IMG/VR virus record: IMGVR_UViG_3300050343_000177
Location: 1-64,000 of that record
Origin: a virus
Strand: one strand, 5' to 3'
Length of the DNA: 64,000 nucleotides
Made by a program: the position numbers and the translations under genes. The notes beneath the pieces are model-generated. The model saw only the letters and a list, made by a program, of their open reading frames with translations. It made no database searches and had not been told where the DNA came from. Positions 1 to 64,000 of this stretch are shown in pieces (positions within the stretch are counted from its first letter, which is position 1; every line of letters starts with the position of its first letter).

Positions 1-26
1 AGAAAATCCTTAACTAGACTAGTGCT

Positions 27-533
27 ATGAAAGAATACTATACCTACGTTTATTATGACGCTGATTGGGTTGCTTACTATGTAGGCAAAGGTCGTCACAA
101 CCGTAAAAGAGTTAAACGAAAAATAAAAGTTCCACCCAACGAACGCATCCAAGTCTTTCACTTTAATGAGGAGTGGAAAGCATACGAATGTGAAGTAGAG
201 CTTATAGGTTTCTACGGTCGTGCTCAAGACGGCGGCACATTAAGTAATGTTTCGACGGGTGGTCCTGGTTGCCCTGGGGTTATTCCTAATGAAGAGACAA
301 GAGCAAAAATGTCGAGTGTTGCTAAAAAGCGGCCTCCTAAAATATTCACACCAGAATACAGGCGTAATTTATCTATTGCTGCTAAATCTAGATGCCCTCG
401 GATTAGAGCTGAAGCAGGGCGTAAGTGTAGCGCCAAGTTAAAAGGTCGCAAGCAATCTTCGTCTCACGCTGAAGCAAATGGGAAAGCACATGCTAAACCT
501 CGTTTCACTCGAAATGACCATGGCCGACACTGA
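27..533 (+). CDS. GIY-YIG-like homing endonuclease with NUMOD3-like C-terminal motif
   Basis: YTYVY..YYVGKG..R and E..LI..YGR...GTLSN motifs; EETRAKMS NUMOD3-like segment; overlaps the start of the DNA polymerase gene. Confidence 0.7.
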   Translation: MKEYYTYVYYDADWVAYYVGKGRHNRKRVKRKIKVPPNERIQVFHFNEEWKAYECEVELIGFYGRAQDGGTLSNVSTGGPGCPGVIPNEETRAKMSSVAKKRPPKIFTPEYRRNLSIAAKSRCPRIRAEAGRKCSAKLKGRKQSSSHAEANGKAHAKPRFTRNDHGRH

Positions 534-1795
534 TGGCTCAACAAGAAGCCAGTGGCTTCCGCTTTGATATGGATGCAGCTGAACGTGTCGAGGATGAACT
601 CGCATGTGAGGCTGAAAGTATTGAAGAAAAAATTCAAGCATATATAACTACTACCCTGGCAAAGTTATTCACACCAAAACGCACGTCTGCCAAGACTGGT
701 TACGTCGCTGGTGCACCGATGACAAAGCTTGTGGACTTCAATCCAACAAGCAGGACTGCATATCCACTGGGCGCTCACCACCTTCCGTGGTGCTCGTTTC
801 ACCAAGGTGACTGACTCAGCTGGTAAGCCTAAGGTTGATGAAGCCACACTCTCTGAGGTCAGAGACCAAGCACTAGCTGCTGGTAATACACAACTGCATG
901 AAGAGTGTGAGATGTTTATCCGTCTGCTCACTTTGCAAAAGCACATGGGTCAGCTGTCTGAAGGTGCTAACTCCTGGCTCAACTCGATTGAGAAGATGGT
1001 TGTATCCATCACAGCTGCACTCTTGCTACACAGACTGGACGTAACGCTCACCGTGGTCCTAACCTCGGGCAGGTTGTTCTGCACCATGGGCTACGGAATT
1101 GTTTGTTCCATTCCCTGGTCATGTCATGGTCGGTGCTGACTTAGAAGGCATCGAGCTCAGGGCACTTGGGCACTACCTTGCAGTCTTTGATGAAGGCTCT
1201 TTGCTGAAGTTGTATGCAATGGTGATATCCACCAGCAGAATGCTGACCGCGTGGGCTGCACAAGACCTCAGGTCAAGTCGCTGACCTATGCGTTCATCTA
1301 TGGAGCTGGCGATGCCAAGCTTGGCCACGTCTTGCATCCTGAGTATTCAGATGCACAGAAGAAGTCACTTGGCAGTGAGCTTCGTCGTAAGTTCCTTGAT
1401 GCTATCCCTGGACTAGAGCCACTGATTAATGCAGTGAAGCTTAAGGTCCGTGAGACTGGCAAGCTCAAAGGCTTAGATGGTCGTCCTATCTTCTGTGACG
1501 GAGAACATAAGAGTCTAAACTTCCTTGCTTCAAAGCTGTGGTGCAATCCTCAGTAAGCGTTGGTGTGTCATCTCACAAGAGTTGATTGACCAAGCAGGGC
1601 TTACCTACAACACTGACTACACTCGTTGCGCCTACGTGCACGATGAACAGCAGTTCTCTGTGCTGCCATCAGAAGCAGACCGTGTTGCACAATTGCTTGT
1701 CGAAGCTGCACCACTTGCTGGTCAGTATTACAAGTTCAAGGTTCCTATTACTGCTGCATCAGACATCGGTGCAATAGCTGGGCTGCACGCATTAG
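490..1795 (+). CDS. polA: Family A DNA polymerase, polymerase domain (several frameshifts, spread over ORFs 533-1878)
   Basis: Motif A GADLEGIELRALGHY, motif B RPQVKSLTYAFIYG, motif C YVHDE, plus GLDGR and LQSCGA; likely start ATG 490 (MLNLVSLEM). Confidence 0.9.
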
Positions 1796-2022
1796 ATATA
1801 ATAGTTTCTATGGAAGAAACAGAGATTACATTTACAATGAATGAGCGTTCAGTATACGAGCGCTACATTCAGCTGTAGTCTTCACTTTAGAGAAGTGGGC
1901 AGGCCAAGGAGAGCTTGACCAAGAGTGTTTGCTAGGTATCAAGCCAGCACTACAAGGCTGTGTATTTGAGTTTCAACTCAACCGTTCGCGGTGAACATCA
2001 GATAACAGCTAGACTATAAATA

Positions 2023-2078
2023 CGTTCAACCGCACACATTAGGGGACGCAAGTAAGCAAGTTAAGTGCTGAAGGAACG
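2023..2078 (+). ncRNA. Glutamine riboswitch (glnA-motif-like)
   Basis: P1 CGTTC/GAACG, GACGCAAGTA junction, AGTA/GAA E-loop closing an AGC..GCT stem; TAGACT -10 box at 2010-2015; sits upstream of a DUF4278-like gene. Confidence 0.8.
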
Positions 2079-2106
2079 GGAAATTTCCCCTCACTAGGAG
2101 TTTCCA

Positions 2107-2289
2107 ATGACTACTATCCAAGCAAGGAGCCTTGATAACGCTCGTAAGCAAATGGCGCGTGCTCGTAAAGAGCTTGAGCTAGCCCGTATTAACGACACTC
2201 ACTACCGTGGTGTTGAATATACACCTGTCTCTCAAACACATGAGACACATGGCACCTTCGTTTATCGAGGTCGCACTTACACTAAATAA
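2107..2289 (+). CDS. DUF4278-like small protein (related to the N-terminus of GS inactivating factor IF17)
   Basis: Two YRG motifs (HYRGVEY, VYRGRTYTK); AGGAG RBS; riboswitch upstream. Confidence 0.75.
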   Translation: MTTIQARSLDNARKQMARARKELELARINDTHYRGVEYTPVSQTHETHGTFVYRGRTYTK

Positions 2290-2294
2290 CACTT

Positions 2295-2316
2295 AGCCCG
2301 CTAACGCGGGCTTTTT
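2295..2316 (+). terminator. Intrinsic terminator
   Basis: AGCCCGC-TAAC-GCGGGCT then T tract, directly after the stop. Confidence 0.8.
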
Positions 2317-2327
2317 CTTACGTTCTT

Positions 2328-2966
2328 TTAGCCCTGATTGGTTAAACCAAGTGCATCAAGCAGCACACTTGTACCTGCGCCTGCTCCTGCACTAGCTGCA
2401 ATAAGACCTACTAAACCTTTACCTCTTGCTCTTTTTGTTCGGTATCTAGGATCACGCACTTCATTGTAGATCGCAGGGCCCGAGGCAATAGTTCCGCCAG
2501 CAAGAGCACCTAGTACAGCATCACCACCATCTGCTCCACCTAAGCCAGCAATACCTGTCAGCCCAAGCACACTACCGCCAGCAATTGCAGCTTCAGTCAA
2601 TGCACTATCTGTAAATAAACCTTTAGTATTTTTAATCTGTTCGTACATATCTTTTACGTTATATCCAAGAATCTTATTGATATAACTATCTTTCACTTCT
2701 TCCGCAGCTGTAGGTGGAACTTCCTGTTTAGGAACTGTAGATGTAACGTATGGGGCGTCTACTTTCACAGCAGGTTCCCTAGGTACTGTTGTTTGTATAG
2801 GGAACGGTTCTTGTATTTCTGTCGGAGCTGCGGCTCTAGAAACAGGAACGGCAACTGGTGTGGGAACTACTGCAGCTTTTGTCGGTGTATTAAGACCGTA
2901 ATATCCTCGCATTTCGTCTAGTATGTCTTGCTGCAAAGCAAACATTGGACTGTTTGATTGCGTCAT
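2328..2966 (-). CDS. Hypothetical Pro/Gly/Ala-rich protein (may extend upstream across a frameshift)
   Basis: 212-aa ORF with glycine-zipper-like C-terminus. Confidence 0.55.
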   Translation of the reverse strand: MTQSNSPMFALQQDILDEMRGYYGLNTPTKAAVVPTPVAVPVSRAAAPTEIQEPFPIQTTVPREPAVKVDAPYVTSTVPKQEVPPTAAEEVKDSYINKILGYNVKDMYEQIKNTKGLFTDSALTEAAIAGGSVLGLTGIAGLGGADGGDAVLGALAGGTIASGPAIYNEVRDPRYRTKRARGKGLVGLIAASAGAGAGTSVLLDALGLTNQG

Positions 2967-3234
2967 TCCAATATTGTCGTAGGCTGACTTGCCTTCTGGA
3001 GTTGTACCTCTGCGCCTTTCTCACGATTGCGTTGCTGCTGCAGTGCAAGCCCTGAAGTAAAGCCACCTGTGCCTGGCTTCTGTTCCTGTGTGCCACGTGT
3101 AACCTTGTTATCCCAAGCCATCTGACCTTTACGTTGCCTGGCTCTTAGCTAGAGCACTTGCACGATTGTTTGGCCGATAGCTCTCTCTATCTTCAGCACT
3201 AAGCCTACGTTTATCTACTGGTTTATTACGTAGG

Positions 3235-3462
3235 TTAGTTGACTTCACTTATGTATACATGCCACGGTTCTTTCATTATATAACCTTTTGCACTGTATTC
3301 TATTAAAGGTTGCACTTCACCATCTACTTCAAAGCACACGACCCAGTCGCTGAACTTATCAAGCAACTCGTCTGGAATACTGTCTGCTAACTGATCGATT
3401 GCTGCTAGCTGATGTGGTGAACCTTCGTATGCTTCAAAGAACTTACGTAGGTCTATTCTCAC
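3235..3462 (-). CDS. Hypothetical protein resembling the N-terminus of the endolysin at 10636
   Basis: DLRKFFEAY..SPHQLAAIDQL versus DFKNFFKYY..ESQQVAG. Confidence 0.5.
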   Translation of the reverse strand: MRIDLRKFFEAYEGSPHQLAAIDQLADSIPDELLDKFSDWVVCFEVDGEVQPLIEYSAKGYIMKEPWHVYISEVN

Positions 3463-3940
3463 AGACCCACTTCCTGGTTCAATTTGTTCACTGCTTTAGC
3501 AATAGGCATCACAGTTGTCATAATCTTTTGCAGCATCTCTTTGTCAACAGCTTCGTTACGCTTCTCTAGTAGTTCAACTTTAGTGCTCGTAGCTCCTTCG
3601 TATTCTTTTGTTGTTTTGTGTTTGCTGTTGTGCATACTTAAGGCTAATAAGCAGGGCAAGCACTGGCCCGATTACATATTCCATTTATAAATATCAACTG
3701 CGAAAAGTCTAGCTAAATTCAACCAATCATAAGACCATCATCTGAGAGATCATCGTCTTCCCAACCTTCATCATAGATATCAGTGGAAGACTATCGTCAT
3801 CATCCTGCATCATCAGTAGTGTCATAAATGTATCTTCAGAAATTATTTCTGGCATTCCCTGTTGATTCTCATCAATCTTAAACATAATTCCATTTGCACG
3901 TAGTGTCTCTTGCACTCCGTTCTTCTGCTCCATACGTGTC

Positions 3941-4390
3941 TTAAGCAGGCGTAAGGCAGTCTTTCTCCAATGCTGGGCGGCTCATACGACACACTTCGTA
4001 CCGTGCTCTCGTTAGAGCAAACCTCTGTTCGATAGTAAGTGGGTTCATCTAATTCTTCCTCTATAAATCTTTTGTTAGAAATCCATTCTTCAATAAGCTC
4101 TTGAGCGACAATGTTATAAAACTCTTGTCGTTGAAACCATACTAACCAAGATTCAGAACCTTTGTCTGCATTACATGAGCGACAGGCAGGGATCAAGTTA
4201 CTTCTTAAGACTTGAACCTCCTTTGCTTTTTGGTTTGCAATGGTCAAGAGTGTCGGCTCTATTGCACCTGCAGTAGGCACATAGTCCTCCCCAACCGTAT
4301 TTGATCTGTTGTCTGAACTTGCGCTTGGCTGTCTTCTTCGATAGACAGTTTAGGTCGAACAAAATCTGACCAGTCTTCGGCAATTCCCAT
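3941..4390 (-). CDS. HNH endonuclease (frameshifted)
   Basis: CAYC..TLDH..PKSKGG followed by NLIPACRSCNADKG across ORFs 4198-4383 and 3843-4280. Confidence 0.8.
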
Positions 4391-4457
4391 AGTTGTTAGT
4401 TAGCAACTTACGAATAATCTAACTACTATGCGTCTCTTTGAGTTTTATGTAGTGACT

Positions 4458-4694
4458 TTAGTAGCACTTATTCTTTACAATAGCGTCTAGCTTGTCTTCC
4501 ATCCTTATTAAATGTGATTCCATTCTGTCCATTGCTGTTTGCAATTCATTCTTGCTTACAAAGTCTTGCACAATTCGCAGTTCAATACCATCAACACGTC
4601 TATCAAGATGACTGATTTTATTATAGATACGACTAGTAAGCACAGCAAACCCTGTACCTACTGCTATAAATACTGGAACGAATGGTTCAATCAT
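4458..4694 (-). CDS. Membrane-anchored coiled-coil protein (lysis region)
   Basis: Hydrophobic N-terminus MIEPFVPVFIAVG then a heptad-like helix. Confidence 0.55.
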   Translation of the reverse strand: MIEPFVPVFIAVGTGFAVLTSRIYNKISHLDRRVDGIELRIVQDFVSKNELQTAMDRMESHLIRMEDKLDAIVKNKCY

Positions 4695-4850
4695 CTGTAA
4701 ATGCCTTGTGTGATTTAGATATAGACCATCCGTCCATGCCGAATGTTCCTGTTTCTTTGAATGTAACTTTAGATTTTTCGACAGCATTTTCGAGGACTTC
4801 TATCGTTTCGATATAGTCCTCTATTGCTTCATCAACTATTAATGGAACAA

Positions 4851-5012
4851 TCAGGTCTTTGGGAGCAAAGCATCCCTGACTGCAGCAACTGCTCGGTCAT
4901 CAAGAGTGTTCTCACTCTTTGCAGCAAGTGCTTCCAGTAGTTCTACAATCAATCTCTTGACGCTGGTTGAGGTCAAGAAGCTGAACAAAATTGGGCGCAA
5001 TAGTGTCAACAT
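4851..5012 (-). CDS. Small holin-like protein (frameshift near end)
   Basis: MLTLLRPILFSFL..VKRLIVELLEALA..SENTLDDRAV read from the sequence; TAGAAT -10 box upstream. Confidence 0.5.
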   Translation of the reverse strand: MLTLLRPILFSFLTSTSVKRLIVELLEALAAKSENTLDDRAVAAVRDALLPKT

Positions 5013-5035
5013 TAGTCTTATGCAACTTCCTTTAC

Positions 5036-5160
5036 TATTCTACAAACTACAAAACTACGCTAGCTACGCTGCTATCTAACCCTTTCTAAAAAAAGTCCTA
5101 TAGGTATAGCAAGGGATTTAACAAACAGGTATATAGAAAACTACTGTAGTTAGCGTAGTT
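5036..5160. repeat. Dispersed ~125-bp iteron-like element, copy A
   Basis: AAACTACAAAACTACGCTAGCTACGCT..CTAACCCTTTCT-A tract-variable core-AAACAGGTATATAGAAAACTAC..GTAGTTAGCGTAG. Confidence 0.9.
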
Positions 5161-5168
5161 TCTATCAA

Positions 5169-5975
5169 TTATTGCCTTACCTGACGAATTGCCTTTAACT
5201 TATCCTCCAAAGTCCAAGTTCCGTAGCGTGCTGTCATTCCATTTATTTTGTGACCTACAAGCTTAGAAATCATTGAATCCTGCAGCTCTGCTGACCTACA
5301 GCGAGTAATGAAGTTATGACGCAGTGAGTGTGCTGCTTCCCCTTTCGGTAGTTGCATTCGTTCGCTAAACATCTGACTCCAGTTCTTACCAGGGTATTGA
5401 CTGTAGTCAGTCGTTAGACGATTGACCTGTGTATAGAACTCAGGGTGAATAGGCACGTCTCTCTGTGCTCCTGGCTTGATATTTCTGACACTATTTTTCT
5501 TTATACGAAAGTAAGGTATCTGATTGTCGAAGCGTATTTCGTTTGGCAAGAGCCCTGCAATTTCACCGATGCGGAAGCCGTGATACCAGATAGCTAGGAA
5601 GATAGGGTCTGCTTGATAACGCCCGTAGTAACTGAAGGGTCTCACTGGATACTCTTTACCCAAGCGGTTGTAATCAGTATTTAATTTAATCTTTTTACTT
5701 GCCTTACTCCAGTAGTTAGGCACATCAATAATCTCATCTTCTGTTGCCATATTCCAGATACCTGTCAGCAGGCTCAACCTCCTGCGTAATGTCTCAGGAG
5801 AAAGGGTGCCTATCGGCTTAAGCTGAGACTTCCAATAACGATTGACAGTCATACGGTCAATGTCATGCACGTCAACATCAGCTATTGGCTTAGCTGCTTT
5901 AAGCCAGCACTTGAATGTTGAGTCACGGATGTCCTGCATGTCGCGAACATCTAAGAGCAATTGAGAGACTTTCAT
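5169..5975 (-). CDS. int: Tyrosine recombinase/integrase
   Basis: HGFRIGEI (R), HSLRH (HxxR), LVGH, MTARY (Y). Confidence 0.9.
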   Translation of the reverse strand: MKVSQLLLDVRDMQDIRDSTFKCWLKAAKPIADVDVHDIDRMTVNRYWKSQLKPIGTLSPETLRRRLSLLTGIWNMATEDEIIDVPNYWSKASKKIKLNTDYNRLGKEYPVRPFSYYGRYQADPIFLAIWYHGFRIGEIAGLLPNEIRFDNQIPYFRIKKNSVRNIKPGAQRDVPIHPEFYTQVNRLTTDYSQYPGKNWSQMFSERMQLPKGEAAHSLRHNFITRCRSAELQDSMISKLVGHKINGMTARYGTWTLEDKLKAIRQVRQ

Positions 5976-6015
5976 TGTGTATTCGGGTTATAAGCAACGC
6001 CAATACATATCTAAC

Positions 6016-6042
6016 AAAAAACCCCACCGTTAGGTGAGGTTT
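6016..6042 (-). terminator. Terminator downstream of the tRNA-like att core
   Basis: Minus strand AAACCTCACC-TAAC-GGTGGGGTTTTTT. Confidence 0.75.
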
Positions 6043-6053
6043 AAGCTAGAAAA

Positions 6054-6071
6054 CGGAGAGGGAGGGATTCG
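6054..6071 (-). other. Putative attP core matching the 3' end of a tRNA-Ser
   Basis: Minus strand CGAATCCCTCCCTCTCCG equals the T-loop to acceptor end of GGAGAG-start serine tRNAs; no 5' half present; next to the integrase. Confidence 0.75.
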
Positions 6072-6185
6072 CTCCTTCCGTTATTAGCGTTGTAACCAAA
6101 CTATAGCCCCTAATTGTCACTCAATCAATCAGTTGTGCTTATCAATCAAGGCTAAAGTTTTCCACAGTCCACGCCTTTCGCTCAT

Positions 6186-6401
6186 TTACCTATATTCCGA
6201 CTAATTCTACAATTTTGCTGGGATCTTTTTTGTCTCTTAATATAATATCATTATCTTCTTTTTTAGCTCTTAAAAATAAGCTCATTGCTTTTCTAAAAGC
6301 AATTAACTTGTTCGTCTCTGGGTGTTTTTCATGTATTCATCCAGAGCTTCGAACATGTCGCCGTCCATTCTTCCTTCGAATCTATGGGTGTTTGTTGTCA
6401 T
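6186..6401 (-). CDS. Possible ribbon-helix-helix regulator (frameshifted)
   Basis: MTTNTHRFEGRMDGDMFEALDEY..NK..LLEKAMSLFL pieced together across a frameshift. Confidence 0.4.
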
Positions 6402-6504
6402 TTCGCTTGTCTGGTGTATGTAATTTTATCTTAACCAATTAATAAATAATACTGTCCTTCTATTACTTACCGATAAAAGGAGAGATGTTATTTAGTAATA
6501 GTAT

Positions 6505-6849
6505 CTAAGCAAATACACGATAAGGGGTGCTAGGTGTGACTTCAAATGCTTCCCAACCTTCAGGTGAATCCCCTAGATAATTGATATGAAAACCGTCTAG
6601 TGTCGTTGGAGCGACGGTCTCATTACCGTCTTCATCCCATTCACCCCCAACTGTAATTGTTCCTGTGACATCAATCGCATGGTTATGGCTATATGCCCGT
6701 AGTTGTTCTGATTCGTTGCCATCTTGATCAGTGACAGTTATCATAAATCCAGCAGTACGAGCAGCATCGAGCCAGGTTTCTTCATCAGTAAACCGGAGAA
6801 AAGGTCCTGGTGCTGGTGTGGTTTCGAGTAGTTCTAGTTCTTCAGTCAT
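6505..6849 (-). CDS. Tail-fibre-associated acidic protein
   Basis: FLRF.DE..W, HAIDV.G.I, GFHINY, P.TPYRVFA; typical of genes after cyanophage tail fibres. Confidence 0.65.
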   Translation of the reverse strand: MTEELELLETTPAPGPFLRFTDEETWLDAARTAGFMITVTDQDGNESEQLRAYSHNHAIDVTGTITVGGEWDEDGNETVAPTTLDGFHINYLGDSPEGWEAFEVTPSTPYRVFA

Positions 6850-6866
6850 TATTTTAATTCTGTGAA

Positions 6867-7040
6867 TTAATCTTCTTCAATTGTAAAGACATAGCCAAGC
6901 TCTTGAGCACGGGCTTTGGCTTCTTGTTCGTTATCGAATTGTTCGATGTTTGGTTGGCCTGATTCAAATGCACTGCCGTGCTCTAGTTCAATGTAGTGAA
7001 CCGCATCAGGTCCGTGGCATACGTAATAGGTGTTGTTCAT
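6867..7040 (-). CDS. Small tail-associated protein
   Basis: 57-aa ORF MNNTYYVCHGPDAVHY..GQPNIEQF. Confidence 0.55.
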   Translation of the reverse strand: MNNTYYVCHGPDAVHYIELEHGSAFESGQPNIEQFDNEQEAKARAQELGYVFTIEED

Positions 7041-7044
7041 AGGG

Positions 7045-8397
7045 TTAAGCGTTGTAAGAGATCGTCCAACCCTTATTGATCAGGTTGGTGTAAGCAGTAT
7101 TAGCAGCAGTAGACCAAGTAGTTTTGGCTGCATTAGTGCCGTGGTTGATGCCAAGTGAGATGTTAGAAGCACCGTTCGTATCCAGACTGATAAGTATATT
7201 CTCAATTGATTGTGCAGTTAGGGCACAGCTCGTCCAAGCACTTTTAAATGCGTTAGCACTAAGTGTTCCCGTCGCGTCAAACATATTGGCGGGAAAGCTG
7301 CTAAGCCCGGAACAATGGTACCAGCCGCGGAAAAAGCGCGTCCCACTAGAGGTATCGATCTGGGGGAAGCTGCTAAGCCCGGAACAGCCGTTCCAGGCAC
7401 TGCTGAAGATCGTCCCACTAGAGGTATCGATCATGGGGAAGCTGCTAAGCCCGGAACAGTTTTGCCAGGCGTTGTTGAAGCTTGTCCCACTAGAGGTATC
7501 GATCATGGGGAAGCTGCTAAGCCCGGAACAGCCGTTCCAGGCGCTGACGAAGCTCGTCCCACTACCGGTATCGATCAGGGGGAAGCTGGTGAGGCTTGAA
7601 CAGTCGCGCCACGCAATGTAAAAGCTCGTAACCCCGCTCGTCACATCAAATGGACATACAAACGATGTCATGTTGTCAGCGCCACGCCAAGCGTCTCCTA
7701 GATTCGTGCCTAAATCAGCTTCACCACTAATGGCAACAGAAGTAATCTGATCTACATCTGCACTAACATTATTAAAGTATGGCCTATAAGTATTATCGCT
7801 ATTAACAAGAATGGTGTAATCACCAGCAGTATAAGTGTGAGATAACGTGCTAGAAGTGCTCGACTCGTTGTTACCGTCGCCCCAGTCAACAGTGTAATCA
7901 ACTGCTCCAGTGGATCTTAGGTTAAACGTACCTCCAGCACTTGTAATGCCGTAAGTAATGTCTGATCTAAATGGATTTAGATCTAAACCACCATTTCCAT
8001 GCTTAACCTTTTTAATCTGTTTATCACTATAGTCGTAGTAATAATCATCGTAGTTAACTAAAGCATATAATTCTGTTTTAGGGCATACTAGTATTCTCCT
8101 AATTCCACCGTCACCTTGATTCTTAAATATGACATTAAAGGTAGGTTCATTATTGTTGTCAGCGATAATCTTTAATAGAACATTAGCTTCACAACTCACC
8201 ACAACATAGGAGTCACGATATGCGATCAATGCACATCCTGTGTACGTAACTTTATCGTATGATTGATTCCACCATCGTTTGATTTTTGTATGGCTATGCA
8301 AATAAGGAGCAGGAGGTGCAATTGTGAACTCAGTATTCCCATCGCTTTTTATTAGCGAGTTATATCCATTTAATATTGCTACGGTCATTTTTACCAA
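7045..8397 (-). CDS. Tail fibre/receptor-binding protein with PKD-like DWGDG domain and BspA/DUF285-like repeats; N-terminus probably chimeric
   Basis: YTVDWGDG; repeats of SSFPMIDTSSGTxFxxAWxxCSGL; abrupt change in composition near 7990. Confidence 0.7.
   Translation of the reverse strand: MVKMTVAILNGYNSLIKSDGNTEFTIAPPAPYLHSHTKIKRWWNQSYDKVTYTGCALIAYRDSYVVVSCEANVLLKIIADNNNEPTFNVIFKNQGDGGIRRILVCPKTELYALVNYDDYYYDYSDKQIKKVKHGNGGLDLNPFRSDITYGITSAGGTFNLRSTGAVDYTVDWGDGNNESSTSSTLSHTYTAGDYTILVNSDNTYRPYFNNVSADVDQITSVAISGEADLGTNLGDAWRGADNMTSFVCPFDVTSGVTSFYIAWRDCSSLTSFPLIDTGSGTSFVSAWNGCSGLSSFPMIDTSSGTSFNNAWQNCSGLSSFPMIDTSSGTIFSSAWNGCSGLSSFPQIDTSSGTRFFRGWYHCSGLSSFPANMFDATGTLSANAFKSAWTSCALTAQSIENILISLDTNGASNISLGINHGTNAAKTTWSTAANTAYTNLINKGWTISYNA
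7290..7620 (-). repeat. 66-bp (22-aa) tandem repeats, about 5 copies
   Basis: Recurrent gaagctgctaagcccggaaca and gtcccactagaggtatcgatc at 66-nt period. Confidence 0.9.
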
Positions 8398-8649
8398 ACA
8401 AACACCTTTACTGTTATTATTTTAACTATTAACTAGTAACTATTAACTATTACTTGCTGCCTTGCTAGCTGCTTTAGCTCTAGAAATATTAGGTGTCACG
8501 TTTTTGTCCTCTCTTAGATGCTGTCTGCTTTTTAGCATCAGTAGCATTCTTTTCTTTTGGACTCAGATTGCTCCAAACTTTTTAGGTAGGTAACGTTTGG
8601 TTGAACCATCAGTTGTCCCTATCAGTAGACCCCTTTAGTTTTCCACAGG

Positions 8650-9021
8650 TCAGTCAGGTTGCTTGCTGTACTGCTTACCTTGAGCAGTGTCGCGGCGTTT
8701 CTTGGCCGAGGTTCTGGCGTAGTCTTTATCCGACATTGCATCACGCTTTTTCTTAGGCAGATAGCGTTCGCCAGTAGCGCCTTTGCCTTCGGTGCTGTTC
8801 TTACCAGACTTAGTGCCCCAGTCTTCCTTGGTCCACTTCTTCATCTTGTTGGATTTAGCAGATGGCTTCTTACCTTCGTAAGTACCGCCGCCGTCTTTAT
8901 AAATCTTGGTTGCTAGTTGCATTGCACGAGCAGAGTGCTTACCACCCATACGTGCCTTAGCTTTTGATTTAGCAGCAGCCCACTTAGCGGGATCTTTCTT
9001 CTTTGCAATACCGTCAGCCAT
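8650..9021 (-). CDS. Basic phage protein (DUF5872-like)
   Basis: GKHSARAMQLA, KWTKEDWGTKSG, GERYLPK. Confidence 0.65.
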   Translation of the reverse strand: MADGIAKKKDPAKWAAAKSKAKARMGGKHSARAMQLATKIYKDGGGTYEGKKPSAKSNKMKKWTKEDWGTKSGKNSTEGKGATGERYLPKKKRDAMSDKDYARTSAKKRRDTAQGKQYSKQPD

Positions 9022-9117
9022 TACTTCTTACCTTTGCTGTGTTTACAACCGCATTTTTTCTTTGCGATCTCTTTTTTCTGTTGAAAAATTCTTGAGCCTT
9101 TTGTTTCTTAGACATAA

Positions 9118-9291
9118 TTAAATTATATCTGCGTTAGAGAAGGGAATTATTCTGCCTTGAGCGGCAGCCACATCACGACGACGTTGGCGGTCCATAATAG
9201 AGACCATTCGTTGATTCTCTTGTGAATCTTTTTGTATTTGTTGTTCTAATTTTGCGAATAGGTCTTCGCCTGCCATTCGTTGTTTAGACAT
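9118..9291 (-). CDS. Small protein with RMAG motif
   Basis: 57-aa ORF MSKQRMAGEDLF. Confidence 0.6.
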   Translation of the reverse strand: MSKQRMAGEDLFAKLEQQIQKDSQENQRMVSIMDRQRRRDVAAAQGRIIPFSNADII

Positions 9292-9430
9292 ATGTTTGTC
9301 CTAATAGTTTTGGACCGTGACTCATACCACCTTTAGGTTTTGCGGGATATGTCTCAGGTTTGGTTGCACAACCTTCACCTGTATTAACCATCGGCTTAAG
9401 AGCCTGACCTGCCATACGTTGATTATCCAT
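9284..9430 (-). CDS. Small protein with RMAG motif
   Basis: 48-aa ORF MDNQRMAGQALKP overlapping its neighbours. Confidence 0.55.
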   Translation of the reverse strand: MDNQRMAGQALKPMVNTGEGCATKPETYPAKPKGGMSHGPKLLGQTYV

Positions 9431-9689
9431 TGCACTTCCATTTACGACGGGCTTTCCGTAAACGACTGTCTGGATCTTTAGCAGCTTTCGGAAACTTCTT
9501 CATTTGTCCTGCACTACGAGCGCAGTAAGAATCTTTGCGTTTACCACCTTCAGGCTGAGGTCGTTTAATGTCTTGACCTTGAGCACGTAAAGAAGCACGT
9601 CCTTTTTCATTTAACCCACCATCAGGATTTTTTCCCTCCTTGCGAGTCCAGGCTGCAGTTCTTGCTTTAGCTTTCTTACGATCTGCCAT
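9423..9689 (-). CDS. Basic phage protein (DUF6321-like)
   Basis: AWTRKEGKNPDGGLN..RKDSYCARS..SRLRKARRKWKC. Confidence 0.7.
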   Translation of the reverse strand: MADRKKAKARTAAWTRKEGKNPDGGLNEKGRASLRAQGQDIKRPQPEGGKRKDSYCARSAGQMKKFPKAAKDPDSRLRKARRKWKCNG

Positions 9690-9723
9690 TAGTTATAAGT
9701 AACTGCTCATAACATTTTAACAA

Positions 9724-10299
9724 CTATGATTTGTTGAAATATGCTTTATGCATTGCCAAACCTGCTGCCTGCGCTGCGTTTACGTCTTTGCCTGCACGTA
9801 AGCGGTCGTACTCTGCATTCAATTGTGAAGCAGTCATATCTTTGTAGTTTTGCGCCTTAGTCTTAGCTTCTGAACGCTCAGGTGTTGAAGTACTTTTACT
9901 TGTTGCTGCTAATCCGTTTGTAATAGCGGCATCACTTAGTACTGTATTTTGATCGTTACCGTGCATAAGTAACAGTTCATATTTCTTGCCGTCTTTTTCG
10001 ATTGCGTATTGATTAGTAATACCACCACCTTTGTCGTTAAAAGTAGTTAGGAAAGAACCGTCAACATCAATCTTTGTCCCTAGTTCTGTTGCATAATCAA
10101 CGCCTTTATGTATGTAGCTTCCACGGTCTGCTCCGTATGGACTAGTCATTGTGAATTGATTTAATCCCTTGCCTCCGCTACTGAGGTATCCAGTGAAGCT
10201 AGTTGGGTCAGTATAACCTCCGGCATCTACGTCCCAAACACGAAAGTCTAAATGAGGTCCTGTTGATCTACCGGAATTGCCTGTATAAAAACTAGCCAT
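9724..10299 (-). CDS. M23-like peptidase domain protein
   Basis: TGNSGRSTGPHLDF and TSPYG.R...HKGVDY motifs. Confidence 0.65.
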   Translation of the reverse strand: MASFYTGNSGRSTGPHLDFRVWDVDAGGYTDPTSFTGYLSSGGKGLNQFTMTSPYGADRGSYIHKGVDYATELGTKIDVDGSFLTTFNDKGGGITNQYAIEKDGKKYELLLMHGNDQNTVLSDAAITNGLAATSKSTSTPERSEAKTKAQNYKDMTASQLNAEYDRLRAGKDVNAAQAAGLAMHKAYFNKS

Positions 10300-10313
10300 T
10301 TTACTTGTGCTCT

Positions 10314-10574
10314 TTAATCCAAGTCCATTTCTGCGTGCATCAAGTCACTGAGGTTAGAGACTTGAGCGCAAGCATTCATAATCAAGCCGCGTTGGTTAGC
10401 GGTCAAGTTATCTGCGTCTATTGCATCTTCAGATAAGACGACTGAGATATCACCGAGCGCCATAATAATTGCTGGTAGTCCCCACTTTTCGACAAGTGAC
10501 GACATAGCAGAAAGCAAAGGATTCTCACCTGTCTCTACTGATTTCCAGAATTGTTCGCGTTCTTCAACGGTCAT
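10314..10574 (-). CDS. Hypothetical protein
   Basis: 86-aa ORF with TAGAAT -10 box upstream. Confidence 0.55.
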   Translation of the reverse strand: MTVEEREQFWKSVETGENPLLSAMSSLVEKWGLPAIIMALGDISVVLSEDAIDADNLTANQRGLIMNACAQVSNLSDLMHAEMDLD

Positions 10575-10635
10575 ATAGCTAAAGTCATATACAACTATTC
10601 TACCTATTAGAATGTCTGTAGTTGATATTAATTAT

Positions 10636-11334
10636 ATGGCTAACATAAGTAAGCAAGACTTCAAGAATTTTTTCAAGTACTACAAAGAAGAATCTCAACA
10701 GGTTGCTGGCTGTTGAAATTTTGTTTGATCAGATGCGTGATGTACTGAAGAGCGACGAGCACGCTTGGATTACGACGTATCGTTCTAAGCCAGAAGCAGT
10801 TAGTATAGTAATCCGTTAGATGTGCCTTATCAAAGTCAGAATGATAATGCGAGTGGCACTGGATACCGTGAGTGCTTTAGCTCTAGCTGTGCCATGGTCG
10901 CCATGTATTACGGCAAGATTGCTAATGATGATGCTTATAACCTTATCAGGCAGAAGTATGGAGATAGTACTGATGCACAAGCACAGCTAAGAACACTGCG
11001 TTCATTAGGACTTGAGGCTAACTTTATTACGAACGGAACGACATGTGATATCCGTGATTGCATTGATGCTGGACGTCCAGTCCCTGTCGGTTGGCTGCAC
11101 CATGGCTCTGTTTCTGCTCCTAGTGGTGGCGGTCATTACTCAGTCATTGTCGGATATACCAAAACAGCGTGGATTGTCCACGATCCAAATGGTGAGGCTA
11201 AGCTTGATACTGGTGGATACACCAATAACTTACAGGGTTCTTACTTGAAGTATAGCTTCAGTAACTTCAACCCAAGGTTTATTGTTGAAGGGGAAGGTTC
11301 AGCCTGGTACATGGATATTAGGCTTCCGAAATAA
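10636..11334 (+). CDS. C39-like peptidase, putative endolysin (N-terminal frameshifts)
   Basis: VPYQSQ.DN, RECFSSSCAM (Cys), GGGHYSVIVGY (His), VHDP (Asp). Confidence 0.8.
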
Positions 11335-11468
11335 CTTTAGTTCTATAAGCACGAAGCACAACATATTAACCCCAAAGTTGTTAAACATTAGCTAGACCTA
11401 AGGTGTTAATGTCTATAAGATATGAATAAGCCTCTGCCTACACAAAAAGAGCTTTTAAATCCAGCATA

Positions 11469-13318
11469 TTAATATTTAGAAATTAGAGGAAGTTGGCCAT
11501 CAACATTGGTATCCCGGTCTTCTAAAAGAATGGTTTTAGTGCCTAAGTTGCTCTGCTCAATTTGCGTTGGAACCTCAAAGCGTACAAATGTGTTTCCTTT
11601 AATTATTGCATTACCACCAAACCCCCTAACGCCAAATAGGCTACATCTGATGTAGTTATTGGAAATGTCAATATCCAGGGCGTCTCCTCCGCCATTGTCT
11701 GCTGGATCTTGTGCATTGGCAGTGAATTTAGAGATACCAGATGTTCCGATCAAAGTGTTTCCAGAGATTCTAAAGAATCCTTTTGTCTTACTGGCTTGGC
11801 CACCTATAACACAATTTCCATTTAATGAAAATCCAAGATCAATAACGTTATTTGATACAGTGCAATCAATCAAGTCTTTAGCTAGTTCAAGGCCATAGCC
11901 TCCAAACCCCTGCACGGTACGCAAAGTGTTATTGCTGACAAATGTGTTCTTCTGCATCGTGAGGCTCACAGCAGCGTTAACACCGCTGATTGTATTGTTT
12001 ATGAATACACCTCCCATGTTGAGCCTATCTGAAGAAGATCTGCTTCTGTATGTGTTAGGCGTGCATTCAAAAGCCCAATGCCCACCAATAAGAGTATTGT
12101 TACTGAATACATATTTGTCCCATTGAGTGCCACCAATATTCTTAACTCGTACTCCGTAATTGTAGAATGATTGCCCGTCGTATGGATCACCTAGTCTATC
12201 CGTTACATTGCCGTCATAAAGGTAAGTAGAGTCAGCAATATTATTTGCAATAAAAGCTTTATAAAGACCACTAGCCATAAGCAATGAGCCTGTGTTCCAT
12301 GCCTGGCAGTTAGTAATGGTTGCGTTCTGCATAAGCTCAGCGGGCGTGTCTACAACATCAGGGAAATTAAAAACTATCCCAGATCTTTCCCGACAATTAC
12401 GAAACTCACACCCATCAAAAAGAGAATCTTTATTGACTTCACTGCCATTATTATTACAACTAAATACACCTTTAAGATTTGGAAGGAGTTCCAGTGTCGA
12501 TGCTGCTGCATTGACTAGCTTAAATAGCGTGAAATTTTGGACGTAAAACTCTGTAGGAAGGGCAGGCTCACGTTCTCCGCTGGGGTTTGTTCTTAAAAAC
12601 GTCAGACGAACTTTAAACTGTGTAATTCCAGTACCAGTAAAAGATGAGTTCCAAGCTAGAGGGATAGGAAAAGTACCAGAAAGGCTTTCAATACTGGAAG
12701 GAGACCACGTTCTAACAAAAGTACCATCAGCTTTGTATAACTCAAATTTTATTGATTGGACATATCCAGCTTGTCTAAACAACGGCTTGGATTGGTCTGT
12801 GTGAATACAATAAAATTCAGAACCAGTAGTGTTAGGAATTTGAATCAGCTGGCTCGCAATTTGGAAGGTGGTATCAAAGTCACTATCAGGAGTAATCGTA
12901 ACGAAAGCCCCCTTACTAGACTGGCCAGATGACCAATTCTTGTTTACAGTTACAGAGCTTCCGTCGACAGTACCTGTTAAACTTCCATTTGATGACCAAA
13001 ATCTTTAACACTTACATACTGTTCCAACCTTACCTGTAAGGTCTGTTCTACTCCACCGGTGTAAGTATAAACTTGGGATGCATCTATTAAAGCATCAATC
13101 TCTTGTTTCTGTAATGCTTGAGTGTCACTACCACCACCAGGTAGTGTGAGTTGTCCAGTCATTGTATCGCCAATAACTTGAACAAAACCTGAGTCAGGCA
13201 TTGAGACCCCAGTCCAGTGACCATTTGGCGGAGCTCCAATGTAAGTATAAATAACACCTGTATCTGCAACGAACTCTTGTCCATCTGCTGTTGCTACTGG
13301 AAAATCTAACTTAGCCAT
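11469..13318 (-). CDS. Tailspike/beta-helix tail fibre (interrupted near 12970, C-terminus probably truncated)
   Basis: LDFP..DGQ, GDTMTGQL, QTLQVRLEQYVSVKDFG; many SNN beta-helix rungs. Confidence 0.7.
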
Positions 13319-13538
13319 TATGAAAAACCTATGATATCAACATTTTAACAATTGAATAGTTCACATAGGTTTTAGGTATATCAAGCAATATCGACTGCAT
13401 TGTGTGAAAGTAAAGCGTTATGTTTACGTGAAGAATTATCTCGGTGGGTTTCATGTGAAATACCCGGGTTAATACGCAGGCGTGATGCTGAAGTTAAGCT
13501 TGCGGTTTAGACAAAATGGTATTGACATATTAAGCAGT

Positions 13539-15551
13539 TCAAGGTGAAGAGCTAGTAATCATCCATTTATTATCCCCATTATTATCCTTGATGTATCTAA
13601 ATGATATTGAAGATAATGCTCCTGTTCCAGTCTTTGCTACAAATCCGTTAGTCACATAGATTGAATCAAAGACCACAGTTGCTGCAGTTTCGCTGGTTTG
13701 CTGTAAAACGAAATGTAATTCATCACCATAGGACGGTACGTAATCATTACTAGGCGCATTGATAGTTACGCCACTTTTCAATGCTACAAAGACTGATCCC
13801 CTGAGTGAGCTTTGATAAGATTGGGAAAATGGAGTGTATTGACTGTTTGTATTATTACCTGTCCCATGCGCAACACTTTGCAGCATTGGGCGAGTAGTTG
13901 CCCCAGTTGCTTGAATGATTTTAGGCCAGTTTCCGGTAATCTTATATGAGTCAGTGTTGAGAAAAACTGAACCACTCCCCGATACACACACCTCAGTGCC
14001 CATCCCTGTAGCGTTTGTACCGCTAATGAATGTTGGTTTAAGTGTTGATGTAAATACCCTGATTGCAGACATTGTTCCGCCATTGCTATCGGCAACCTGC
14101 CTGCATCCAAGAAGGTTTCCTGCTCCACCTGATTCAACGACCGAAATACCAGAACGTTGAAGGACTGAATTACGCTCAATGCTGCTTGCTGCGTTATACC
14201 ACTGAGCCCAATCGCCTTTGTATGGGTCGCCAATCGAACCATCGCCTGAACCATCACCTGATGTCCCTGACCAGCGTTTGCCGTCGTGGTCAAAAAATCC
14301 TCGCCCGGTTGGGTCTCCCCAAGTACTATCTGAATATTGCTGCCAGCAATTTTCGGCATGGTGGTGAAGAATATTGCAACCACTAAATGTACCGTTGTAA
14401 TACAGACCGTGCTGCCAAGATGTGAGAGTCGTGTTGTTCCTTAGTGTTACGTCACCAGATCCGTCAGTGATCGAAATACCGTTCAATCCACCTCTAATGT
14501 TGTTACTGTCAATTGTCATTGAGGAGATTTTTCTAGAGGCACCACCCGAGCCGCCAGTTCCACCGATAACGTCAGCTTGGGTTACCAGCAATGATGGAAC
14601 TGTGGGGACGTAAGTCACTGCAGGATCATTGCCGTCGCCTTGCGTACTTGAGATATAGCATTCTTTAATAACACATTCAAAAGTGTTTCCTGATACGCAT
14701 AAACCCCGATTTGATGTGTACAGCCTTTCTAATACAAATCCATAAAGGAATGCACCGGAGGTTGAATATCCACCATCAAGTATCATGGCGTATTCATCAT
14801 AGTTGCCGCTAATGCTAAGTCCTGATATATGCAGCTGGCGCATCAACTTGCCTTGAGTATCAAGGTTAAGGACTAAGCCGAATCGGGATGCATCAACACC
14901 AGTAGTTGCAAAAGTGAACTTTAAACGACCACCTAAGCCGATTAACGAATTACCTAAGAGATTCTCAGTCATGTTCTGCACTGCAGAAATTGCTGCAGTA
15001 CAGTTATATTCACCTGTTGGGAACGTTAATGACCGTCGTGAAGCACCCGCCCACCAGTCAAAAGCTGTTTGTATATCAGCTGTGCAATCGTAAGTGCTCG
15101 TGCCACTTATAATGTCGGCGTGCTCATCTTCAGGAATAAAATCGAGAACACTAACAACCTCTTCTAGCTTATCTTTTAACGTTCTAGGCTCACCACCTGT
15201 GAAAGTATAAACTTGGGATCCATCACTATCAGGACTAGCATCTACCCATTGTGCAGTATTGCCATCATTATAATAAATATATAGACGTCCATCATCTGCA
15301 TTAAACCAAAGGTTACCAGGAAGAGGATTTGCTGGTGGATTACTTGTTGATGGTAATTCTACTTGACCGTCGTCTGAAATGTTGCCAATACCAGCAACGC
15401 GAATGATATTACCAGCTTCATCTTTCAGAAAGATTGCGGGGTCTGCTGTATTGTAATTAACGGCTAATTCACCGAACTCCATTTGAGCTGAGGTTGGTTC
15501 CTTTGCTGCACCACCGTCAAGAACGTTTGAACGCTTTAGTTGAATTTTCAA
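13539..15551 (-). CDS. Tail fibre/tailspike with pectin-lyase-like beta-helix
   Basis: MKIQLKRS..GELAVN, GNLWF..GRLYIYY..QWVDA, RTLKDKLEEVVSVLDF. Confidence 0.8.
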   Translation of the reverse strand: MKIQLKRSNVLDGGAAKEPTSAQMEFGELAVNYNTADPAIFLKDEAGNIIRVAGIGNISDDGQVELPSTSNPPANPLPGNLWFNADDGRLYIYYNDGNTAQWVDASPDSDGSQVYTFTGGEPRTLKDKLEEVVSVLDFIPEDEHADIISGTSTYDCTADIQTAFDWWAGASRRSLTFPTGEYNCTAAISAVQNMTENLLGNSLIGLGGRLKFTFATTGVDASRFGLVLNLDTQGKLMRQLHISGLSISGNYDEYAMILDGGYSTSGAFLYGFVLERLYTSNRGLCVSGNTFECVIKECYISSTQGDGNDPAVTYVPTVPSLLVTQADVIGGTGGSGGASRKISSMTIDSNNIRGGLNGISITDGSGDVTLRNNTTLTSWQHGLYYNGTFSGCNILHHHAENCWQQYSDSTWGDPTGRGFFDHDGKRWSGTSGDGSGDGSIGDPYKGDWAQWYNAASSIERNSVLQRSGISVVESGGAGNLLGCRQVADSNGGTMSAIRVFTSTLKPTFISGTNATGMGTEVCVSGSGSVFLNTDSYKITGNWPKIIQATGATTRPMLQSVAHGTGNNTNSQYTPFSQSYQSSLRGSVFVALKSGVTINAPSNDYVPSYGDELHFVLQQTSETAATVVFDSIYVTNGFVAKTGTGALSSISFRYIKDNNGDNKWMITSSSP

Positions 15552-15800
15552 TTTACTTTCCTCGCTAAAAAGCTATTTCTAAATAGGAGTAATAATCCTA
15601 TGTATATATATTAACTAGAAACAACAGCGTCAAAATTATTAGTAGCACCTGAAGTTCCGCTGCCTCCACCGGGTCCTGCTATTTTATCAGGATTACTGAC
15701 GCGATATTTCGGTGGTCCTGCTGCGGGATTTGGATTAACGACAATATATACTCTGTTATATGCGTATTCAATGTCACCAGGTGCAGGTTTTGCTATTTGA

Positions 15801-16034
15801 TTACTCTTTCGGCATCTCTATTTTATCTGATGTGAAAAGTGTGTATCCATCTTGAACCATCAGTTGTTTCACTGCGATTTCAAGCAAGTGTTGATACTGA
15901 GTAAATAGTCTGGTGACATTAATGAGCTGCTTGCGTAGCTCTTCAACGTTTTCACAATGATTAATTTCATCGTTTACCATACGGAGCCGAAGCTCTTTCT
16001 CCATACTGATTTGAAAATCTTCTTTGCTAAACAT
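15801..16034 (-). CDS. nblA: NblA-like phycobilisome degradation adaptor (putative)
   Basis: 77 aa, ISMEKELRLR..I..C..VEELRKQL..VTR two-helix pattern resembling NblA (LSLEQ.F..R). Confidence 0.5.
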   Translation of the reverse strand: MFSKEDFQISMEKELRLRMVNDEINHCENVEELRKQLINVTRLFTQYQHLLEIAVKQLMVQDGYTLFTSDKIEMPKE

Positions 16035-16035
16035 A

Positions 16036-16248
16036 CTATTCTCCTTTCTTAGTTAAGGCTGACCCAGTAAGCAGGGCCAATGTTGTAGCAACCATCACGT
16101 TAAATGTTTGCTCATACCTATCACCTAGTTTAGGACAACTATTTAAACCACCGTTTTTCGCACAATAATAAAGTCCCAAACCAAAAATACTAGCTTGGAA
16201 TGTAAAGATTCCAGCAAGCATATAAAGCAGGAACTTCTCTTTAGACAT
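16036..16248 (-). CDS. Two-transmembrane small protein
   Basis: Two hydrophobic stretches around a C..C loop. Confidence 0.55.
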   Translation of the reverse strand: MSKEKFLLYMLAGIFTFQASIFGLGLYYCAKNGGLNSCPKLGDRYEQTFNVMVATTLALLTGSALTKKGE

Positions 16249-16441
16249 CAGAAGGTAAAGCCAGGTATATTCAATCGGTAAATTTGTTCATCTGATGCCA
16301 GGTGCACCATCAATAAGTCCGCTGATTGCGGAGGCATTCTAAGTGCGGCTCTAGCCATTCCATTCTTTTAACTATATTTAGCCTAACATATAGTAATGCT
16401 AAGTGCTAAGCATAACAGCTTGATTGTAATGCTATTATTGC

Positions 16442-18214
16442 TCAAAAGTTACTGTTGAGGATTACGTAAGCCAGTTCAATATCATCTAAGTTGAGACCTT
16501 GCGCTAATGCAAATACAATCTCTAGCGTTGTAATACCACCACGTCTATACGATGAGTTAAACCGTTGGCCGACTTCATCCATCTCTTTCGATAGTTTGTC
16601 TTCAAACTTTTCTCGTGTTTCAGCTGATGGATAAGAGTCAGGTTCTTTCACTTTGATTCTGTCTATGAACATAGCAGCGATTGAATGTTTACACATCTTG
16701 AAGCTCATCCGATGCTCTCTACTTTCCCAGCTTTCAATACGACCAGCAGCTTGCTGAGTACCTGTGCCTGTTAAGTCTTTTTGACCCATGACTGTTGGCA
16801 GCGGGTATCTCAGCTGCCTGTTTGTTTTCCTAGTGTTGGTATCATCTGTTTCCTGGGGTGATCGCAGTATTGCTTGTGCGTGGTTAGGACAACTACAGGT
16901 ATAAACTGTCGCAGGCTTTAGGGGATTGCCTGATGTAAATACTTCGTCCATCCAAGGGTCTACATCTGTATCTATACGTTCCCATTTTTTCTCACCTGGT
17001 TTACCTTGTTGATGATAGTAATCACCGTCATATTCATCTATAGATGACTTTGTAAAACTCCAATCAGCAAAAGATAAGGTTGCGTTAGTTACATCTGTAT
17101 ACATCTTAAATTCACCCTTGAAAGGTAAGGCGATGATGTCTACTGTATTTGCACCTGGTGCTTTTTGAATGCCTCGGATTGTAAACGGTAGTACTGTGTA
17201 TGAGCAGGACGTAATTTCTGTTTCGACACCTTCTGCTGAGAGATACTGTTTCCCGAAGAAACGTTGATAAAGTGATTTGTCATACTGGTATGTGCCTTTT
17301 AAATTTATACTTGTACTTGTTGTCTCTGCCAGTATTTCTAAGGATGATATGTCGTATAGTGATGGAGGCAGTTCTTCATTGCCGGGGTCTAATATTTTTA
17401 CAGTAGTGACGCCAATATCATCTTCAACTTCTACATTGAACATATATGTGTCGTCAACAAATATGATACTATCTACATCTGTTACGGGTTTCTCGTTATA
17501 GAACTCTTTGACGTATACAATTTTTCCAACATACTGTTGAATATCGTCAGATAAGCTTGCAGCATCTAATGTTGCTGTGATTTCAACAGGTGTCTCTACT
17601 GGTGACTTACCAATATATAGACCTGGATGTAGTAGATCGTTTAGTACATAATTTAAGGTTGCTTCAGTCTCACCATCTGTTAAACGCTCGCCAATCATCT
17701 CAAGTAGCAATCTACTGTCTGCGCCTGAATTACCTTGTACTAATATCTCTCTATTTGCTTTTTCGACTGGATATTTGAATGAATCATTCTTGACTGATGT
17801 TACAGTTACAAGGTCTACATCTGATTTAGTCTCACGTTTCATTACATAGTGATTGTTGCTGTCAGAGTTCTTTGTCGCAAACTTGTAACCAGAGAACGTT
17901 ACATCTACTTCATAGTCTGTGCCTTGATATAGCTTGGAATCAATTTCTGCTACTGAGTATTCTTGTGTGTATTGGTTCAGCGTCTCTAACTCATACCAAG
18001 CAGCACGGTTGTAATACTCGAAGCCTTTACGCCATTTCACCCAGTTACTATCTAGGTCATACGATTCAATGACACTGCGATGTACTGACGAACCATACCG
18101 CCTACTACTGGGATAGTAGCCAGCAGCACCAGCTTCTTTACCTTTGTGAACAGCTTTAGTTGGCTTGAAAGAGAGTGCGTTGGATTTACCAAAGCCGTTC
18201 TGCTTCCTTGGCAT
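16442..18214 (-). CDS. Large virion-module protein with SWIM-like zinc finger
   Basis: YTCSCP ... MCKHSIA (CxC..CxH). Confidence 0.6.
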   Translation of the reverse strand: MPRKQNGFGKSNALSFKPTKAVHKGKEAGAAGYYPSSRRYGSSVHRSVIESYDLDSNWVKWRKGFEYYNRAAWYELETLNQYTQEYSVAEIDSKLYQGTDYEVDVTFSGYKFATKNSDSNNHYVMKRETKSDVDLVTVTSVKNDSFKYPVEKANREILVQGNSGADSRLLLEMIGERLTDGETEATLNYVLNDLLHPGLYIGKSPVETPVEITATLDAASLSDDIQQYVGKIVYVKEFYNEKPVTDVDSIIFVDDTYMFNVEVEDDIGVTTVKILDPGNEELPPSLYDISSLEILAETTSTSINLKGTYQYDKSLYQRFFGKQYLSAEGVETEITSCSYTVLPFTIRGIQKAPGANTVDIIALPFKGEFKMYTDVTNATLSFADWSFTKSSIDEYDGDYYHQQGKPGEKKWERIDTDVDPWMDEVFTSGNPLKPATVYTCSCPNHAQAILRSPQETDDTNTRKTNRQLRYPLPTVMGQKDLTGTGTQQAAGRIESWESREHRMSFKMCKHSIAAMFIDRIKVKEPDSYPSAETREKFEDKLSKEMDEVGQRFNSSYRRGGITTLEIVFALAQGLNLDDIELAYVILNSNF

Positions 18215-18681
18215 TAATACCAGCCACCTTGGATGCCCAAGTTAGGACCATCAGAGACTGCTCCACCAGTTGACTGTCTTGCTGCCCAGAGTGCTTTACC
18301 TTTAGGTATATACAGTGCTCGATTGTAAGCGTCATCGCCTACTTGAGGCACTGGTGTGAGAACTTGGGGAAGTTCAAAAACTGTTAATGTACCAATAGTT
18401 GTACTAGATACTACTGAACCAAAGTAAAATCCTTGATTAGGTCTCAAGTAATCATTAGCAGTACTCAGAAACAAATTAACAGTATAAGCTGTTTCACCTC
18501 TTGAGATTAAATACAGTGTTTCAATTACTGCACCATCAGCTCCTGTTGAATCCAAAAGCAACTCAGCAGTGTTAGAACCACTTACATTAATAGTATCATT
18601 TGTTGCTAAGTCTAAGTTTACGATTGTATGTAATACGTGGTCTACCAGAAGTGGTTGCTTGTTTGTAGATGTTGATGCCAT
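18214..18681 (-). CDS. Putative virion structural protein
   Basis: 155-aa beta-rich ORF, translationally coupled, ends GGWY. Confidence 0.6.
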   Translation of the reverse strand: MASTSTNKQPLLVDHVLHTIVNLDLATNDTINVSGSNTAELLLDSTGADGAVIETLYLISRGETAYTVNLFLSTANDYLRPNQGFYFGSVVSSTTIGTLTVFELPQVLTPVPQVGDDAYNRALYIPKGKALWAARQSTGGAVSDGPNLGIQGGWY

Positions 18682-18683
18682 TT

Positions 18684-19262
18684 TTACTTCCTCTTTTTCT
18701 TAATTGTTGTTTTACTTGAGCCTGGGGTCATTGGATTCATTGAGTTCTGTGGTGCCATTCCACCTGCTGCTTGTTCAGCGCTTTGCATGCCTTGCATCAT
18801 TGGTGGACCTGAGCTTCCAGGGAAAGCACCAGGGAAAGCACCAGGGGCTGGTTGTGCAGGCATACCTGTCATCCCCATTGGACCTGCATTCAAGCCGTAT
18901 TTAGAAGCATCACCTGCAAGTCTTCCAGATTCCATACCATCGGGAACCATTGATACTCCTGAGGTATCAGGCTGCTGTTGCATTCCAAAGGGAGCTTGTG
19001 AATTTAAGCCGCGACCTGTAGGGAAGAACTGTGGCAATCCTGAGTTATCAACGTTCATTGGGTTGACCATTCCGGTACCCATCTGTGCATAGTTCTGCTG
19101 ATAGTCACCAGAGATACTTGTTGCTTGGATTGCCGGAGATGCATTGTCAGTTACATTCATCGCATTGTTATTCTCAGGTCCACCTGGGACAACTGCCATG
19201 TTCTTATTGATTTTAAATCTCTGAGGGTCAAGCACTCGTGCGTTATCTTCTTTGTTAGGCAT
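18684..19262 (-). CDS. Low-complexity M/P/G/Q-rich protein
   Basis: 192-aa ORF in the late operon. Confidence 0.6.
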   Translation of the reverse strand: MPNKEDNARVLDPQRFKINKNMAVVPGGPENNNAMNVTDNASPAIQATSISGDYQQNYAQMGTGMVNPMNVDNSGLPQFFPTGRGLNSQAPFGMQQQPDTSGVSMVPDGMESGRLAGDASKYGLNAGPMGMTGMPAQPAPGAFPGAFPGSSGPPMMQGMQSAEQAAGGMAPQNSMNPMTPGSSKTTIKKKRK

Positions 19263-19263
19263 C

Positions 19264-19734
19264 TCAAACCTCCCGGTTACGATTGTTTAGACCAGGAAAT
19301 CCTTGGCCGCCTTTAGCCATGTTATAAAGACGATTTTCTATGTTTGTCGTTCCAAATTGTGGCTCATTCATTTTAAGACGATTAGAAAGAGCGTCTGTCT
19401 CCATTTCTTCTGGATCTTGCTGTGGAACAATAGTGCTAGAAACTTGTGTATCTACACTACCAGTCTGATGCTGTGGTGTTGCTTGATTACCAGGGCTATC
19501 TTTATAAGCAAAGGTTCCTGCCCCTTGAATTAGTTCGTTGACTGGAATATTACTATTACCGTATGTGGTACGGTCACCTCTTACAGCCTCACCAATGCCA
19601 CCATCCATTGCTGATTGAACGCCTTGGATGTATGCATTCTCGCCAGCTTGACGCATTGCATTACTTGCATCAATTTTATTCTGTCGTCTATCACGACCCA
19701 TCATAATTTTCTGAGTCCCCGGCATTACAGTCAT
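19264..19734 (-). CDS. Hypothetical protein
   Basis: 156-aa ORF with TAGAAT -10 box upstream. Confidence 0.6.
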   Translation of the reverse strand: MTVMPGTQKIMMGRDRRQNKIDASNAMRQAGENAYIQGVQSAMDGGIGEAVRGDRTTYGNSNIPVNELIQGAGTFAYKDSPGNQATPQHQTGSVDTQVSSTIVPQQDPEEMETDALSNRLKMNEPQFGTTNIENRLYNMAKGGQGFPGLNNRNREV

Positions 19735-19769
19735 AACTTTACTACTTCATTGCTAAATCTATTCTACAC

Positions 19770-20267
19770 TTAACGCCACTCATTGTTAAGCATGATTCGT
19801 GAGCCTATTGCAGTATCAGCAGGGCCAGGTACGGCCATAATGAATTCAGAACCAGCTCGTTCGAATGCGTAGCGACGCACTTCAGGCCTTCTATAGTTAG
19901 GAACATACAATGTCTCCGCTAAACGGTCTACTTCACGCAAATAAATTTCACGGAAGTATTCATCACCTTTAAGAGGATCGGACGTATTGATTGTCCGTTG
20001 TACGTCTCCACTAATTATTTCCTGACGTGAAGGATTCAGAATACGGCTGCCGTCAGCATCAAAGTAATCATCTGGAATTGCAGCACTTGCTTTCCAAGCA
20101 ATGTCGCAACGTTTAATGTGATACACAATTTCGTTATACCAAAGCTCGTCTGGCACTAATGCCATTGCTTCTTCTAATCGTGCACGGTCACCAGCAGGAA
20201 TCTGAGCACCTGAATTAAAACCAAGGTGATAACGAGTTTTAGACTTGAGATATTCGTCTAACTGCAT
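19770..20267 (-). CDS. Putative head-closure/adaptor protein
   Basis: KSKTRYHLG N-terminus, Y.REVDRLAETL.VPNY; downstream of capsid genes. Confidence 0.55.
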   Translation of the reverse strand: MQLDEYLKSKTRYHLGFNSGAQIPAGDRARLEEAMALVPDELWYNEIVYHIKRCDIAWKASAAIPDDYFDADGSRILNPSRQEIISGDVQRTINTSDPLKGDEYFREIYLREVDRLAETLYVPNYRRPEVRRYAFERAGSEFIMAVPGPADTAIGSRIMLNNEWR

Positions 20268-20268
20268 A

Positions 20269-20604
20269 TCACATACCTGGGTTGTTGTAAATATCTTTTA
20301 GGACTGACTGCAATTGATTGCGGTCCATAGGATTCAGTGTTCCTTGTGCTTGCATCTTTGCAAGAATGGCAGCTGCTGGTGACTCTTGCACCATCATTTG
20401 ACGTGCGCCCATACCTAGGCCACCACCAAGGATTGCTCCAACAAGTCCACCTGCCATACGTCCACGTGCTCCGCCAATGCCGGGCAATGCACCAAGCACA
20501 CCACCGACTGCTGCACCGCCACCCATAGCAACGGCTGGATCTGGACGTTTCTCAGCATCGGCCAAAGCCTTTGCCATCAAGATATCTTCGATACTGCTAG
20601 CCAT
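20269..20604 (-). CDS. Glycine-zipper protein
   Basis: GGGAAVGGVLG..GGLVGAILGGGLG. Confidence 0.6.
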   Translation of the reverse strand: MASSIEDILMAKALADAEKRPDPAVAMGGGAAVGGVLGALPGIGGARGRMAGGLVGAILGGGLGMGARQMMVQESPAAAILAKMQAQGTLNPMDRNQLQSVLKDIYNNPGM

Positions 20605-20657
20605 TGTCTAAGACACTAATACTATTAATAGTTTAACTAATAAAGATTAAGTCCTTT

Positions 20658-20931
20658 TCAGAAAGGAATGTCTCCAGTACTGAACTCGCTAATCCTTGCT
20701 CGTGCAAAATTCTGTGCTTCTTTAGCTCTGATTACTCCATCAAGTTAATCTAATAACTACTTGTATCTTCTCTGGAGAAGTACCATGTTCAACTAACAAG
20801 TCATAGTAGTCGTGTAATTGTACATCCACGTCTACTGGATCGAGTCCTGATCGTATCATACGATCTTGTAACCCTTCTGCATTCATAGCGGATGCAGTAG
20901 GTCCAACTTGAAAGTTGATTCCTTTCTTCAT
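20658..20931 (-). CDS. Inserted hypothetical gene (frameshifted)
   Basis: ORF 20740-20931 continues in another frame to ..GDIPF*; bracketed by a 26-bp direct repeat. Confidence 0.5.
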
Positions 20932-20961
20932 GATTATCAGTCACTCATGTCAATTACCAGT

Positions 20962-21390
20962 TTAACTAATAAAGATTAGGTCCTCTTCAATCAACTGTTC
21001 CCAATTAACACGTGGGATATTCTCTAGCTGCTTAAGGTTTGCAAAACGCTCACCACTAAGTGACATCCGCATCTCTACAATCTTCTTAGCTGTTGCAAAG
21101 CCTACACCTGGTAGACGCTTCTGAATGTATTCAGCAGTGGCAGTGTTCAGATTGAGTCGTGTCTCTTCCAAAGGAACGACGCGATTAGGTGCTTCTTCTT
21201 CTTTAGTCTCAAGGATGGGAGCTGTCACTTTTGCTAGACGACCTTTGCCTTGTTCATATGGGACCATCTGCTCTAACGTCAAGTAAGTAACATTACCCGT
21301 GGCATCTCTCACCATTGCGTAATCTTTATCATGCTTACTAATGAACTCTACAAGCTTACCTGTTTTTGTGTCTTGGAATAGATTACTCAT
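20962..21390 (-). CDS. ComEA-like helix-hairpin-helix DNA-binding protein
   Basis: LNLNTAT..LPGVGFATAKKIVE.R..F..L.QL. Confidence 0.8.
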   Translation of the reverse strand: MSNLFQDTKTGKLVEFISKHDKDYAMVRDATGNVTYLTLEQMVPYEQGKGRLAKVTAPILETKEEEAPNRVVPLEETRLNLNTATAEYIQKRLPGVGFATAKKIVEMRMSLSGERFANLKQLENIPRVNWEQLIEEDLIFIS

Positions 21391-21436
21391 ATCAATTGTG
21401 TGTCTTGAATCATTCTAACTTCTTAAGTATAGGCAT

Positions 21437-21464
21437 AAAAAAGAGCCTCATTAGAGAGACTCTT
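21437..21464 (-). terminator. Terminator of the capsid operon
   Basis: Minus strand AAGAGTCTC-TCTAAT-GAGGCTCTTTTTT. Confidence 0.7.
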
Positions 21465-21480
21465 GTTTATATGAATTAGA

Positions 21481-22104
21481 TCAATAGCCTTGACCAGCTT
21501 CAGTTGCGAAAGGTACGTGAGCGTCCTCTACATCAGGAGCAGAGGCTGCGCGGTAGTAGCACACTTCAACCAGAAGGGCAGAAGGTGAATTACGGCAAGC
21601 ACCAGCAGAAGGATCCAACGAAGCAGTGAAGGCTGCGTCAGTTGTCAGCTCAATTGCAGTATCTGCAGATACAGGAGTTCCGCCAAGGATGTTACCAAGA
21701 GCAGATGTTGCGCCTTCTTCGGGGAAGTACAAATCAGCTTCAGCAGTAACAGCAACTGAGGTTGGAAGACCTGTAGCAGCTTTCACTACAACAGTGTCAC
21801 CAGCAGCATTGGCCTTTACGCCAGGTGCGGAAACAGCTGTGCGATATACAACAGAACCAGCAGGAACAACAAGGGCTTTATCCTTACGGGGCTTGTCATC
21901 TTGACGAAGGTCAGGTGACAGAACTTGTGCGGCATAATCGCCTGCTGCAAGTACACCGTTAGCATCAGTGACGTTGTCATTATCAGGGTTAAGTACAACC
22001 GCACCAACAGCGCGATAGAACTCAACCCCAGGAAGAGCCACACAACCTTGCTCGCGATATGCGTTCAAGTGGGCTACATAGTTACCGGGAAAAATTACGG
22101 ACAT
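21481..22104 (-). CDS. Capsid-associated/decoration protein
   Basis: Follows the MCP with an AGGAG RBS; start MSVIFPGNY. Confidence 0.6.
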   Translation of the reverse strand: MSVIFPGNYVAHLNAYREQGCVALPGVEFYRAVGAVVLNPDNDNVTDANGVLAAGDYAAQVLSPDLRQDDKPRKDKALVVPAGSVVYRTAVSAPGVKANAAGDTVVVKAATGLPTSVAVTAEADLYFPEEGATSALGNILGGTPVSADTAIELTTDAAFTASLDPSAGACRNSPSALLVEVCYYRAASAPDVEDAHVPFATEAGQGY

Positions 22105-22118
22105 AGTTAGTTCTCCTA

Positions 22119-23443
22119 TCAATATACGAAAGAGTAACCAACCGTAATGAAATCCTTATTAAGGGTTTCAAAACCGGCGAACAGACTCCAAATCATGATG
22201 ATGAATCGTGAGAAGTCATCATTGTTATTCAGAAGAATCTGAGCGTTGTTTCCACCGATGCCGACGCCGACAGCCTGAGGACCGAAGAAGATCAACTGAG
22301 CTGCATCATAATCAGCAGCACCAGCAACTTGCGTCAGTAATTGTCAGGTTGTACTGAGTCTCGGGAAGGTTGGTGGACTCGAACCAACGGACACCCTCAA
22401 AGAGGAAGCCAGTAGGCATTACAGGTTGACCGGCAACGAAGCCAGCTTGACCATATGCAGGACCCATTCCTTGGAAGAAGTTCGCAGAAGGACCAGCCAA
22501 TGGGTTCATGGGATCAGCCATGCCCTGACCGGGATAACGTGCGATTTCGCGGAAGTCACTGTTCTGACGCAGATGCATCATTGCAGTGGGGTCGACGATG
22601 CAACGGTAGTAACCATCAGCGAAGGTAGGAACGTTGCGCTTACGCATGTCCTTGACGACTTCGAGAAGGTCAGTACTGACATCGAACTTGGCAGATTCAC
22701 CAGAGGTATACTGAGCAATATCAGAAGCACCGGCTGCCTTTTCTTTACCACCGGGAAGGTAGTAACCGCCTTGCTCACTAGAAGACTTGCCACAGGCTTC
22801 AGCCTTGAGGAGTTCATTAGCGAAGACGCGATCGCGCCAACGACGGTAGTCATCAAGCAGCGTCAAGCTACCGATGGACTGGTGAAATACGTTGAGATTA
22901 CCGGTATCAAGCAGCAAGCGCTGAGCGGTGATCAGGGTCTCGCGAGCTACCTTGAAGGTAGAAGGCTGAGTGGTGTCGCGGGAATCAGCAGGGCCTGTAT
23001 ATTCCCTCAAAGTGACCAGCACTTTGTCCTTGACGATGTTGCGTGCGGAGGCGGATCCGAGAGTTTGATCAGCGGTGCGCTCACGGGACTCCTTAGTGCC
23101 GGGCTTGCCCCAGAAGCGGTAACGATCAAGCTGCACGGTTTGACCGGGCTGCTTACTAAAATCGTGAACGACTACTGGCTCAACTGCCATCTCAATGATG
23201 TAGGCAGGATGAGGGCGATAAAGTTCTGCACCAAGAAGCTTTCACAGGGTACCGACTATATCTTCACCTTTAAAAGGGCTGGACGCTTAATTAAGGAGAC
23301 TTTACTCCTCAGGTAGTCTGTGAACGTTCCTTAGGTGTACCTAAGGCTTCGCTGCTGATTGCCATATCTTTCGACTTAGGGTTCCAGCAATTCATCCAGT
23401 TTTAAAACGACCAAGTGTTTTACCAATCGTTATCAATCCACAT
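22119..23443 (-). CDS. Major capsid protein (N4-gp56-like), interrupted by a group I intron; frameshift near 22315
   Basis: AGGAG RBS; exon 1 MWIDND (23443-23426); exon 2 KLLGAELYRPHPAY..QPGQTVQLDRY..FEGVRWFESTN..FFGPQAVG..SFVY*. Confidence 0.85.
23242..23425 (-). ncRNA. Group I intron (IA-like, ORF-less; P9 and 3' splice site apparently missing)
   Basis: P1 AACGAT/GTCGTT with U-G pair; P3 CTGGATG/CGTCCAG; P AATTGCTGGAA; Q AATCAGCAG; R TCACAGACTA; P7.1 GAGGAG/CTCCTT; S GAAGATATAGTC. Confidence 0.9.
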
Positions 23444-23564
23444 TTCTGGGATAACTCCTAAACTAAAAGGTTTATAAGTGACTTCGACGTGTCACATAAT
23501 ACGATATTAATAGTTATATTAAAGAAGTAGTTGATGTATACCGAAGCCTCGGTGTAAAGAGAGT

Positions 23565-24080
23565 ATGTCAGAATTTATTGATGTCAAAGAATGGGTACCA
23601 GTTCATACACTTCCAGGGTTCGAATGCTGCATTGAATATTATGTATCTCACGATGGAAGGGTTATGTCAACTAAAGGTGGCAAAGAGAAAATCCTCAAAG
23701 GAGCTGTTATTAAAAATGGCTATCACAAAGTCACACTTCAGCAACGATTAGGGCAGAAAGGAGAAATTCAACCCTATGTTCATACACTTGTAGCCCTTGC
23801 GTTTTTACCACCTCCACCTTCTCCTATAGGACGTACACGTGGTTCATCTGTTGTGGATCACAAAGACGAGAACAAGTTAAACAACTGTGTGTCTAATCTT
23901 CACTGGATTTCTGTCAAGGAAAATATATGCAAACATCCATATCGTAAATTTCAATCAACTCAAAAGACGGATGATGAAGTTCTTGTTCAACAGTGCAGGA
24001 ATCGATATTCACATAAGATGGCTGTACGTCGTCAAAGAGAGAAACAAAAAGCGGTTAAAATAGTAGAAAGTGATAATTAA
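23565..24080 (+). CDS. NUMOD4-HNH homing endonuclease, free-standing
   Basis: EW.PV..Y.VS..GRV.S; VHTLVA.AF; VDHKDENKLNN.VSNL.W. Confidence 0.85.
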   Translation: MSEFIDVKEWVPVHTLPGFECCIEYYVSHDGRVMSTKGGKEKILKGAVIKNGYHKVTLQQRLGQKGEIQPYVHTLVALAFLPPPPSPIGRTRGSSVVDHKDENKLNNCVSNLHWISVKENICKHPYRKFQSTQKTDDEVLVQQCRNRYSHKMAVRRQREKQKAVKIVESDN

Positions 24081-24750
24081 AAAAATGTCAGATAGTCTCG
24101 TATTAACTGGTGTCAAAGATGTCAGGAAGCACACTGGCACTGAGATGCTTCGTCTTAATCCAAAGGGTGGTGGTGATACTTTCTCTGTTAAGCGTTGGTG
24201 GGTTGCTGGTGGTATTAACACCTGCTATGAACCTTGTACTGTCTTCAATGTGACGACTGCTGCTGGCACAGTAAAGCTTGCTCTTGCTACTAAAGCAGAA
24301 GGCTCACGTGTTCGTATTGACCACGATGGTTCTTTTAACTTCAGCTTCTTTGGTGCTGGTGAAATCACACGTGCTGCACTCTTTACTGATGCTTTTGAAA
24401 TCATTGAGCATTACGTATTCCCCAGTATCTCTGGTGGTAAAGTAATGACCGTAACTCCAGCTGGTGGTGCTAGTCGTCCTGTCCCTGGTCCACCTCCGAA
24501 GACATTTACTGGTGTAACACTCACAGGTGCTGATACTGCAACTGATGCTGATACTGAAAGTTACACCGCTAGTAAGACTGGAACTGCTACTGACGTAACC
24601 TACGTCCTTACTTCTGATGATTCCAATGATGTAGTCTCTACTCTCGATGTAGAGTTTAATGGAACAGGCTCACGTGTTCTCACTTTGACTGGCTCTTCTA
24701 CTGAAGTTGGTAACAGTCAGACAGATACGATTACAGTTGTTGTTAGCTGA
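24070..24750 (+). CDS. Virion-like protein with Thr-rich Ig-like C-terminus
   Basis: 226 aa; PVPGPPP linker. Confidence 0.55.
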   Translation: MIIKKMSDSLVLTGVKDVRKHTGTEMLRLNPKGGGDTFSVKRWWVAGGINTCYEPCTVFNVTTAAGTVKLALATKAEGSRVRIDHDGSFNFSFFGAGEITRAALFTDAFEIIEHYVFPSISGGKVMTVTPAGGASRPVPGPPPKTFTGVTLTGADTATDADTESYTASKTGTATDVTYVLTSDDSNDVVSTLDVEFNGTGSRVLTLTGSSTEVGNSQTDTITVVVS

Positions 24751-25420
24751 TTCGTCTAGCGATATACCGGCGTTCATCGTCGGTTAATTTTTCTTCTTTA
24801 ACATACATATCTCCCACTAAGCAATCGACGTTATACGAAAGTCTCCTTGTATTACGTGCGTGAAAGCCTATATAAAAGAAATCATTCTCTCGGATATACA
24901 TCCGATCGTATGGGTGCTCTTCCCTATCTGCTGTATACAGCCTCACATCTAACCAGCTATCAATATACTTATTGCCTGTTTTAAGATTATTTAAATCAAT
25001 ACTCAGCAGTCCACCAAACTTACGATAAATACCCATCCTAAATCTTGCGGGTAAATACGTATTGACTACCGTTAGATCTTCATTCAATAGAAGCTCTGCA
25101 CTCTCCCATCCAGTATCTTCTTCATTTCTTTTAGAAATTACAGCACATTCCCAACCTTCTTCTTCAAAGCATTTACCAGCTGCAGTTGGATCAAGTTTTA
25201 CATTAACTTTGACAAAGTAATTCTCTGCACCAAACAGACCAACACTGTCTCGATACTTCAGTGTGAAAGGAATGTAGCTTACACTTACATTCTCAGGCCG
25301 TGTGATAGATGGACCGTTGACATAATTCAACGAACGGCTGCTAGATAATCCAGCCGGAGCTGTGTTATCACTGGAGCCATATAACATTGTATTACGTAGG
25401 ATCTCTGCGGTAACGTCCAT
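24743..25420 (-). CDS. Hypothetical protein
   Basis: 225-aa ORF. Confidence 0.6.
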   Translation of the reverse strand: MDVTAEILRNTMLYGSSDNTAPAGLSSSRSLNYVNGPSITRPENVSVSYIPFTLKYRDSVGLFGAENYFVKVNVKLDPTAAGKCFEEEGWECAVISKRNEEDTGWESAELLLNEDLTVVNTYLPARFRMGIYRKFGGLLSIDLNNLKTGNKYIDSWLDVRLYTADREEHPYDRMYIRENDFFYIGFHARNTRRLSYNVDCLVGDMYVKEEKLTDDERRYIARRIS

Positions 25421-25449
25421 CTTCCATTGGCGCTCTTTCTTCTATTGTA

Positions 25450-26392
25450 TTAGAGATACTCAGATACCATATCACCACGTGTTTTAAGCTCACGTAATGC
25501 TTTATGCTCCAATGTTCTTACTCGGTCACGGCTCATATTAAGCAGTTGACCAATTGCTGTCATTGACATTGGCTCAAGATACTTCTTCACCAATTCCATA
25601 ACGCATACTGATCACAGCAGCTTGCATTTCAGGTAAGTCTGCAATCAACTCTCGCATATCTTCCTTGATACAGTTACGCTCAAGAATCATCTCTGGTAAC
25701 TGTGTCTCGTCTTCAAGCAGGTCGATCAATGCTGTGTCACGGTTCTCACCAATCTTGATTTCAAGTGATGTTGGCTGACGTGCCTTACACATCAAATCTT
25801 TAATCTCATCAACTGTTAGCTCAAGATGATCGGACAGCTGGAAGACAGATGGCATATAACCATTCATCTGACTAAGCTCACGCTGTGCTTTCTTTCAGCT
25901 TGTTTAAGATTCTCAGTAACGTGGATAGGAAGTCTGATGGCACGGGACTTTTCAGCGATTGCCCTTGTAATACCTTGGCGAATCCACCAATAAGCATAAG
26001 TGCTAAATTTGTAGCCACGACCAGGGTCAAACTTTTCAACGCCACGGACGAGACCAATCGTTCCTTCTTGGATGATGTCCAAGAGTTCCATATTTCTCTT
26101 CGTGTATTTTTTGGCAACAGAAACCACGAGACGAAGGTTAGCTGTGACCATCTTCTCTTTGCTTTCTTGCCATCACGTATATCTCTCGTTTGATTTGCTT
26201 CATGGTCAAATCATAGCATCTGTGCTATCCTTGATTCATCAAGAGATAGCTCTTTGCGTTACTCTTCTAGTTCCATCAATCGTTGAACTTTACGACCTAG
26301 AAGATTTCTTCGTCGTGCTCAAGTAATGGAATGCGTCCAATGTCACGTAGATATGAACGTACTGAATCGCCTGAAAGTCTTGGTTGTGCCAT
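25450..26392 (-). CDS. RNA polymerase sigma70 factor, cyanobacterial group-2-like (frameshifted)
   Basis: Region 1.2 [16 protein letters not shown]; 2.1 [13 protein letters not shown]; 2.2-2.4 [22 protein letters not shown]; region 4 [13 protein letters not shown]. Confidence 0.93.
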
Positions 26393-26446
26393 ATAGTTCT
26401 GTCGCTACTTATTAATCATAGCCTCTAATTCTAGCTACGTCAACAC

Positions 26447-26734
26447 TTAACCGCGCATTCTTGCAAACCTAAGTGACTCATTAGGTGCCTCTTCTCTACC
26501 TTCTAATGCTTCTACTGCCATAGCTTGTGCAGCATGTTCGTTAAACCCTTTGGACTTATAGTTATCTTCGTATTGCTGATACTTTTCTACTGAACCTTCG
26601 AAGTCATCGTGTGTAATCATCTCTGCTGCCATTTGATTAGCAGCTTGATCTGGAATACCATCTGACTTTAGATGTTTCCAGATATTCTGATATAGTTCAG
26701 GAGTTACCTCTTCGCCAGCTTTGCGAATACTCAC
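26447..26734 (-). CDS. Small protein with RKAG motif and an internal duplication
   Basis: KSDGIPDQAANQMAAE / KSKGFNEHAAQAMAVE. Confidence 0.6.
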   Translation of the reverse strand: MSIRKAGEEVTPELYQNIWKHLKSDGIPDQAANQMAAEMITHDDFEGSVEKYQQYEDNYKSKGFNEHAAQAMAVEALEGREEAPNESLRFARMRG

Positions 26735-26814
26735 AACAATTACTAATCAGACTATTAATATTGTAGTCAATTGATTACATATACTGGTTCTTAGTAGCAA
26801 CTTCACCACCAAGG

Positions 26815-27190
26815 TCAGGGCTCATACCCAGCTGCCATTGCTTTACCGTTAGCAATACCGTGCATAAACTTAGCTTTCTCAGGTGATTGCATCACTGAAT
26901 TCATCTTCATCAGTGCAGAGCCAGACTGATTGGCATACAGTGCTTCTGACATACGCTCGGCAGCAAACAGTTGTGCTTTTGCTTCTTGCATCAGATCCTG
27001 CAGCAGTCTGACTACGGACTTGGCCCATTGCATTAGCAGCTGCTTGAGGTGCAGCACTGCCAATGTTTTGCAATTGATTCTGTTCAGCAAGACGCTGATT
27101 GTTATATGGCTGTGTATTCACAGAAGGCTTAGACGCGCCACCTAGGTCATATGCATTCGGACCAGGACGAACAGGACTTTTCATATCCAC
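26815..27190 (-). CDS. Hypothetical Q/A-rich protein (frameshifted)
   Basis: Overlapping ORFs 26879-27190 and 26815-27090. Confidence 0.5.
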
Positions 27191-27315
27191 CTAGGCCTCT
27201 CTGCATAGAGGACATTCCTAGGGTTTCCTGTGCAACTGAATAAGGTGATTCATTACTTAATACCGTTCTATATATCTATTGTAAGGGGACTGAATAAACA
27301 ATCCCCTAACAGTTA

Positions 27316-28222
27316 TCAGCCCTCTTGGACGAGCATCTTGGCTTGCAGTGCACCCTGTGGTGCCTGTGCCAAATACTTCCAAGCATTCTCAGGGTTGTTA
27401 TCCATCATCTGACCGAAGCCACCCCAGAAGTCATTAGCCTGATTCACCTGACGACCAGGTGTAGGCATTGCCATCTCAGGACGCTGGAAGTTCTGAGGAA
27501 CGTTATTCTGCTCTTGTGCACGAATCTCAGTTCTCGAACTGATCGCGAGCTTGCATACTGCTGCATCTGATACTGCCTCTTCTGCAGTAGGAGTTGGATA
27601 AGGACCTTCAGGACCATAGAAGTCATTGACGTAGTCAGCAAGCACGTCTGGGTCAGTCAGCATGAGGTTCATTGCTGCACGCTCTTCACCAGCTGCTTCA
27701 AGCATCAGTGATTGAGACTTGGACAGCTTGAACTTGCTCGATCAGTGCATCTTCTACAGCACAGGCATACTGGTTAAGAAGCACAGGGAGCTTCTGCACC
27801 GAAGTGCTCAAGAACTTCAAGACTTGCGTCGCTGATCTGACTTAGATACGCGTCGCTTACCGCCTCTTGTTTGAGGCTGAAGGCCCTGCATTGGAGCCTG
27901 GGCCGTATAAGCCTGGGGTTGAAACTTGGGGACTGTAGGTCGGCTGCGCCGAAGGCACCGACATTTGCTTGGGGAGTTGAAGCCCAATTGACTTGTTGAG
28001 AAGCCTGCGTTGTCGGAGTCTGGTATGCCGAGTACGGAACCTGGGTTTGGGAGGGGCTGCTTGTATTCAAGCTTGCGCTGAGCGCCTGGAACGCCTCCTG
28101 CCATGGATTGCCCTGTGGTGCCGAAGCCTGCTGCGCCTGGGCCGGTGCCTGGTAAGTTGGCCGGAATTTGTGGGACCTGGTGCCTGGACCTGATAGGCCT
28201 GCGAGATTTGGGGCTGGCTCAT
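27316..28222 (-). CDS. Putative scaffolding protein (frameshifted)
   Basis: P/Q/A-rich N-terminus, NPWQEAFQAL, coiled coil, LTDPDVLADY; directly after the portal. Confidence 0.6.
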
Positions 28223-30040
28223 CCCTGGTTGGGAGACCGATGCCTGGATGCGGCGCTCGTCGGCATCGGAGAGCTTGTCGGGGCTTGGGCCGGAATCGCT
28301 TGGTTTGTAGCTTCCACTGTAACTTAACTCCTTACGTAAAAATTCGAGTGATCTATATAAGAACCCTGTGATATCAAGATTCGGATCAGATGCCAATGGC
28401 AAATCTGGCGTCTGTGGGTGTGGTAGTTGATAAAGACTACCGAGTAATCCAATGAATGAATTTAAAGACTGTTGCGTTTGTTGAACCATCCTGAACGGAT
28501 AGCCTGAAAGCATTGCTGCTCTCTCTTCATCCGTTTTATTTGGGAATAGATACTTAAGTGCTTCAATAGAATCGACACCTAATTCTTGAAGATTTCGGAC
28601 GACAATACTGTTATTAAGAATGTCATCTGTACCTTCTTCAAATACTTCTCCCATCCAACGCCAGCTAACTTTAGTGCTACCGTCAGGAACTAATCCAACT
28701 ACTCCTGGAGGCATTTCGCCTGACTCAAGTGTAGCACGGATGTTTTCTTCTCTTTGTTGAATAAACTTCTGAATATCTTTCTGATATTTCTCCATTGCTT
28801 TCGTAAATGCTTCTTCATCACCAAACTCTTCAGGCAATGGAATCTCTGGTTTTTGACAAGACCAATCGCTACTGCAAATGATCTTGGAACATCTTCTCTT
28901 CATGATTAATCATTAATGAAACAACTTACATAGACCGTAAGTGAAAAGACCTTTTGCTTTTTTCTCTGCTGTAGCTGCTACACGACCATAGAGTGTCTTG
29001 ATTTCATAAGCAGTACCAGCAGTACCGATGTCAAGGTCATCTACACCGCCTAGTGCTAGACGAATCTCTGATCTGTAGTTCTTGACATATAGATTCTGGT
29101 CACCAGACACACTATCGGGTGTCATGTACTGAACACGGTCAGTTGGTTCAAGGTTTGCAATAACACGTGGGACTTTGATCTGTCCATCAACTGAACGCCC
29201 ACCAAACGGCTGACTGACACGAGTGCTGTGCATTGACCCACCAGTCATTGGTGCAAATCCTGCTTGTGAACTAATCGTTGGCTTGAAACTACTCTCGTCA
29301 CCAGACTCAATCAGGTCGTGACGTGGGCGACTTGATACCAGTGTTGGGTTACCAAAGAACTTGAGGTTCTTACGAATGTTTCTGGTTAGCTCATCGTGAT
29401 ACAGAATCTGATGTGCAAGCCAATCGAACTCACCATTACCAGTTGCTTCACCTGTGCAATCCATATGATTGAACACTTCAACTGCTGGAATGAATCCAAG
29501 TGAGTTTGTCAGAGTCTCTGTAGACCCTGGCATATTCATAGGCAGTGACCGTTCTCATTATCAAACTCAATCTTCTCATCAGAGATTGTTTGTTCGATCC
29601 TGTCTTGTAAACTTTCAGTCGAATATACTTTTTCTTACCACCACGACTTGTTGCATTGTCGCATATGCACCAAGCGTTTGATTGCTTTACTGCAAAGCTA
29701 TAGACAAGCACGATGCTTTCTAATTCATTATTCTGATCTCGATATGCTCTATAACTATCTTTTGGGAAATACAGAAGTTGATAATCATCACCTGTTGGCC
29801 TGAAGTAAAATAACCCTTGACCGTCACATAAGAAGTAATCAACAATACTGTCGAGCTTCATATCAAGCATGTTGTGCTCACATACTTGTTTTATAAACTC
29901 TCGACGTTTACCATATGAATCTTGTTCAGCAAAGAATTCAATTCCTCGACGCAGCATAAACATCCGCATCTGTGCTAGATGGGAAGACACAATCATGCTG
30001 TCTACAGACAGATCACCCCTACGCTCTTTAGCTGCAGTAA
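28190..30040 (-). CDS. Portal protein (frameshifted; ends approximate)
   Basis: ~600 aa in pieces after the terminase; NSLGFIPAVE, TAYEIKTLYGR, V.WRW. Confidence 0.75.
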
Positions 30041-30089
30041 GATTTGTTGAAATCTCTGTCTGTACTTGAACTTGCTTACATATTTCATT

Positions 30090-31589
30090 CCTATGCACCA
30101 CGTCTTAATAATCCACCCATCGTAAGCACCATAGAATCTACAGCATCATCATGCTGTGAATGTCCGAAATTAATAGTTCATCTTCAAGGATATTCCACTT
30201 ACGCCATTTGTTCCATACACTTTTTATGTTCATACAACCAAGCACTCCACGTAATCTTGCTAGTTTGTCTCCTTTAAATCCTTTCACTGGTGAGCATGCA
30301 AGGTTATATAAAGCACGTTGCTCAAACATCACACGTTTAAAGTCACCTTCAAATGATGTCTGATATGCAACAGCTTCTGGCCATATCATGCACGGCGACA
30401 TCGTAGGGAACCATTGACCTTCATCGTTTTCAAGCAAGATGTTCCAGTCAGATAAGCATCTCACATAAAGTATCCATCTTCTCTAGATTGCCCATTGTTC
30501 GTGACCGACGTTGGTCAATGAGATATATCTTTCCGTCTTTGATGCCACCTAGTGTCATTACAGTCCAGTCATTCTTTTCGCTTAGGCCAGCACTAAGGTC
30601 AATACCTACGCCTAAGCAGTCATAATCTTCTGGGACTACATCTTTGACAATCAGTTCTGGTGAGATACCGACGTCTGCATTACGAACTGCTGTATTGAGA
30701 TACTGATATGCAAAGGCAACACGATCTTCCATCTTGCGTTCGTTTAGATACTTCATTGACCAGAACTCTGGCCAGTACGAACGTTGCCTACCGTCAGCGT
30801 CTGTTATGACAGCTTTCTGTACAATCTGTTTCCAGTTGTTCTTGGGGACAAAGAGAGTGGCGTGAATATCGTCAAAGTGGAAGCGGGTTCCCAAACAGAT
30901 AGCCCGTGCACCTTGGAACATCGTTGGTGCGATAACGTTAGACCACGTCTGCTCCATCTCACGGCGAATGTCTGGGTTGTTGATTGAAGCGGCAGATTTG
31001 ATAGGGTCATCAATAAGCACCAGCTGCGATCGTTTAGAGGTGATTGCACCTTTGAGACCACCACACGCAATTGTGAAAGCTTCTTCACCTGCTGTGTCAA
31101 TGCCTGCAAAATCATAGTCAATACTCCAGTATTCATCTGAACGTTTAATCTTTGAAAGTCTCACCATTGGAAAGACTTCACGGTATTTATTACTTGTCAA
31201 AATACCTTTAATGGTTGCACTCTTTGCTCGACTGATGTCAACCATGTATGCAATATATAGTATACGCAACATCTGCTTTGCTGCGGTATGTCTACCAATC
31301 ATCCATGCTGCAAATAGTCCAAGCACTGTTGACTTAGCTGAACCACGTGGTGCAAGGATTGCAGTATTAGGTCCACCAATGCCCATCAAGCATTCACTAT
31401 CTACACCAGTACATAACTCTGCGTGCCACTCACGCATATGATTAGCAGGAGCTTTACCCATAAATACACAGAAGTCTTTGAAGTCATCTCGTGCTCTAAT
31501 ACTTCTGGTGATGGTGGCTTAGTTGTTACTTTAGTTGCCGTCATTAATGCTGAACGACGATAAGCTAATGCTGCACTTGGTATTGCCAT
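30090..31589 (-). CDS. terL: Terminase large subunit (frameshifted)
   Basis: Walker A APRGSAKST, Walker B LVLIDDP, GTRFH, nuclease GIDL..DWT, HDDAVDS. Confidence 0.9.
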
Positions 31590-31612
31590 ACAGTTAGACC
31601 TTTAGGTTCAGT

Positions 31613-32014
31613 CTAACGATATAATTCTGTTCCCATCCCTAATACATCACGAGCATTTCTCAATATCGTACTTCTCTTAAAGCGTGCTGAGCGTCCCTGT
31701 CCTTTACTCAGTCGGTTGTCTGCATTTGATGCTCTCTCCGATTGCTTCTGTGCTTGACGTCCTCTAGCTTTGGCTATTGCTTTACTTCTTGCAGATTGTT
31801 GACGAGAGATATCGTAGACATATCTCATATCATTCATTAACTCCGCAGCTTCTATCTGTCTGTTATTAGTGAAGGCCAGATTATCTAAGTCACCAGATGG
31901 CATACCTGGCAGGCGTTTTGCAAGAGTACCTTCTAATCGTAAAGTGCCTGTACTGGCATCCTTGATTTCTGCCATCTCAGGCAGCTCTCTGCGAGAATTG
32001 ACTGGAAGGTGCAT
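31613..32014 (-). CDS. Hypothetical basic protein
   Basis: 133-aa ORF upstream of terL. Confidence 0.55.
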   Translation of the reverse strand: MHLPVNSRRELPEMAEIKDASTGTLRLEGTLAKRLPGMPSGDLDNLAFTNNRQIEAAELMNDMRYVYDISRQQSARSKAIAKARGRQAQKQSERASNADNRLSKGQGRSARFKRSTILRNARDVLGMGTELYR

Positions 32015-32053
32015 AAGTCCCCTCCATCGCTTGAATAGTAGATGCGCCGTACA

Positions 32054-32594
32054 TTATGTGTTACTCAGTTCACTATAGATTTTGGACCACACTGCATTGA
32101 TTGCATTCTCAATAGGTTCAGCAAACTGTGGGTCATCTTTGAAGATACCTGTTAGTTCACGCATCACACGGTCAGCACCAGCAAGCACTAGTCCACGCTT
32201 ATCTGTTGTGCGATTCATCTTGTCCGACGTTTCGATGTGACTACGGAGTTCTTTCTCCAAGGCAGCAAGGCGTTGGCAGCCATTGTCAGCTTTGACTTCG
32301 CCTGAGGTAATTGCCATTCGAAGCTCTTGTATATCGGAGTGAAGAGCAGCAATTTCGCTATTAAGTATTTCACGTCGGTTGAGCTTCTTATACTTCATCT
32401 TTGACCCAACGACTTAGATCATTGAACGAACCTGGGTATTGAAGGATTCCTGCATATACCCAAATTTCAATCACACTTGGAGTGACTTCAGCAAATTCTT
32501 TGAAGTCTTCACTTTCAGCAGCAGGTAGTGTATCTAGCCATTGGTCTACATAGGTGAGGTATACCTTCCCCCCAGTTGCTTCTTTGGTAGGCAT
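32054..32594 (-). CDS. Helical protein, possible terminase small subunit (frameshifted)
   Basis: ORFs 32388-32594 and 32054-32398 join; position upstream of terL. Confidence 0.45.
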
Positions 32595-33346
32595 CAGAAT
32601 GCCCTCGCCATTGAACGACTGCGTGCAGACTGTCTATTAGCTTTCTGAGAATCTAAGTTATCTTGATAGCCCATTGTCTTACGTTGCTGTTCACCTGTCT
32701 CTGTTATGTTTTTAGTACTAGTATCAGATTGATACATACTGGCTTCTTTTGTTGCATCTGCTCCATACTTGCTAGCTTCGGCTGATTTCTTAGAACTATA
32801 CTTACTAGCATCTGCTGATTGCTTCGCACTATATTTAGATGCACCTGCTGCTATATTTGCCTGTTGATTTCCATAGCTACCTTTAATGTTAGCTAATTGT
32901 TTATTCTGTTTACCTTGCGCAATAGTGGTAAGCCTATCTTGACGTCCTTTACTCTTGTTTAATAAACGCTGCTGCTCTCCTGTAGCGGCAACCATTCCTA
33001 TGTCTCTCTCATTTTGATTATCAGCAAACTTATCTTGTAATTCAAACTGACCAGCCATTGACTGCATACCATAATTAAACTCTTGCTGCATATTGGATGC
33101 AGTATTTCTCTGCTCCAAATCAGCGGCGTGAGTCATATTTCTCTGTGCAATTCCAGATTGTGTCTTTGCCATACCTTTTGCTAAGGATTGGTCAAAACCA
33201 GACTGCACCATGTTGGCTTGAAAGTTCCGTTTCATCGCACGGCCTTCAGAATCATCTTTATCAGGCTTAAAGTTATAGAACTCATTCATTACTTGGTTAA
33301 ATCCAAAGTTACCTTGATCAGCAGCCATCTGTCTTACGCTTAACAC
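32594..33346 (-). CDS. Putative DNA-ejection/pilot-like protein
   Basis: Q-rich, ASKY repeats, TGEQQR twice. Confidence 0.55.
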   Translation of the reverse strand: MLSVRQMAADQGNFGFNQVMNEFYNFKPDKDDSEGRAMKRNFQANMVQSGFDQSLAKGMAKTQSGIAQRNMTHAADLEQRNTASNMQQEFNYGMQSMAGQFELQDKFADNQNERDIGMVAATGEQQRLLNKSKGRQDRLTTIAQGKQNKQLANIKGSYGNQQANIAAGASKYSAKQSADASKYSSKKSAEASKYGADATKEASMYQSDTSTKNITETGEQQRKTMGYQDNLDSQKANRQSARSRSMARAF

Positions 33347-33407
33347 TATTGATTACATTATATCTATTATTTCTTACTACAATAGATTTAAGCCTTGCGT
33401 TAGATAT

Positions 33408-33933
33408 ATGCGATTTGCTTCTGCTGGTAAAAGTAATGGTGCTAGCTATGCAGCTGCAGGTAAAGCTGTAGCTAATAGTGCGGCTAATATCTTTGACGTT
33501 CAACGTAAGACAGGACCTGATTACGGAGGTCTTTCCAAAGTTGCAATGAAGACTGCATCAGAAGAAAAGATTGCTGGCATGAAAGCTGAGGCAACTGTTG
33601 CACGCGCAGGGATTCAAGCAGTAGCAGGGATGAAGAAGGCTCAAATTCAAAGTTAGAAGTATTTAATCGTAAAGGGTCAAGAGATTAAACCAATAGGCAA
33701 CGTAAAGCAGGTGGGCTCGCAGCAATTGGCAAGATTGCAGGGGCTGGGTTCCTTGCAGCTACCGACAATACCAAAGGTAGGGAAAGACCTAAGGCAGATT
33801 AAATACAAGACTTCTTTACTCAGCTAGACGGACGTACTGAGTTCAAAGGGCAGACTATGCTTCATAATCGTGTAAAAAGCGAAGATCCTATGTTTAGTTC
33901 TGGTGGTAATTTCTATCACTATGCAGGTCAATA
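33408..33933 (+). CDS. MRFA-family protein with a cell-wall-hydrolase-like C-terminal remnant (broken/deleted)
   Basis: N-terminus paralogous to 35218 and 35656; C-terminus LDGRTEFKGQ..DPMF..GGNFYHY. Confidence 0.5.
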
Positions 33934-33937
33934 AGCA

Positions 33938-34520
33938 TTAACCAAATGCTGCACCAAGTGAACCGAGGCCTGACATAAGCTGAGCAATCATTCGGTCGCG
34001 CTTATCCATACGATTTGTCTCACGGTCATAGTCCATACGCTTTTCGGCAAGGTCATTATTCATAATGGCCATTTGCATTGTTAAGCCATCTCGTGAATCT
34101 GCAAGCTCTCTTTCTTGAGTACGATTAAGAGCATTTTCTTTTCTAGTAAATGCACGTTCATTAGCTCTCTCACCTGATTCAAACATTCGATAAGCATCGT
34201 TTGATTTGAGAGTTGCAATACTAATTTCATTTGCAGCTTTCCTAGCATCAACGCCCTCTTGATCAATCCTTCTAGTCTCGTTATATTTGCTTTTTGTAGC
34301 GTTGTGCTGCTGTTTCAGCAAAGCCTTCTTTCTCAAGCATTTGCAGCCACCACGCTGCACCATCTCGTTTGACGTTGCCCTCCTCATCAAATGTTACACC
34401 CCCTTTAACTCTATCGGTGTACCAATTTGCTCCACCACCGCCACTACCCTTTAAGCGTTTTTTATACTCTTCTCTTACTTCGTCTGGAGTTTTAAATAAT
34501 CCATTTTCTGGAGCAGCCAT
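33938..34520 (-). CDS. Coiled-coil putative internal virion protein (frameshifted)
   Basis: ORFs 34281-34520 and 33938-34390 join. Confidence 0.5.
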
Positions 34521-34552
34521 CTTATAACCTTAAATATAACTCTTTTACTATT

Positions 34553-35218
34553 TTACACAGTTGCTAATGCTTGTTTTGCTTCAAGCATTCCAATGCGTGC
34601 TTCGAGCTCTTGGTTAGCACGAACGAGTAGTCCGATTACATCACCAGTATCGATGCACATCTTGCCGATGCTCTCATCGAAGTAGGTAGCATCAGGCAGG
34701 ACCTTCTGGAACTCTTGTGCAATGAAGCCGTGATGCATACGCTCTGGGCTGGTGCTGAACTCTTCCTTGTAGTGGAAGGTGACAGGCTTCAGATTACGTA
34801 GCTTCTCAAGTGCAGTATCGATACGCTTCACGTCATACTTAGTTGTTAAGAGTGTAAGTCCTGCACCTGCAATTCCACCGATTGCACTCATCATTGCAGA
34901 AGACTTCTCTGCTTCTGCCTGAGCTTTAGCTGCTTCAATCGTTGCCTTTGCTTGCATTGCTGCAGCTTGTGTTTGTCCAAACGATTTGATACCAGCTCCT
35001 GTTACCTGAGCTGCTGCGTTCATACCAGTTTGTTTTTCTGCAGAGTTTGTCTGCATTGCCATTGCAGATAGCTCATCAAACCTAGGAGCTTTACTCCTTG
35101 CCGTAGCAAATGAATTGCCAATATCTACTACACCTGCTGCTGCCGCTGCACCAGTACTACCACCTGCCGAAGCTAATGTAGGGGGCTCAAATGATATTCC
35201 AGAACCTGCAAAACGCAT
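34553..35218 (-). CDS. MRFAG-family protein with peptidase S74-like chaperone domain
   Basis: ALEKLRNLKPVTFHYK..GFIAQEFQKVLP..ID...IGLLV.A.QEL. Confidence 0.75.
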   Translation of the reverse strand: MRFAGSGISFEPPTLASAGGSTGAAAAAGVVDIGNSFATARSKAPRFDELSAMAMQTNSAEKQTGMNAAAQVTGAGIKSFGQTQAAAMQAKATIEAAKAQAEAEKSSAMMSAIGGIAGAGLTLLTTKYDVKRIDTALEKLRNLKPVTFHYKEEFSTSPERMHHGFIAQEFQKVLPDATYFDESIGKMCIDTGDVIGLLVRANQELEARIGMLEAKQALATV

Positions 35219-35245
35219 AGCTGTATTACTTAGTCTCTACTTAGT

Positions 35246-35656
35246 TTACCAAAAATTTTGATTTAAGTTAAAATTACTTGGACCGTATGAACCGAAGGAT
35301 GTAGTAGCAGCTTTTGGCTTAAAGGCTCCAATAGCAGCACCACCTATACTACCAAGCATGCTGCTCAAGCCTTGTGACTGTGTTGCAGATGCGGCTGCTT
35401 CACCTTGAGCTTTAATTCCTGCAGCCTGTAGTGCACCCTGCTGAGCTAAAGCTTCACCAGTGATACCTGCTGTTGCTACGTCTGCTGATGCTTGCATACC
35501 AGCCATCGCTTCTTCAGCTGCGTTTTTCATTCCCATCTTGGATGATGTGCCCCAGTCAGGTGCCGTTTTAGCTAAGGCAGCACTAATATCTTTATTAGCG
35601 TTACTTGCGGCATTAATATAGTTACCACCATTTATTGCTTGTCCTGCGAAACGCAT
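35246..35656 (-). CDS. MRFAG-family Ala-rich protein
   Basis: Paralogous to the N-terminus of 35218. Confidence 0.65.
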   Translation of the reverse strand: MRFAGQAINGGNYINAASNANKDISAALAKTAPDWGTSSKMGMKNAAEEAMAGMQASADVATAGITGEALAQQGALQAAGIKAQGEAAASATQSQGLSSMLGSIGGAAIGAFKPKAATTSFGSYGPSNFNLNQNFW

Positions 35657-35686
35657 ATCTATGGTGCTTATTATCTTTTAATTCTA

Positions 35687-36871
35687 TCAAAGAGTGTCAT
35701 AGTAAGCTTGATTACTAGCTTCGTTACGCTTACGTCTCTCTGACTCAATCGTATTACCAATAGCCATACCTCCAAGTGCTCCTGCACTGCCTCCCATTAA
35801 GCCACGCTTCACTGCATCTGGATCAACCTTACCTTCGAACTCTCCACCCTTTCTATACTTACGACCTCTACGTACCCCTGCCATTGTTCCGGCAACGGAT
35901 GATAAGAATGGAACTAGTGCCGTGTTGACAGGCAGTGATCTACCAAGAAACTGAATTTCTGCACCGTGGATGCCATCAGTCGTAGCACGTAGTACTCCGC
36001 CAGGTAGGCTTATGTTCCCATCATCAAATGGATTCATATCAATCGCTTTGTCATACTTAAATGCTTTATAAGCGTTGTACTCACCTTTACTTACATCAGG
36101 TCGTACTTTCTTGAATTCATCCCAGTCAAGTAGATTACCTGTACGTCCAAGAATATACTTAGATGCTACTTCTAGCACTGCGTTGTCAGTCTTCGATGGG
36201 TCCTGTGCATTAGGTACAACTGCTTCGTATCCTTCATATCCTCCAAAGGGTGTCATTAGACCCATACCTTGGTTGATTGCAAAACCAACAGGTGCACCTA
36301 AGGCTGCAACCATTCCACTTCTATAGTTACGACGCTTAGCTCTACCATTAGCGCCATATATACCTTCAGCTGGTACTTCTCTACCAGTCTCGGTAAGCCG
36401 TGTTAGTCCTGCAGCTTTTAAGTCATTAATATTAAATGGTGTATTTAAATCTGTTGAACCGTACAACGACGGATTAGATTTCTTTAAACCATAGTCATTT
36501 AAAACGTTACCAGCTGCTTGCGCTGCATTCAGTAGCCACCATATACTTCTACTCTTATCCTGAATGATATCTGCACCTAATGCACCACCGAGTTGACCAA
36601 TGCGTCCGCCTGGTGTCTGCTTCATTTCCATCCCAAGCAACGCTCGAGCTTCCATTGCATCCCTATCAGCAATACCTAGATTCTCACGAATGCGATAGAC
36701 AAGTGGGTGCTCACCCATTGTTTTATCCATACGTGGTGCATCATCATCTAGGCCTTGCAACTCACGAGTTTTATAAAACATCTTTGCTTGTTCATCAGCA
36801 CCACGCCCTATCTCTTCTTTAAACGCTGAACGTGCGTATTTAGCCTGTTGAATTAACTCTTCTAAATTCAT
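35687..36871 (-). CDS. Putative internal virion protein
   Basis: 394-aa ORF in the ejection-like cluster. Confidence 0.55.
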   Translation of the reverse strand: MNLEELIQQAKYARSAFKEEIGRGADEQAKMFYKTRELQGLDDDAPRMDKTMGEHPLVYRIRENLGIADRDAMEARALLGMEMKQTPGGRIGQLGGALGADIIQDKSRSIWWLLNAAQAAGNVLNDYGLKKSNPSLYGSTDLNTPFNINDLKAAGLTRLTETGREVPAEGIYGANGRAKRRNYRSGMVAALGAPVGFAINQGMGLMTPFGGYEGYEAVVPNAQDPSKTDNAVLEVASKYILGRTGNLLDWDEFKKVRPDVSKGEYNAYKAFKYDKAIDMNPFDDGNISLPGGVLRATTDGIHGAEIQFLGRSLPVNTALVPFLSSVAGTMAGVRRGRKYRKGGEFEGKVDPDAVKRGLMGGSAGALGGMAIGNTIESERRKRNEASNQAYYDTL

Positions 36872-37545
36872 TACATCATTCCTGTATTGTCAAAGTAACG
36901 ATCTTGAACTCCTGGGATTAACCCAGCACCTGCGAGTGTCTGTTGTCTAATCTGTTCAGCAAACTGTGCCTGCTGTTCTGCGCTCATACGTTCATAAGCA
37001 GTCTGACCTTCTCCACCAAATACTTTATCCTTACCACGTTGCAATGTATCTCCAACCATCATCCCTGCATAGTCACCACCAATCGAACCAGCCATATCAG
37101 CCATAAACCCAGCAGTGTCTCCAAAGCGTTGGCCTGCACGTCCGAGTGCTAATCCACCAAGTCCACCACCTACTGCTGATGTAGTACCAGCAATTAACTT
37201 ATCTCCTAAGTCGCCTGGTGTTTGCAAAGCTGCAAGTCCACCAAAGAATGCGTCAGGTGCAAGACGCCCGACAATTTGACCTTTATCCATTGTTCCAAAT
37301 AGTGCTTTACCAATACCAGATTTAAATGCAGGGTTAGTGACTGCCATCTGGGCAAGCTTTTGTCCACCCATTCTCGTGGCTGTAGCTTGTGCTAATCCAG
37401 GGATTGCTAACTGTGTAGCTGCAGCTTTAGCACCGCCTAATCCTATTAACCCTTTAGCAGCTGTAAATGCAGATGCAAGCTTTGCACCGATACCAAACTT
37501 TGCAGCTAATGCACCTGCTGCTGGAATAATTGCGGGTAAAGCCAT
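36871..37545 (-). CDS. Gly/Ala-rich putative ejection/membrane protein
   Basis: Glycine zippers; coupled stop/start. Confidence 0.55.
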   Translation of the reverse strand: MALPAIIPAAGALAAKFGIGAKLASAFTAAKGLIGLGGAKAAATQLAIPGLAQATATRMGGQKLAQMAVTNPAFKSGIGKALFGTMDKGQIVGRLAPDAFFGGLAALQTPGDLGDKLIAGTTSAVGGGLGGLALGRAGQRFGDTAGFMADMAGSIGGDYAGMMVGDTLQRGKDKVFGGEGQTAYERMSAEQQAQFAEQIRQQTLAGAGLIPGVQDRYFDNTGMM

Positions 37546-37853
37546 TATTGTTGCTCCTCTTGTGGCTGCTGTGGCTGTGGGTTTGCCATCATCATTCTAG
37601 CTTGATTGAACTCACTGCCTTGATTAGATAATCCGAATGACGCCATCCAGTTATCTGTTCGTGCTTTTTCGTTTGGATCATTCATCATCTGCATAGCACG
37701 ATTACCTACTGGTCCTGCCATTCGTGACTTACCAAACCCTTCATCTGACGGGCGTTCTACTGATCCATCTAGTAGTCCAAAGTTACTTGGAGTTTCCTGT
37801 GCCTGACGCTTAAGGCTTAAGCCCTGTTTGATATCTTCTGATGAGTAATTCAT
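37545..37853 (-). CDS. Hypothetical protein (internal RMAG)
   Basis: 102 aa; coupled to neighbours. Confidence 0.55.
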   Translation of the reverse strand: MNYSSEDIKQGLSLKRQAQETPSNFGLLDGSVERPSDEGFGKSRMAGPVGNRAMQMMNDPNEKARTDNWMASFGLSNQGSEFNQARMMMANPQPQQPQEEQQ

Positions 37854-40039
37854 TGGTACTGCTCCTCCTCACGCTTGTCGCGTTCTCCTCCAATAAGAGA
37901 GCTCAATCCTGCAACCCCTAAAGCTGCGGCTCCTCCGACTGCTCCATACCTCTGATACCTTGGTGCAGATCTGAAATTATTAGGAGCACGTTTAACAGAA
38001 TTCATTATCTTATCTCTTATTCCTGGTGATCTAGGGCCTTGCGTTGCTCCATTATTAATAGGACGTGCTGGACCTTGAGAGGGGCCTGAAGTGCTTACCC
38101 CATACGGCAGCGCTTTCTGTGGGTTGGATGCACGTTTTTGAATTTCTTGTGTAATACCATTACCAGTTCCTACTGGTTGTGACCAAGGATCTGGGCCTGG
38201 GTCGAACCCTGGGCCTGGGTCCATATTCCGTTGACGTTCGACTCTTTGTCCGAAGCCGTCTGGGTTAGTACCTTGTGCTTGTTCAAATCTTTGAATGACA
38301 GCGTTTGCAATCTGTCCGTTGACTGGACCGAAGCGTTCGTACACTGCATCTTCTGACATAGCACGAGTAGGGCCTGGTCCCATTACTGGAGCTCTTACAA
38401 ATCCAGCACGAGGAATATCCTGGCCTGCAACTCCACCAATCATTGGCATCCGAGCATCTGCGAGTTCAGCTGCATTCAGAGGAGTGTCATTACCAACTCT
38501 TCCCATCAATGCTTGGAGTTGACCACGTACTTCCTTACCTTTGATCTTCTCCCCTTTAAGTTGAGCAATTTGAACCATTCCGCCACCTAACGCAGGATGA
38601 TTGCCTCCAAACTCAACTGATCGACCAGGCTGACCCATTCCTGCTTGATAGAAGTTCTTAGCGACTTGATTTGCTGGATTACGACGTGCTGCTTCTGCTG
38701 CGAACAGTCCACGGGCAACATCATTAATTTGGTTATCATTCATTCCCCCTTTACGTAGAACTTCACTAATTCCTGGGTTTTCTACGTATACATTTTTGCC
38801 ATCTTGTAAATCGTAGAACTTTACTCCTTGCTGCCGTCCTAAAGCAGCAACTTGGTCTACTGCAGCTTGCAAATCATCTAAATTACGAATTCCGCCTTGG
38901 CCAAGGTTGATATTTTGTCCATTGAAGTTAATACCTTCAATAGCAGCCTGTGCAGCACCTAATTGCTGACCAATTGCAACTTGTGGATAATCACCAAACG
39001 CATTACCTTGCTTATACCCGGGTGCGTGATCTGCAAGCCACTGTTCTTGCTTTTGTAGTGGTCCAACAAACCTATTGTCACTTGCAGGTGCGTTGTACTG
39101 GTCAGGCAGGTTCAAAGGCAGTGCATTTGGCATTGCAGTGCCACGATCGACTGGATTATTAGATACTTGGAAGTCGTAACCGACTTTCGCGGGACCTAAC
39201 TGTGCAATGTTGCCAATATTCTCCATTGCTTGGTCAGTAATTGCCCCACGACCACCTGCAACAAAATCTTGACCGATAACGTTAGCTGCAGCTTGTGCAC
39301 GCCAGTTATTGGCTTCTACTTGTGCTGCGTTCTGCCTTAGTTGATCTTGTTGTACTAACTCACGCGCCAATGCTTGCTCTGCACCACGGCCACCGTATAA
39401 ATCATCTTCAATCCGACCTGCTACATCAGCAGCACCTGGGAATGCATCGGCACCGTATTGATCGATCCCTTCCTGTAGTCTTGCAAGCTCACCTTGTAAA
39501 ACTTGTTGTGCTGGGGCAAACTGATTAGGAACTTGGATACCAAAGTCCTTATTCTTAGCAGCTTCTTGGAAATCAGCAGGAATAGGCACACCATCCGCTG
39601 CATAGAACTCATCTGTTACGAATGCACCTTTAGCTTTATCCCATCTGCTGCGTTTAATAACATTAGGGTCAACTTTACCCTCAGCTCCAGCCATTTCTTT
39701 CAGCTGCTGCTCCACATCTTTGATATTCCCTTGACCATCACGCCCACCGAAGTTTTGAAGTAGATCTTGGTTACCTTCTTCACCTTGTTGTACTTGATTA
39801 TTTGAAACTGTGCGATATTGATCAATATCACCTGGCATATCTTCATTTACGCCTTTAACTTTCTGTAATCTTTTTAATACGGCAGCTTGTGCTTCATCTG
39901 TTCCAATATCTCTGCCTAATTTACGTCCACCCTTACGCTGAGCGCCAATTACCATCTGAATGACTTGATCTTCGCTCATTCCAATGGCATTACCGATCGC
40001 TTTGATCTGAGCGCCTAACATAATATCTGAATTTGCCAC
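37850..40039 (-). CDS. Large putative internal virion protein
   Basis: 729 aa, G/Q/N-rich, C-terminal hydrophobic helix. Confidence 0.6.
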   Translation of the reverse strand: MANSDIMLGAQIKAIGNAIGMSEDQVIQMVIGAQRKGGRKLGRDIGTDEAQAAVLKRLQKVKGVNEDMPGDIDQYRTVSNNQVQQGEEGNQDLLQNFGGRDGQGNIKDVEQQLKEMAGAEGKVDPNVIKRSRWDKAKGAFVTDEFYAADGVPIPADFQEAAKNKDFGIQVPNQFAPAQQVLQGELARLQEGIDQYGADAFPGAADVAGRIEDDLYGGRGAEQALARELVQQDQLRQNAAQVEANNWRAQAAANVIGQDFVAGGRGAITDQAMENIGNIAQLGPAKVGYDFQVSNNPVDRGTAMPNALPLNLPDQYNAPASDNRFVGPLQKQEQWLADHAPGYKQGNAFGDYPQVAIGQQLGAAQAAIEGINFNGQNINLGQGGIRNLDDLQAAVDQVAALGRQQGVKFYDLQDGKNVYVENPGISEVLRKGGMNDNQINDVARGLFAAEAARRNPANQVAKNFYQAGMGQPGRSVEFGGNHPALGGGMVQIAQLKGEKIKGKEVRGQLQALMGRVGNDTPLNAAELADARMPMIGGVAGQDIPRAGFVRAPVMGPGPTRAMSEDAVYERFGPVNGQIANAVIQRFEQAQGTNPDGFGQRVERQRNMDPGPGFDPGPDPWSQPVGTGNGITQEIQKRASNPQKALPYGVSTSGPSQGPARPINNGATQGPRSPGIRDKIMNSVKRAPNNFRSAPRYQRYGAVGGAAALGVAGLSSLIGGERDKREEEQYQ

Positions 40040-40088
40040 AATTGCTATATCAAACCTTCCACTATTGTAGAAAGTTTGAGATAGCTAC

Positions 40089-41627
40089 TTATTTCTTTTT
40101 AGTGTACTGATCTAAAATTCCACCTGGACGAAAATAGTCTTCTTCAGCACCTGGTTTACTGAAATCGTAGTTTTCAATAACATTGGCAGGCACAACCGGA
40201 CCGACACCAGTCTGAGGCGCACCTTGATTATTATTCAGTGCAAAATCAGTCTTTGCTCCTGCAGCAAATGCAGATTTCACAGCAGACCCTGCAGCAGATA
40301 AAGGATTCTGTGCGGATGCAGGAGTATCTTTGCTTACATCTTTATTTTTATCGATATGTGCGGCTAATAGTGACTGAGCACTGGATTTACCGCTGGATAT
40401 ATCGCGAGCATCGGCCCGATCAATCTTAAATTTGTCTCCGAGCTTCCCATCTTCGGTCAATGCGCCACGACCATAGTGCTGACCGCCCGCATATACGACG
40501 TTATTTACCGCATCACGCGCTTTTAGTCCTGACATACTGTCGTCACCGCTCATAAATGCAGCACGTGCCATCAATTGACGGCGTTCTGGCGTCATTTCCC
40601 TGTTTGCTTCCTGCGTTTTTACCCCTTCAAGCGCATCTGACAGTCTTCCGCTAGAAATTCCTGTGGATTGTTGGGCGATTCGCTCCGATCCGCCTTCAAT
40701 TAGTGGAGCACCGGGGTTAAATGGCGCTTGATCCTGCAGATTTGTAGAACGAATTGCAGATACTCCACCTTCTGCGTCGAAATTTACAGCAGCTCTACCA
40801 CCGAAGTCGCCTTGACTTGTATCAAAGCCGGGTGTCTGTGCACCTGTTTGTGCATATGGGTTTGACATTGTGGATGCCAACTGGTTAGAGCTAAACGGCT
40901 GTACACCTAAGCCTTTGAGTAGGTCATCAAACGTCCTATTCATATTGATTGGCGTACCGCCACCGCCGAGATTTTTACCCGTTTGTGTACCTCCGCCAGG
41001 AATTTCACGAGTTTCCTCTGCAGGAAGAATAGTTCTTTCAGATACTTGTCCTGTGTAGCCACCTGATGAATGATCATAATTACCTTTGGTCTGCTTAAGA
41101 GCTGCTGCTGTCTCCGCTTGCTGCTTTTTTATCCTTGCGTCTATATCAGCAGTGTTGTTAAAAGTACTGCTTGAAGTATCCGAGCCGATAGGTCTCTCTT
41201 TATTAGCATTCTGACTAACTGCCTTTTGATAAGCCTCTGGACTTGAGTATCCAAGACGACTCCACTTTCTACTTGAGTCCTCACTCCCACCAAGGATTAG
41301 TGGTGCTGTTACTGCACCAGTTGTGGTCATACTTCCTAGACCCAACAAGCTTCCAGCATTTTTTTGAGTTAGCTGTCCCGTAGGTTTAGCAGCATAAGGA
41401 TTTGGTTTAGCAGGTTGAGAGCCTGGCATTGCCTTTATCTTGTCTTTGATAGTATCAAACACATTCCTTGATTGTCCTGAAAAATTACCCTTATTAGGTT
41501 TAGCGGAGTAAGGGTTTGGCTTACTGGAAGGCTTTTTTGGTTTTGAAATCACGTCATCATAATCAGCACCAAAAAGTACTTCGCCAACTTTTCCAATCGC
41601 GTTATCTAAAAACTGCTGTGCTGACAT
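40089..41627 (-). CDS. Large low-complexity putative internal virion protein
   Basis: 512 aa; KPNPY.AKP repeat. Confidence 0.6.
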   Translation of the reverse strand: MSAQQFLDNAIGKVGEVLFGADYDDVISKPKKPSSKPNPYSAKPNKGNFSGQSRNVFDTIKDKIKAMPGSQPAKPNPYAAKPTGQLTQKNAGSLLGLGSMTTTGAVTAPLILGGSEDSSRKWSRLGYSSPEAYQKAVSQNANKERPIGSDTSSSTFNNTADIDARIKKQQAETAAALKQTKGNYDHSSGGYTGQVSERTILPAEETREIPGGGTQTGKNLGGGGTPINMNRTFDDLLKGLGVQPFSSNQLASTMSNPYAQTGAQTPGFDTSQGDFGGRAAVNFDAEGGVSAIRSTNLQDQAPFNPGAPLIEGGSERIAQQSTGISSGRLSDALEGVKTQEANREMTPERRQLMARAAFMSGDDSMSGLKARDAVNNVVYAGGQHYGRGALTEDGKLGDKFKIDRADARDISSGKSSAQSLLAAHIDKNKDVSKDTPASAQNPLSAAGSAVKSAFAAGAKTDFALNNNQGAPQTGVGPVVPANVIENYDFSKPGAEEDYFRPGGILDQYTKKK

Positions 41628-41650
41628 CTTACTTGTTCAATATATTCTCT

Positions 41651-41776
41651 TATTCTACAAACTACAAAACTACGCTAGCTACGCTCCTATCTAACCCTTT
41701 CTAAAAAAATGATAGTAGGGGGAGATGACCGTGCATTAATAAACAGGTATATAGAAAACTACCGTAGTTACCGTAG
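41651..41776. repeat. Dispersed ~125-bp iteron-like element, copy B
   Basis: Same flanks as copy A, different central ~30 nt. Confidence 0.9.
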
Positions 41777-41972
41777 CAAAAGCGTTTGACTCTAAACCTC
41801 AGTCAATAAGCAGGCTAGACCTTCCCCAATTTATAAAGTAACACAGCCTCCAAAGCTAGTGATTATTAAGACAATCTGCACACTACATTATTATGTATGC
41901 ACATTAATTTCAAGCAACCACATATTTGTTTTTTAAGTTCGCTAATATTAAAGTGTTGAAGGCATAATTGAT

Positions 41973-42599
41973 ATGAACTATGAAAACTTAAAATACACGG
42001 AATTAGCTACAGAGTTCAAAAAGATTCACAGAAAGAAGATATCACCTGAAGCATTGATGTATCGCGTCAAGACGAAAGGATTATCAAAGACTGAAGCTGT
42101 TAATCTTCCTTTAGACACACGTGGGAAATCAAGCAAGACTAAGCAGCTTCGGGTCGGTCGTCGTCCTCGTAAAGAACGCTGTTCTGGTCTGACTTATTGC
42201 TATCTACATATTGATGTTGCGGGTACGGGTGCTCCTCCTGTTGTCCGCTATGTAGGCAGAGGTGAAGGGGGACGATGTTTGCATTTTAAGGATCGTGAAA
42301 AGCTGCATGCTGACTGGATTCATTCATGGTTTACTGATATTGATTACGGTGCGATTGAGATGGGTGTAGCGCCATCAAAACTTAGAGATCTTAGTTGGAT
42401 TGATTGTTCAGTTCGTCAAAAGCTTATTGTGACTTCAAGTCCTTTTGAAAATGCTAAACGTGAGGAGCCGAGGCTTATTAATCGCTATAATACCAAGGAT
42501 CATGATCTATTTAATCTAATTCTTCATGCAACTGATAGACGTAGTATTAGTAAAGAGTTTCAGCCACGACCATTACGTAAAAAGCAGATCGCCGCATAG
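41973..42599 (+). CDS. GIY-YIG-like endonuclease with N-terminal DNA-binding segment
   Basis: YCYLH..VRYVGRG..R; AK.EE..LI..Y..LFN. Confidence 0.55.
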   Translation: MNYENLKYTELATEFKKIHRKKISPEALMYRVKTKGLSKTEAVNLPLDTRGKSSKTKQLRVGRRPRKERCSGLTYCYLHIDVAGTGAPPVVRYVGRGEGGRCLHFKDREKLHADWIHSWFTDIDYGAIEMGVAPSKLRDLSWIDCSVRQKLIVTSSPFENAKREEPRLINRYNTKDHDLFNLILHATDRRSISKEFQPRPLRKKQIAA

Positions 42600-43093
42600 A
42601 GTGCTAAAAAGTTGAAATAAAAAATTATGCTATATAACGGACCCCCCTGCTTGTTGACTTTTGCTGTGACAAAAACGCCCTATAGGAGGTCAAAAATGCT
42701 AAATTTTTCGTTTTTGGTTTAATACCCTCTGTACCTCGATTGGCGGTCAAACAAAAAAAATAAGTAGTAGTTAACAGTTGCTTACACATAAGTAAGTAAC
42801 ACGAGTTAACAATTACATTTACATTTGTTTGTCCTTTGTCATCGAGCTGAAGTGTATTTAACAATCGTTGTTCGTTCGTTACACGAACTCACGTTTGTTC
42901 TTCTGTTCACACGAGTTTACGTCAGTTACATTATCACTTATGTTATTCGATACGAATCCTTATCGTGTGTAACTTCCGTTCGTAACTCGTATTCACTTCT
43001 GTTGACACAAGTTACCTCCCTTATCTATCTACCGTTCAAGACACATGTCGTGACGGTTGTGATACATATATTGCACCGTGACTCACCTCGGAG

Positions 43094-43136
43094 TTTTCCA
43101 CAGTTATGCTTAAGTTTTCCACAAGCTTGTGGAGAA
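43094..43136. promoter_or_regulatory. Cluster of three DnaA-box-like 9-mers
   Basis: TTTTCCACA at 43094 and 43115; inverted TGTGGAGAA at 43128. Confidence 0.6.
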
Positions 43137-43970
43137 CTCCTTGGTTCGTAGTCACTTTACTTGTGTCATTACAGAGGTATTTACCCTAGTTCCTTTTACA
43201 CGTTCCACTAATGTTCGCCACTTCGTGGCTCACGGCTGCGCGGTGTTGATTGTTATGCAGCAGTGAGTATCTCTTGATTCTCTCTGGTGTTATCTCTGCC
43301 TACCCAGTGGCCTCCCAACAGCCAGCAGCCTTGGGGCTCAGCCGCCCCTTTATTCGAGAGTGTTCTTTATTTGAATTAATGAGATGTTTACTTTAGTAGA
43401 TCTTTCTACAATGACTGAATTTGAAACCTTTCCATCATATTACTTAGCTAATCGCAAGTTAACTATGTTAGTAAGAAAACACAGTTTCTAGAAGTCGTTA
43501 CCTCATATGGCATGAGTGACAATTATTCCCCCTCACGGGGGTTTATTTCTCTGTGCTCTATACATTAATTCTTATGTTATTCGGTGCTGTACTTTTCTCC
43601 TTGAGTTATCTCACAGGTCGCTCTCTCGCTGAGCGTAAGTATATCCGTACTCTTACACAGAAGGGAAGTTACCAAACACCTGGTGCTTTCCTTTCGTTAC
43701 TTAAGTAACATCTATGGCCCCTAACGGGGCCTGTATTTCATTGTGTTCTTTATATCTGTTCTGTGTTTCGTTGTCGTTCTGTCTTTGCTGAATCCCCTTT
43801 GGGTTCTCCTGGCGTTTGTGCTTCCCGCGTTGCTATGCCTTTGCTGCCTGTGGTCTTTGCCTTCTGGTGGCTTCGGCTTGCTCCGCGTGGTTGCGCTGTC
43901 TTTGTTGTCTGATCCCTCTCCCCCGCAAAGCGGGGGTTTATTTCATTGTGTTCTTTATCTGATTTCTCAG

Positions 43971-44382
43971 ATGGGTATTGACTTCCGCGCTTGTCTCTAT
44001 GTTGCGAATCCTTCTCAGGACGAGCCAACCGTTATCCCACTTGCCTATCTAGGCAACGGCGATATCAAGCGTGCCATGTACGACCTGCTCACCAAAGATG
44101 AGGACGGTTTCCCCCACTCCCGGTGGATCTATTCCAATCGATGAGGGCACTCCTGCATTCGAAGCACTCGATAGTCTACTTTTCGATGTAGACGTTGATC
44201 TTGAAATCCTTAAGAATCGGCTTGAGGATGCTGAAAGTGACCGTGATGATGATAAGTGGCACCGAATCTACCAAGATTTTAGGGGCACCAAAGATCATTA
44301 CGACGTGTTGAACGACACTGTCAATGCCATCAAAGCTTCTTCCGGTAATCCTTCCATTACCTGTGAAATTGGTTGGTGGTAA
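43971..44382 (+). CDS. Early hypothetical protein (frameshifted)
   Basis: MGIDFRACLY.. joins ..CEIGWW*; lies between two hairpin elements. Confidence 0.55.
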
Positions 44383-44848
44383 CACTTATGGCCCCTAACG
44401 GGGCCTTTATTTCATTGTGATCTTTATTTATTAATCAAATGGCTTATTTCTGGTATGCAATCATTGATACTGACATCACTGAGTATTCCCATGTTTTAGC
44501 TGGACCGATGCCTGCCCTTTATTGGGCTGTGACTCGTGGTCCTGCTGCAATGCCCTATATTTCCTTTGATGATGATGATGATGAGTAACAACTATGGCCC
44601 CTAACGGGGCCTTTATTTCATTGTGTTCTTTACTTCAATTACACATGAAGTCACGTACTAATTCTGACCTCAAAGTTATTACACTTCGTCAGACGATCAA
44701 GGCTTCCCTCAAGAATGCAGCTTCAGTTGCTTTCTTTGACCCAGCTGCAGATCCTCGTCACGTAGCAGCCCTGCTTGCTAACGCTAGTTAATAACTATTC
44801 CCCCCCTCCGGGGGGTTTATTTCACTGTGATCTATATCTATCAAGCAG

Positions 44849-45076
44849 ATGATTAAGCCCTTTAGTGCTATCTTCTTTGGTGCTACTCTCGGTTTCATGT
44901 CACTTATTCCTTTACAAGCTCTGACTAACAGTCACGCTAAGGCTAAGTGTTCCGATAACGCTGATACTCACACTCTTGTATCTGTACGCGCCTTCGCAGG
45001 CGATGCAGATTACTGTGTGGCTAACAAGTATCTCACTCCTGATCGTATTGCTACTCACTACGGTCCTGGTTACTAA
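44849..45076 (+). CDS. Early small protein with signal/TM segment
   Basis: Fills one cassette. Confidence 0.6.
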   Translation: MIKPFSAIFFGATLGFMSLIPLQALTNSHAKAKCSDNADTHTLVSVRAFAGDADYCVANKYLTPDRIATHYGPGY

Positions 45077-45662
45077 CATCTATTCCCTCCTCACGAGGGT
45101 TTTTTCCTTTGTGTTCTTTACTTCATCAACGATGCAAGTACAACACAACTCTCACGAAGAAGTGCCGCTTCGGTATCTCTGAGTGGACATTCGGTCAATT
45201 ATCTTCTGGTTGGCTAGCTGCAATTGGTCCTCGTGGTAAGAAGATCTTCTTCGCCAACCTTGAGCAGATGGATGCTTGTACATCTAAGTTCATCAATGAC
45301 TATCACTATAAGAAGCAATCAACTGAACTGGTTCAACAGTTAAGTCTTGCTATCTAACAGCCCTATGGCCCCTAACGGGCCTTTATTTCATTGTGTTCTT
45401 TATCTGTTCATCAGATGACACTTCAACAATCTATCCTCACTGGTGCATGTGTTGGAGCTATTGCTTCCATCCTTCTGTTTTTTACAGTTGATGCCTATCA
45501 CACATTCATCATGTGGCAATTTACTCACCTCTGGTATCTGCTCCCATGTGCATTCATTGGTGCTCGCAGTTGCTTATGTAACTGACTAACAGACTATGCC
45601 CCCTACCGGGGGCTTTAGGTCGGTGTGCCCTATTCAGGGTTGTTCATTTACTTGTGTATTTC

Positions 45663-45935
45663 ATGCGTTTCAAAATCCCTGGTCAAGACGTCTCTGTCCG
45701 TCTATTCGAGCGTGTATCAACTACTGACTCTCAGTACGACATCTTTGATGTTGGTCTTGAGCAAGCTGACGGTTCTATCGACTCTATGGTCGTTGGTGGT
45801 TCTTTCTCTTACGCTAAGTCTCTTGTCAAAGCTATGGACAAGAAGGCTGAAGAGAAGAAGACTCCTGTCCCTGTCACTGTCCTCAATACTGATACATCTC
45901 CTGAACCTGTATCAGCTGAACCTGCAGCTGCCTAA
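45663..45935 (+). CDS. Early hypothetical protein
   Basis: MRFKIPGQ..; fills one cassette. Confidence 0.6.
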   Translation: MRFKIPGQDVSVRLFERVSTTDSQYDIFDVGLEQADGSIDSMVVGGSFSYAKSLVKAMDKKAEEKKTPVPVTVLNTDTSPEPVSAEPAAA

Positions 45936-45965
45936 TACTCTCTCCCCCCTCACGGGGGGGGTTTT

Positions 45966-46326
45966 TTACTGTGGATTATTGCCCATGACTGGTGTTTGTG
46001 ATGCCAAATCGTACAAAGCACCAATACCGGAACTCACTCCTATTAAACCTGCGGCTGGTACGCCGTACCTGACTCCAGCATTAACTGCTGGTACTCCATA
46101 ATCCCATTAAGGCTCGGAGTATGTCATTCTCCTCCTCTACCGCAAACTTCCGTGTTGCTGGTGCCCCAGCTACTAAGCCTGCTGCTGCTTGGACACCTTG
46201 TCCCATGCTTGCTTGCTTTGGCTTAAACCCACTGATGTATTCAGCTAATTTACTAGCGTATGCATCATCGAAGTTTCTTACCTTCTGTCCTGCCATTCGC
46301 AGGCTATCCATAATTTGCTTACGCAT
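45966..46326 (-). CDS. Late-type RMAG protein lying antisense within the early array (frameshifted)
   Basis: MRKQIMDSLRMAGQ..; continues YGVPA..MGNNPQ*; TACAAT-like -10 box upstream. Confidence 0.55.
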
Positions 46327-46421
46327 TACTTACATAACTAGTAGTATATTTATTGTACTAAGAATAACAATTCCCCTCTATCGAGGGGTTTGAATCATTG
46401 TGTTCATCATTTATATCTTCA

Positions 46422-46793
46422 ATGACTACATCAACTCCTGAAACCACCTCTACTGAAACTCTTGAGTACCTGGCTAAGGTTCAACAAGTGAAGGACCTCC
46501 AGACTGCTCGCTGTCGTGGATGGGCTTACTTCCTTGGTGCTTACTTCACTGGTCCTATTTGGCCTGGTGTAGTTGCTAACCGTACTGGCGAATGGACACC
46601 CTTCTGGGTTGGACTTGGCCTCGGTGTTGTCTCCTTACCTTTCGCATTCCTTGACTTAGGTATCATTAGTTCTTTACCAGCCGCTGGCGTTGGTACAGCA
46701 ATGATGGCTTCCAAGTCTAAGGATAAGCGTCGGTTACTCAACATCGTTAGTCCTGAACAGGCTGACGTAAAGCTCTTCAGTTCCGGTTTCTGA
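46422..46793 (+). CDS. Early membrane protein
   Basis: Hydrophobic segments; fills one cassette. Confidence 0.6.
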   Translation: MTTSTPETTSTETLEYLAKVQQVKDLQTARCRGWAYFLGAYFTGPIWPGVVANRTGEWTPFWVGLGLGVVSLPFAFLDLGIISSLPAAGVGTAMMASKSKDKRRLLNIVSPEQADVKLFSSGF

Positions 46794-47328
46794 TCCCTCT
46801 ATTCCCCCCTTATCAGGGGGTATTTCCCTTTGTGCCTTTCTTAAGTGCACAATGCCTTACTACTCCACTCGTAATATCGCCATTGTTGATCATGAGATCA
46901 ATGTGGATGATATGACTCCCATGCACTATGAGTACGAATCCTATGAGGCTCGTGATCGTGGTGACTTCGATGAACTCTTAGAGCTTCTTGGCTTCTAAGT
47001 ACCCTCCCCTGTCCTACCGGATGGGGGTTATTCGTCGTGCGATTCGCGTAGGTCTTAAAAGGCCGCCCGCAAAAATCGCGTAAATAGTTAATATCTAAAT
47101 AAGGGCCTATATATAAAGAAGCCGTGCATACTTTATCCCTAAACATACTAATAGCTCTGTCTATCGTCTTACCTCTACCTACACAAGCTACTCCTCGTTA
47201 TGACGAGCTGATGTGTGAAGAGGTAGCTGAAGCTGTTAATGAGAGTGTTCTCTGGGGCACTCTTACACAAGCAGAAGCTGACGATATATCAGATCAGCTG
47301 CTATGAACTCTATCACCTAATTACATCC

Positions 47329-47849
47329 ATGAAACTATTCCGCAATCTATGGCTGCTGCCGCTAGTGGCCGCTGTTTCTATGTCCACTCCCTGCACTCGC
47401 TAAAGTCGATGCTGGTACTGTCAATCTTCTAGAAACTCTAGATGATTACGGTATAACTGTTGAATACAATCTGCTCACTGGTTCTAGCGACGGTTATGCA
47501 AGGTAGGTATACCACTAAGACAAGTTGATGTCTATCTGTTATAAAGGTCAACCTGATGCATTCGAAACGCATGACACTGTTCGCCATGAAACGATGCATG
47601 TGCTTACAACATTGTGCAGCTCTACGTCGTGGTGATCCACGTGGTATCGTTCCACTAGCTATCAATCCTACTGAACGTCAATCAGTGGGTATCACAAGTT
47701 CTTGCGATCTGGTCATATTAATCGAGATCAAAGAGTAACTTTATCCTGCTCGAAAGCTCATCAGATTGAACTAGAAGCATTTGCAGGCGCAGCTCACTAT
47801 TCAGCTGATGAATTAGCTAGCTTAGTCAAATCTTGGTGTACCAAAGTAA
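47329..47849 (+). CDS. Possible HExxH metallopeptidase-like protein (heavily frameshifted)
   Basis: Signal-like N-terminus, DTVRHETMHVLQHC, ELEAF. Confidence 0.4.
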
Positions 47850-50847
47850 TACATTAATAAGACCCCTACATAAAGAAGCAGTCCTACTATTCTCCTCTAA
47901 CAAATTATGAAAATCTCTACTCTCGGCGCTCGTTCTCTCTGCCGCCTCTGTTTTACCTGTCTCTGCAGGCATTCATGACTTCAATCCTACTAACGCTGCT
48001 CCTGTTCCTACAAGAACTAAAGCACAAGTAGGTCAAGGTCAATGTGTCAGCTACTCGTGACGGCAGCAAGCTTTGCTATCATCAAAACTGCTGCCTCTAG
48101 TAATTCTCTATCTGCGATCCTCGATGTTGATTATCCTAATGCTACCTCAAGTTGCTCACATTGACTGCAGTACAGGACGCTGGGGTGCCTTCGGTGACCT
48201 CCCTAAGGCAACACTCTCGAACTGGTATTTAGGTCAATTCTGTCCTCACTTATGGTTGATACATTAATGCCCCCTATCGGGGCTTTTGTCAATTCGTGTT
48301 CATTCATATATCTAACTATGAACTTTACCTCTGGATCCCGATCAGAAGCTGTTGGTACACCCGAATACGAAGAGATCTTCCAAGAACAACTATGACAGGC
48401 GACGTATGTTGCTTGACATGATCGAAGAAGATCGTATGTATTCACAGCTTCAGTACCCCTACCGTGCATTCTCAAACTAAGTATGACTGTACTTATGACT
48501 CAGCAAACACTATCCTGTCCTTGCAGTGATCGGTTCGCTAGGTATCCTCTCAACCGGTGTCATCCTTACGTACTCCTTCGCTCGTAAGGAATCGTATGGT
48601 AACCGTAGATACCAATAATAGAACCTCTTGCCCCCTATCGGGGGCTTTTTTCAATTGTGTCCTTTAGATATTTCTAATGACTACATAGCTTCTTCTTCTA
48701 ATAAAGAAGCACTTGCTTTCCCTCCAGCTCAAGTCATTCCTGACAGGTATTATGTTTGTCAAGACTCCATTGACTGGAAACTGCAACTTGAACGCGCACG
48801 TGACGGCTGGAATTACATAACGTCGGTCTCGTTATTGCTCTTATAGGTGAAAAGTTACACGATGCTGGCCGTTGGTTAGCAGAAGTTTGATCAATGATCT
48901 ACTTCCTTTGTGTAACGATCTTCATCTATGGCTGATGTTTGATCTCAACTAACAACACTTGCCCCCGATTGGGGGCTTTTTTTCGATCTGTGTTCTTTAG
49001 TCTATATCACATGACTCAATCGTGTATCCCTGATTCAATCTCTATGTCTGACCTTGAGTCATTCGCTAAGAAGGCTGTAACTCCAGTTGAAGAAGCCTCT
49101 TTACGATGGTCTCACTGCAACTGAAGTTCAAGAGCTTGCTATGGAAACTCTCCGTGGCATGACTCGTAAGTGCAAAGACCCTATGGTCGAAAAATGCATG
49201 ATGCTTGCTATGGCAATGTCATGGGTTAAATGGCACACAGATCTCGCTCAAGAGATTATGCCTGCTACTGCTGACTCTGACACAAGATGAAGCAGCTACT
49301 GAGTTTGCTACCTGTCTCCTACGTGATGCTGGTAAAGCTCAAGCTATCTATACCCTTGTTCATGACATCAGCATGGACAATGACTTCATCTTAGGTCTGA
49401 TCAGACTCTGAGTAACAACATTACCCCCTATCGGGGGTTTTGTTTCTCTTGTGTTCTTTAGTGCACATTCTTGTGCACCCAACACTCTGTCAAGCGGATC
49501 TTCAAGAGTATAAACGCCGAGCTCGCGTGTGACACCGCACCGCACGTAAACCTGTCAAACACTGCAAAGTTATCTACAGACTTTCATGCCGAGTAACATG
49601 GCAATCTGTGTAGCGACTTACATTCCATATTAACCTTTGCTTGAATCACTTTCATGGCTAACACTGTTTCTTTTGGGGTTATCGGTTCTACCGGTACTCA
49701 GTCCAGGCCAGCAACTAAGTGCTCCCAATCCCACAATTGTTCATTCAACTGTGGTTGGTAGGAGATCTTTTGGTCAACTTAAGTCACACAAGCCTAATCC
49801 GCTGAGGTATTTCACCTCGTGACTCGTCGCAGGTCTTCTGCTGCATAACATCTAATTCCTCACCTAACGGTGGGATTTTTTTGGTTGCACTTTGCATCTT
49901 TTGCATGGCCTCCTACGGCTCTCTATCTTCGCAAACAAACGCAACGCAATCTTTTCAAAGCGCTGAGTTTGACACTAGACACAGAATTATTACAGCGGGT
50001 TCTACTCGTAAAGAAATCAAAGAGCAGTTTGAACATGCTCTAAAAACGTACACGTTCTTCTGCAAACTCGTCTAACAATATAGATGAGTTCTACGCAATT
50101 AATTTTCACGATGGATGTAGTTACTTAAAACCAGGGTATTCTAATGATGTATTTGAACGAGTCTCTACATTGATTTCTCGACATGATAATTACAAACTCA
50201 TCAAAGAAGTCACTGTTTTGCAAATGACTTCGTTAAATATGGATGCTAAGAGTCTTGAAAAAGTATCTAAGCAAATTCTTCGTCCATTGCTAGCCAATGA
50301 CTATGGCTATCGTGACGCTTTTAACGACGACCACCTCGTTACTATGCCAATAACTGAATTTTACTTTGGAAATTCAGATGTTTTATTTGATAACAGAATC
50401 TTTCATGATTTAATTGTTAAAACATACATCTGGACCAAAAGTATTAGTTTTTAATCAATAACATCCATTGCCCCCTAACGGGGGCTTTCTTTCAGTGTGT
50501 TCATCATCAATCGATGGACGTATGTTGTATATATACAAAAACATGAACGCTGCAAATATCCTTGACCGTTCCAGAAAAGATTTTACTGACGCTTTACCCG
50601 TACACGCTCTAACTTCTCCTCTCACGAAACTCAAATGGCTTATCAATCAATGCTTCCTATTGCCAAGCAACTCAAGGAAGAATCAGGTACTCGGTTCTCC
50701 GTTAAGTATCTGATCAAGGTTTATCAAACACCTCAAGCCCTTCAGCACAAGCTGACCTGGGTTCGTGGTTGTAAAGCCTCTGTTGGATGACATCAATTGC
50801 CCCCTATATGGGGGCTTTTTTCATCTGTGTCCATTATTAATAATTAA

Positions 50848-51132
50848 ATGTCTAACACGAACTTCAACGCTGTTCTCTTCAACGGCAACAACAGTAATCC
50901 TAGAGCTCCTCAGCTTTCTGGATTTGTATCAATCCCTGTATCACAAGTTGATCAAGTGATTGCACTATTGCAAGCACAGCGTCGTTTTTCTGACAACGGT
51001 GTTGAAACTGTGCGTCTTCCTCTGTCCTTCTGGCAAGCACAAGGAAAGGCACCGCTTGCTTATAAGGGCCAAAGTTCATTCTGGACTGGCACTTCCGTTC
51101 CTGCAGTAGACCCAACTCCAGCTGTCGCTTGA
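50848..51132 (+). CDS. DUF736-like small protein
   Basis: LF.....NPRAPQLSG.V....LSFW. Confidence 0.4.
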   Translation: MSNTNFNAVLFNGNNSNPRAPQLSGFVSIPVSQVDQVIALLQAQRRFSDNGVETVRLPLSFWQAQGKAPLAYKGQSSFWTGTSVPAVDPTPAVA

Positions 51133-51196
51133 GTCTTTTCCCTCCTAACGGAGGGATTTTTTCTTATCCTTAAGTAAACAACAGCCGTATCAGACA

Positions 51197-51472
51197 ATGC
51201 CTACTACAGCTCCAACTAAAACTAAAACTATCCCTACTGTCACACCTGATTCATATGAGTGGCACACCTGTGCTGACGGCCAGTATCGCGTAGTTCAAAC
51301 TCGATTTGGTCTATACAAAAGTGTTGACAAGCTAAATAATGATCTCATTACTGGATTAACTGAAGAAGCAATTCACAATTGCACTCCTCTGCATTTACTG
51401 GCACAGCAGCCTGACTATGACAAACGTTACGATACCGTTATAGGTAAAGCTACTGTGACACCTGACTTATGA
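51197..51472 (+). CDS. Hypothetical protein, paralog 1
   Basis: Highly similar to 51865-52140. Confidence 0.7.
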   Translation: MPTTAPTKTKTIPTVTPDSYEWHTCADGQYRVVQTRFGLYKSVDKLNNDLITGLTEEAIHNCTPLHLLAQQPDYDKRYDTVIGKATVTPDL

Positions 51473-51864
51473 ATCCAGAAAAACAATTAAAGAAACTAGC
51501 GAAAACTTACAAGGTATCGATGCAGTTCACTTGAGAACTAACGATGCCTACTGGAATCAGCACCCTGAAAAAGTATATAAAGTCCAGCGTTAACTAATAT
51601 TAACATTGTAAAACTTCGAACTTGGAAATGACTCAATCAACTACTTGGGAACAGTTTATCTACGGGATTGTTAACTTTGGAGACTGTTGGTACGCTCGTT
51701 TTGATACGGAAAACTGTTGTCGTGAAGATTTCTGGGAATGGTTATCAACAGGATATTATAGCATGTATGTCTATCCTTATCCAGATAACGATCCTTGGAA
51801 TTTAGCCGGTCGCGATCCTATGGAATCTGTATACAAAAAATGAATTAACACAGGAGAACAACTC

Positions 51865-52140
51865 ATGACAACTGCTACAAAGACTAAAAAGAAAGATATT
51901 CTCACTGTTTCTACTGATAACTATGCCTGGTTCACTTGTGAACACGGCTCCTACCGTGTCGTCGAGACACGCTTTGGCTTATACAAAAGTATTGATAAGC
52001 AAGGCAACGACCTTATCACTGGCTTAACTGAGCAAGCAATTCACGACTGTACTCCCTTACATTTATTGGCACAGCAGCCTGATTACGATGGAAAATATGA
52101 CACCGTTATCGGTTCTGCATCCGTAACTCCTGACCTATGA
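51865..52140 (+). CDS. Hypothetical protein, paralog 2
   Basis: Shares TRFGLYKS and NDLITGLTE.AIH.CTPLHLLAQQPDYD. Confidence 0.7.
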   Translation: MTTATKTKKKDILTVSTDNYAWFTCEHGSYRVVETRFGLYKSIDKQGNDLITGLTEQAIHDCTPLHLLAQQPDYDGKYDTVIGSASVTPDL

Positions 52141-52881
52141 ATGAACATAAACAATTGAAAAAGCTTGCGAAAACTTACGCTAAAGCTGACTCCTGTGTTG
52201 ATAGAGACACCGCTCAGAAGCTTATTAAAAAAGCTACAAAAATCAGAGCTAAATTAGAAAAGTAATTGATATATTAACAGTGCATACCACAACAATTCTT
52301 TCCCTTTTCTCTGGCTTTTGTGTCGGCTCTATAGCCGCTGCTCTAATCCTTCATTGATACTGTATGAACATAAATATTTCTCTATCTATAGAAGACTACA
52401 CGATTCTCATTAATGCTCTTCACTACTACAAGAAAGCAGAGAAGCGCGGCAACTTTCAACAATATGACACTGACCGTATCAATCAACTAAGAGACCATAT
52501 GGCCTCACAGTTTATGAGTGGCTTCAGTTAAACAGCCCTTCCGCCCTATCGGGCGGTTTAGTCGCTTGTGTTCTCTATATTTCCTATGGAACAATCTTAT
52601 TGCCTCATCTCATCGTTCAACCTCGAACGTATTGATGAAATGCTCGTTCGTGCTATCAACATCTGTGGTAGCCCTCGTCCATTCTCTGAAACTACTGAAG
52701 AGGATGACTGCACTGCCTCATATGCAGGAGCTTATGGTTACTCCTATCAGACACTGAAAAGTATCAAAGAGTATATCGATACGGCTCGACCTTATGACCC
52801 TTCTATCACTGGCGTTCCGTTCTGACTTAAATACACAAGCAGGTCACTACTTATTATTTAAGTAGCTAGACTTGCTTTATT

Positions 52882-52953
52882 GGGGCATTAGTGAAACGGT
52901 TATCACAATAGATTGTCTATCTATTATTAGCAGTTCGAATCTGCTATGCCTCG
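52882..52953 (+). tRNA. tRNA-Asp(GTC)
   Basis: Acceptor GGGGCAT/ATGCCTC, D arm GTGA/TCAC, anticodon arm ATAGA-TTGTCTA-TCTAT, T arm AGCAG-TTCGAAT-CTGCT; TAGACT -10 box upstream; no CCA. Confidence 0.92.
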
Positions 52954-52971
52954 TTATAAGTACTACTGAAT

Positions 52972-53451
52972 ATGACTAATAAACATAACTGGACTGAATT
53001 ATTCGAAAGCTTGCCTGACGAAGAGCTAGATAAACTAGCCATCCTTCGAATTATTGAAACTTCGAATGGAATTATACAATTCGCCTTCCGCGACAAAACA
53101 CCTGACGCTCTGTCTGTTGAAGACACCCGCAAAGCTATGGGATTTAGTATGTCTTCTATCAAACGAATGCAGATTGTTCTCGAAAACGAAACGATTGACT
53201 TTGCTGAACCTACCAAAGACATTATGGCATTGGTTCGCAAATATTATGTAAGCGGTATGAAGCAGGGCTCTGACGAAGATTATGAAGAGTTTCTCCGTTC
53301 TTCTCTTGCCTGCTTACAAGCCGTAGGTATAGAACGTTTGGAACGTGCAAAAGATAAACTCTTTGCGTTTAGCTATGCTATGCCTCCCTATGCATGGGAG
53401 TATGGAATGTCTTACTGCCGTAACTTCTTAAAAGAAGGTTTGCCTACTTAA
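52972..53451 (+). CDS. Conserved-looking hypothetical protein
   Basis: Intact 159-aa ORF. Confidence 0.65.
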   Translation: MTNKHNWTELFESLPDEELDKLAILRIIETSNGIIQFAFRDKTPDALSVEDTRKAMGFSMSSIKRMQIVLENETIDFAEPTKDIMALVRKYYVSGMKQGSDEDYEEFLRSSLACLQAVGIERLERAKDKLFAFSYAMPPYAWEYGMSYCRNFLKEGLPT

Positions 53452-53506
53452 CTGTCATTTAATACTAGATATAATGTCTGTATTAAACATGTAACTTGTT
53501 AATATC

Positions 53507-54118
53507 ATGGGAAGGCGTACTGCACATACTGGACTTAATCGTAATAACGATTTCTACAATAAGTACGGTCAACTTAAGGAGGGCTACAGCTTTACAGGTG
53601 GCAATAATATGGTCGCACGTGGCACTGGTGACGTTAGTGTTCGCTATGGTGCCGGTAAAGATGGTACAAATTATAAAATAGAGCAACGCACTATTTACGG
53701 TAAAGAATCTCAACCTAAAGCTGCTCCTCAAAAAGCACCGGCTCCTGCCCCTAAATCTAAGCCTAAGCCTAAGCCTAAGCCTGAACCTGAACCTATCAAA
53801 CACTCACCTGAGATTCAACAAGCTAAAGCAAGTGTGGCTAAATACAAAAGTGAAATACTTAATGATCAAACATCTAAATCAATGTACGGCAATGATCAAG
53901 ATTTACTAAGTGCTTACACCCAAGACTTTGACGCTCGTAATAGTACTGAAGGAGAGAAGTCTACTCCTAACCTAAACTTAGATTTACCTAATAACGTAGA
54001 CACTACAGATAACAATTACTTCGCTAATGGCACGTTTGACCCTGTCAATAAATCTGACGAAGCAGCACAGAACTTCTTTTCTAACAAAAAGAACCTTGTC
54101 CTAAACAACTTCAGATAA
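53507..54118 (+). CDS. Low-complexity protein with PK/PE repeat
   Basis: Shares HSPEIQQAKA.V.KY..IL with the next gene. Confidence 0.65.
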   Translation: MGRRTAHTGLNRNNDFYNKYGQLKEGYSFTGGNNMVARGTGDVSVRYGAGKDGTNYKIEQRTIYGKESQPKAAPQKAPAPAPKSKPKPKPKPEPEPIKHSPEIQQAKASVAKYKSEILNDQTSKSMYGNDQDLLSAYTQDFDARNSTEGEKSTPNLNLDLPNNVDTTDNNYFANGTFDPVNKSDEAAQNFFSNKKNLVLNNFR

Positions 54119-54149
54119 TTTAGAATAGATATATTCTTGTTATTATCCA

Positions 54150-55109
54150 ATGTCTGTATATAAAGGTGAAACTTCCTACAGTGCTAATAAAGATGCAGCA
54201 CAAGCATTCCTTGACGACAAACTTTCTAAGAACAAATACAACTCTTCTAATGACTATTCAACAGAAGGGTTTGACCCCTCTAGCTATACATCCGAGCAAC
54301 TGAGCTCACTCAATGCCTCTGGTGGTCCAACTAAGTTTGGTAAGAAAACGTATAATGTTGTCTCTAATCAAGATGAGATTGATAACTTTAATAATGCACC
54401 TAGTACTGCAACAAGTACTTGGGATGGTAAAAACTATACTCGAAACTCAATGAACTCTGATGATTTGAAAAATCATTTTGGTCTTGCAGACGGTAGTGAT
54501 GTTGGATCTGGTTTTAATAAATCCACAGGTGCAACAGATGATAATCAAACCAAAGGAAATGCTTTACTTGGTGAAGGTTATTTGACAGACGATAACTACG
54601 AAAAACTTCGCAATTCTGATAAGGTTTGGGATGCTTATGCTGCTATGGAAGGGCAAGAAGCTGCTGATGAAAAACGTGAAGGAAATCCTGACGGTCTCTC
54701 TATTAATGCACTTGATGGCTTATTTGATAACCTGACAGCTAATGCAGACCCTAAAAAAGCTCCTGAACCTATAACTGAAAAAGAAGAAGTCGTTCACTCA
54801 CCTGAAATCCAACAGGCTAAAGCACGTGTTGGTAAGTATGAGAACGACATTCTCTCTGGTAAGACTTCACAAGATATCTACGGTGGCGCTGATGATTTTT
54901 ATACAGACTATCAACTGAAGCTTCAAGGCACGCCTAATCCAATAGGTAACAACAGTAACTATCGGTTTGACGATGGCGCACTGAACTTCAACGGCTCTGA
55001 TATCTCTGCTGATGAAAAACCACCTGCCCCTGTACAAGCAGCTTCTTCGTTCCTTGCTAATCAAAAGAAAAAAGCTATCAAAGACTTTAACATTAAACCT
55101 ACGAACTAA
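54150..55109 (+). CDS. Acidic low-complexity paralog
   Basis: HSPEIQQAKARVGKYENDIL. Confidence 0.65.
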   Translation: MSVYKGETSYSANKDAAQAFLDDKLSKNKYNSSNDYSTEGFDPSSYTSEQLSSLNASGGPTKFGKKTYNVVSNQDEIDNFNNAPSTATSTWDGKNYTRNSMNSDDLKNHFGLADGSDVGSGFNKSTGATDDNQTKGNALLGEGYLTDDNYEKLRNSDKVWDAYAAMEGQEAADEKREGNPDGLSINALDGLFDNLTANADPKKAPEPITEKEEVVHSPEIQQAKARVGKYENDILSGKTSQDIYGGADDFYTDYQLKLQGTPNPIGNNSNYRFDDGALNFNGSDISADEKPPAPVQAASSFLANQKKKAIKDFNIKPTN

Positions 55110-55239
55110 AAACTACAAAACTACGCTAGCTACGCTACTTCCTAACCCTTTCTGAAAAAATACATCTATAGAGGGAAGGCCACTGCCTATTAAAAAAGGA
55201 CTTTATTAGAATCGAGCGTAGTTTGTGTAGCAGCGTAGT
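55110..55239. repeat. Dispersed ~125-bp iteron-like element, copy C
   Basis: Identical 27-bp left arm, CTAACCCTTTCT, divergent right arm keeping GCGTAG/GTAG repeats. Confidence 0.85.
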
Positions 55240-55302
55240 AATTAACTCTATTTCACAATTATACAAATGCTTGTTAGACTAGTCATATCAAGCGATTATA
55301 AG

Positions 55303-55700
55303 ATGAAAAAGAAACACAAAAAACTACCTCCTTTAGAACATTTACTCTCTCTTTATGATTATGACCCCAATACTGGTGGACTATTAAGAAAGGAGCAGAA
55401 CCCAGTGAGCTCAATGCTATTGGCGCAGTTGGACTTCTGGAAGAGGATACAAATTACGTGTATGTCAAAAGGATACATTTCCTATTACATCGCATCGTTT
55501 ACTTTATGTTTCACCGTAAGGACCCTGGTCAATATGTGATTGATCACATCAACGGTGACCCTGCAGATAACCGCATTAAGAACTTACGCCGTTGTCGTCA
55601 GACAACTAACGCTAAGAACCTACGCAAGAAGGGTAAGTACGTCGTCGATGACGAAGGCGTTGGTCGCTGGGTCTCTGATGTTGTCAAAGCTGCTGTATAA
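55303..55700 (+). CDS. HNH endonuclease (frameshifted)
   Basis: LYDYDPNTG.L; HRIVY..IDHINGDPADNRIKNLR. Confidence 0.8.
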
Positions 55701-55795
55701 CTGTAAAACTGTAAAACTGCAGTGCTGTTAATGCTTTCCTGATAAATTTCGCACTTTCGGGCTCATTATCCTCATAGAGCTGTAACATATCCTTA

Positions 55796-55990
55796 TTGCT
55801 TCTTCGAGGGCTTATCAAACGTATAACTGTGATGGTTCCACCGGACATACATAGAGAGCTCAAGCTTCATGCTGTAGCGAACGATACAACTCTCCAAGAT
55901 TGCATAATGCAAGCCATAAAAGATCATTTACAGCACAAATGTAGAACTGTAAATGTGGATTCAAAATGTGCAGAGTCGAACACTAAATAG
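55796..55990 (+). CDS. Ribbon-helix-helix (ParG-like) DNA-binding protein
   Basis: KRITVMVPPDIHRELKLHAV..TTLQDCIMQAI. Confidence 0.65.
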   Translation: MLLRGLIKRITVMVPPDIHRELKLHAVANDTTLQDCIMQAIKDHLQHKCRTVNVDSKCAESNTK

Positions 55991-56088
55991 AGACATTCGA
56001 CTGTCGCATGTATACCTTCAGATTGCCCCCTATCGGGGGCTTTATTCGTTTGTGCCCCATTTGGGGTTTGTCCTATATATGTCAATCA

Positions 56089-57084
56089 ATGTCCCCTGCT
56101 AATTTCACATCCGGCTGGCTCGGCAACGGAGAGCGTGCGTGGCACGGCCAAGGTGTCGTCACCGAAGGCACACTCCCAGCGCGAGAAGCGTTTGAAACAG
56201 CGAACGCACTCTTCACTGTCGAGAAACGAGAGCTTACTTATCCAAAAGAAGTCATCGGACATCCGCTCTCTGACTCAGAAGCTATCCGCTTCACAAGTGA
56301 GCCATCAGGTGCCTACGGTCTCGTCCGCACTGACACCCAAGACTTGCTTGGCATCGTCAGTAAGCAGTACGAAATCGTACAGAACGAAAGTCTCCTACGC
56401 ATGGCGGAGTTCATCCGCGAAGAGGTTGACATGGACACCGTCGTCGTTCTATCAGATGGTGGCAAAGTCTGCTTTACCGCCACACTCCGTGGTGCGACGC
56501 AGGACATCGTCCGTGGTGACACAGTCAAACGCCGCATCGTTGGCTTCCTAGGCCATGACGGTAAGACTGGCTGTGGTGCAATGTTCACCAACATCCGTGT
56601 TGTGTGCACTAACACCCTTGCTGCAGCTATGTCTGCTGCTACTGCAAAAGTGAGCATCCGTCACAAGACTGGTGCTAATGACAACTTCGATCAACTGATT
56701 CAGTCAATCGATACTGCACGTGAGACATTCAATAATGAAGTCGAACTATTCCGTCAGTTTGCCGAGACACCTATTGAGCAAGCTGACTTCCGTGAACTCT
56801 TAGAGCGTGTCTACGCCAGTGAGATTCCTGAAGATAAGCAGATCGATGACTTACGTAAGTATCCCAAGCTCCGTCGTGCCTATACCGGTGGCTTAGGTCA
56901 GCGTGAGTTTGCTCCCTACACCATGTGGAGCGCAGTCAACAGTATCACTGAAGTAGAAACAAGCACGCAGATTGGAACACGCTCTCAGCAACGTCGTCAA
57001 TTTGCTAGGGCTAACTTTGGTGGTGGTCTGTCTATAAGCAGACGTGCTATTCAAGAAGCTGAGGCAATGCTTTCGCTTGTCTAA
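56089..57084 (+). CDS. DUF932 family protein
   Basis: AWHG.G, RTDT..LGIVS.QY.IVQN, HDG, IRVVCTNTL, IRH, T.W.A.N.ITE. Confidence 0.85.
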   Translation: MSPANFTSGWLGNGERAWHGQGVVTEGTLPAREAFETANALFTVEKRELTYPKEVIGHPLSDSEAIRFTSEPSGAYGLVRTDTQDLLGIVSKQYEIVQNESLLRMAEFIREEVDMDTVVVLSDGGKVCFTATLRGATQDIVRGDTVKRRIVGFLGHDGKTGCGAMFTNIRVVCTNTLAAAMSAATAKVSIRHKTGANDNFDQLIQSIDTARETFNNEVELFRQFAETPIEQADFRELLERVYASEIPEDKQIDDLRKYPKLRRAYTGGLGQREFAPYTMWSAVNSITEVETSTQIGTRSQQRRQFARANFGGGLSISRRAIQEAEAMLSLV

Positions 57085-57152
57085 TGTGGTCTTTCATTTA
57101 TACTTTACCTCACTAATTACATTCCAGTTAGTTAGAATGAGGTATAAGCTAA

Positions 57153-57710
57153 GTGATAATGACTATACGAAAAGGATTTACTGCAGTCTCTGAACAGATA
57201 CATATAGGTGATACTCGTGATAACTTGACAATCATTGACATAACTCAAAAAGTTATGGAACATTGGAAAGATAAACGCAAGTCTCACCAACTTACTATCA
57301 AATGTGTCTGTGGTAATACTTATGAAATAGGTGCTCGACGCTGGCTTAGTGACAAACCTAGCAGTTGTTCCACTTGCTCCCGTAATCACGGTCAAAGCAA
57401 GACACAACTTTATAACCTTGTCTCTCACGCTAAGCGTCGTGCGAAAGATAACAACCTTCCGTTTGACATTACTTGGCGAGACCTTGAGATACCAGACACT
57501 TGTCCTCTTCTAGGCATACCAATTACTTCTGGCAACGGCAAAACTTGCGACACTAGTCCAACTATTGACCGCAAACGTCCAGAACTTGGGTATGTCAAAG
57601 GCAATGTGTGGATTATTTCTCACAAGGCTAACCGTATGAAATCAGACGCAACCTTTAAAGAAATTCAAACCTTCTATGAAAATTACTACTCAATTCTCAA
57701 TACGGCCTAG
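57153..57710 (+). CDS. HNH-like homing endonuclease
   Basis: C.CG..SC.TC; IPDTCPLLG..SPTIDR..GYVKGNVWIIS.KAN.MK. Confidence 0.75.
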   Translation: MIMTIRKGFTAVSEQIHIGDTRDNLTIIDITQKVMEHWKDKRKSHQLTIKCVCGNTYEIGARRWLSDKPSSCSTCSRNHGQSKTQLYNLVSHAKRRAKDNNLPFDITWRDLEIPDTCPLLGIPITSGNGKTCDTSPTIDRKRPELGYVKGNVWIISHKANRMKSDATFKEIQTFYENYYSILNTA

Positions 57711-57727
57711 TCTCCGTCTTGTTTGAT

Positions 57728-58015
57728 ATGGCGTATAAATACAATCACGACCGTTCCCATGACGCTCGTTTACAGAGGTGTCACGAACTAGAGCGTAAAT
57801 CCTGCCTTCGGGCAAACGCTCGGTTTGTAGTGATACGTGGCGATGCAGCGTATGACGGTACAGGTGCAGTTTATGACTACTCCTGTCCAAGTCGTCAATT
57901 ATTCTTTGATGACCTACGTACTGCCCGTGCTTACGCACATCACGCAAGTGATTTGTGTGACTGTGAATATGGCGTCTATCGATATGAATTTATCGAAGGT
58001 GTAAATGTCTGTTAA
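57728..58015 (+). CDS. Hypothetical protein
   Basis: Intact ORF MAYKYNHD. Confidence 0.5.
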   Translation: MAYKYNHDRSHDARLQRCHELERKSCLRANARFVVIRGDAAYDGTGAVYDYSCPSRQLFFDDLRTARAYAHHASDLCDCEYGVYRYEFIEGVNVC

Positions 58016-58033
58016 TTATTTACTCTATAAATC

Positions 58034-58270
58034 ATGAAAATCAAGATTATGTATGACGTTGTTACGTCATTTGTTCTTACTGTCGAACGTGATGAACTTC
58101 CTGAAGATCACGACGAACTGCTTGAGTCAGTGACTCGTGCTGAGCTTGCTGATTGTCCTATGGAGGTCCACGAGATTGAATGGGACAACCTTAAAGAAGC
58201 TTGGCGTTCTTCTACCTCGGATAACACAACTGTGATGGATGAGGACGAAAGCATTGATTACTACAAATAA
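58034..58270 (+). CDS. Acidic hypothetical protein
   Basis: 78-aa ORF. Confidence 0.55.
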   Translation: MKIKIMYDVVTSFVLTVERDELPEDHDELLESVTRAELADCPMEVHEIEWDNLKEAWRSSTSDNTTVMDEDESIDYYK

Positions 58271-58667
58271 ATGCTCTCTCTTGTTTAAATCATGATGTTC
58301 ACACCTATGCCACATTACTATTCTCCACGCGAGAGAGTTTACACCCACGCTCCATTGATTCGATCCCGTCAAGAGAAGGATGAAATTGAATACATTTCAG
58401 ACATCGCTATATATCTAATGGACAAGGATCCTGAGGATCGTAGACCAAAGAAGTGATTACTGATCTATAATCAAATAGTCGGGGCTCTGTTCTAAACATC
58501 CCCATTAAGTCCCGATCACAAGGGCCACGGGAATTGATCACCCGTGCAGTATTTAACTATCTGTTAACACTTATATTCGTACTTACTTAGTGCGTAGTTA
58601 AAGTTTCGCAGTTCGCTTATGAGGTGAACTGCAGCTTGTTTATCATTCAATCTATTTATATAAAACT

Positions 58668-59021
58668 ATGACTACCGAATTTGCAGCTATCAATGTAGAT
58701 GAGTTGAATGAATTAATTTCTAAATTAACTTTTAATGATCGACTAGAATTCTGTTTCAGATCTAAGTCCCCTGCTGTACTTGCCTGGATTACACAATCTA
58801 AATTTTGTGGTGTTAATACTGCTCTTAGGCTTTCAGAAAATCCATGTATACCTGCCTTAGTTGAACAAAAGCTAGCAAGTCATCAGTATTATCATGTCAG
58901 AGAAAGAATTGCAAAACAAACTGAAAACAAAAGCTTGTTAATCAAATTACTTCAAGATTCAACTGTAACAGTAAAACGAGCTGCTGAAAAGAGACTTAAA
59001 GAACTACTTTCGCTTGTCTGA
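58668..59021 (+). CDS. HEAT/LRV-like repeat protein
   Basis: LSENP..P..V..KLA...Y.VRE.IA; LL.D....VKRAA. Confidence 0.6.
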   Translation: MTTEFAAINVDELNELISKLTFNDRLEFCFRSKSPAVLAWITQSKFCGVNTALRLSENPCIPALVEQKLASHQYYHVRERIAKQTENKSLLIKLLQDSTVTVKRAAEKRLKELLSLV

Positions 59022-59118
59022 TAGTTAACATGTCAATTCTTACGTGTTAACTATTCATTGATTTGCTAACATTTATATTCGTACTTACTTAGTGCGTAGT
59101 TAAATATACCTAATTGTT

Positions 59119-59475
59119 ATGTTAAAGAAACTTACTACTGGCTTAATTGCTAGTGCATGTTTGTTGTCTGCAGCTTTGCCTATTAAAAGCAACGCAGCTA
59201 ACAGCACCATGCTTACTAGCTATTACGCTCACTACTTCCACGGCAGGACAACTGCCAACGGTGAAGCATTCAATATGTATGCCAACACCGCCGCTCACAA
59301 AACCCTCCCGTTTGGTACAAGACTTCGTGTCTGCTATTCGGGATGCGTGGATGTCCGCATCAACGACAGAGGACCGTATATCGGTAATCGTCAGCTTGAC
59401 CTTTCTTACGGCGCTGCTAAGCGCATTGGTCTGCTGGGTCCTGGTGTAGCAACAACTACCGTAACGTTTCTGTAA
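59119..59475 (+). CDS. RlpA-like double-psi beta-barrel lytic transglycosylase
   Basis: [39 protein letters not shown]. Confidence 0.9.
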
Positions 59476-59558
59476 CTCACAACGGTTAGTGTTCCGCGAT
59501 AAAGTGTAAATAAGCGGGAGCAAATCCCATGCTCCTGCTATACGAAACGGAGTGAATT

Positions 59559-59771
59559 ATGTCCAGAACTTACAGACAAGCAAAGCTTGATAACAACCAT
59601 TACAGAAACCCTCACACACAAAATGAGCGACGTCAACTAAACGGATTAATTGCAGATGCAAGAATCAATGATTGCCGTATCAGTCCTGCTAATCGCCTAT
59701 CTCGTCATATTCCTACAGACTTCGATGACTTGAAAGTTGCATCCTTTGCTGAAACTTTCTTCCAAGACTAA
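59559..59771 (+). CDS. Small basic protein
   Basis: MSRTYR..YRNP.TQNE..IPT.FDDL. Confidence 0.55.
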   Translation: MSRTYRQAKLDNNHYRNPHTQNERRQLNGLIADARINDCRISPANRLSRHIPTDFDDLKVASFAETFFQD

Positions 59772-59874
59772 GTAATAACACTTATGCGCATATCAAGACA
59801 TAACGTGTAGAATTATGAAGTAGGGATAACCTCCCGAGTACTTCGCCTTAATACACAAACAATGTCTTATTTAA

Positions 59875-60963
59875 ATGTCTTCAACTATTCTCACGCCCAG
59901 GTCTAATCCCCTTAAGGATACCTGGGATTCTTATCTCAACTGGGTCACAAGCACTAACAATCGTCTTTATGTCGGACTCTTCGGCACATTGATGATCCCT
60001 TGCTTGCTTGCGGCCACTACTTGCTTCATCATTGCTTTCATCGCTGCTCCACCTGTGGACATCGATGGTATTCGCGAAGGTGTCTCTGGCTCTCTTCTGT
60101 GGGGTAACAACATCATCTCTGGTGCTGTTGTCCCTAGCAGCAATGCAATCGGTCTTCATATGTATCCGATTTGGGAGGCAGCATCTCTCGATGAATGGCT
60201 CTACAACGGTGGTTGCTATCAGCTAATTATTTTCCACTTCCTTATTGGAGTCTGGTGTTACGCCGGACGTGAGTGGGAACTTTCCTATCGCTTAGGTATG
60301 CGTCCTTGGATCTTTGTAGCTTTTACTGCACCTTGTGCCGCTGCTACTGCTGTATTCCTTATCTATCCTATCGGTCAAGGTTCATTCTCCGATGGCATGC
60401 CTCTTGGTATCTCCGGCACTTTTAACTATATGTTGGTTTTCCAAGCAGAGCACAACATCTTGATGAACCCTCTACATATGCTCGGCGTAGCTGGAGTATT
60501 TGGAGGCGCACTGTTCTCTGCAATGCATGGATCACTTGTTACCTCTTCACTTGTTCGTGAAACGACTGAATTCGAATCACAAAACAATGGCTACAAGTTC
60601 GGTCAAGAACAAGAGTCGTATAATATCGTTGCAGCGCATGGTTACTTCGGTCGCCTAATCTTCCAATACGCAAGCTTCAATAACTCTCGTTCACTTCACT
60701 TCTTCTTGGCAGCATTCCCTGTTGTTGGTATCTGGTGTGCAGCACTGGGCGTTAGCACAATGGCGGCAAACTTGAATGGACTGAACTTCAATCAGTCAAT
60801 TCTTGACACTCAAGATCATGTTATCCCTACTTGGGCTGACATTCTGAATCGTGCCAATCTTGGCTTTGAAGTGATCCATGAAAGGAACGCCCACAACTTC
60901 CCGCTCGATCTTGCGTCAACTAGCGCCACACCTGTGGCCTTGATTGCACCATCTATTGGTTAA
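59875..60963 (+). CDS. psbA: Photosystem II D1 protein (divergent, E130 type)
   Basis: Full-length D1 with Y161, D170, E189, H190, H198, H215, S264, H332, E333, H337, D342, A344. Confidence 0.98.
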
Positions 60964-60970
60964 TTCAACT

Positions 60971-60996
60971 AGGCTCTATTACATAGGGCCTTTTTT
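60971..60996 (+). terminator. psbA terminator
   Basis: AGGCTCTA..TAGGGCCTTTTTT. Confidence 0.75.
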
Positions 60997-61145
60997 AATG
61001 CAATGAACCTAAACAAAGAACAACTGAATGATGTGAGACATGCAGTGGCTTACTATATGTACCACCACGTATCTATTCAGAACCCACGGTATAACGATTA
61101 TGAAGTTATACTACAATTGTTAAGTGATACTAAAGAGGAGGCTAA

Positions 61146-61457
61146 GTGAATGATATCGCTTGGGTAGCTGGAGTTTTTGAAGGAGAAGGTTCTATAAACC
61201 TTGTCCCAAATAGACCCAGCAGTGCAGCCCTTCAAGTTGCAATGACTGATTACGATATTATTCTCCGCATTCAACAAGTGCTAGGAGGTAATGTATATCA
61301 ACGTAAACAGTACAAAGCACATCACAAGCCTTGCTGGCTTTGGCAAGTGACTTCTAAAGAACAATGCTACGACGTGCTAACTAAACTATTACCTTGGTTT
61401 GGCGAGCGTCGTTCATACAAAGCTCTCAATACTCTTGATCATCTAGATAAAATTTAA
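61146..61457 (+). CDS. Single-motif LAGLIDADG-like protein
   Basis: WVAGVFEGEGSI, MTD.D.., GG.V, LLPW..RR. Confidence 0.75.
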   Translation: MNDIAWVAGVFEGEGSINLVPNRPSSAALQVAMTDYDIILRIQQVLGGNVYQRKQYKAHHKPCWLWQVTSKEQCYDVLTKLLPWFGERRSYKALNTLDHLDKI

Positions 61458-61458
61458 A

Positions 61459-61650
61459 ATGACTGTAACAAGTAACGAACGCGGCCAACAGAATCTCTGG
61501 GCCAAAGAACCACAAATGCAAATCATGGAGGTCCAAGTGACACACAACGAAATCGCAGAAAAGCTCAACGGTCGTCTAGCAATGCTTGGCGTTATTGCAG
61601 CCATTGGGGCCTATGCACTAACAGGCGATATTATCCCTGGTATCTTTTAA
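61459..61650 (+). CDS. hli: High-light-inducible protein
   Basis: AEKLNGRLAMLG..TG.IIPGIF; N.WAKEP.M. Confidence 0.95.
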   Translation: MTVTSNERGQQNLWAKEPQMQIMEVQVTHNEIAEKLNGRLAMLGVIAAIGAYALTGDIIPGIF

Positions 61651-61707
61651 CTAATGGGCGCAACTAGCGCCTATTATTGTTAGAATAAGTGGGTTGGAAT
61701 TAATACT

Positions 61708-62025
61708 ATGACCCACGATATTGCGTGGGCCACTGGTGTTTTTGAAGGTGAAGGTTATATTGTTCTTCACCCTAAATGTGTTTCAGTTCGTATTGGAATG
61801 ACCCAATCAGATTTGGATATTCTTGAACGTATGCAACAACTCTTCGGAGGCACCATTGGTCCCAAAAGCTACAAAGCTAAACCAGCTCACTGGAAACCTA
61901 CTTGGCAGTGGCGACTTGGTCGTTCTGCAGAAGTTCGTTCTGTTTTAGAACTGATGCTTCCGCTTCTTAGTGAGCGACGCGCTTGTAAAGCACAAGACGC
62001 ACTTGACAAACTTGATGGAGTTTAA
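61708..62025 (+). CDS. Single-motif LAGLIDADG-like protein (paralog)
   Basis: WATGVFEGEGYI; similar to 61146. Confidence 0.75.
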   Translation: MTHDIAWATGVFEGEGYIVLHPKCVSVRIGMTQSDLDILERMQQLFGGTIGPKSYKAKPAHWKPTWQWRLGRSAEVRSVLELMLPLLSERRACKAQDALDKLDGV

Positions 62026-62177
62026 CTATGTATTTTAATTTTCCAGGCGGGTTCTACGGAGGACCTTGCCTGATGTTTAACATTTACTCCTGGTAAATAC
62101 TGACCCAATGCCCCCGACTGGGGGCTATGATTAAAAAGTGACCAACGAATGGTCTGTCGTTTATATCTCAAATCACA

Positions 62178-62350
62178 TGGAAATGTCACGCGAGCAGCTT
62201 CAAGAGCTGACTGAAATAATTGAAGACACGATTCAATACAGTTGCGATCAATGGCAAATCTCAGGCGAGAAAGCCTGGACTGTCCTTCACTATCTCTCAA
62301 TTGCAAAGCTTGCTGAGCTTGAAGGCTTAGTCACTTCAGATGTTGCCTGA
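62178..62350 (+). CDS. Small conserved-looking hypothetical protein
   Basis: MEMSREQL..IEDTIQY.C..ISGE.AW. Confidence 0.55.
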
Positions 62351-62588
62351 TGGCAGCGTCTGTAAGCAACGTCTATGACGTCCTTGAATGCGTCAAAAAT
62401 AAAGTAGAAGAGCTATGCGTAGCAGAAGAGGTTTCTCCTCTGCTTGTATGGCTATTGCTACGGCAGCAAGCTGACTATCAGCTGTTACTTCTACAAGATT
62501 CAAACAAATAACTTCTATGCCCCCTACCGGGGGCTGTAGTTCGTAATGCCCATTCGTGGGTATCTGTTCCTTTATATTTTTTCTACAG

Positions 62589-63236
62589 ATGACTGTTCTT
62601 AGCACCGCAACAATCGATCCAGCAGCAGCACTTGTCGCAGAATTTGCTGGCGGTAGTGACTCTAGTGTTGACATGATGGTTGGCATTGGCGTCCTCAAGG
62701 ATTCCGATGCAGTGTTCTTTCAATACCTAGGTGACACCAATGAGCCTGCTGCACTGATGTTGCAGTCTGGTAAGCCTCTCACTCGTATGGGTAACGTCAC
62801 ACTCACTGGTATCAGTGTTGCTGATGACATCGGTGAGTTCAATGCCACCAAGCTCAATGTGTTCCTTGAGTCTTCTAAGGGCACAACCGTGCTTGTCACC
62901 AGTGGTCTGACAACCATCTGGTCTCAGTGCATCATCAATGGCTTGATGGCCATGTTCAACGGCGGTGATCTCACCTGCCCATTCAACCTCGACACTTGGA
63001 AAGGTAACTCCAAGATGAAGCCTTGCTTCGGTAGCATCCGCGTTGGTCAAGCCAAGATGTCAGACAATGACTTGTATGAGCAACTGCGTGACGCACGTAC
63101 TGATGGCAACAAGCAGCTTGTCGAGACAATCATGCGTGACTCTGTGCAGATCCTTTCTCACGCTTTGACTGGTGGTCCAGTCGAAGAAGCTGTTGTTACT
63201 ACTGAGCCGACTGTGACGGTAGCTGCCGACTTTTGA
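62589..63236 (+). CDS. Hypothetical protein (highly-expressed codon usage; possibly ssDNA-binding)
   Basis: Acidic tail ending ADF; preceded by a hairpin element. Confidence 0.55.
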   Translation: MTVLSTATIDPAAALVAEFAGGSDSSVDMMVGIGVLKDSDAVFFQYLGDTNEPAALMLQSGKPLTRMGNVTLTGISVADDIGEFNATKLNVFLESSKGTTVLVTSGLTTIWSQCIINGLMAMFNGGDLTCPFNLDTWKGNSKMKPCFGSIRVGQAKMSDNDLYEQLRDARTDGNKQLVETIMRDSVQILSHALTGGPVEEAVVTTEPTVTVAADF

Positions 63237-63403
63237 GTTTCCTCAGTTCCGTAAGGATATAGGTCAGTTATCTATGGCACGGCGTTCATTACGCGCTGTG
63301 CTTTTACACATAGATATTGACCCTGGGCAAACCAATGTTGATACATTGCTCGCATTACTCGATCATTTTTACGAATACCCAGACGATTACAAAGAGATAA
63401 TTC

Positions 63404-63676
63404 ATGACTCAATCTGAATACATAAGTGTCTTCAAAGAAGACTTAGTCGATGCAGTAAAGCTTTGCCATGCAGGGCTAGCACAAGACTCACCAAAGATGC
63501 CTAAAGAGTATCTCAACGAACTGTTGAATCTTTTGTTTGGCTATATGCCTGTCTCTAGCAGAGCTGAGATTGCTACGTATTTAGCTGAGAAGTCTTACTT
63601 ACCACCACTCAAACTGATTGATCCTAATGAAATGAAAGCAACGGTTGCTGCTTCTGACCTGCTTAAAGGCTTATGA
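63404..63676 (+). CDS. Hypothetical protein
   Basis: 90-aa ORF. Confidence 0.5.
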   Translation: MTQSEYISVFKEDLVDAVKLCHAGLAQDSPKMPKEYLNELLNLLFGYMPVSSRAEIATYLAEKSYLPPLKLIDPNEMKATVAASDLLKGL

Positions 63677-64000
63677 AGTATCGCATCCGTTACACCGATA
63701 AAACTGACTACACACAAGAGATCATTGTTGATGCTCCCAATGTTCGGGAAGCAATCGATGATGCTCTTGAGCAGTTACCAGACAACATCGTAATTCTTTC
63801 TGCACTGCAAGCAAACTTATGACAGTAACCTACAAGCCTCAAGCGATCACTCACCTGATCTATGAGATAGAAAAACTAGGTATCGAGACAAGAGTACAAA
63901 GCACTTACTTCGGATATGAAGTCTGTGTTCATATCTATGGCAATAACGAGCGTGCCGCAATCATGTCTGTCAATCAGTTCATCAACTGGGCACCTAACTA

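Follow-up and report, generated by a model that had tools for sequence, protein, structure and literature searches.

Candidate operator–promoter cassettes dispersed through the genomes of an uncultured marine cyanophage lineage

Genomes of an uncultured, S-EIV1-like lineage of marine cyanophages carry three to four copies of an intergenic element of about 140 bp, which most likely represents a protein-bound operator joined to an outward promoter, and neither a replication origin nor a guide RNA. As far as can be judged from sequence, we consider it slightly better than an even bet that these elements are dispersed transcriptional control cassettes of a temperate-type phage, akin to the tetramer-box operators of ParG. 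The window that was analysed comprises 64,000 nucleotides (positions 1 to 64,000) of the IMG/VR record IMGVR_UViG_3300050343_000177, and its features are compiled in Table 1.

Table 1. Positions of the elements, their parts and the neighbouring genes in the window.
Feature	Position	Strand	Remarks
Copy A, whole cassette	5034..5171	+	Covariance model R1, 132.7 bits; right arm abuts integrase stop codon
Copy B, whole cassette	41649..41789	+	Covariance model R1, 140.9 bits
Copy C, whole cassette	55100..55243	+	Covariance model R1, 117.5 bits
Left arm of A	5040..5067	.	Five CTAC/CTAG boxes 3–5 bp apart (GTAG if read outward on minus strand)
Left arm of B	41655..41682	.	Identical to left arm of A
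Left arm of C	55113..55133	.	Outer part replaced by end of upstream gene
Right arm of A	5141..5158	.	Palindrome CTAC-N-GTAG, then second GTAG box
Right arm of B	41759..41776	.	
Right arm of C	55218..55238	.	Three GTAG boxes
Inner box GGTATATAG of A	5128..5136	+	
Degenerate inverted copy CTATCTAACC of A's inner box	5072–5081		
Inner box GGTATATAG of B	41746..41754	+	
−10-like TAGAAT of A	5037..5042	-	Overlaps outermost left-arm box; ATG 24 nt on
−10-like TAGAAT of B	41652..41657	-	Overlaps outermost left-arm box; ATG of first structural-arm gene 24 nt on
Possible weak −10 TAGTAAT of C	55236..55242	+	Right-arm end; ATG 24–25 nt on; misses TAnRAT
53-aa ORF	4851..5012	-	Served by A's putative outward promoter
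512-aa ORF, first structural-arm gene	40089..41627	-	Served by B's putative outward promoter
First ORF downstream of C	55267..55539	+	
Small ribbon-helix-helix (RHH) gene	55796..55990	+	571 nt downstream of C; candidate box reader
268-aa tyrosine integrase	5169..5975	-	Pfam PF00589

The three copies that a sequence-only reading had reported in the window, all on the plus strand, were borne out as true copies, and the 27-bp identity among them is exact, as is the CTAACCCTTTCT block; the 18-mer AACTACGCTAGCTACGCT occurs three times against 0.05 expected occurrences. Beyond the window, the 80,431-bp record contains no further copy, giving a total of three. When IMG/VR was searched with a covariance model, about 30 more matches (about 28 by one count) were obtained in related contigs, and the genomes G000, G003, G004, G005 and G006 have three to four copies each at syntenic intergenic sites. 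The copies are direct repeats in both complete genomes. Copy B lies between the minus-strand structural arm and the plus-strand early arm, which diverge from this junction; its position and its orientation relative to the structural arm are unchanged in six genomes, and in seven contigs the left arm of the copy at this junction is 21–25 nt away from the first start codon of the structural arm. Copy C is located between the early small-ORF region and a block with RHH, DUF932 and psbA genes and has syntenic counterparts in G003 and G005, and one copy is found inside the structural (tail) operon of G003 and G004. No phage record showed DNA similarity to either the element or the B region, and the cultured relative S-EIV1 has no copy. 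A scan of a cellular-genome collection for the arm pattern yielded nearly exclusively chance matches; the two true copies, both on MAG contigs of less than 3 kb, are probably phage DNA that was wrongly binned. The sequence was present in 20 sequencing runs, all as contigs; in the four runs that were compared with the region, contigs break at the elements and the loose ends belong to related phages, and one RNA run, with 6% of the sampled words and next to no coverage here, gave no usable signal. Paralogues within G000 resemble one another (78% identity) about as much as orthologous copies of different genomes do (75–79%), and the comparison therefore allows no clear statement on concerted evolution.

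Each copy is a quasi-palindrome in which two arms of four-base CTAC/GTAG boxes surround an A-tract-rich centre. The boxes read CTAC in the left arm and GTAG in the right arm, there are three to five of them per arm with spacers of 3–5 bp, and the arms are inverted. Triple GTAG arrays gave six matches where 0.05 were expected, all inside elements, and none was detected outside elements in five genomes. The right arm had been described as complementary to the left, and this is indeed the case, with 12 pairs and 96% of cells paired in 25 copies. The boxes are invariant across the 25-copy alignment, the spacers vary and thereby break the pairing in up to seven copies, and in none of the 12 pairs did a compensatory change occur on both sides. 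With constant boxes and with spacers whose changes are not compensated, the alignment points to DNA sites that are read by a protein, and not to an RNA helix. The centre, which spans an arm-to-arm distance of 72–88 bp, contains two outward-facing GGGTATATAG-like boxes, two A-tracts and one purine run. Its cores had been regarded as unrelated, but they can be aligned across the family and have in common two A-runs and, between them, a YATAG motif that precedes the purine run. Among relatives, the centre is not fixed in its orientation towards the neighbouring genes. Three further ideas on the centre were rejected: the GGGTATATAG box as a general promoter motif, as it is found only within elements; a T7-type promoter formed by TATAG and the purine run, as no ORF is long enough for a single-subunit RNA polymerase; and a helical-phasing constraint on the arm-to-arm distance, which has no fixed phase within its range.

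A promoter-like hexamer is associated with the arms. Counted over the 61 arm sides of 31 copies, the pattern TAnRAT is present 22–30 nt after the first box on 24 sides, which belong to 24 of the copies, and never on both sides of one copy. The hexamers (TAGAAT, TAAGAT, TAAAAT, TACAAT) overlap or touch the last box and read outward, and an ORF of at least 45 amino acids begins with ATG 21–28 nt past the hexamer in 24 of 24 cases. Arm sides that face an incoming gene are without the hexamer. The canonical cyanobacterial −10 element is TAnAAT (PMC8682795), and a recognisable −35 element was not seen in the putative promoter. Seven of the 31 copies have no TAnRAT hexamer, among them copy C and those within the structural operon of G003 and of G004; in these operon copies, the next ORF starts at the arm's edge. 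At the spot of the 53-aa ORF next to copy A, the gene of a small hydrophobic protein starts in relatives. The gene at the position of the 512-aa ORF is not homologous among related genomes, a search for related loci with this 512-aa neighbour returned no relative, and Pfam gave no match for the large ORFs that relatives have next to copy B. More generally, the B- and C-type copies are neighboured by unrelated genes in related genomes. The assumption that all copies lie next to genes of DNA-cutting enzymes was correct for the integrase, but the 208-aa and 90-aa neighbours, considered to be GIY-YIG-like and HNH proteins, gave no such match in Pfam or PHROGs. As the cassettes are conserved and their neighbours are not, the cassettes probably also act as homology patches for module exchange.

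Judged solely from gene order, the best candidate for a reader of the boxes is the RHH protein, whose gene is found 177–571 nt downstream of a C-type copy in six genomes. Its Pfam match to Antitox_RHH (E = 5.8e-4) is below the curated cutoff; a profile built from five homologues matches solved CopG-family, ORF56, Mnt and omega proteins (PDB), and the AF2 model shows an extended N-terminus and two helices. S-EIV1, which has no element, also has no RHH homologue, and a search of IMG/VR for further RHH loci returned only the two that were already known. The β-strand residues fall into two subgroups, KRITVMV and KKIQVQM, and the boxes are the same in both. Because these residues differ although the boxes do not, the RHH protein may not be the reader.

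We propose that host RNA polymerase would start about 7 nt after the hexamer and transcribe the adjacent gene, and with such a start the box array would cover the spacer and the −35 region of the promoter. A small phage protein may then coat the boxes of both arms cooperatively and set the activity of the promoter, and looping of the A-tract-bent centre could be part of this control. If the RHH protein is the reader, it would also regulate itself, since it is encoded just downstream of the C-type copy. The cassettes would thus define a small phage regulon of three or four promoters, located at the start of the structural arm, ahead of the gene that follows the integrase, at the RHH/DUF932/psbA operon and, in some relatives, at a tail-gene junction.

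The sequence-only reading had preferred multiple replication origins, at which an initiator, with a VapE-like primase-helicase of about 750 aa as the candidate, would bind the inverted arrays and melt the A/T-rich centre as in the SaPI ori or the P4 ori/crr. The likeness to iterons that it had recognised holds true, as the arms are inverted arrays of a repeated box around an A/T-rich spacer, and the A-tract-rich 72–88 bp between them could be a meltable region of the kind seen in iteron origins. Several iteron or origin loci per phage genome are possible, as in T4 and P4. The lineage also encodes the VapE-like primase-helicase (PF05272, E = 6e-48), which is 81–87% identical among element-bearing genomes and was not found in S-EIV1, itself without the element. 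However, no copy is within 9 kb of the primase-helicase gene (G000 73959–76186, with the nearest copies at 55.1 kb and, across the record's ends, at 5.0 kb), and a fourth copy at this gene, for which it had been suggested to look, is absent. In G000 and G005, the cumulative GC skew does not inflect at any of the copies, and in the window it passes straight through all three sites. There are three to four copies per genome, one of them within a tail operon in G003 and G004, the arms are proximal to putative promoters and fused to the −10-like hexamer at a fixed distance from a start codon, and the linked DNA-binding gene encodes an RHH protein, a fold of repressors and centromere binders. We therefore found no support for the origin reading and consider it unlikely.

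The elements could also be recombination sites of the 268-aa tyrosine integrase, so that the integrase-adjacent copy would be attP, or the centre would be invertible between its inverted arms and act as a switch. This alternative, recombination sites having likewise been raised before, is retained for the integrase-adjacent copy only. In eight of nine homologous integrase loci, an element lies 0–60 nt past the integrase stop codon, and the ninth has a whole tRNA-Ser gene at that spot, tRNA genes being classic carriers of attachment sites. In addition, the centre occurs in either orientation relative to the integrase gene among relatives and the putative promoter always points away, a pattern that is expected from past inversions between the arms. 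The integrase-adjacent copy might double as an attachment site. Most copies, however, are far from any integrase gene, the adjacency being restricted to one copy per genome, and recombination among copies that are direct repeats would delete essential modules. Contigs from three DNA metagenomes contained neither a strand-switch joint nor a B/C junction, a hybrid for which a search had been suggested, and the cellular-genome collection yielded just the two short MAG contigs mentioned above. In Synechococcus WH8016, tRNA genes form the borders of the related island (bioRxiv 10.1101/325100). As an explanation of the elements as a whole, integrase-mediated recombination is improbable. It would be equally speculative to combine both functions in one multi-purpose site, where a coat of RHH protein on both arms would bring the A-tract centre into a loop, the complex would silence three or four lytic promoters in the lysogen, and the copy next to the integrase would also serve the arm-less 268-aa integrase for integration or for flipping of the centre. 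If true, a temperate marine picocyanophage lineage would have its immunity and attachment system described for the first time.

We give little credence to a function as centromere-like or genome-organising sites, in which an RHH coat would serve the partition of an episomal prophage or compaction and transcriptional effects would be secondary. ParG, an RHH protein, uses its tetramer-box arrays as operator and as centromere (PMC3130281), and several dispersed copies per genome would fit such a role, but a ParA-type ATPase was not found among the ORFs scanned (part of all ORFs), the phage encodes an integrase, and the elements are strongly linked to putative promoters. A structured non-coding RNA, suggested earlier as an arm-helix scaffold whose variable core would act like a guide, and the equivalent hairpin of single-stranded DNA are both highly implausible: the plus strand does fold better than shuffles (z = −2.9 to −3.5) and has two variable arm-helix pairs (G-C/G-U and A-U/G-U), but the 25 copies contain no pair with both partners changed and their covariation score equals that of shuffles, the partners of the inner hairpin are not specific to their copy, a search of Rfam 15 returned nothing at the gathering score or up to E = 5, common motifs dominate the homologous cores, and the centre is not fixed in orientation relative to its neighbouring genes. 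This inner hairpin of left spacer and purine run appeared compensatory by eye in several copies; since pairing with the matched partner is no better than with a mismatched one (p = 0.09 for the plus strand and 0.04 for the minus strand), it is not claimed.

Among the candidates for temperate phages that infect marine Synechococcus and Prochlorococcus, this lineage ranks first (Flores-Uribe et al., bioRxiv 10.1101/325100). In this uncultured group, three or four putative promoters are marked by a conserved cassette that is easy to recognise; it points to a candidate regulator and offers a handle on testing lysogenic control. With the covariance model as a marker, members of the lineage can be traced in metagenomes, and the cassettes explain why assemblies break at these places, which may be seams of module exchange.

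Among known systems, the omega heptad arrays of pSM19035 and the Arc/Mnt operators of P22 are bound by small RHH repressors, which cooperatively occupy short repeats at several promoters of one replicon. The cassettes share with them the short repeats, direct or inverted, at several (here putative) promoters, but those operators are contiguous, differ in repeat length and sequence, and have no long quasi-palindromic frame. One conserved type of site scattered at the heads of separate operons is also seen with the C1 operators of P1 and the stoperators of mycobacteriophage L5; these are single sites of 13–17 bp for helix-turn-helix repressors, whereas the cassettes are composites of 140 bp. Primase-helicases serve the iteron origins of SaPI and P4 (ori/crr), which are found within or next to the gene of the initiator. 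These origins resemble the elements in that two sets of short repeats flank an A/T-rich stretch and that a VapE/D5-type primase-helicase is encoded in the genome, but in the cyanophage the primase-helicase gene has no copy nearby and the arms bear putative promoters. The PeSLs of T4-type phages, which consist of an early promoter and a terminator hairpin and are numerous in hyperplastic regions, are conserved regulatory repeats of about 100 bp that border hypervariable genes in a similar manner (PMC2839356, PMC4122927). Their flanks are not homologous between close relatives, and such repeats can therefore act as recombination patches. PeSLs have no box arrays, and a terminator-type hairpin was not found in our element. 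The operator OF of ParG consists of eight boxes of 4 bp that are set 4 bp apart, some direct and some inverted; it binds one RHH dimer per box and overlaps a promoter (PMC3130281). It differs from the cassettes in its box, which is ACTC and not GTAG, and in forming one continuous array, whereas here two arrays are 72–88 bp apart around a structured centre; moreover, three to four dispersed copies are present in a phage genome, no ParA partner was seen, and the RHH protein is a candidate binder. Like OF and parH of plasmid TP228, however, the cassettes have about 8–12 four-base boxes, 4-bp A/T-rich spacers, mixed orientation and a putative overlap with a promoter. The GTAG arrays agree with the 4–7-bp boxes, the 7–9-bp period and the mixed orientation of ParG-OF-type arrays, and, as with ParG, a small RHH gene is encoded next to one array on the same replicon, which was found in six genomes.

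The element is most likely a putative dispersed operator-promoter cassette, ordinary in kind, as judged from sequence; its architecture and its sequence are new. The sequence stretches match what the sequence-only reading had described as three dispersed repeats: copies A, B and C can be aligned over ~140 bp with a mean column identity of 76%, the 27 identical bases claimed for the left arm are common to all three, as is the block CTAACCCTTTCT, and an 18-mer from this arm has three occurrences where 0.05 are expected. The cores, said to be unrelated, turned out to be a diverged yet homologous segment, and a fourth copy was looked for in the rest of the 80,431-bp IMG/VR record (G000), of which the window is the first 64 kb, and was not found there. 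Related copies first came from scanning IMG/VR for exact patterns taken from the arm, and a covariance model (R1) was built from ten of them. R1 finds three plus-strand copies in the genome of the window, three minus-strand copies in the complete 84-kb genome G005, and four, two and one copies in the related genomes G003, G004 and G006, respectively; about 28 more matches come from further contigs of the lineage, and a few of these matches are one and the same site on overlapping loci. Two additional copies are found on contigs of <3 kb that binning had assigned to bacterial MAGs, and Synechococcus phage S-EIVl, the sole relative among deposited phages (50% identity in a virion protein), has none. 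The observation is real, and it uncovers a family of conserved elements in a cyanophage lineage of which little is known.

With an integrase, psbA and a split family-A DNA polymerase in combination, the genome fits the uncultured marine lineage described by Flores-Uribe et al. (bioRxiv 10.1101/325100), whose paper does not mention these repeats. A run of minus-strand genes extends leftward from 41.6 kb to 2.3 kb and includes those for the terminase, a portal-like protein, the capsid and the tail fibre, plus-strand genes are found from 42 kb on, and the window also contains a group I intron, a tRNA-Asp and a glutamine riboswitch, which sits where two gene arms converge. Several genes that are single ORFs in G003 and G005 are present as 3-4 ORFs each in G000, which suggests assembly indel errors or real frameshifts. 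Outside the window, an IF-1-like ORF with 81% identity in G003 is an unusual auxiliary gene in a phage, and within it a 63-aa ORF lies close to psbA. A motif common to two ORFs, YxY...YVG[KR]G, looks like GIY-YIG to the eye, and neither ORF has a Pfam match.

Replication origins of the primase-helicase type had been the preferred explanation of the sequence-only reading. A VapE-like primase-helicase is indeed encoded in the lineage, frameshift-split in G000 and whole in G003 and G005, but no copy of the element lies near it, and there is no skew change at the copies: the cumulative GC skew keeps falling steadily across all three of them and across the strand switch at 41.7 kb. As the skew falls regardless of this switch of the coding strand, it is not transcription-driven. 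Along G000, the fall is monotonic from ~2 kb to ~60 kb and then flat, and the curve of G005 is its mirror image.

A guide RNA is not supported. The element is a quasi-palindrome, with R1 also scoring the opposite strand. From left to right, a left arm of CTAC boxes (CTAC-AAA-CTAC-AAAA-CTAC-G-CTAR-CTAC) is followed by a CTATATACC-like box, an A-run, a YATAG motif that leads into a purine run, another A-run (ATTAAAAA), the box GGGTATATAG and a right arm of GTAG boxes, with an arm-to-arm distance of 72-88 bp. The plus strand folds better than shuffled sequences (z about -3), and this reflects nothing more than the inverted arms. In an alignment of 25 copies, none of the twelve arm pairs was changed on both sides, and the covariation score of the arm pairs was that of shuffled partners. 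The inner hairpin looks compensatory by eye in several copies; in a partner-swap test, the copies' own right segments were not clearly better than those of other copies (p = 0.09), and Rfam has no match to the element. The four-base boxes are invariant in the 25 copies, the spacer positions are variable, and pairing is broken in up to seven copies; such a pattern, with the boxes fixed and the spacers free to vary, is the hallmark of boxes that would be read by a protein. Recombination sites had been another suggestion, and hybrid junctions were looked for, but no B/C joint occurs in the contigs of three DNA metagenomes, which break at the elements, the loose ends there being part of cassettes of related phages.

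The copies of the putative operator-promoter cassette sit at syntenic positions. B-type copies, which are syntenic with copy B, lie at the divergence of two gene arms in each genome that covers this point, with 21-25 nt between the left arm and the start codon at the head of the structural arm's first gene. This gene is not homologous among genomes: it encodes a different protein in almost every genome (window, G003, G004, G005, G006 and the loci L112 and L165), the products have 152 to 512 aa, and none of them has a Pfam or PHROG match. The position is a hypervariable slot. Just past the right arm of every B-type copy is a short hairpin (window 41777-41810; G003, G004, G005, G006, L112) with a conserved YGACTCYAAA in loop or stem and with stems that vary between genomes, and this hairpin is perhaps the early arm's first signal. 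The A-type copy directly follows the integrase gene in gene order, and at eight of nine loci with integrase homologues from IMG/VR the element begins 0-60 nt past the stop codon; the ninth (L293) has a complete tRNA-Ser gene instead, likely an attachment-site carrier. The C-type copy precedes a block with DUF932 and psbA genes, and a fourth type fills the gap between two tail-region genes in G003 and G004.

The arms carry a putative promoter. When the arms are read outward from the centre, 24 of 61 arm sides have a TAGAAT, TAAGAT, TAAAAT or TACAAT hexamer 22-30 nt past the first box, and it overlaps or abuts the last one; the canonical cyanobacterial -10 element is TAnAAT (PMC8682795). The hexamer is never present on both sides of one copy, all 24 hexamers are followed at 21-28 nt by the ATG of an ORF of 45 aa or more, and the hexamer is missing where an arm side faces an incoming gene's end. 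At integrase-adjacent copies, the candidate promoter is always directed away from the integrase gene, in either orientation of the centre.

Coordinates of the candidate promoters and of other features (window positions unless stated otherwise)
Feature	Position	Strand	Remarks
Hexamer of copy A	5037-5042	-	candidate promoter for ORF 4851-5012
Hexamer of copy B	41652-41657	-	candidate promoter for ORF 40089-41627
TAGTAAT at copy C			sole candidate at the matching place, 24-25 nt ahead of ATG at 55267
Candidate RHH gene	55796-55990	+	
Glutamine riboswitch	2021-2082		upstream of 60-aa ORF 2107-2289; 38.9 bits, gathering score 35
DNA polymerase, C-terminal part	729-1878		split in G000
Portal-like virion protein	28067-30101		split in G000
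Primase-helicase	73959-76186 (G000, outside window)		split in G000
GIY-YIG-resembling ORFs	27-533; 41973-42599		
psbA	59875-60963		
63-aa ORF	61459-61650		weakly similar to chlorophyll a/b-binding proteins of the high-light-inducible type
IF-1-like 76-aa ORF	66652-66882 (G000, outside window)		PF01176, translation initiation factor IF-1, E = 4e-15
tRNA-Ser gene	L293:3313-3420 (IMGVR_UViG_3300046171_000298)	opposite	directly after integrase stop codon, replaces cassette

A candidate reader of the boxes is the ribbon-helix-helix (RHH) protein encoded downstream of copy C, the link being gene order only: in six genomes a homologue lies downstream of the C-type copy, co-directional with it, at a distance of 177-571 nt, and S-EIVl has no RHH homologue either. 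The protein of the G005 type has 105 aa. The Pfam RHH matches of this ORF are sub-threshold, a profile of five homologues matches solved CopG-family, ORF56, E73, Mnt and omega proteins, and in the AF2 model (pLDDT 74) two helices come after an extended N-terminus. Between two subgroups the DNA-contacting strand of the protein is unlike and the boxes are alike. ParG, an RHH protein, recognises its operator and its centromere through arrays of 4-bp boxes that are set 4 bp apart, occur in direct as well as inverted orientation and overlap a promoter (PMC3130281), and the arms of the element resemble these sites in being arrays of short boxes in both orientations over a putative promoter.

Follow-up and report, generated by a model that had tools for sequence, protein, structure and literature searches.

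The window (the whole analyzed stretch of 64,000 nucleotides) belongs to the 80,431-bp genome of an uncultured marine cyanophage and contains an array of small genes separated by ~23 copies of a 55-base unit. Each unit opens with a small GC hairpin, continues with a T-rich run and also contains a fixed box of 9 bases. In this cassette, a 6-bp GC stem capped by a conserved TAWC loop is followed by the T-rich run and by a TG dinucleotide (position 13±1 counted from the stem), which falls within the box TG-YYCTTTA. The ATG start codon is located ~31 nt downstream of the stem and ~20 nt downstream of the RTG. The common form of the linker in this genome is TTTCATT-GTG.

Extent and distribution of the cassette array

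A covariance model (R1) trained on 24 copies was applied to both strands of the whole 80,431-bp genome and produced 23 matches at 34–66 bits, all on the + strand, and no match on the − strand (Table 1). The array of hairpin and RTG elements described in the initial annotation is real, as indicated by a reading of its 25 listed sites and by the 23 strong R1 matches. A script for a GC hairpin plus RTG recovered 22–23 of the 25 sites with a modal gap of 11 nt. Most of the listed sites hold, but those at 43243, 47037 and 62138 are weak, and two boxless sites (49842–49901 and 51126–51179) had been overlooked. The 43243 site has a 5-bp stem without a T run and gave no R1 match. The record contains 1-nt indel errors, and perfect 6-bp stems were regained at 45094 and 45376 in contigs of four runs. 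The gene after the cassette at 45351–45409 is a module that is present in two relatives as well.

R1 identified 127 further cassettes in ~20 related 78–84 kb marine phage contigs, every one on the gene strand, and the unit is common to the whole phage family. No R1 match was obtained in three marine Synechococcus genomes, and the cassette signal is therefore the phage's own. In the 41.5–53 kb region, 45 terminator-like sites are observed, compared with 7.8±2.7 in shuffles.

Table 1. Cassettes and associated features of the array, with R1 scores
Position	Strand	Feature	Score or basis
42650..42770	+	non-coding block upstream of first cassette, conserved with relative G002; candidate site of rightward early promoter(s)	alignment
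43319..43376	+	cassette, GGGGC/GCCCC, T run, GTG-TTCTTTA	37.7 bits
43513..43569	+	cassette	48.1 bits
43702..43759	+	cassette, GGCCCC taac GGGGCC	64.3 bits
43906..43964	+	cassette, 7-bp stem, 3-nt loop	49.2 bits
44376..44433	+	cassette	62.2 bits
44582..44639	+	cassette, best copy	66.3 bits
44785..44843	+	cassette	54.8 bits
45070..45127	+	cassette, perfect 6-bp stem after restoring a G absent from record at 45094	53.8 bits
45351..45409	+	cassette, record lacks a G at 45376	60.8 bits
45583..45641	+	cassette, second hairpin 45627-40 from GTG, second box TGTTCATT at 45641	53.1 bits
45929..45987	+	cassette, variant box GTGGATT	38.6 bits
46358..46416	+	cassette	51.3 bits
46790..46848	+	cassette	39.1 bits
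46996..47053	+	imperfect 9-pair hairpin and GTG (47037), doubtful member	17.1 bits, E 0.37
48253..48312	+	cassette	38.5 bits
48615..48673	+	cassette	59.8 bits
48946..49006	+	cassette, gap 13	54.2 bits
49409..49467	+	cassette	56.5 bits
49842..49901	+	hairpin and T7 run, no box (terminator module alone)	20.9 bits
50455..50513	+	cassette	59.2 bits
50784..50843	+	cassette	52.0 bits
51126..51179	+	hairpin and T6 run, no box; then five cassette-free, tightly packed genes	18.3 bits
52526..52584	+	cassette, CCGCCC/GGGCGG	48.3 bits
56009..56068	+	cassette before DUF932 gene, second hairpin 56055-56066, second box TGTCCTAT at 56069	49.1 bits
62094..62154	+	hairpin and GTG (62138), weak tail, no box; marginal member	34.3 bits
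62505..62562	+	cassette, ATG replacing GTG, second hairpin 62549-62560, second box TGTTCCTT at 62565	44.4 bits

Conserved structure, sequence and gene context of the unit

Copy counts in this section refer to a set of 136 non-identical copies drawn from this genome and from its relatives. The stems comprise 41 different types in which every pair covaries, consistent with the earlier observation that the stems vary yet covary. The stem cells are paired in 97.8% of cases, compared with 64.8% in shuffles and 35–53% when the frame is slid, and double changes are found at all six stem pairs. The hairpin is thus selected as a structure, as its covariation shows, and has a mean energy of −10.3 kcal/mol. 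The loop is 4 nt long in 104 copies and is conserved at each position (T.89, A.96, W.90 and C.81). In 106 copies (78%) the T of the TG is the 13th nucleotide past the stem, and in 128 it occupies positions 12–14. The RTG and the loop centre are 19.5 nt apart, a distance that is mostly 19–20 nt at the listed sites, as the initial annotation had reported; the hairpin-to-TG spacing is kept in the ~20 related phages, as found with the covariance model, which supports this part of the initial annotation. The link of the box to the ATG, 18–26 nt past the TG, is looser than its link to the hairpin. The elements had been regarded as purely structure-defined, but the loop, the T run and the 9-nt box are conserved in sequence too. 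The postulated protein that measures from the hairpin is not needed, since the spacing belongs to a single conserved 21-nt string.

The hairpin and T run look like an intrinsic terminator in ~80% of the copies, with at least five T residues within 8 nt after the stem (107 of 136), which does not bear out the previous argument from copies that lack a U tract. The reported lack of a Shine–Dalgarno sequence is true but is no special mark of the cassette genes because it is family-wide (4% of cassette-headed genes versus 9% of other genes, p=0.21). Four gene families have an additional covarying hairpin that starts exactly at the RTG; a second TGTYC box follows it, with the usual distance to the ATG maintained. 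Judged from its position, this hairpin would fit an RNA 5′ end at the RTG and has the look expected of a 5′-terminal stabilizing hairpin.

The genes between the cassettes are arranged in a mosaic order: there are 26 singletons, and 18 shared clusters recur in shuffled orders. Of the homology breakpoints, 17% lie inside cassettes, compared with 4% at random. In the relative L034, a 235-bp one-gene module is located between two identical 50-nt cassette copies, and another relative, L029, contains one copy at the same place. Within one genome, the copies are nearly identical over 40–50 nt and have stems in common (GCCCCC here, and GGCGTC or GCCGCT elsewhere). The cassettes mark points of single-gene gain and loss.

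Proposed terminator and gene-start functions of the cassette

The interpretation given in the initial annotation is partly supported. The best explanation, to which we assign a probability of roughly 0.4, is that the unit joins a terminator at the end of one gene to a phage-specific signal for the start of the next, following the logic of the T4 PeSL cassettes without the PeSL promoter. The 6-bp GC hairpin and its T-rich tail would act as an intrinsic terminator that ends the RNA of the upstream small gene, and the box TG-YYCTTTA, 12 nt past the stem, would be a phage-specific start signal for the gene that follows. The 5′ end of the RNA started there would lie at or near the RTG, ~20 nt ahead of the ATG. 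The array would form a chain of self-contained modules (start box, gene and terminator), and because its copies are near-identical, they would also serve as homologous recombination points at which single-gene modules are inserted, deleted and reordered. The box could be read by the host RNA polymerase with an additional factor.

We infer that termination truly takes place at the cassettes and that the box starts, rather than just heads, the next mRNA. About twenty serial terminators would leave no read-through RNA for distal genes, so a restart signal or antitermination would be needed. In G002, the first cassette precedes the first gene after ~0.4 kb without a long ORF. A pure terminator at this position would block all expression. 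The location of all 23 copies of this genome and all 127 copies of its relatives on the gene strand also favors a terminator fused to a start signal. Some observations, besides the lack of a sigma70 promoter and of room for one described below, weigh against it. The boxless hairpin-plus-T sites at 49842 and 51126 precede genes, and some read-through must therefore occur. At position 12, 27% of the copies have a pyrimidine (T), an unusual base at a start site. The start box has no known reader, as no RNA polymerase of the family's own was detected and its one sigma factor is of group 2, and the box core is identical to boxA, a known protein-binding motif in RNA.

Among the closest known systems are the promoter-early stem-loop (PeSL) cassettes of the T4-type phages RB49/phi1, T4/PST and KVP40/nt-1 (PMC2839356, PMC4122927). 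Like the units described here, PeSLs are composites of a terminator stem-loop and a gene-start signal among small non-essential genes in a hyperplastic region; in both, conserved copies alternate with variable genes, and indels and swaps are bounded by the copies. PeSLs differ in containing a recognizable sigma70 promoter (−35, N17, −10) and a Shine–Dalgarno sequence past the stem-loop; such a promoter is absent here. Moreover, this phage is not T4-like, its loop is sequence-conserved, its box is fixed 12 nt from the stem, and the stem and the ATG are only ~31 nt apart, which leaves too little space for a canonical promoter and leader. No matching sigma70 −35/−10 promoter was found within the cassette unit. 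The 41.5–53 kb region contains 14 sigma70-like sites, compared with 24±5.4 in shuffles, in agreement with the earlier statement that a sigma70 pattern is lacking.

Alternative readings of the unit

The box also invites a reading as a nut-like RNA site, which we consider doubtful. The box would bind host NusB/NusE (S10), and the hairpin would take the boxB role for a phage protein, so that a polymerase that passes one terminator acquires Nus factors and reads through later terminators; an immediate-early to delayed-early switch along the array would result. In a variant, the many sites would titrate Nus factors or repress translation, as for E. coli suhB. The box consensus G14–A21 (G-T-Y-C-T-T-T-A) is the same as the gamma-proteobacterial boxA consensus GYTCTTTAANA over the first 8 of its 11 positions, and boxA sites no more than 50 nt from a start codon have known regulatory roles (PMC5725501). 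Exact GYTCTTTA occurs in 35 of the 136 copies and GYTCTTT in 52, and the best-conserved positions (C17, T18 and T19) include those that inactivate E. coli boxA when mutated (C4 and T6). A conserved TAWC loop on freely varying stems suggests a loop-reading protein, for which a plain terminator would have no need. The small GC hairpin beside a conserved single-stranded box with an identical GYTCTTTA core resembles boxA/nut and rrn antitermination sites, and rrn leaders share the hairpin-then-box order (PMC5725501). GCTCTTTTGGA is present in two marine Synechococcus rrn leaders. However, conservation in the phage box does not extend to the 3′ half of boxA (AANA), and the host's own spacer boxA, GAACCTTGAAAA, mismatches the phage box at positions 2, 3, 5 and 8. 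In lambda, two nut sites suffice, whereas the phage has about twenty per genome, each right behind a U tract and thus after a terminator rather than before one. No N-like protein was identified, and a pyrimidine-rich 8-mer may match boxA by chance. It is unlikely that the unit is instead a processing site, at which long RNAs from leader promoters near 42.7 kb are cut just before the RTG. Host RNase E or a phage nuclease would cleave the single-stranded U-rich linker, with the hairpin shielding the 3′ end of the upstream mRNA, in a manner comparable to T7 early RNA processing but with another enzyme. Cyanobacterial RNase E favors single-stranded sites with A at −3/−4 and U at +2 (PMC8682795). 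A cut before R12, between TTTCATT and GTG, would leave A9 at −3 and T13, conserved at 82%, at +2, and the second hairpins would occupy the new 5′ ends. Nevertheless, A9 is found in only 25% of the family copies, the conserved G14, C17 and T18–T20 are not explained by RNase E specificity, and the near-invariant T1 and T3 directly after the stem are a mark of termination that a protective 3′ hairpin does not need. The T7 RNase III sites also lie between early genes and leave each mRNA a protective 3′ hairpin, but they are irregular helices of ~20 bp; the 6-bp phage stems, followed by a U tract, are far too short for such sites.

It is quite improbable that the units are plain intrinsic terminators with functionless shared flanks, the box included, kept alike only by repeated duplication and gene conversion among copies. 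Stem sharing among copies of one genome indicates concerted evolution, and recombination between copies is observed directly in the L034/L029 module. In opposition, one box and its spacing are kept with 41 stem types over ~20 phages with diverged stems, the box is duplicated where a second hairpin is inserted, with the ATG distance retained, and the boxless terminators at 49842 and 51126 indicate that terminator and box are separable. The hairpin or cruciform promoter of the initial annotation finds no support, and N4-type DNA hairpin promoters, in which a template-strand hairpin (loop GWTA) directs a dedicated phage polymerase to start at a fixed distance, are very improbable. Stem length, covariation, few G–T pairs (2 of 672 cells), a GNNA-type template-strand loop and the confirmed fixed spacing are compatible with a DNA hairpin, and coliphage N4 likewise has short 5–7 bp GC stems that are free in sequence if paired (PMC4496689), with a start point at a fixed hairpin distance, as proposed here. 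The geometry differs, given that the loop of an N4 promoter is 3 nt long and initiation takes place 11 nt from its centre. N4 promoters also depend on a giant virion RNA polymerase of ~3500 residues, which is injected, and the genome has only three of them (PMC4496689). None of this holds here. A PF00940 search of six genomes revealed no phage RNA polymerase, the DxDGD polymerase motif is absent from any plausible gene, and two orphan proteins adjoining the array (510 and 628 residues) provided no polymerase lead. The largest protein in a complete relative is tail-fibre-like and contains 1231 residues, and the family's single sigma factor is of the ordinary cyanobacterial group-2 type.

The chance is slimmest that the units are integron-like attC sites (AAC...GTT around a folded hairpin), at which a phage tyrosine recombinase captures gene cassettes. 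The 18 nt preceding the stem contain AACA in 66 of 136 copies (7 in a control window), and 25 of 135 copies have an outer inverted repeat, GAACAC...GTGTTC, that extends over 6 nt or more (0–2 in controls). A divergent tyrosine recombinase is encoded in every genome tested, and modules move singly, one gene each. The recombinase, however, scores 18–25 bits on Xer-type models and matched no integron-integrase model. attC sites have extrahelical bases and a length of 57–141 bp, whereas the phage stems are perfect 6-bp GC helices with neither feature. Identical repeats of 50 nt border the L034/L029 indel, the trace expected of homologous recombination.

Anatomy and conservation of the cassette

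The cassettes of this cyanophage lie between small + strand genes, mainly at 43.2–52.6 kb, and have a fixed order of parts. At the listed sites, a stop codon is followed after ~8–12 nt by a GC stem of 6 bp that carries a 4-nt loop; then come ~11 nt rich in T, an RTG, the sequence TYCTTTA and, ~20 nt on, an ATG. A script recovers 22–23 of the 25 hairpin–RTG sites proposed in the initial annotation, 11 nt being the most frequent gap, and a covariance model applied to the whole genome gives 23 copies (34–66 bits), exclusively on the + strand. Most of the proposed sites hold; the exceptions are the doubtful 43243 and 47037 and the box-less 62138.

Related phages were collected by an exact search with the 21-nt tail and then through loci around a conserved DUF932 gene. 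The exact search retrieved one 69-kb relative, in which the same tail follows different stems. From about 20 phage contigs, the DUF932-anchored retrieval yielded 23 loci, in which the covariance model identifies 127 copies, all on the gene strand. The copies of five complete genomes are grouped in one block of 10–20 kb on one strand.

The 136 non-identical copies from this genome and its relatives contain 41 different stems. Double changes are observed in all six stem pairs, and pairing is retained in 97.8% of cases, compared with 65% after shuffling and 35–53% with slid partner columns. Orthologous genes of different phages are preceded by stems that differ in sequence yet pair. The covariation bears out the earlier description of a structure-defined element for the stem, but the loop, T run and box are also conserved in sequence. 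The loop consensus is T(.89) A(.96) W(.90) C(.81), with a length of 4 nt in 104 copies and 3 nt in 13. Counted from the 3' end of the stem, the most conserved positions of the T run are T1 (98%), T3 (90%), T6 (81%) and T7 (77%), and the box (TG-YYCTTTA) comprises T13 (.82), G14 (.78), Y15, Y16, C17 (.74), T18–T20 and A21. The T of the TG occupies position 13 in 106 of the 136 copies and positions 12–14 in 128. The proposed ruler-like spacing is therefore kept in relatives, but a measuring device is unnecessary because the spacing is part of the conserved string. The cassette is real, family-conserved, strand-specific and defined by structure plus sequence.

The position of the box follows the hairpin rather than the ATG: stem and ATG are mostly 30–33 nt apart, but the TG-to-ATG distance varies from 18 to 26 nt, and an ATG-anchored logo contains no motif sharper than that obtained with the hairpin anchor. 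Four gene families have another small hairpin that starts exactly at the RTG (in the window at 45625, 56052 and 62546), and after this second hairpin comes a second TGTYC box, which keeps the usual spacing to the ATG. AACA is enriched ahead of the stem (66 of the 136 copies versus 7 in a control window), and in roughly one copy in five it is part of an outer inverted repeat, GAACAC...GTGTTC.

No Rfam family matches the cassettes, and the covariance model finds none in three marine Synechococcus genomes. General 5'-UTR structure was rejected, as the folding z-scores are like those of gene-internal controls (−0.79 versus −0.91). The RTG was rejected as a true start codon or upstream ORF start, since the frames end at inconsistent places. 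The cassette genes lack a Shine–Dalgarno sequence, as annotated, but this property is not special to them; throughout the family, genes seldom have one, which also rules out the box as a Shine–Dalgarno substitute.

Termination and gene-start readings

The initial annotation held that the hairpins are not plain terminators. The hairpin and its tail nevertheless fit the sequence criteria of intrinsic terminators in ~80% of the copies: at least five of the eight nucleotides after the stem are T in 79%, and the mean hairpin energy is −10.3 kcal/mol. The layout is likewise that of an intrinsic terminator, with a GC stem-loop and T tract on the coding strand ~8–12 nt downstream of a stop codon. Terminator-like sites number 45 in the array region, compared with 7.8±2.7 expected (~sixfold enrichment). 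Tails are weak in three of this genome's own copies. At 49842 and 51126 in the window, a hairpin and T run occur with no box, and the terminator and box modules are therefore separable. The hairpin lies 11–12 nt before the step between Y and G, which fits the geometry of a hairpin-stabilised pause.

The earlier statement that no sigma70 pattern is present was confirmed, as no promoter-like site coincides with any cassette. Sigma70-like sites are depleted in the region (14 versus 24±5.4), and the stem-to-ATG stretch of ~31 nt is too short for a sigma70 promoter. No register accommodates a sigma70 promoter: a −10 element in the T run, a −10 element in the box and an extended −10 starting from the TG all fail at the essential −11A/−7T or in spacing, and a −35 element at the upstream AACA fails with a variable AACA-to-stem distance of 4–8 nt. 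Nor does the cassette fit a LexA, NtcA or MotA box or the pause-signal consensus. The phages encode a sigma factor of an ordinary cyanobacterial group-2 type, which is complete (regions 1.2, 2, 3 and 4), scores above the TIGR02997 cut-off and is found in all genomes of the family examined. Its gene sits among − strand genes and is broken by frameshifts in this record.

A hairpin or cruciform promoter had also been proposed. The hairpin promoter of phage N4 has a 3-nt loop, a central purine on the template strand and a start 11 nt from the loop centre (PMC4496689). The cassette loop is mostly 4 nt long, and the RTG lies 19–20 nt from the loop centre. The dedicated polymerase of such a promoter, a giant virion RNA polymerase, was not found in a limited test that divergent enzymes could escape. 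A search of six genomes with PF00940 and the DxDGD motif, which very divergent enzymes could likewise escape, detected no single-subunit or two-barrel RNA polymerase, and for the pair of orphan proteins encoded next to the array neither a PDB sequence search nor atlas look-alikes pointed to a polymerase. The N4-type reading was rejected on these defining features (loop, start distance and polymerase).

In the favoured reading, to which we assign a probability of about 0.4, a gene-end terminator is fused with a gene-start signal specific to the phage. The hairpin and T tract would end the RNA of the upstream gene, and the box would start the next gene with an RNA 5' end near the RTG. The gene-start part is suggested by three observations: the first cassette precedes the first gene in the related genome G002, the box is anchored to the hairpin, and the second hairpins begin at the RTG. 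About twenty terminators in series make simple read-through impossible, so that either a restart at each unit or a termination-resistant polymerase is needed. The favoured reading is weakened by the lack of a known reader for the box.

The unit may instead be a nut-like RNA site with the box as a putative NusB/NusE (boxA-type) site, a reading that we consider a serious rival, though an unlikely one. The boxA core GYTCTTTA is bound by NusB/NusE, and the box core GTYCTTTA equals it, the consensus being gamma-proteobacterial (PMC5725501). The conserved loop sequence also suits a nut-like site. Of the full boxA consensus, GYTCTTTAANA, the first eight positions match the box at consensus level (exactly in 35 of the 136 copies), whereas positions 9–11 are not conserved. 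Two points speak against a nut-like site: the 3' half of boxA is missing from the phage box, and the spacer boxA of the host itself is GAACCTTGAAAA. Processing by RNase E is less probable still. The common cassette form of this genome has the A at −3 and U at +2 favourable to RNase E cleavage (PMC8682795), but the family consensus does not fit.

Beyond the fused terminator and gene-start signal, it is conceivable, though quite improbable, that one compact stop-and-go signal per gene boundary handles the host RNA polymerase without a sigma70-type promoter. The polymerase might terminate at the hairpin and U tract and restart a few bases on at the RTG, an arrangement reminiscent of gene-end/gene-start signals in negative-strand RNA viruses, or a nut-like site at each gene (hairpin plus boxA core) might reload host Nus factors and a phage protein. 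Either route, if true, would be an undescribed organisation of early transcription in a DNA phage. One compact signal, for which known bacterial promoter rules offer no explanation, organises the variable early or accessory gene array of the family.

Ahead of the first cassette, an ORF-poor, T-rich leader of 0.4–0.6 kb is preceded by a conserved non-coding block that reads AAAAACGCYCTATAGG ... AAAAATGCTA ... AACAAAAAAAATA and could contain early promoter(s) or a small RNA.

Cassettes and gene mosaicism

The genes that follow cassettes fall into 18 shared clusters and 26 singletons, their order is shuffled between phages, and almost all array genes of this genome are unique to it. Homology breakpoints occur inside cassettes four times as often as at random. 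The clearest case is in one relative (locus L034): a 235-bp module consisting of a cassette and a 58-codon gene lies between two identical 50-nt cassette copies, and at the same place another relative (L029) has one cassette copy and no gene. A relative of the module gene follows cassette 45393 in the window. A contig from sequencing run X6 joins cassette 44417 to 45393 through 19 shared letters and skips three genes. Because the contigs of all four runs break at the cassette repeats, which at 40 nt exceed the assembler's 31-letter word, this join is possibly an assembly artefact and was not counted; other joints at cassettes, from run X3, have short sides or low depth and were also left out. 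At 44609–44639 of the window, a second related phage with the stem GGCGTC matches the 31-nt tail and box only. Its contigs are present in all four runs, and cassette-sharing relatives therefore co-occur in the same samples.

The family encodes a divergent tyrosine recombinase far from the array, which scores 18–25 bits on Xer-type models and has no match among integron-integrase models. An attC site is a 57–141-bp imperfect palindrome that contains extrahelical bases and crosses over at a fixed point between G and TT. An attC-type reading of the cassettes was rejected: the stems are perfect 6-bp helices, the AACAC/GTGTT repeat is present in only ~20%, and there is no integron integrase. In practice, the cassette flags gene modules moving among phages that co-occur, and these modules can be located with the covariance model.

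The array is PeSL-like in logic but lacks the defining sigma70 promoter of the PeSL, the promoter-early stem-loop of T4-type phages. PeSL copies between variable small ORFs bound indels and swaps (PMC2839356, PMC4122927). The cassettes similarly have a stem-loop that is terminator-like by sequence criteria, sit between variable small ORFs and bound gene indels and swaps. They differ in that a PeSL carries a sigma70-like −35/N17/−10 promoter right after the stem-loop, whereas the cassette has a fixed box that is not promoter-like, and the cassette phage family is unrelated to the T4-likes.

Phage family, record and genome layout

The window, which covers the first 64,000 bases of an IMG/VR virus record of 80,431 bp, encodes psbA, and a complete relative encodes hli, talC, thyX, RNR, a family-A DNA polymerase and a VapE-type primase-helicase, which together identify the phage as a cyanophage. 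No relative was found among GenBank phages by megablast or tblastn, and we know of no cultured member of the family. At E≤1e-20, the terminase has 996 metagenomic relatives, many of them from ~80-kb contigs, and the family is accordingly abundant in marine metagenomes. Up to 41.6 kb, the genes on the − strand are structural. The + strand carries the genes from 42 kb onwards, with the small-gene array first.

The short-read contigs of four independent runs agree with one another and reveal many 1-nt indel errors in the record. These systematic errors make its reading frames and ORF calls unreliable, and frame-dependent questions were answered with cleaner relatives.

Features of the window and of related loci (L035, L036 and L037 are loci of the related phage genome G002)
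Feature	Location	Strand	Remarks
Tyrosine recombinase, divergent	window 5169–5975	−	weak Xer-type similarity; 5/5 genomes tested
Sigma factor, cyanobacterial group-2 RpoD type	window ~25500–26400; L035:13481–14422	−	TIGR02997, 396 bits
Divergent intergenic region	window 41640–41790		CTAC(G) words repeated, inverted arrangement
Non-coding block, ~100 nt	window 42650–42770; L036:12870–12990	+	conserved between two divergent relatives
1-nt indel errors in record	43476, 44111, 45094, 45142, 45376, 45565, 46100, 46804 and many more		
Tandem duplication	51197–51600 and 51865–52265	+	unit of a 91-codon gene and a short gene
tRNA gene	52882–52953	+	Rfam, 58.6 bits; just past last gene of dense cassette array
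87-codon ORF	L037:8650–8910	+	nearly all Arg/Met/Ala repeats (MRAxRQA)
IF-1 homologue, 75 residues	L037:12585–12809	+	PF01176, E 1.6e-15

The inverted CTAC(G) pattern of the divergent intergenic region is also observed in G002 (L036:12610–12740). The two duplicated gene units of the window have diverged and have no cassettes between them, and a Shine–Dalgarno-like AGGAG is located just before 51865. The IF-1 homologue of G002 sits among replication and auxiliary genes. The MRAxRQA-repeat ORF of G002 lies directly before a double-hairpin cassette; it might encode an arginine-rich RNA-binding protein, or its frame might be spurious.
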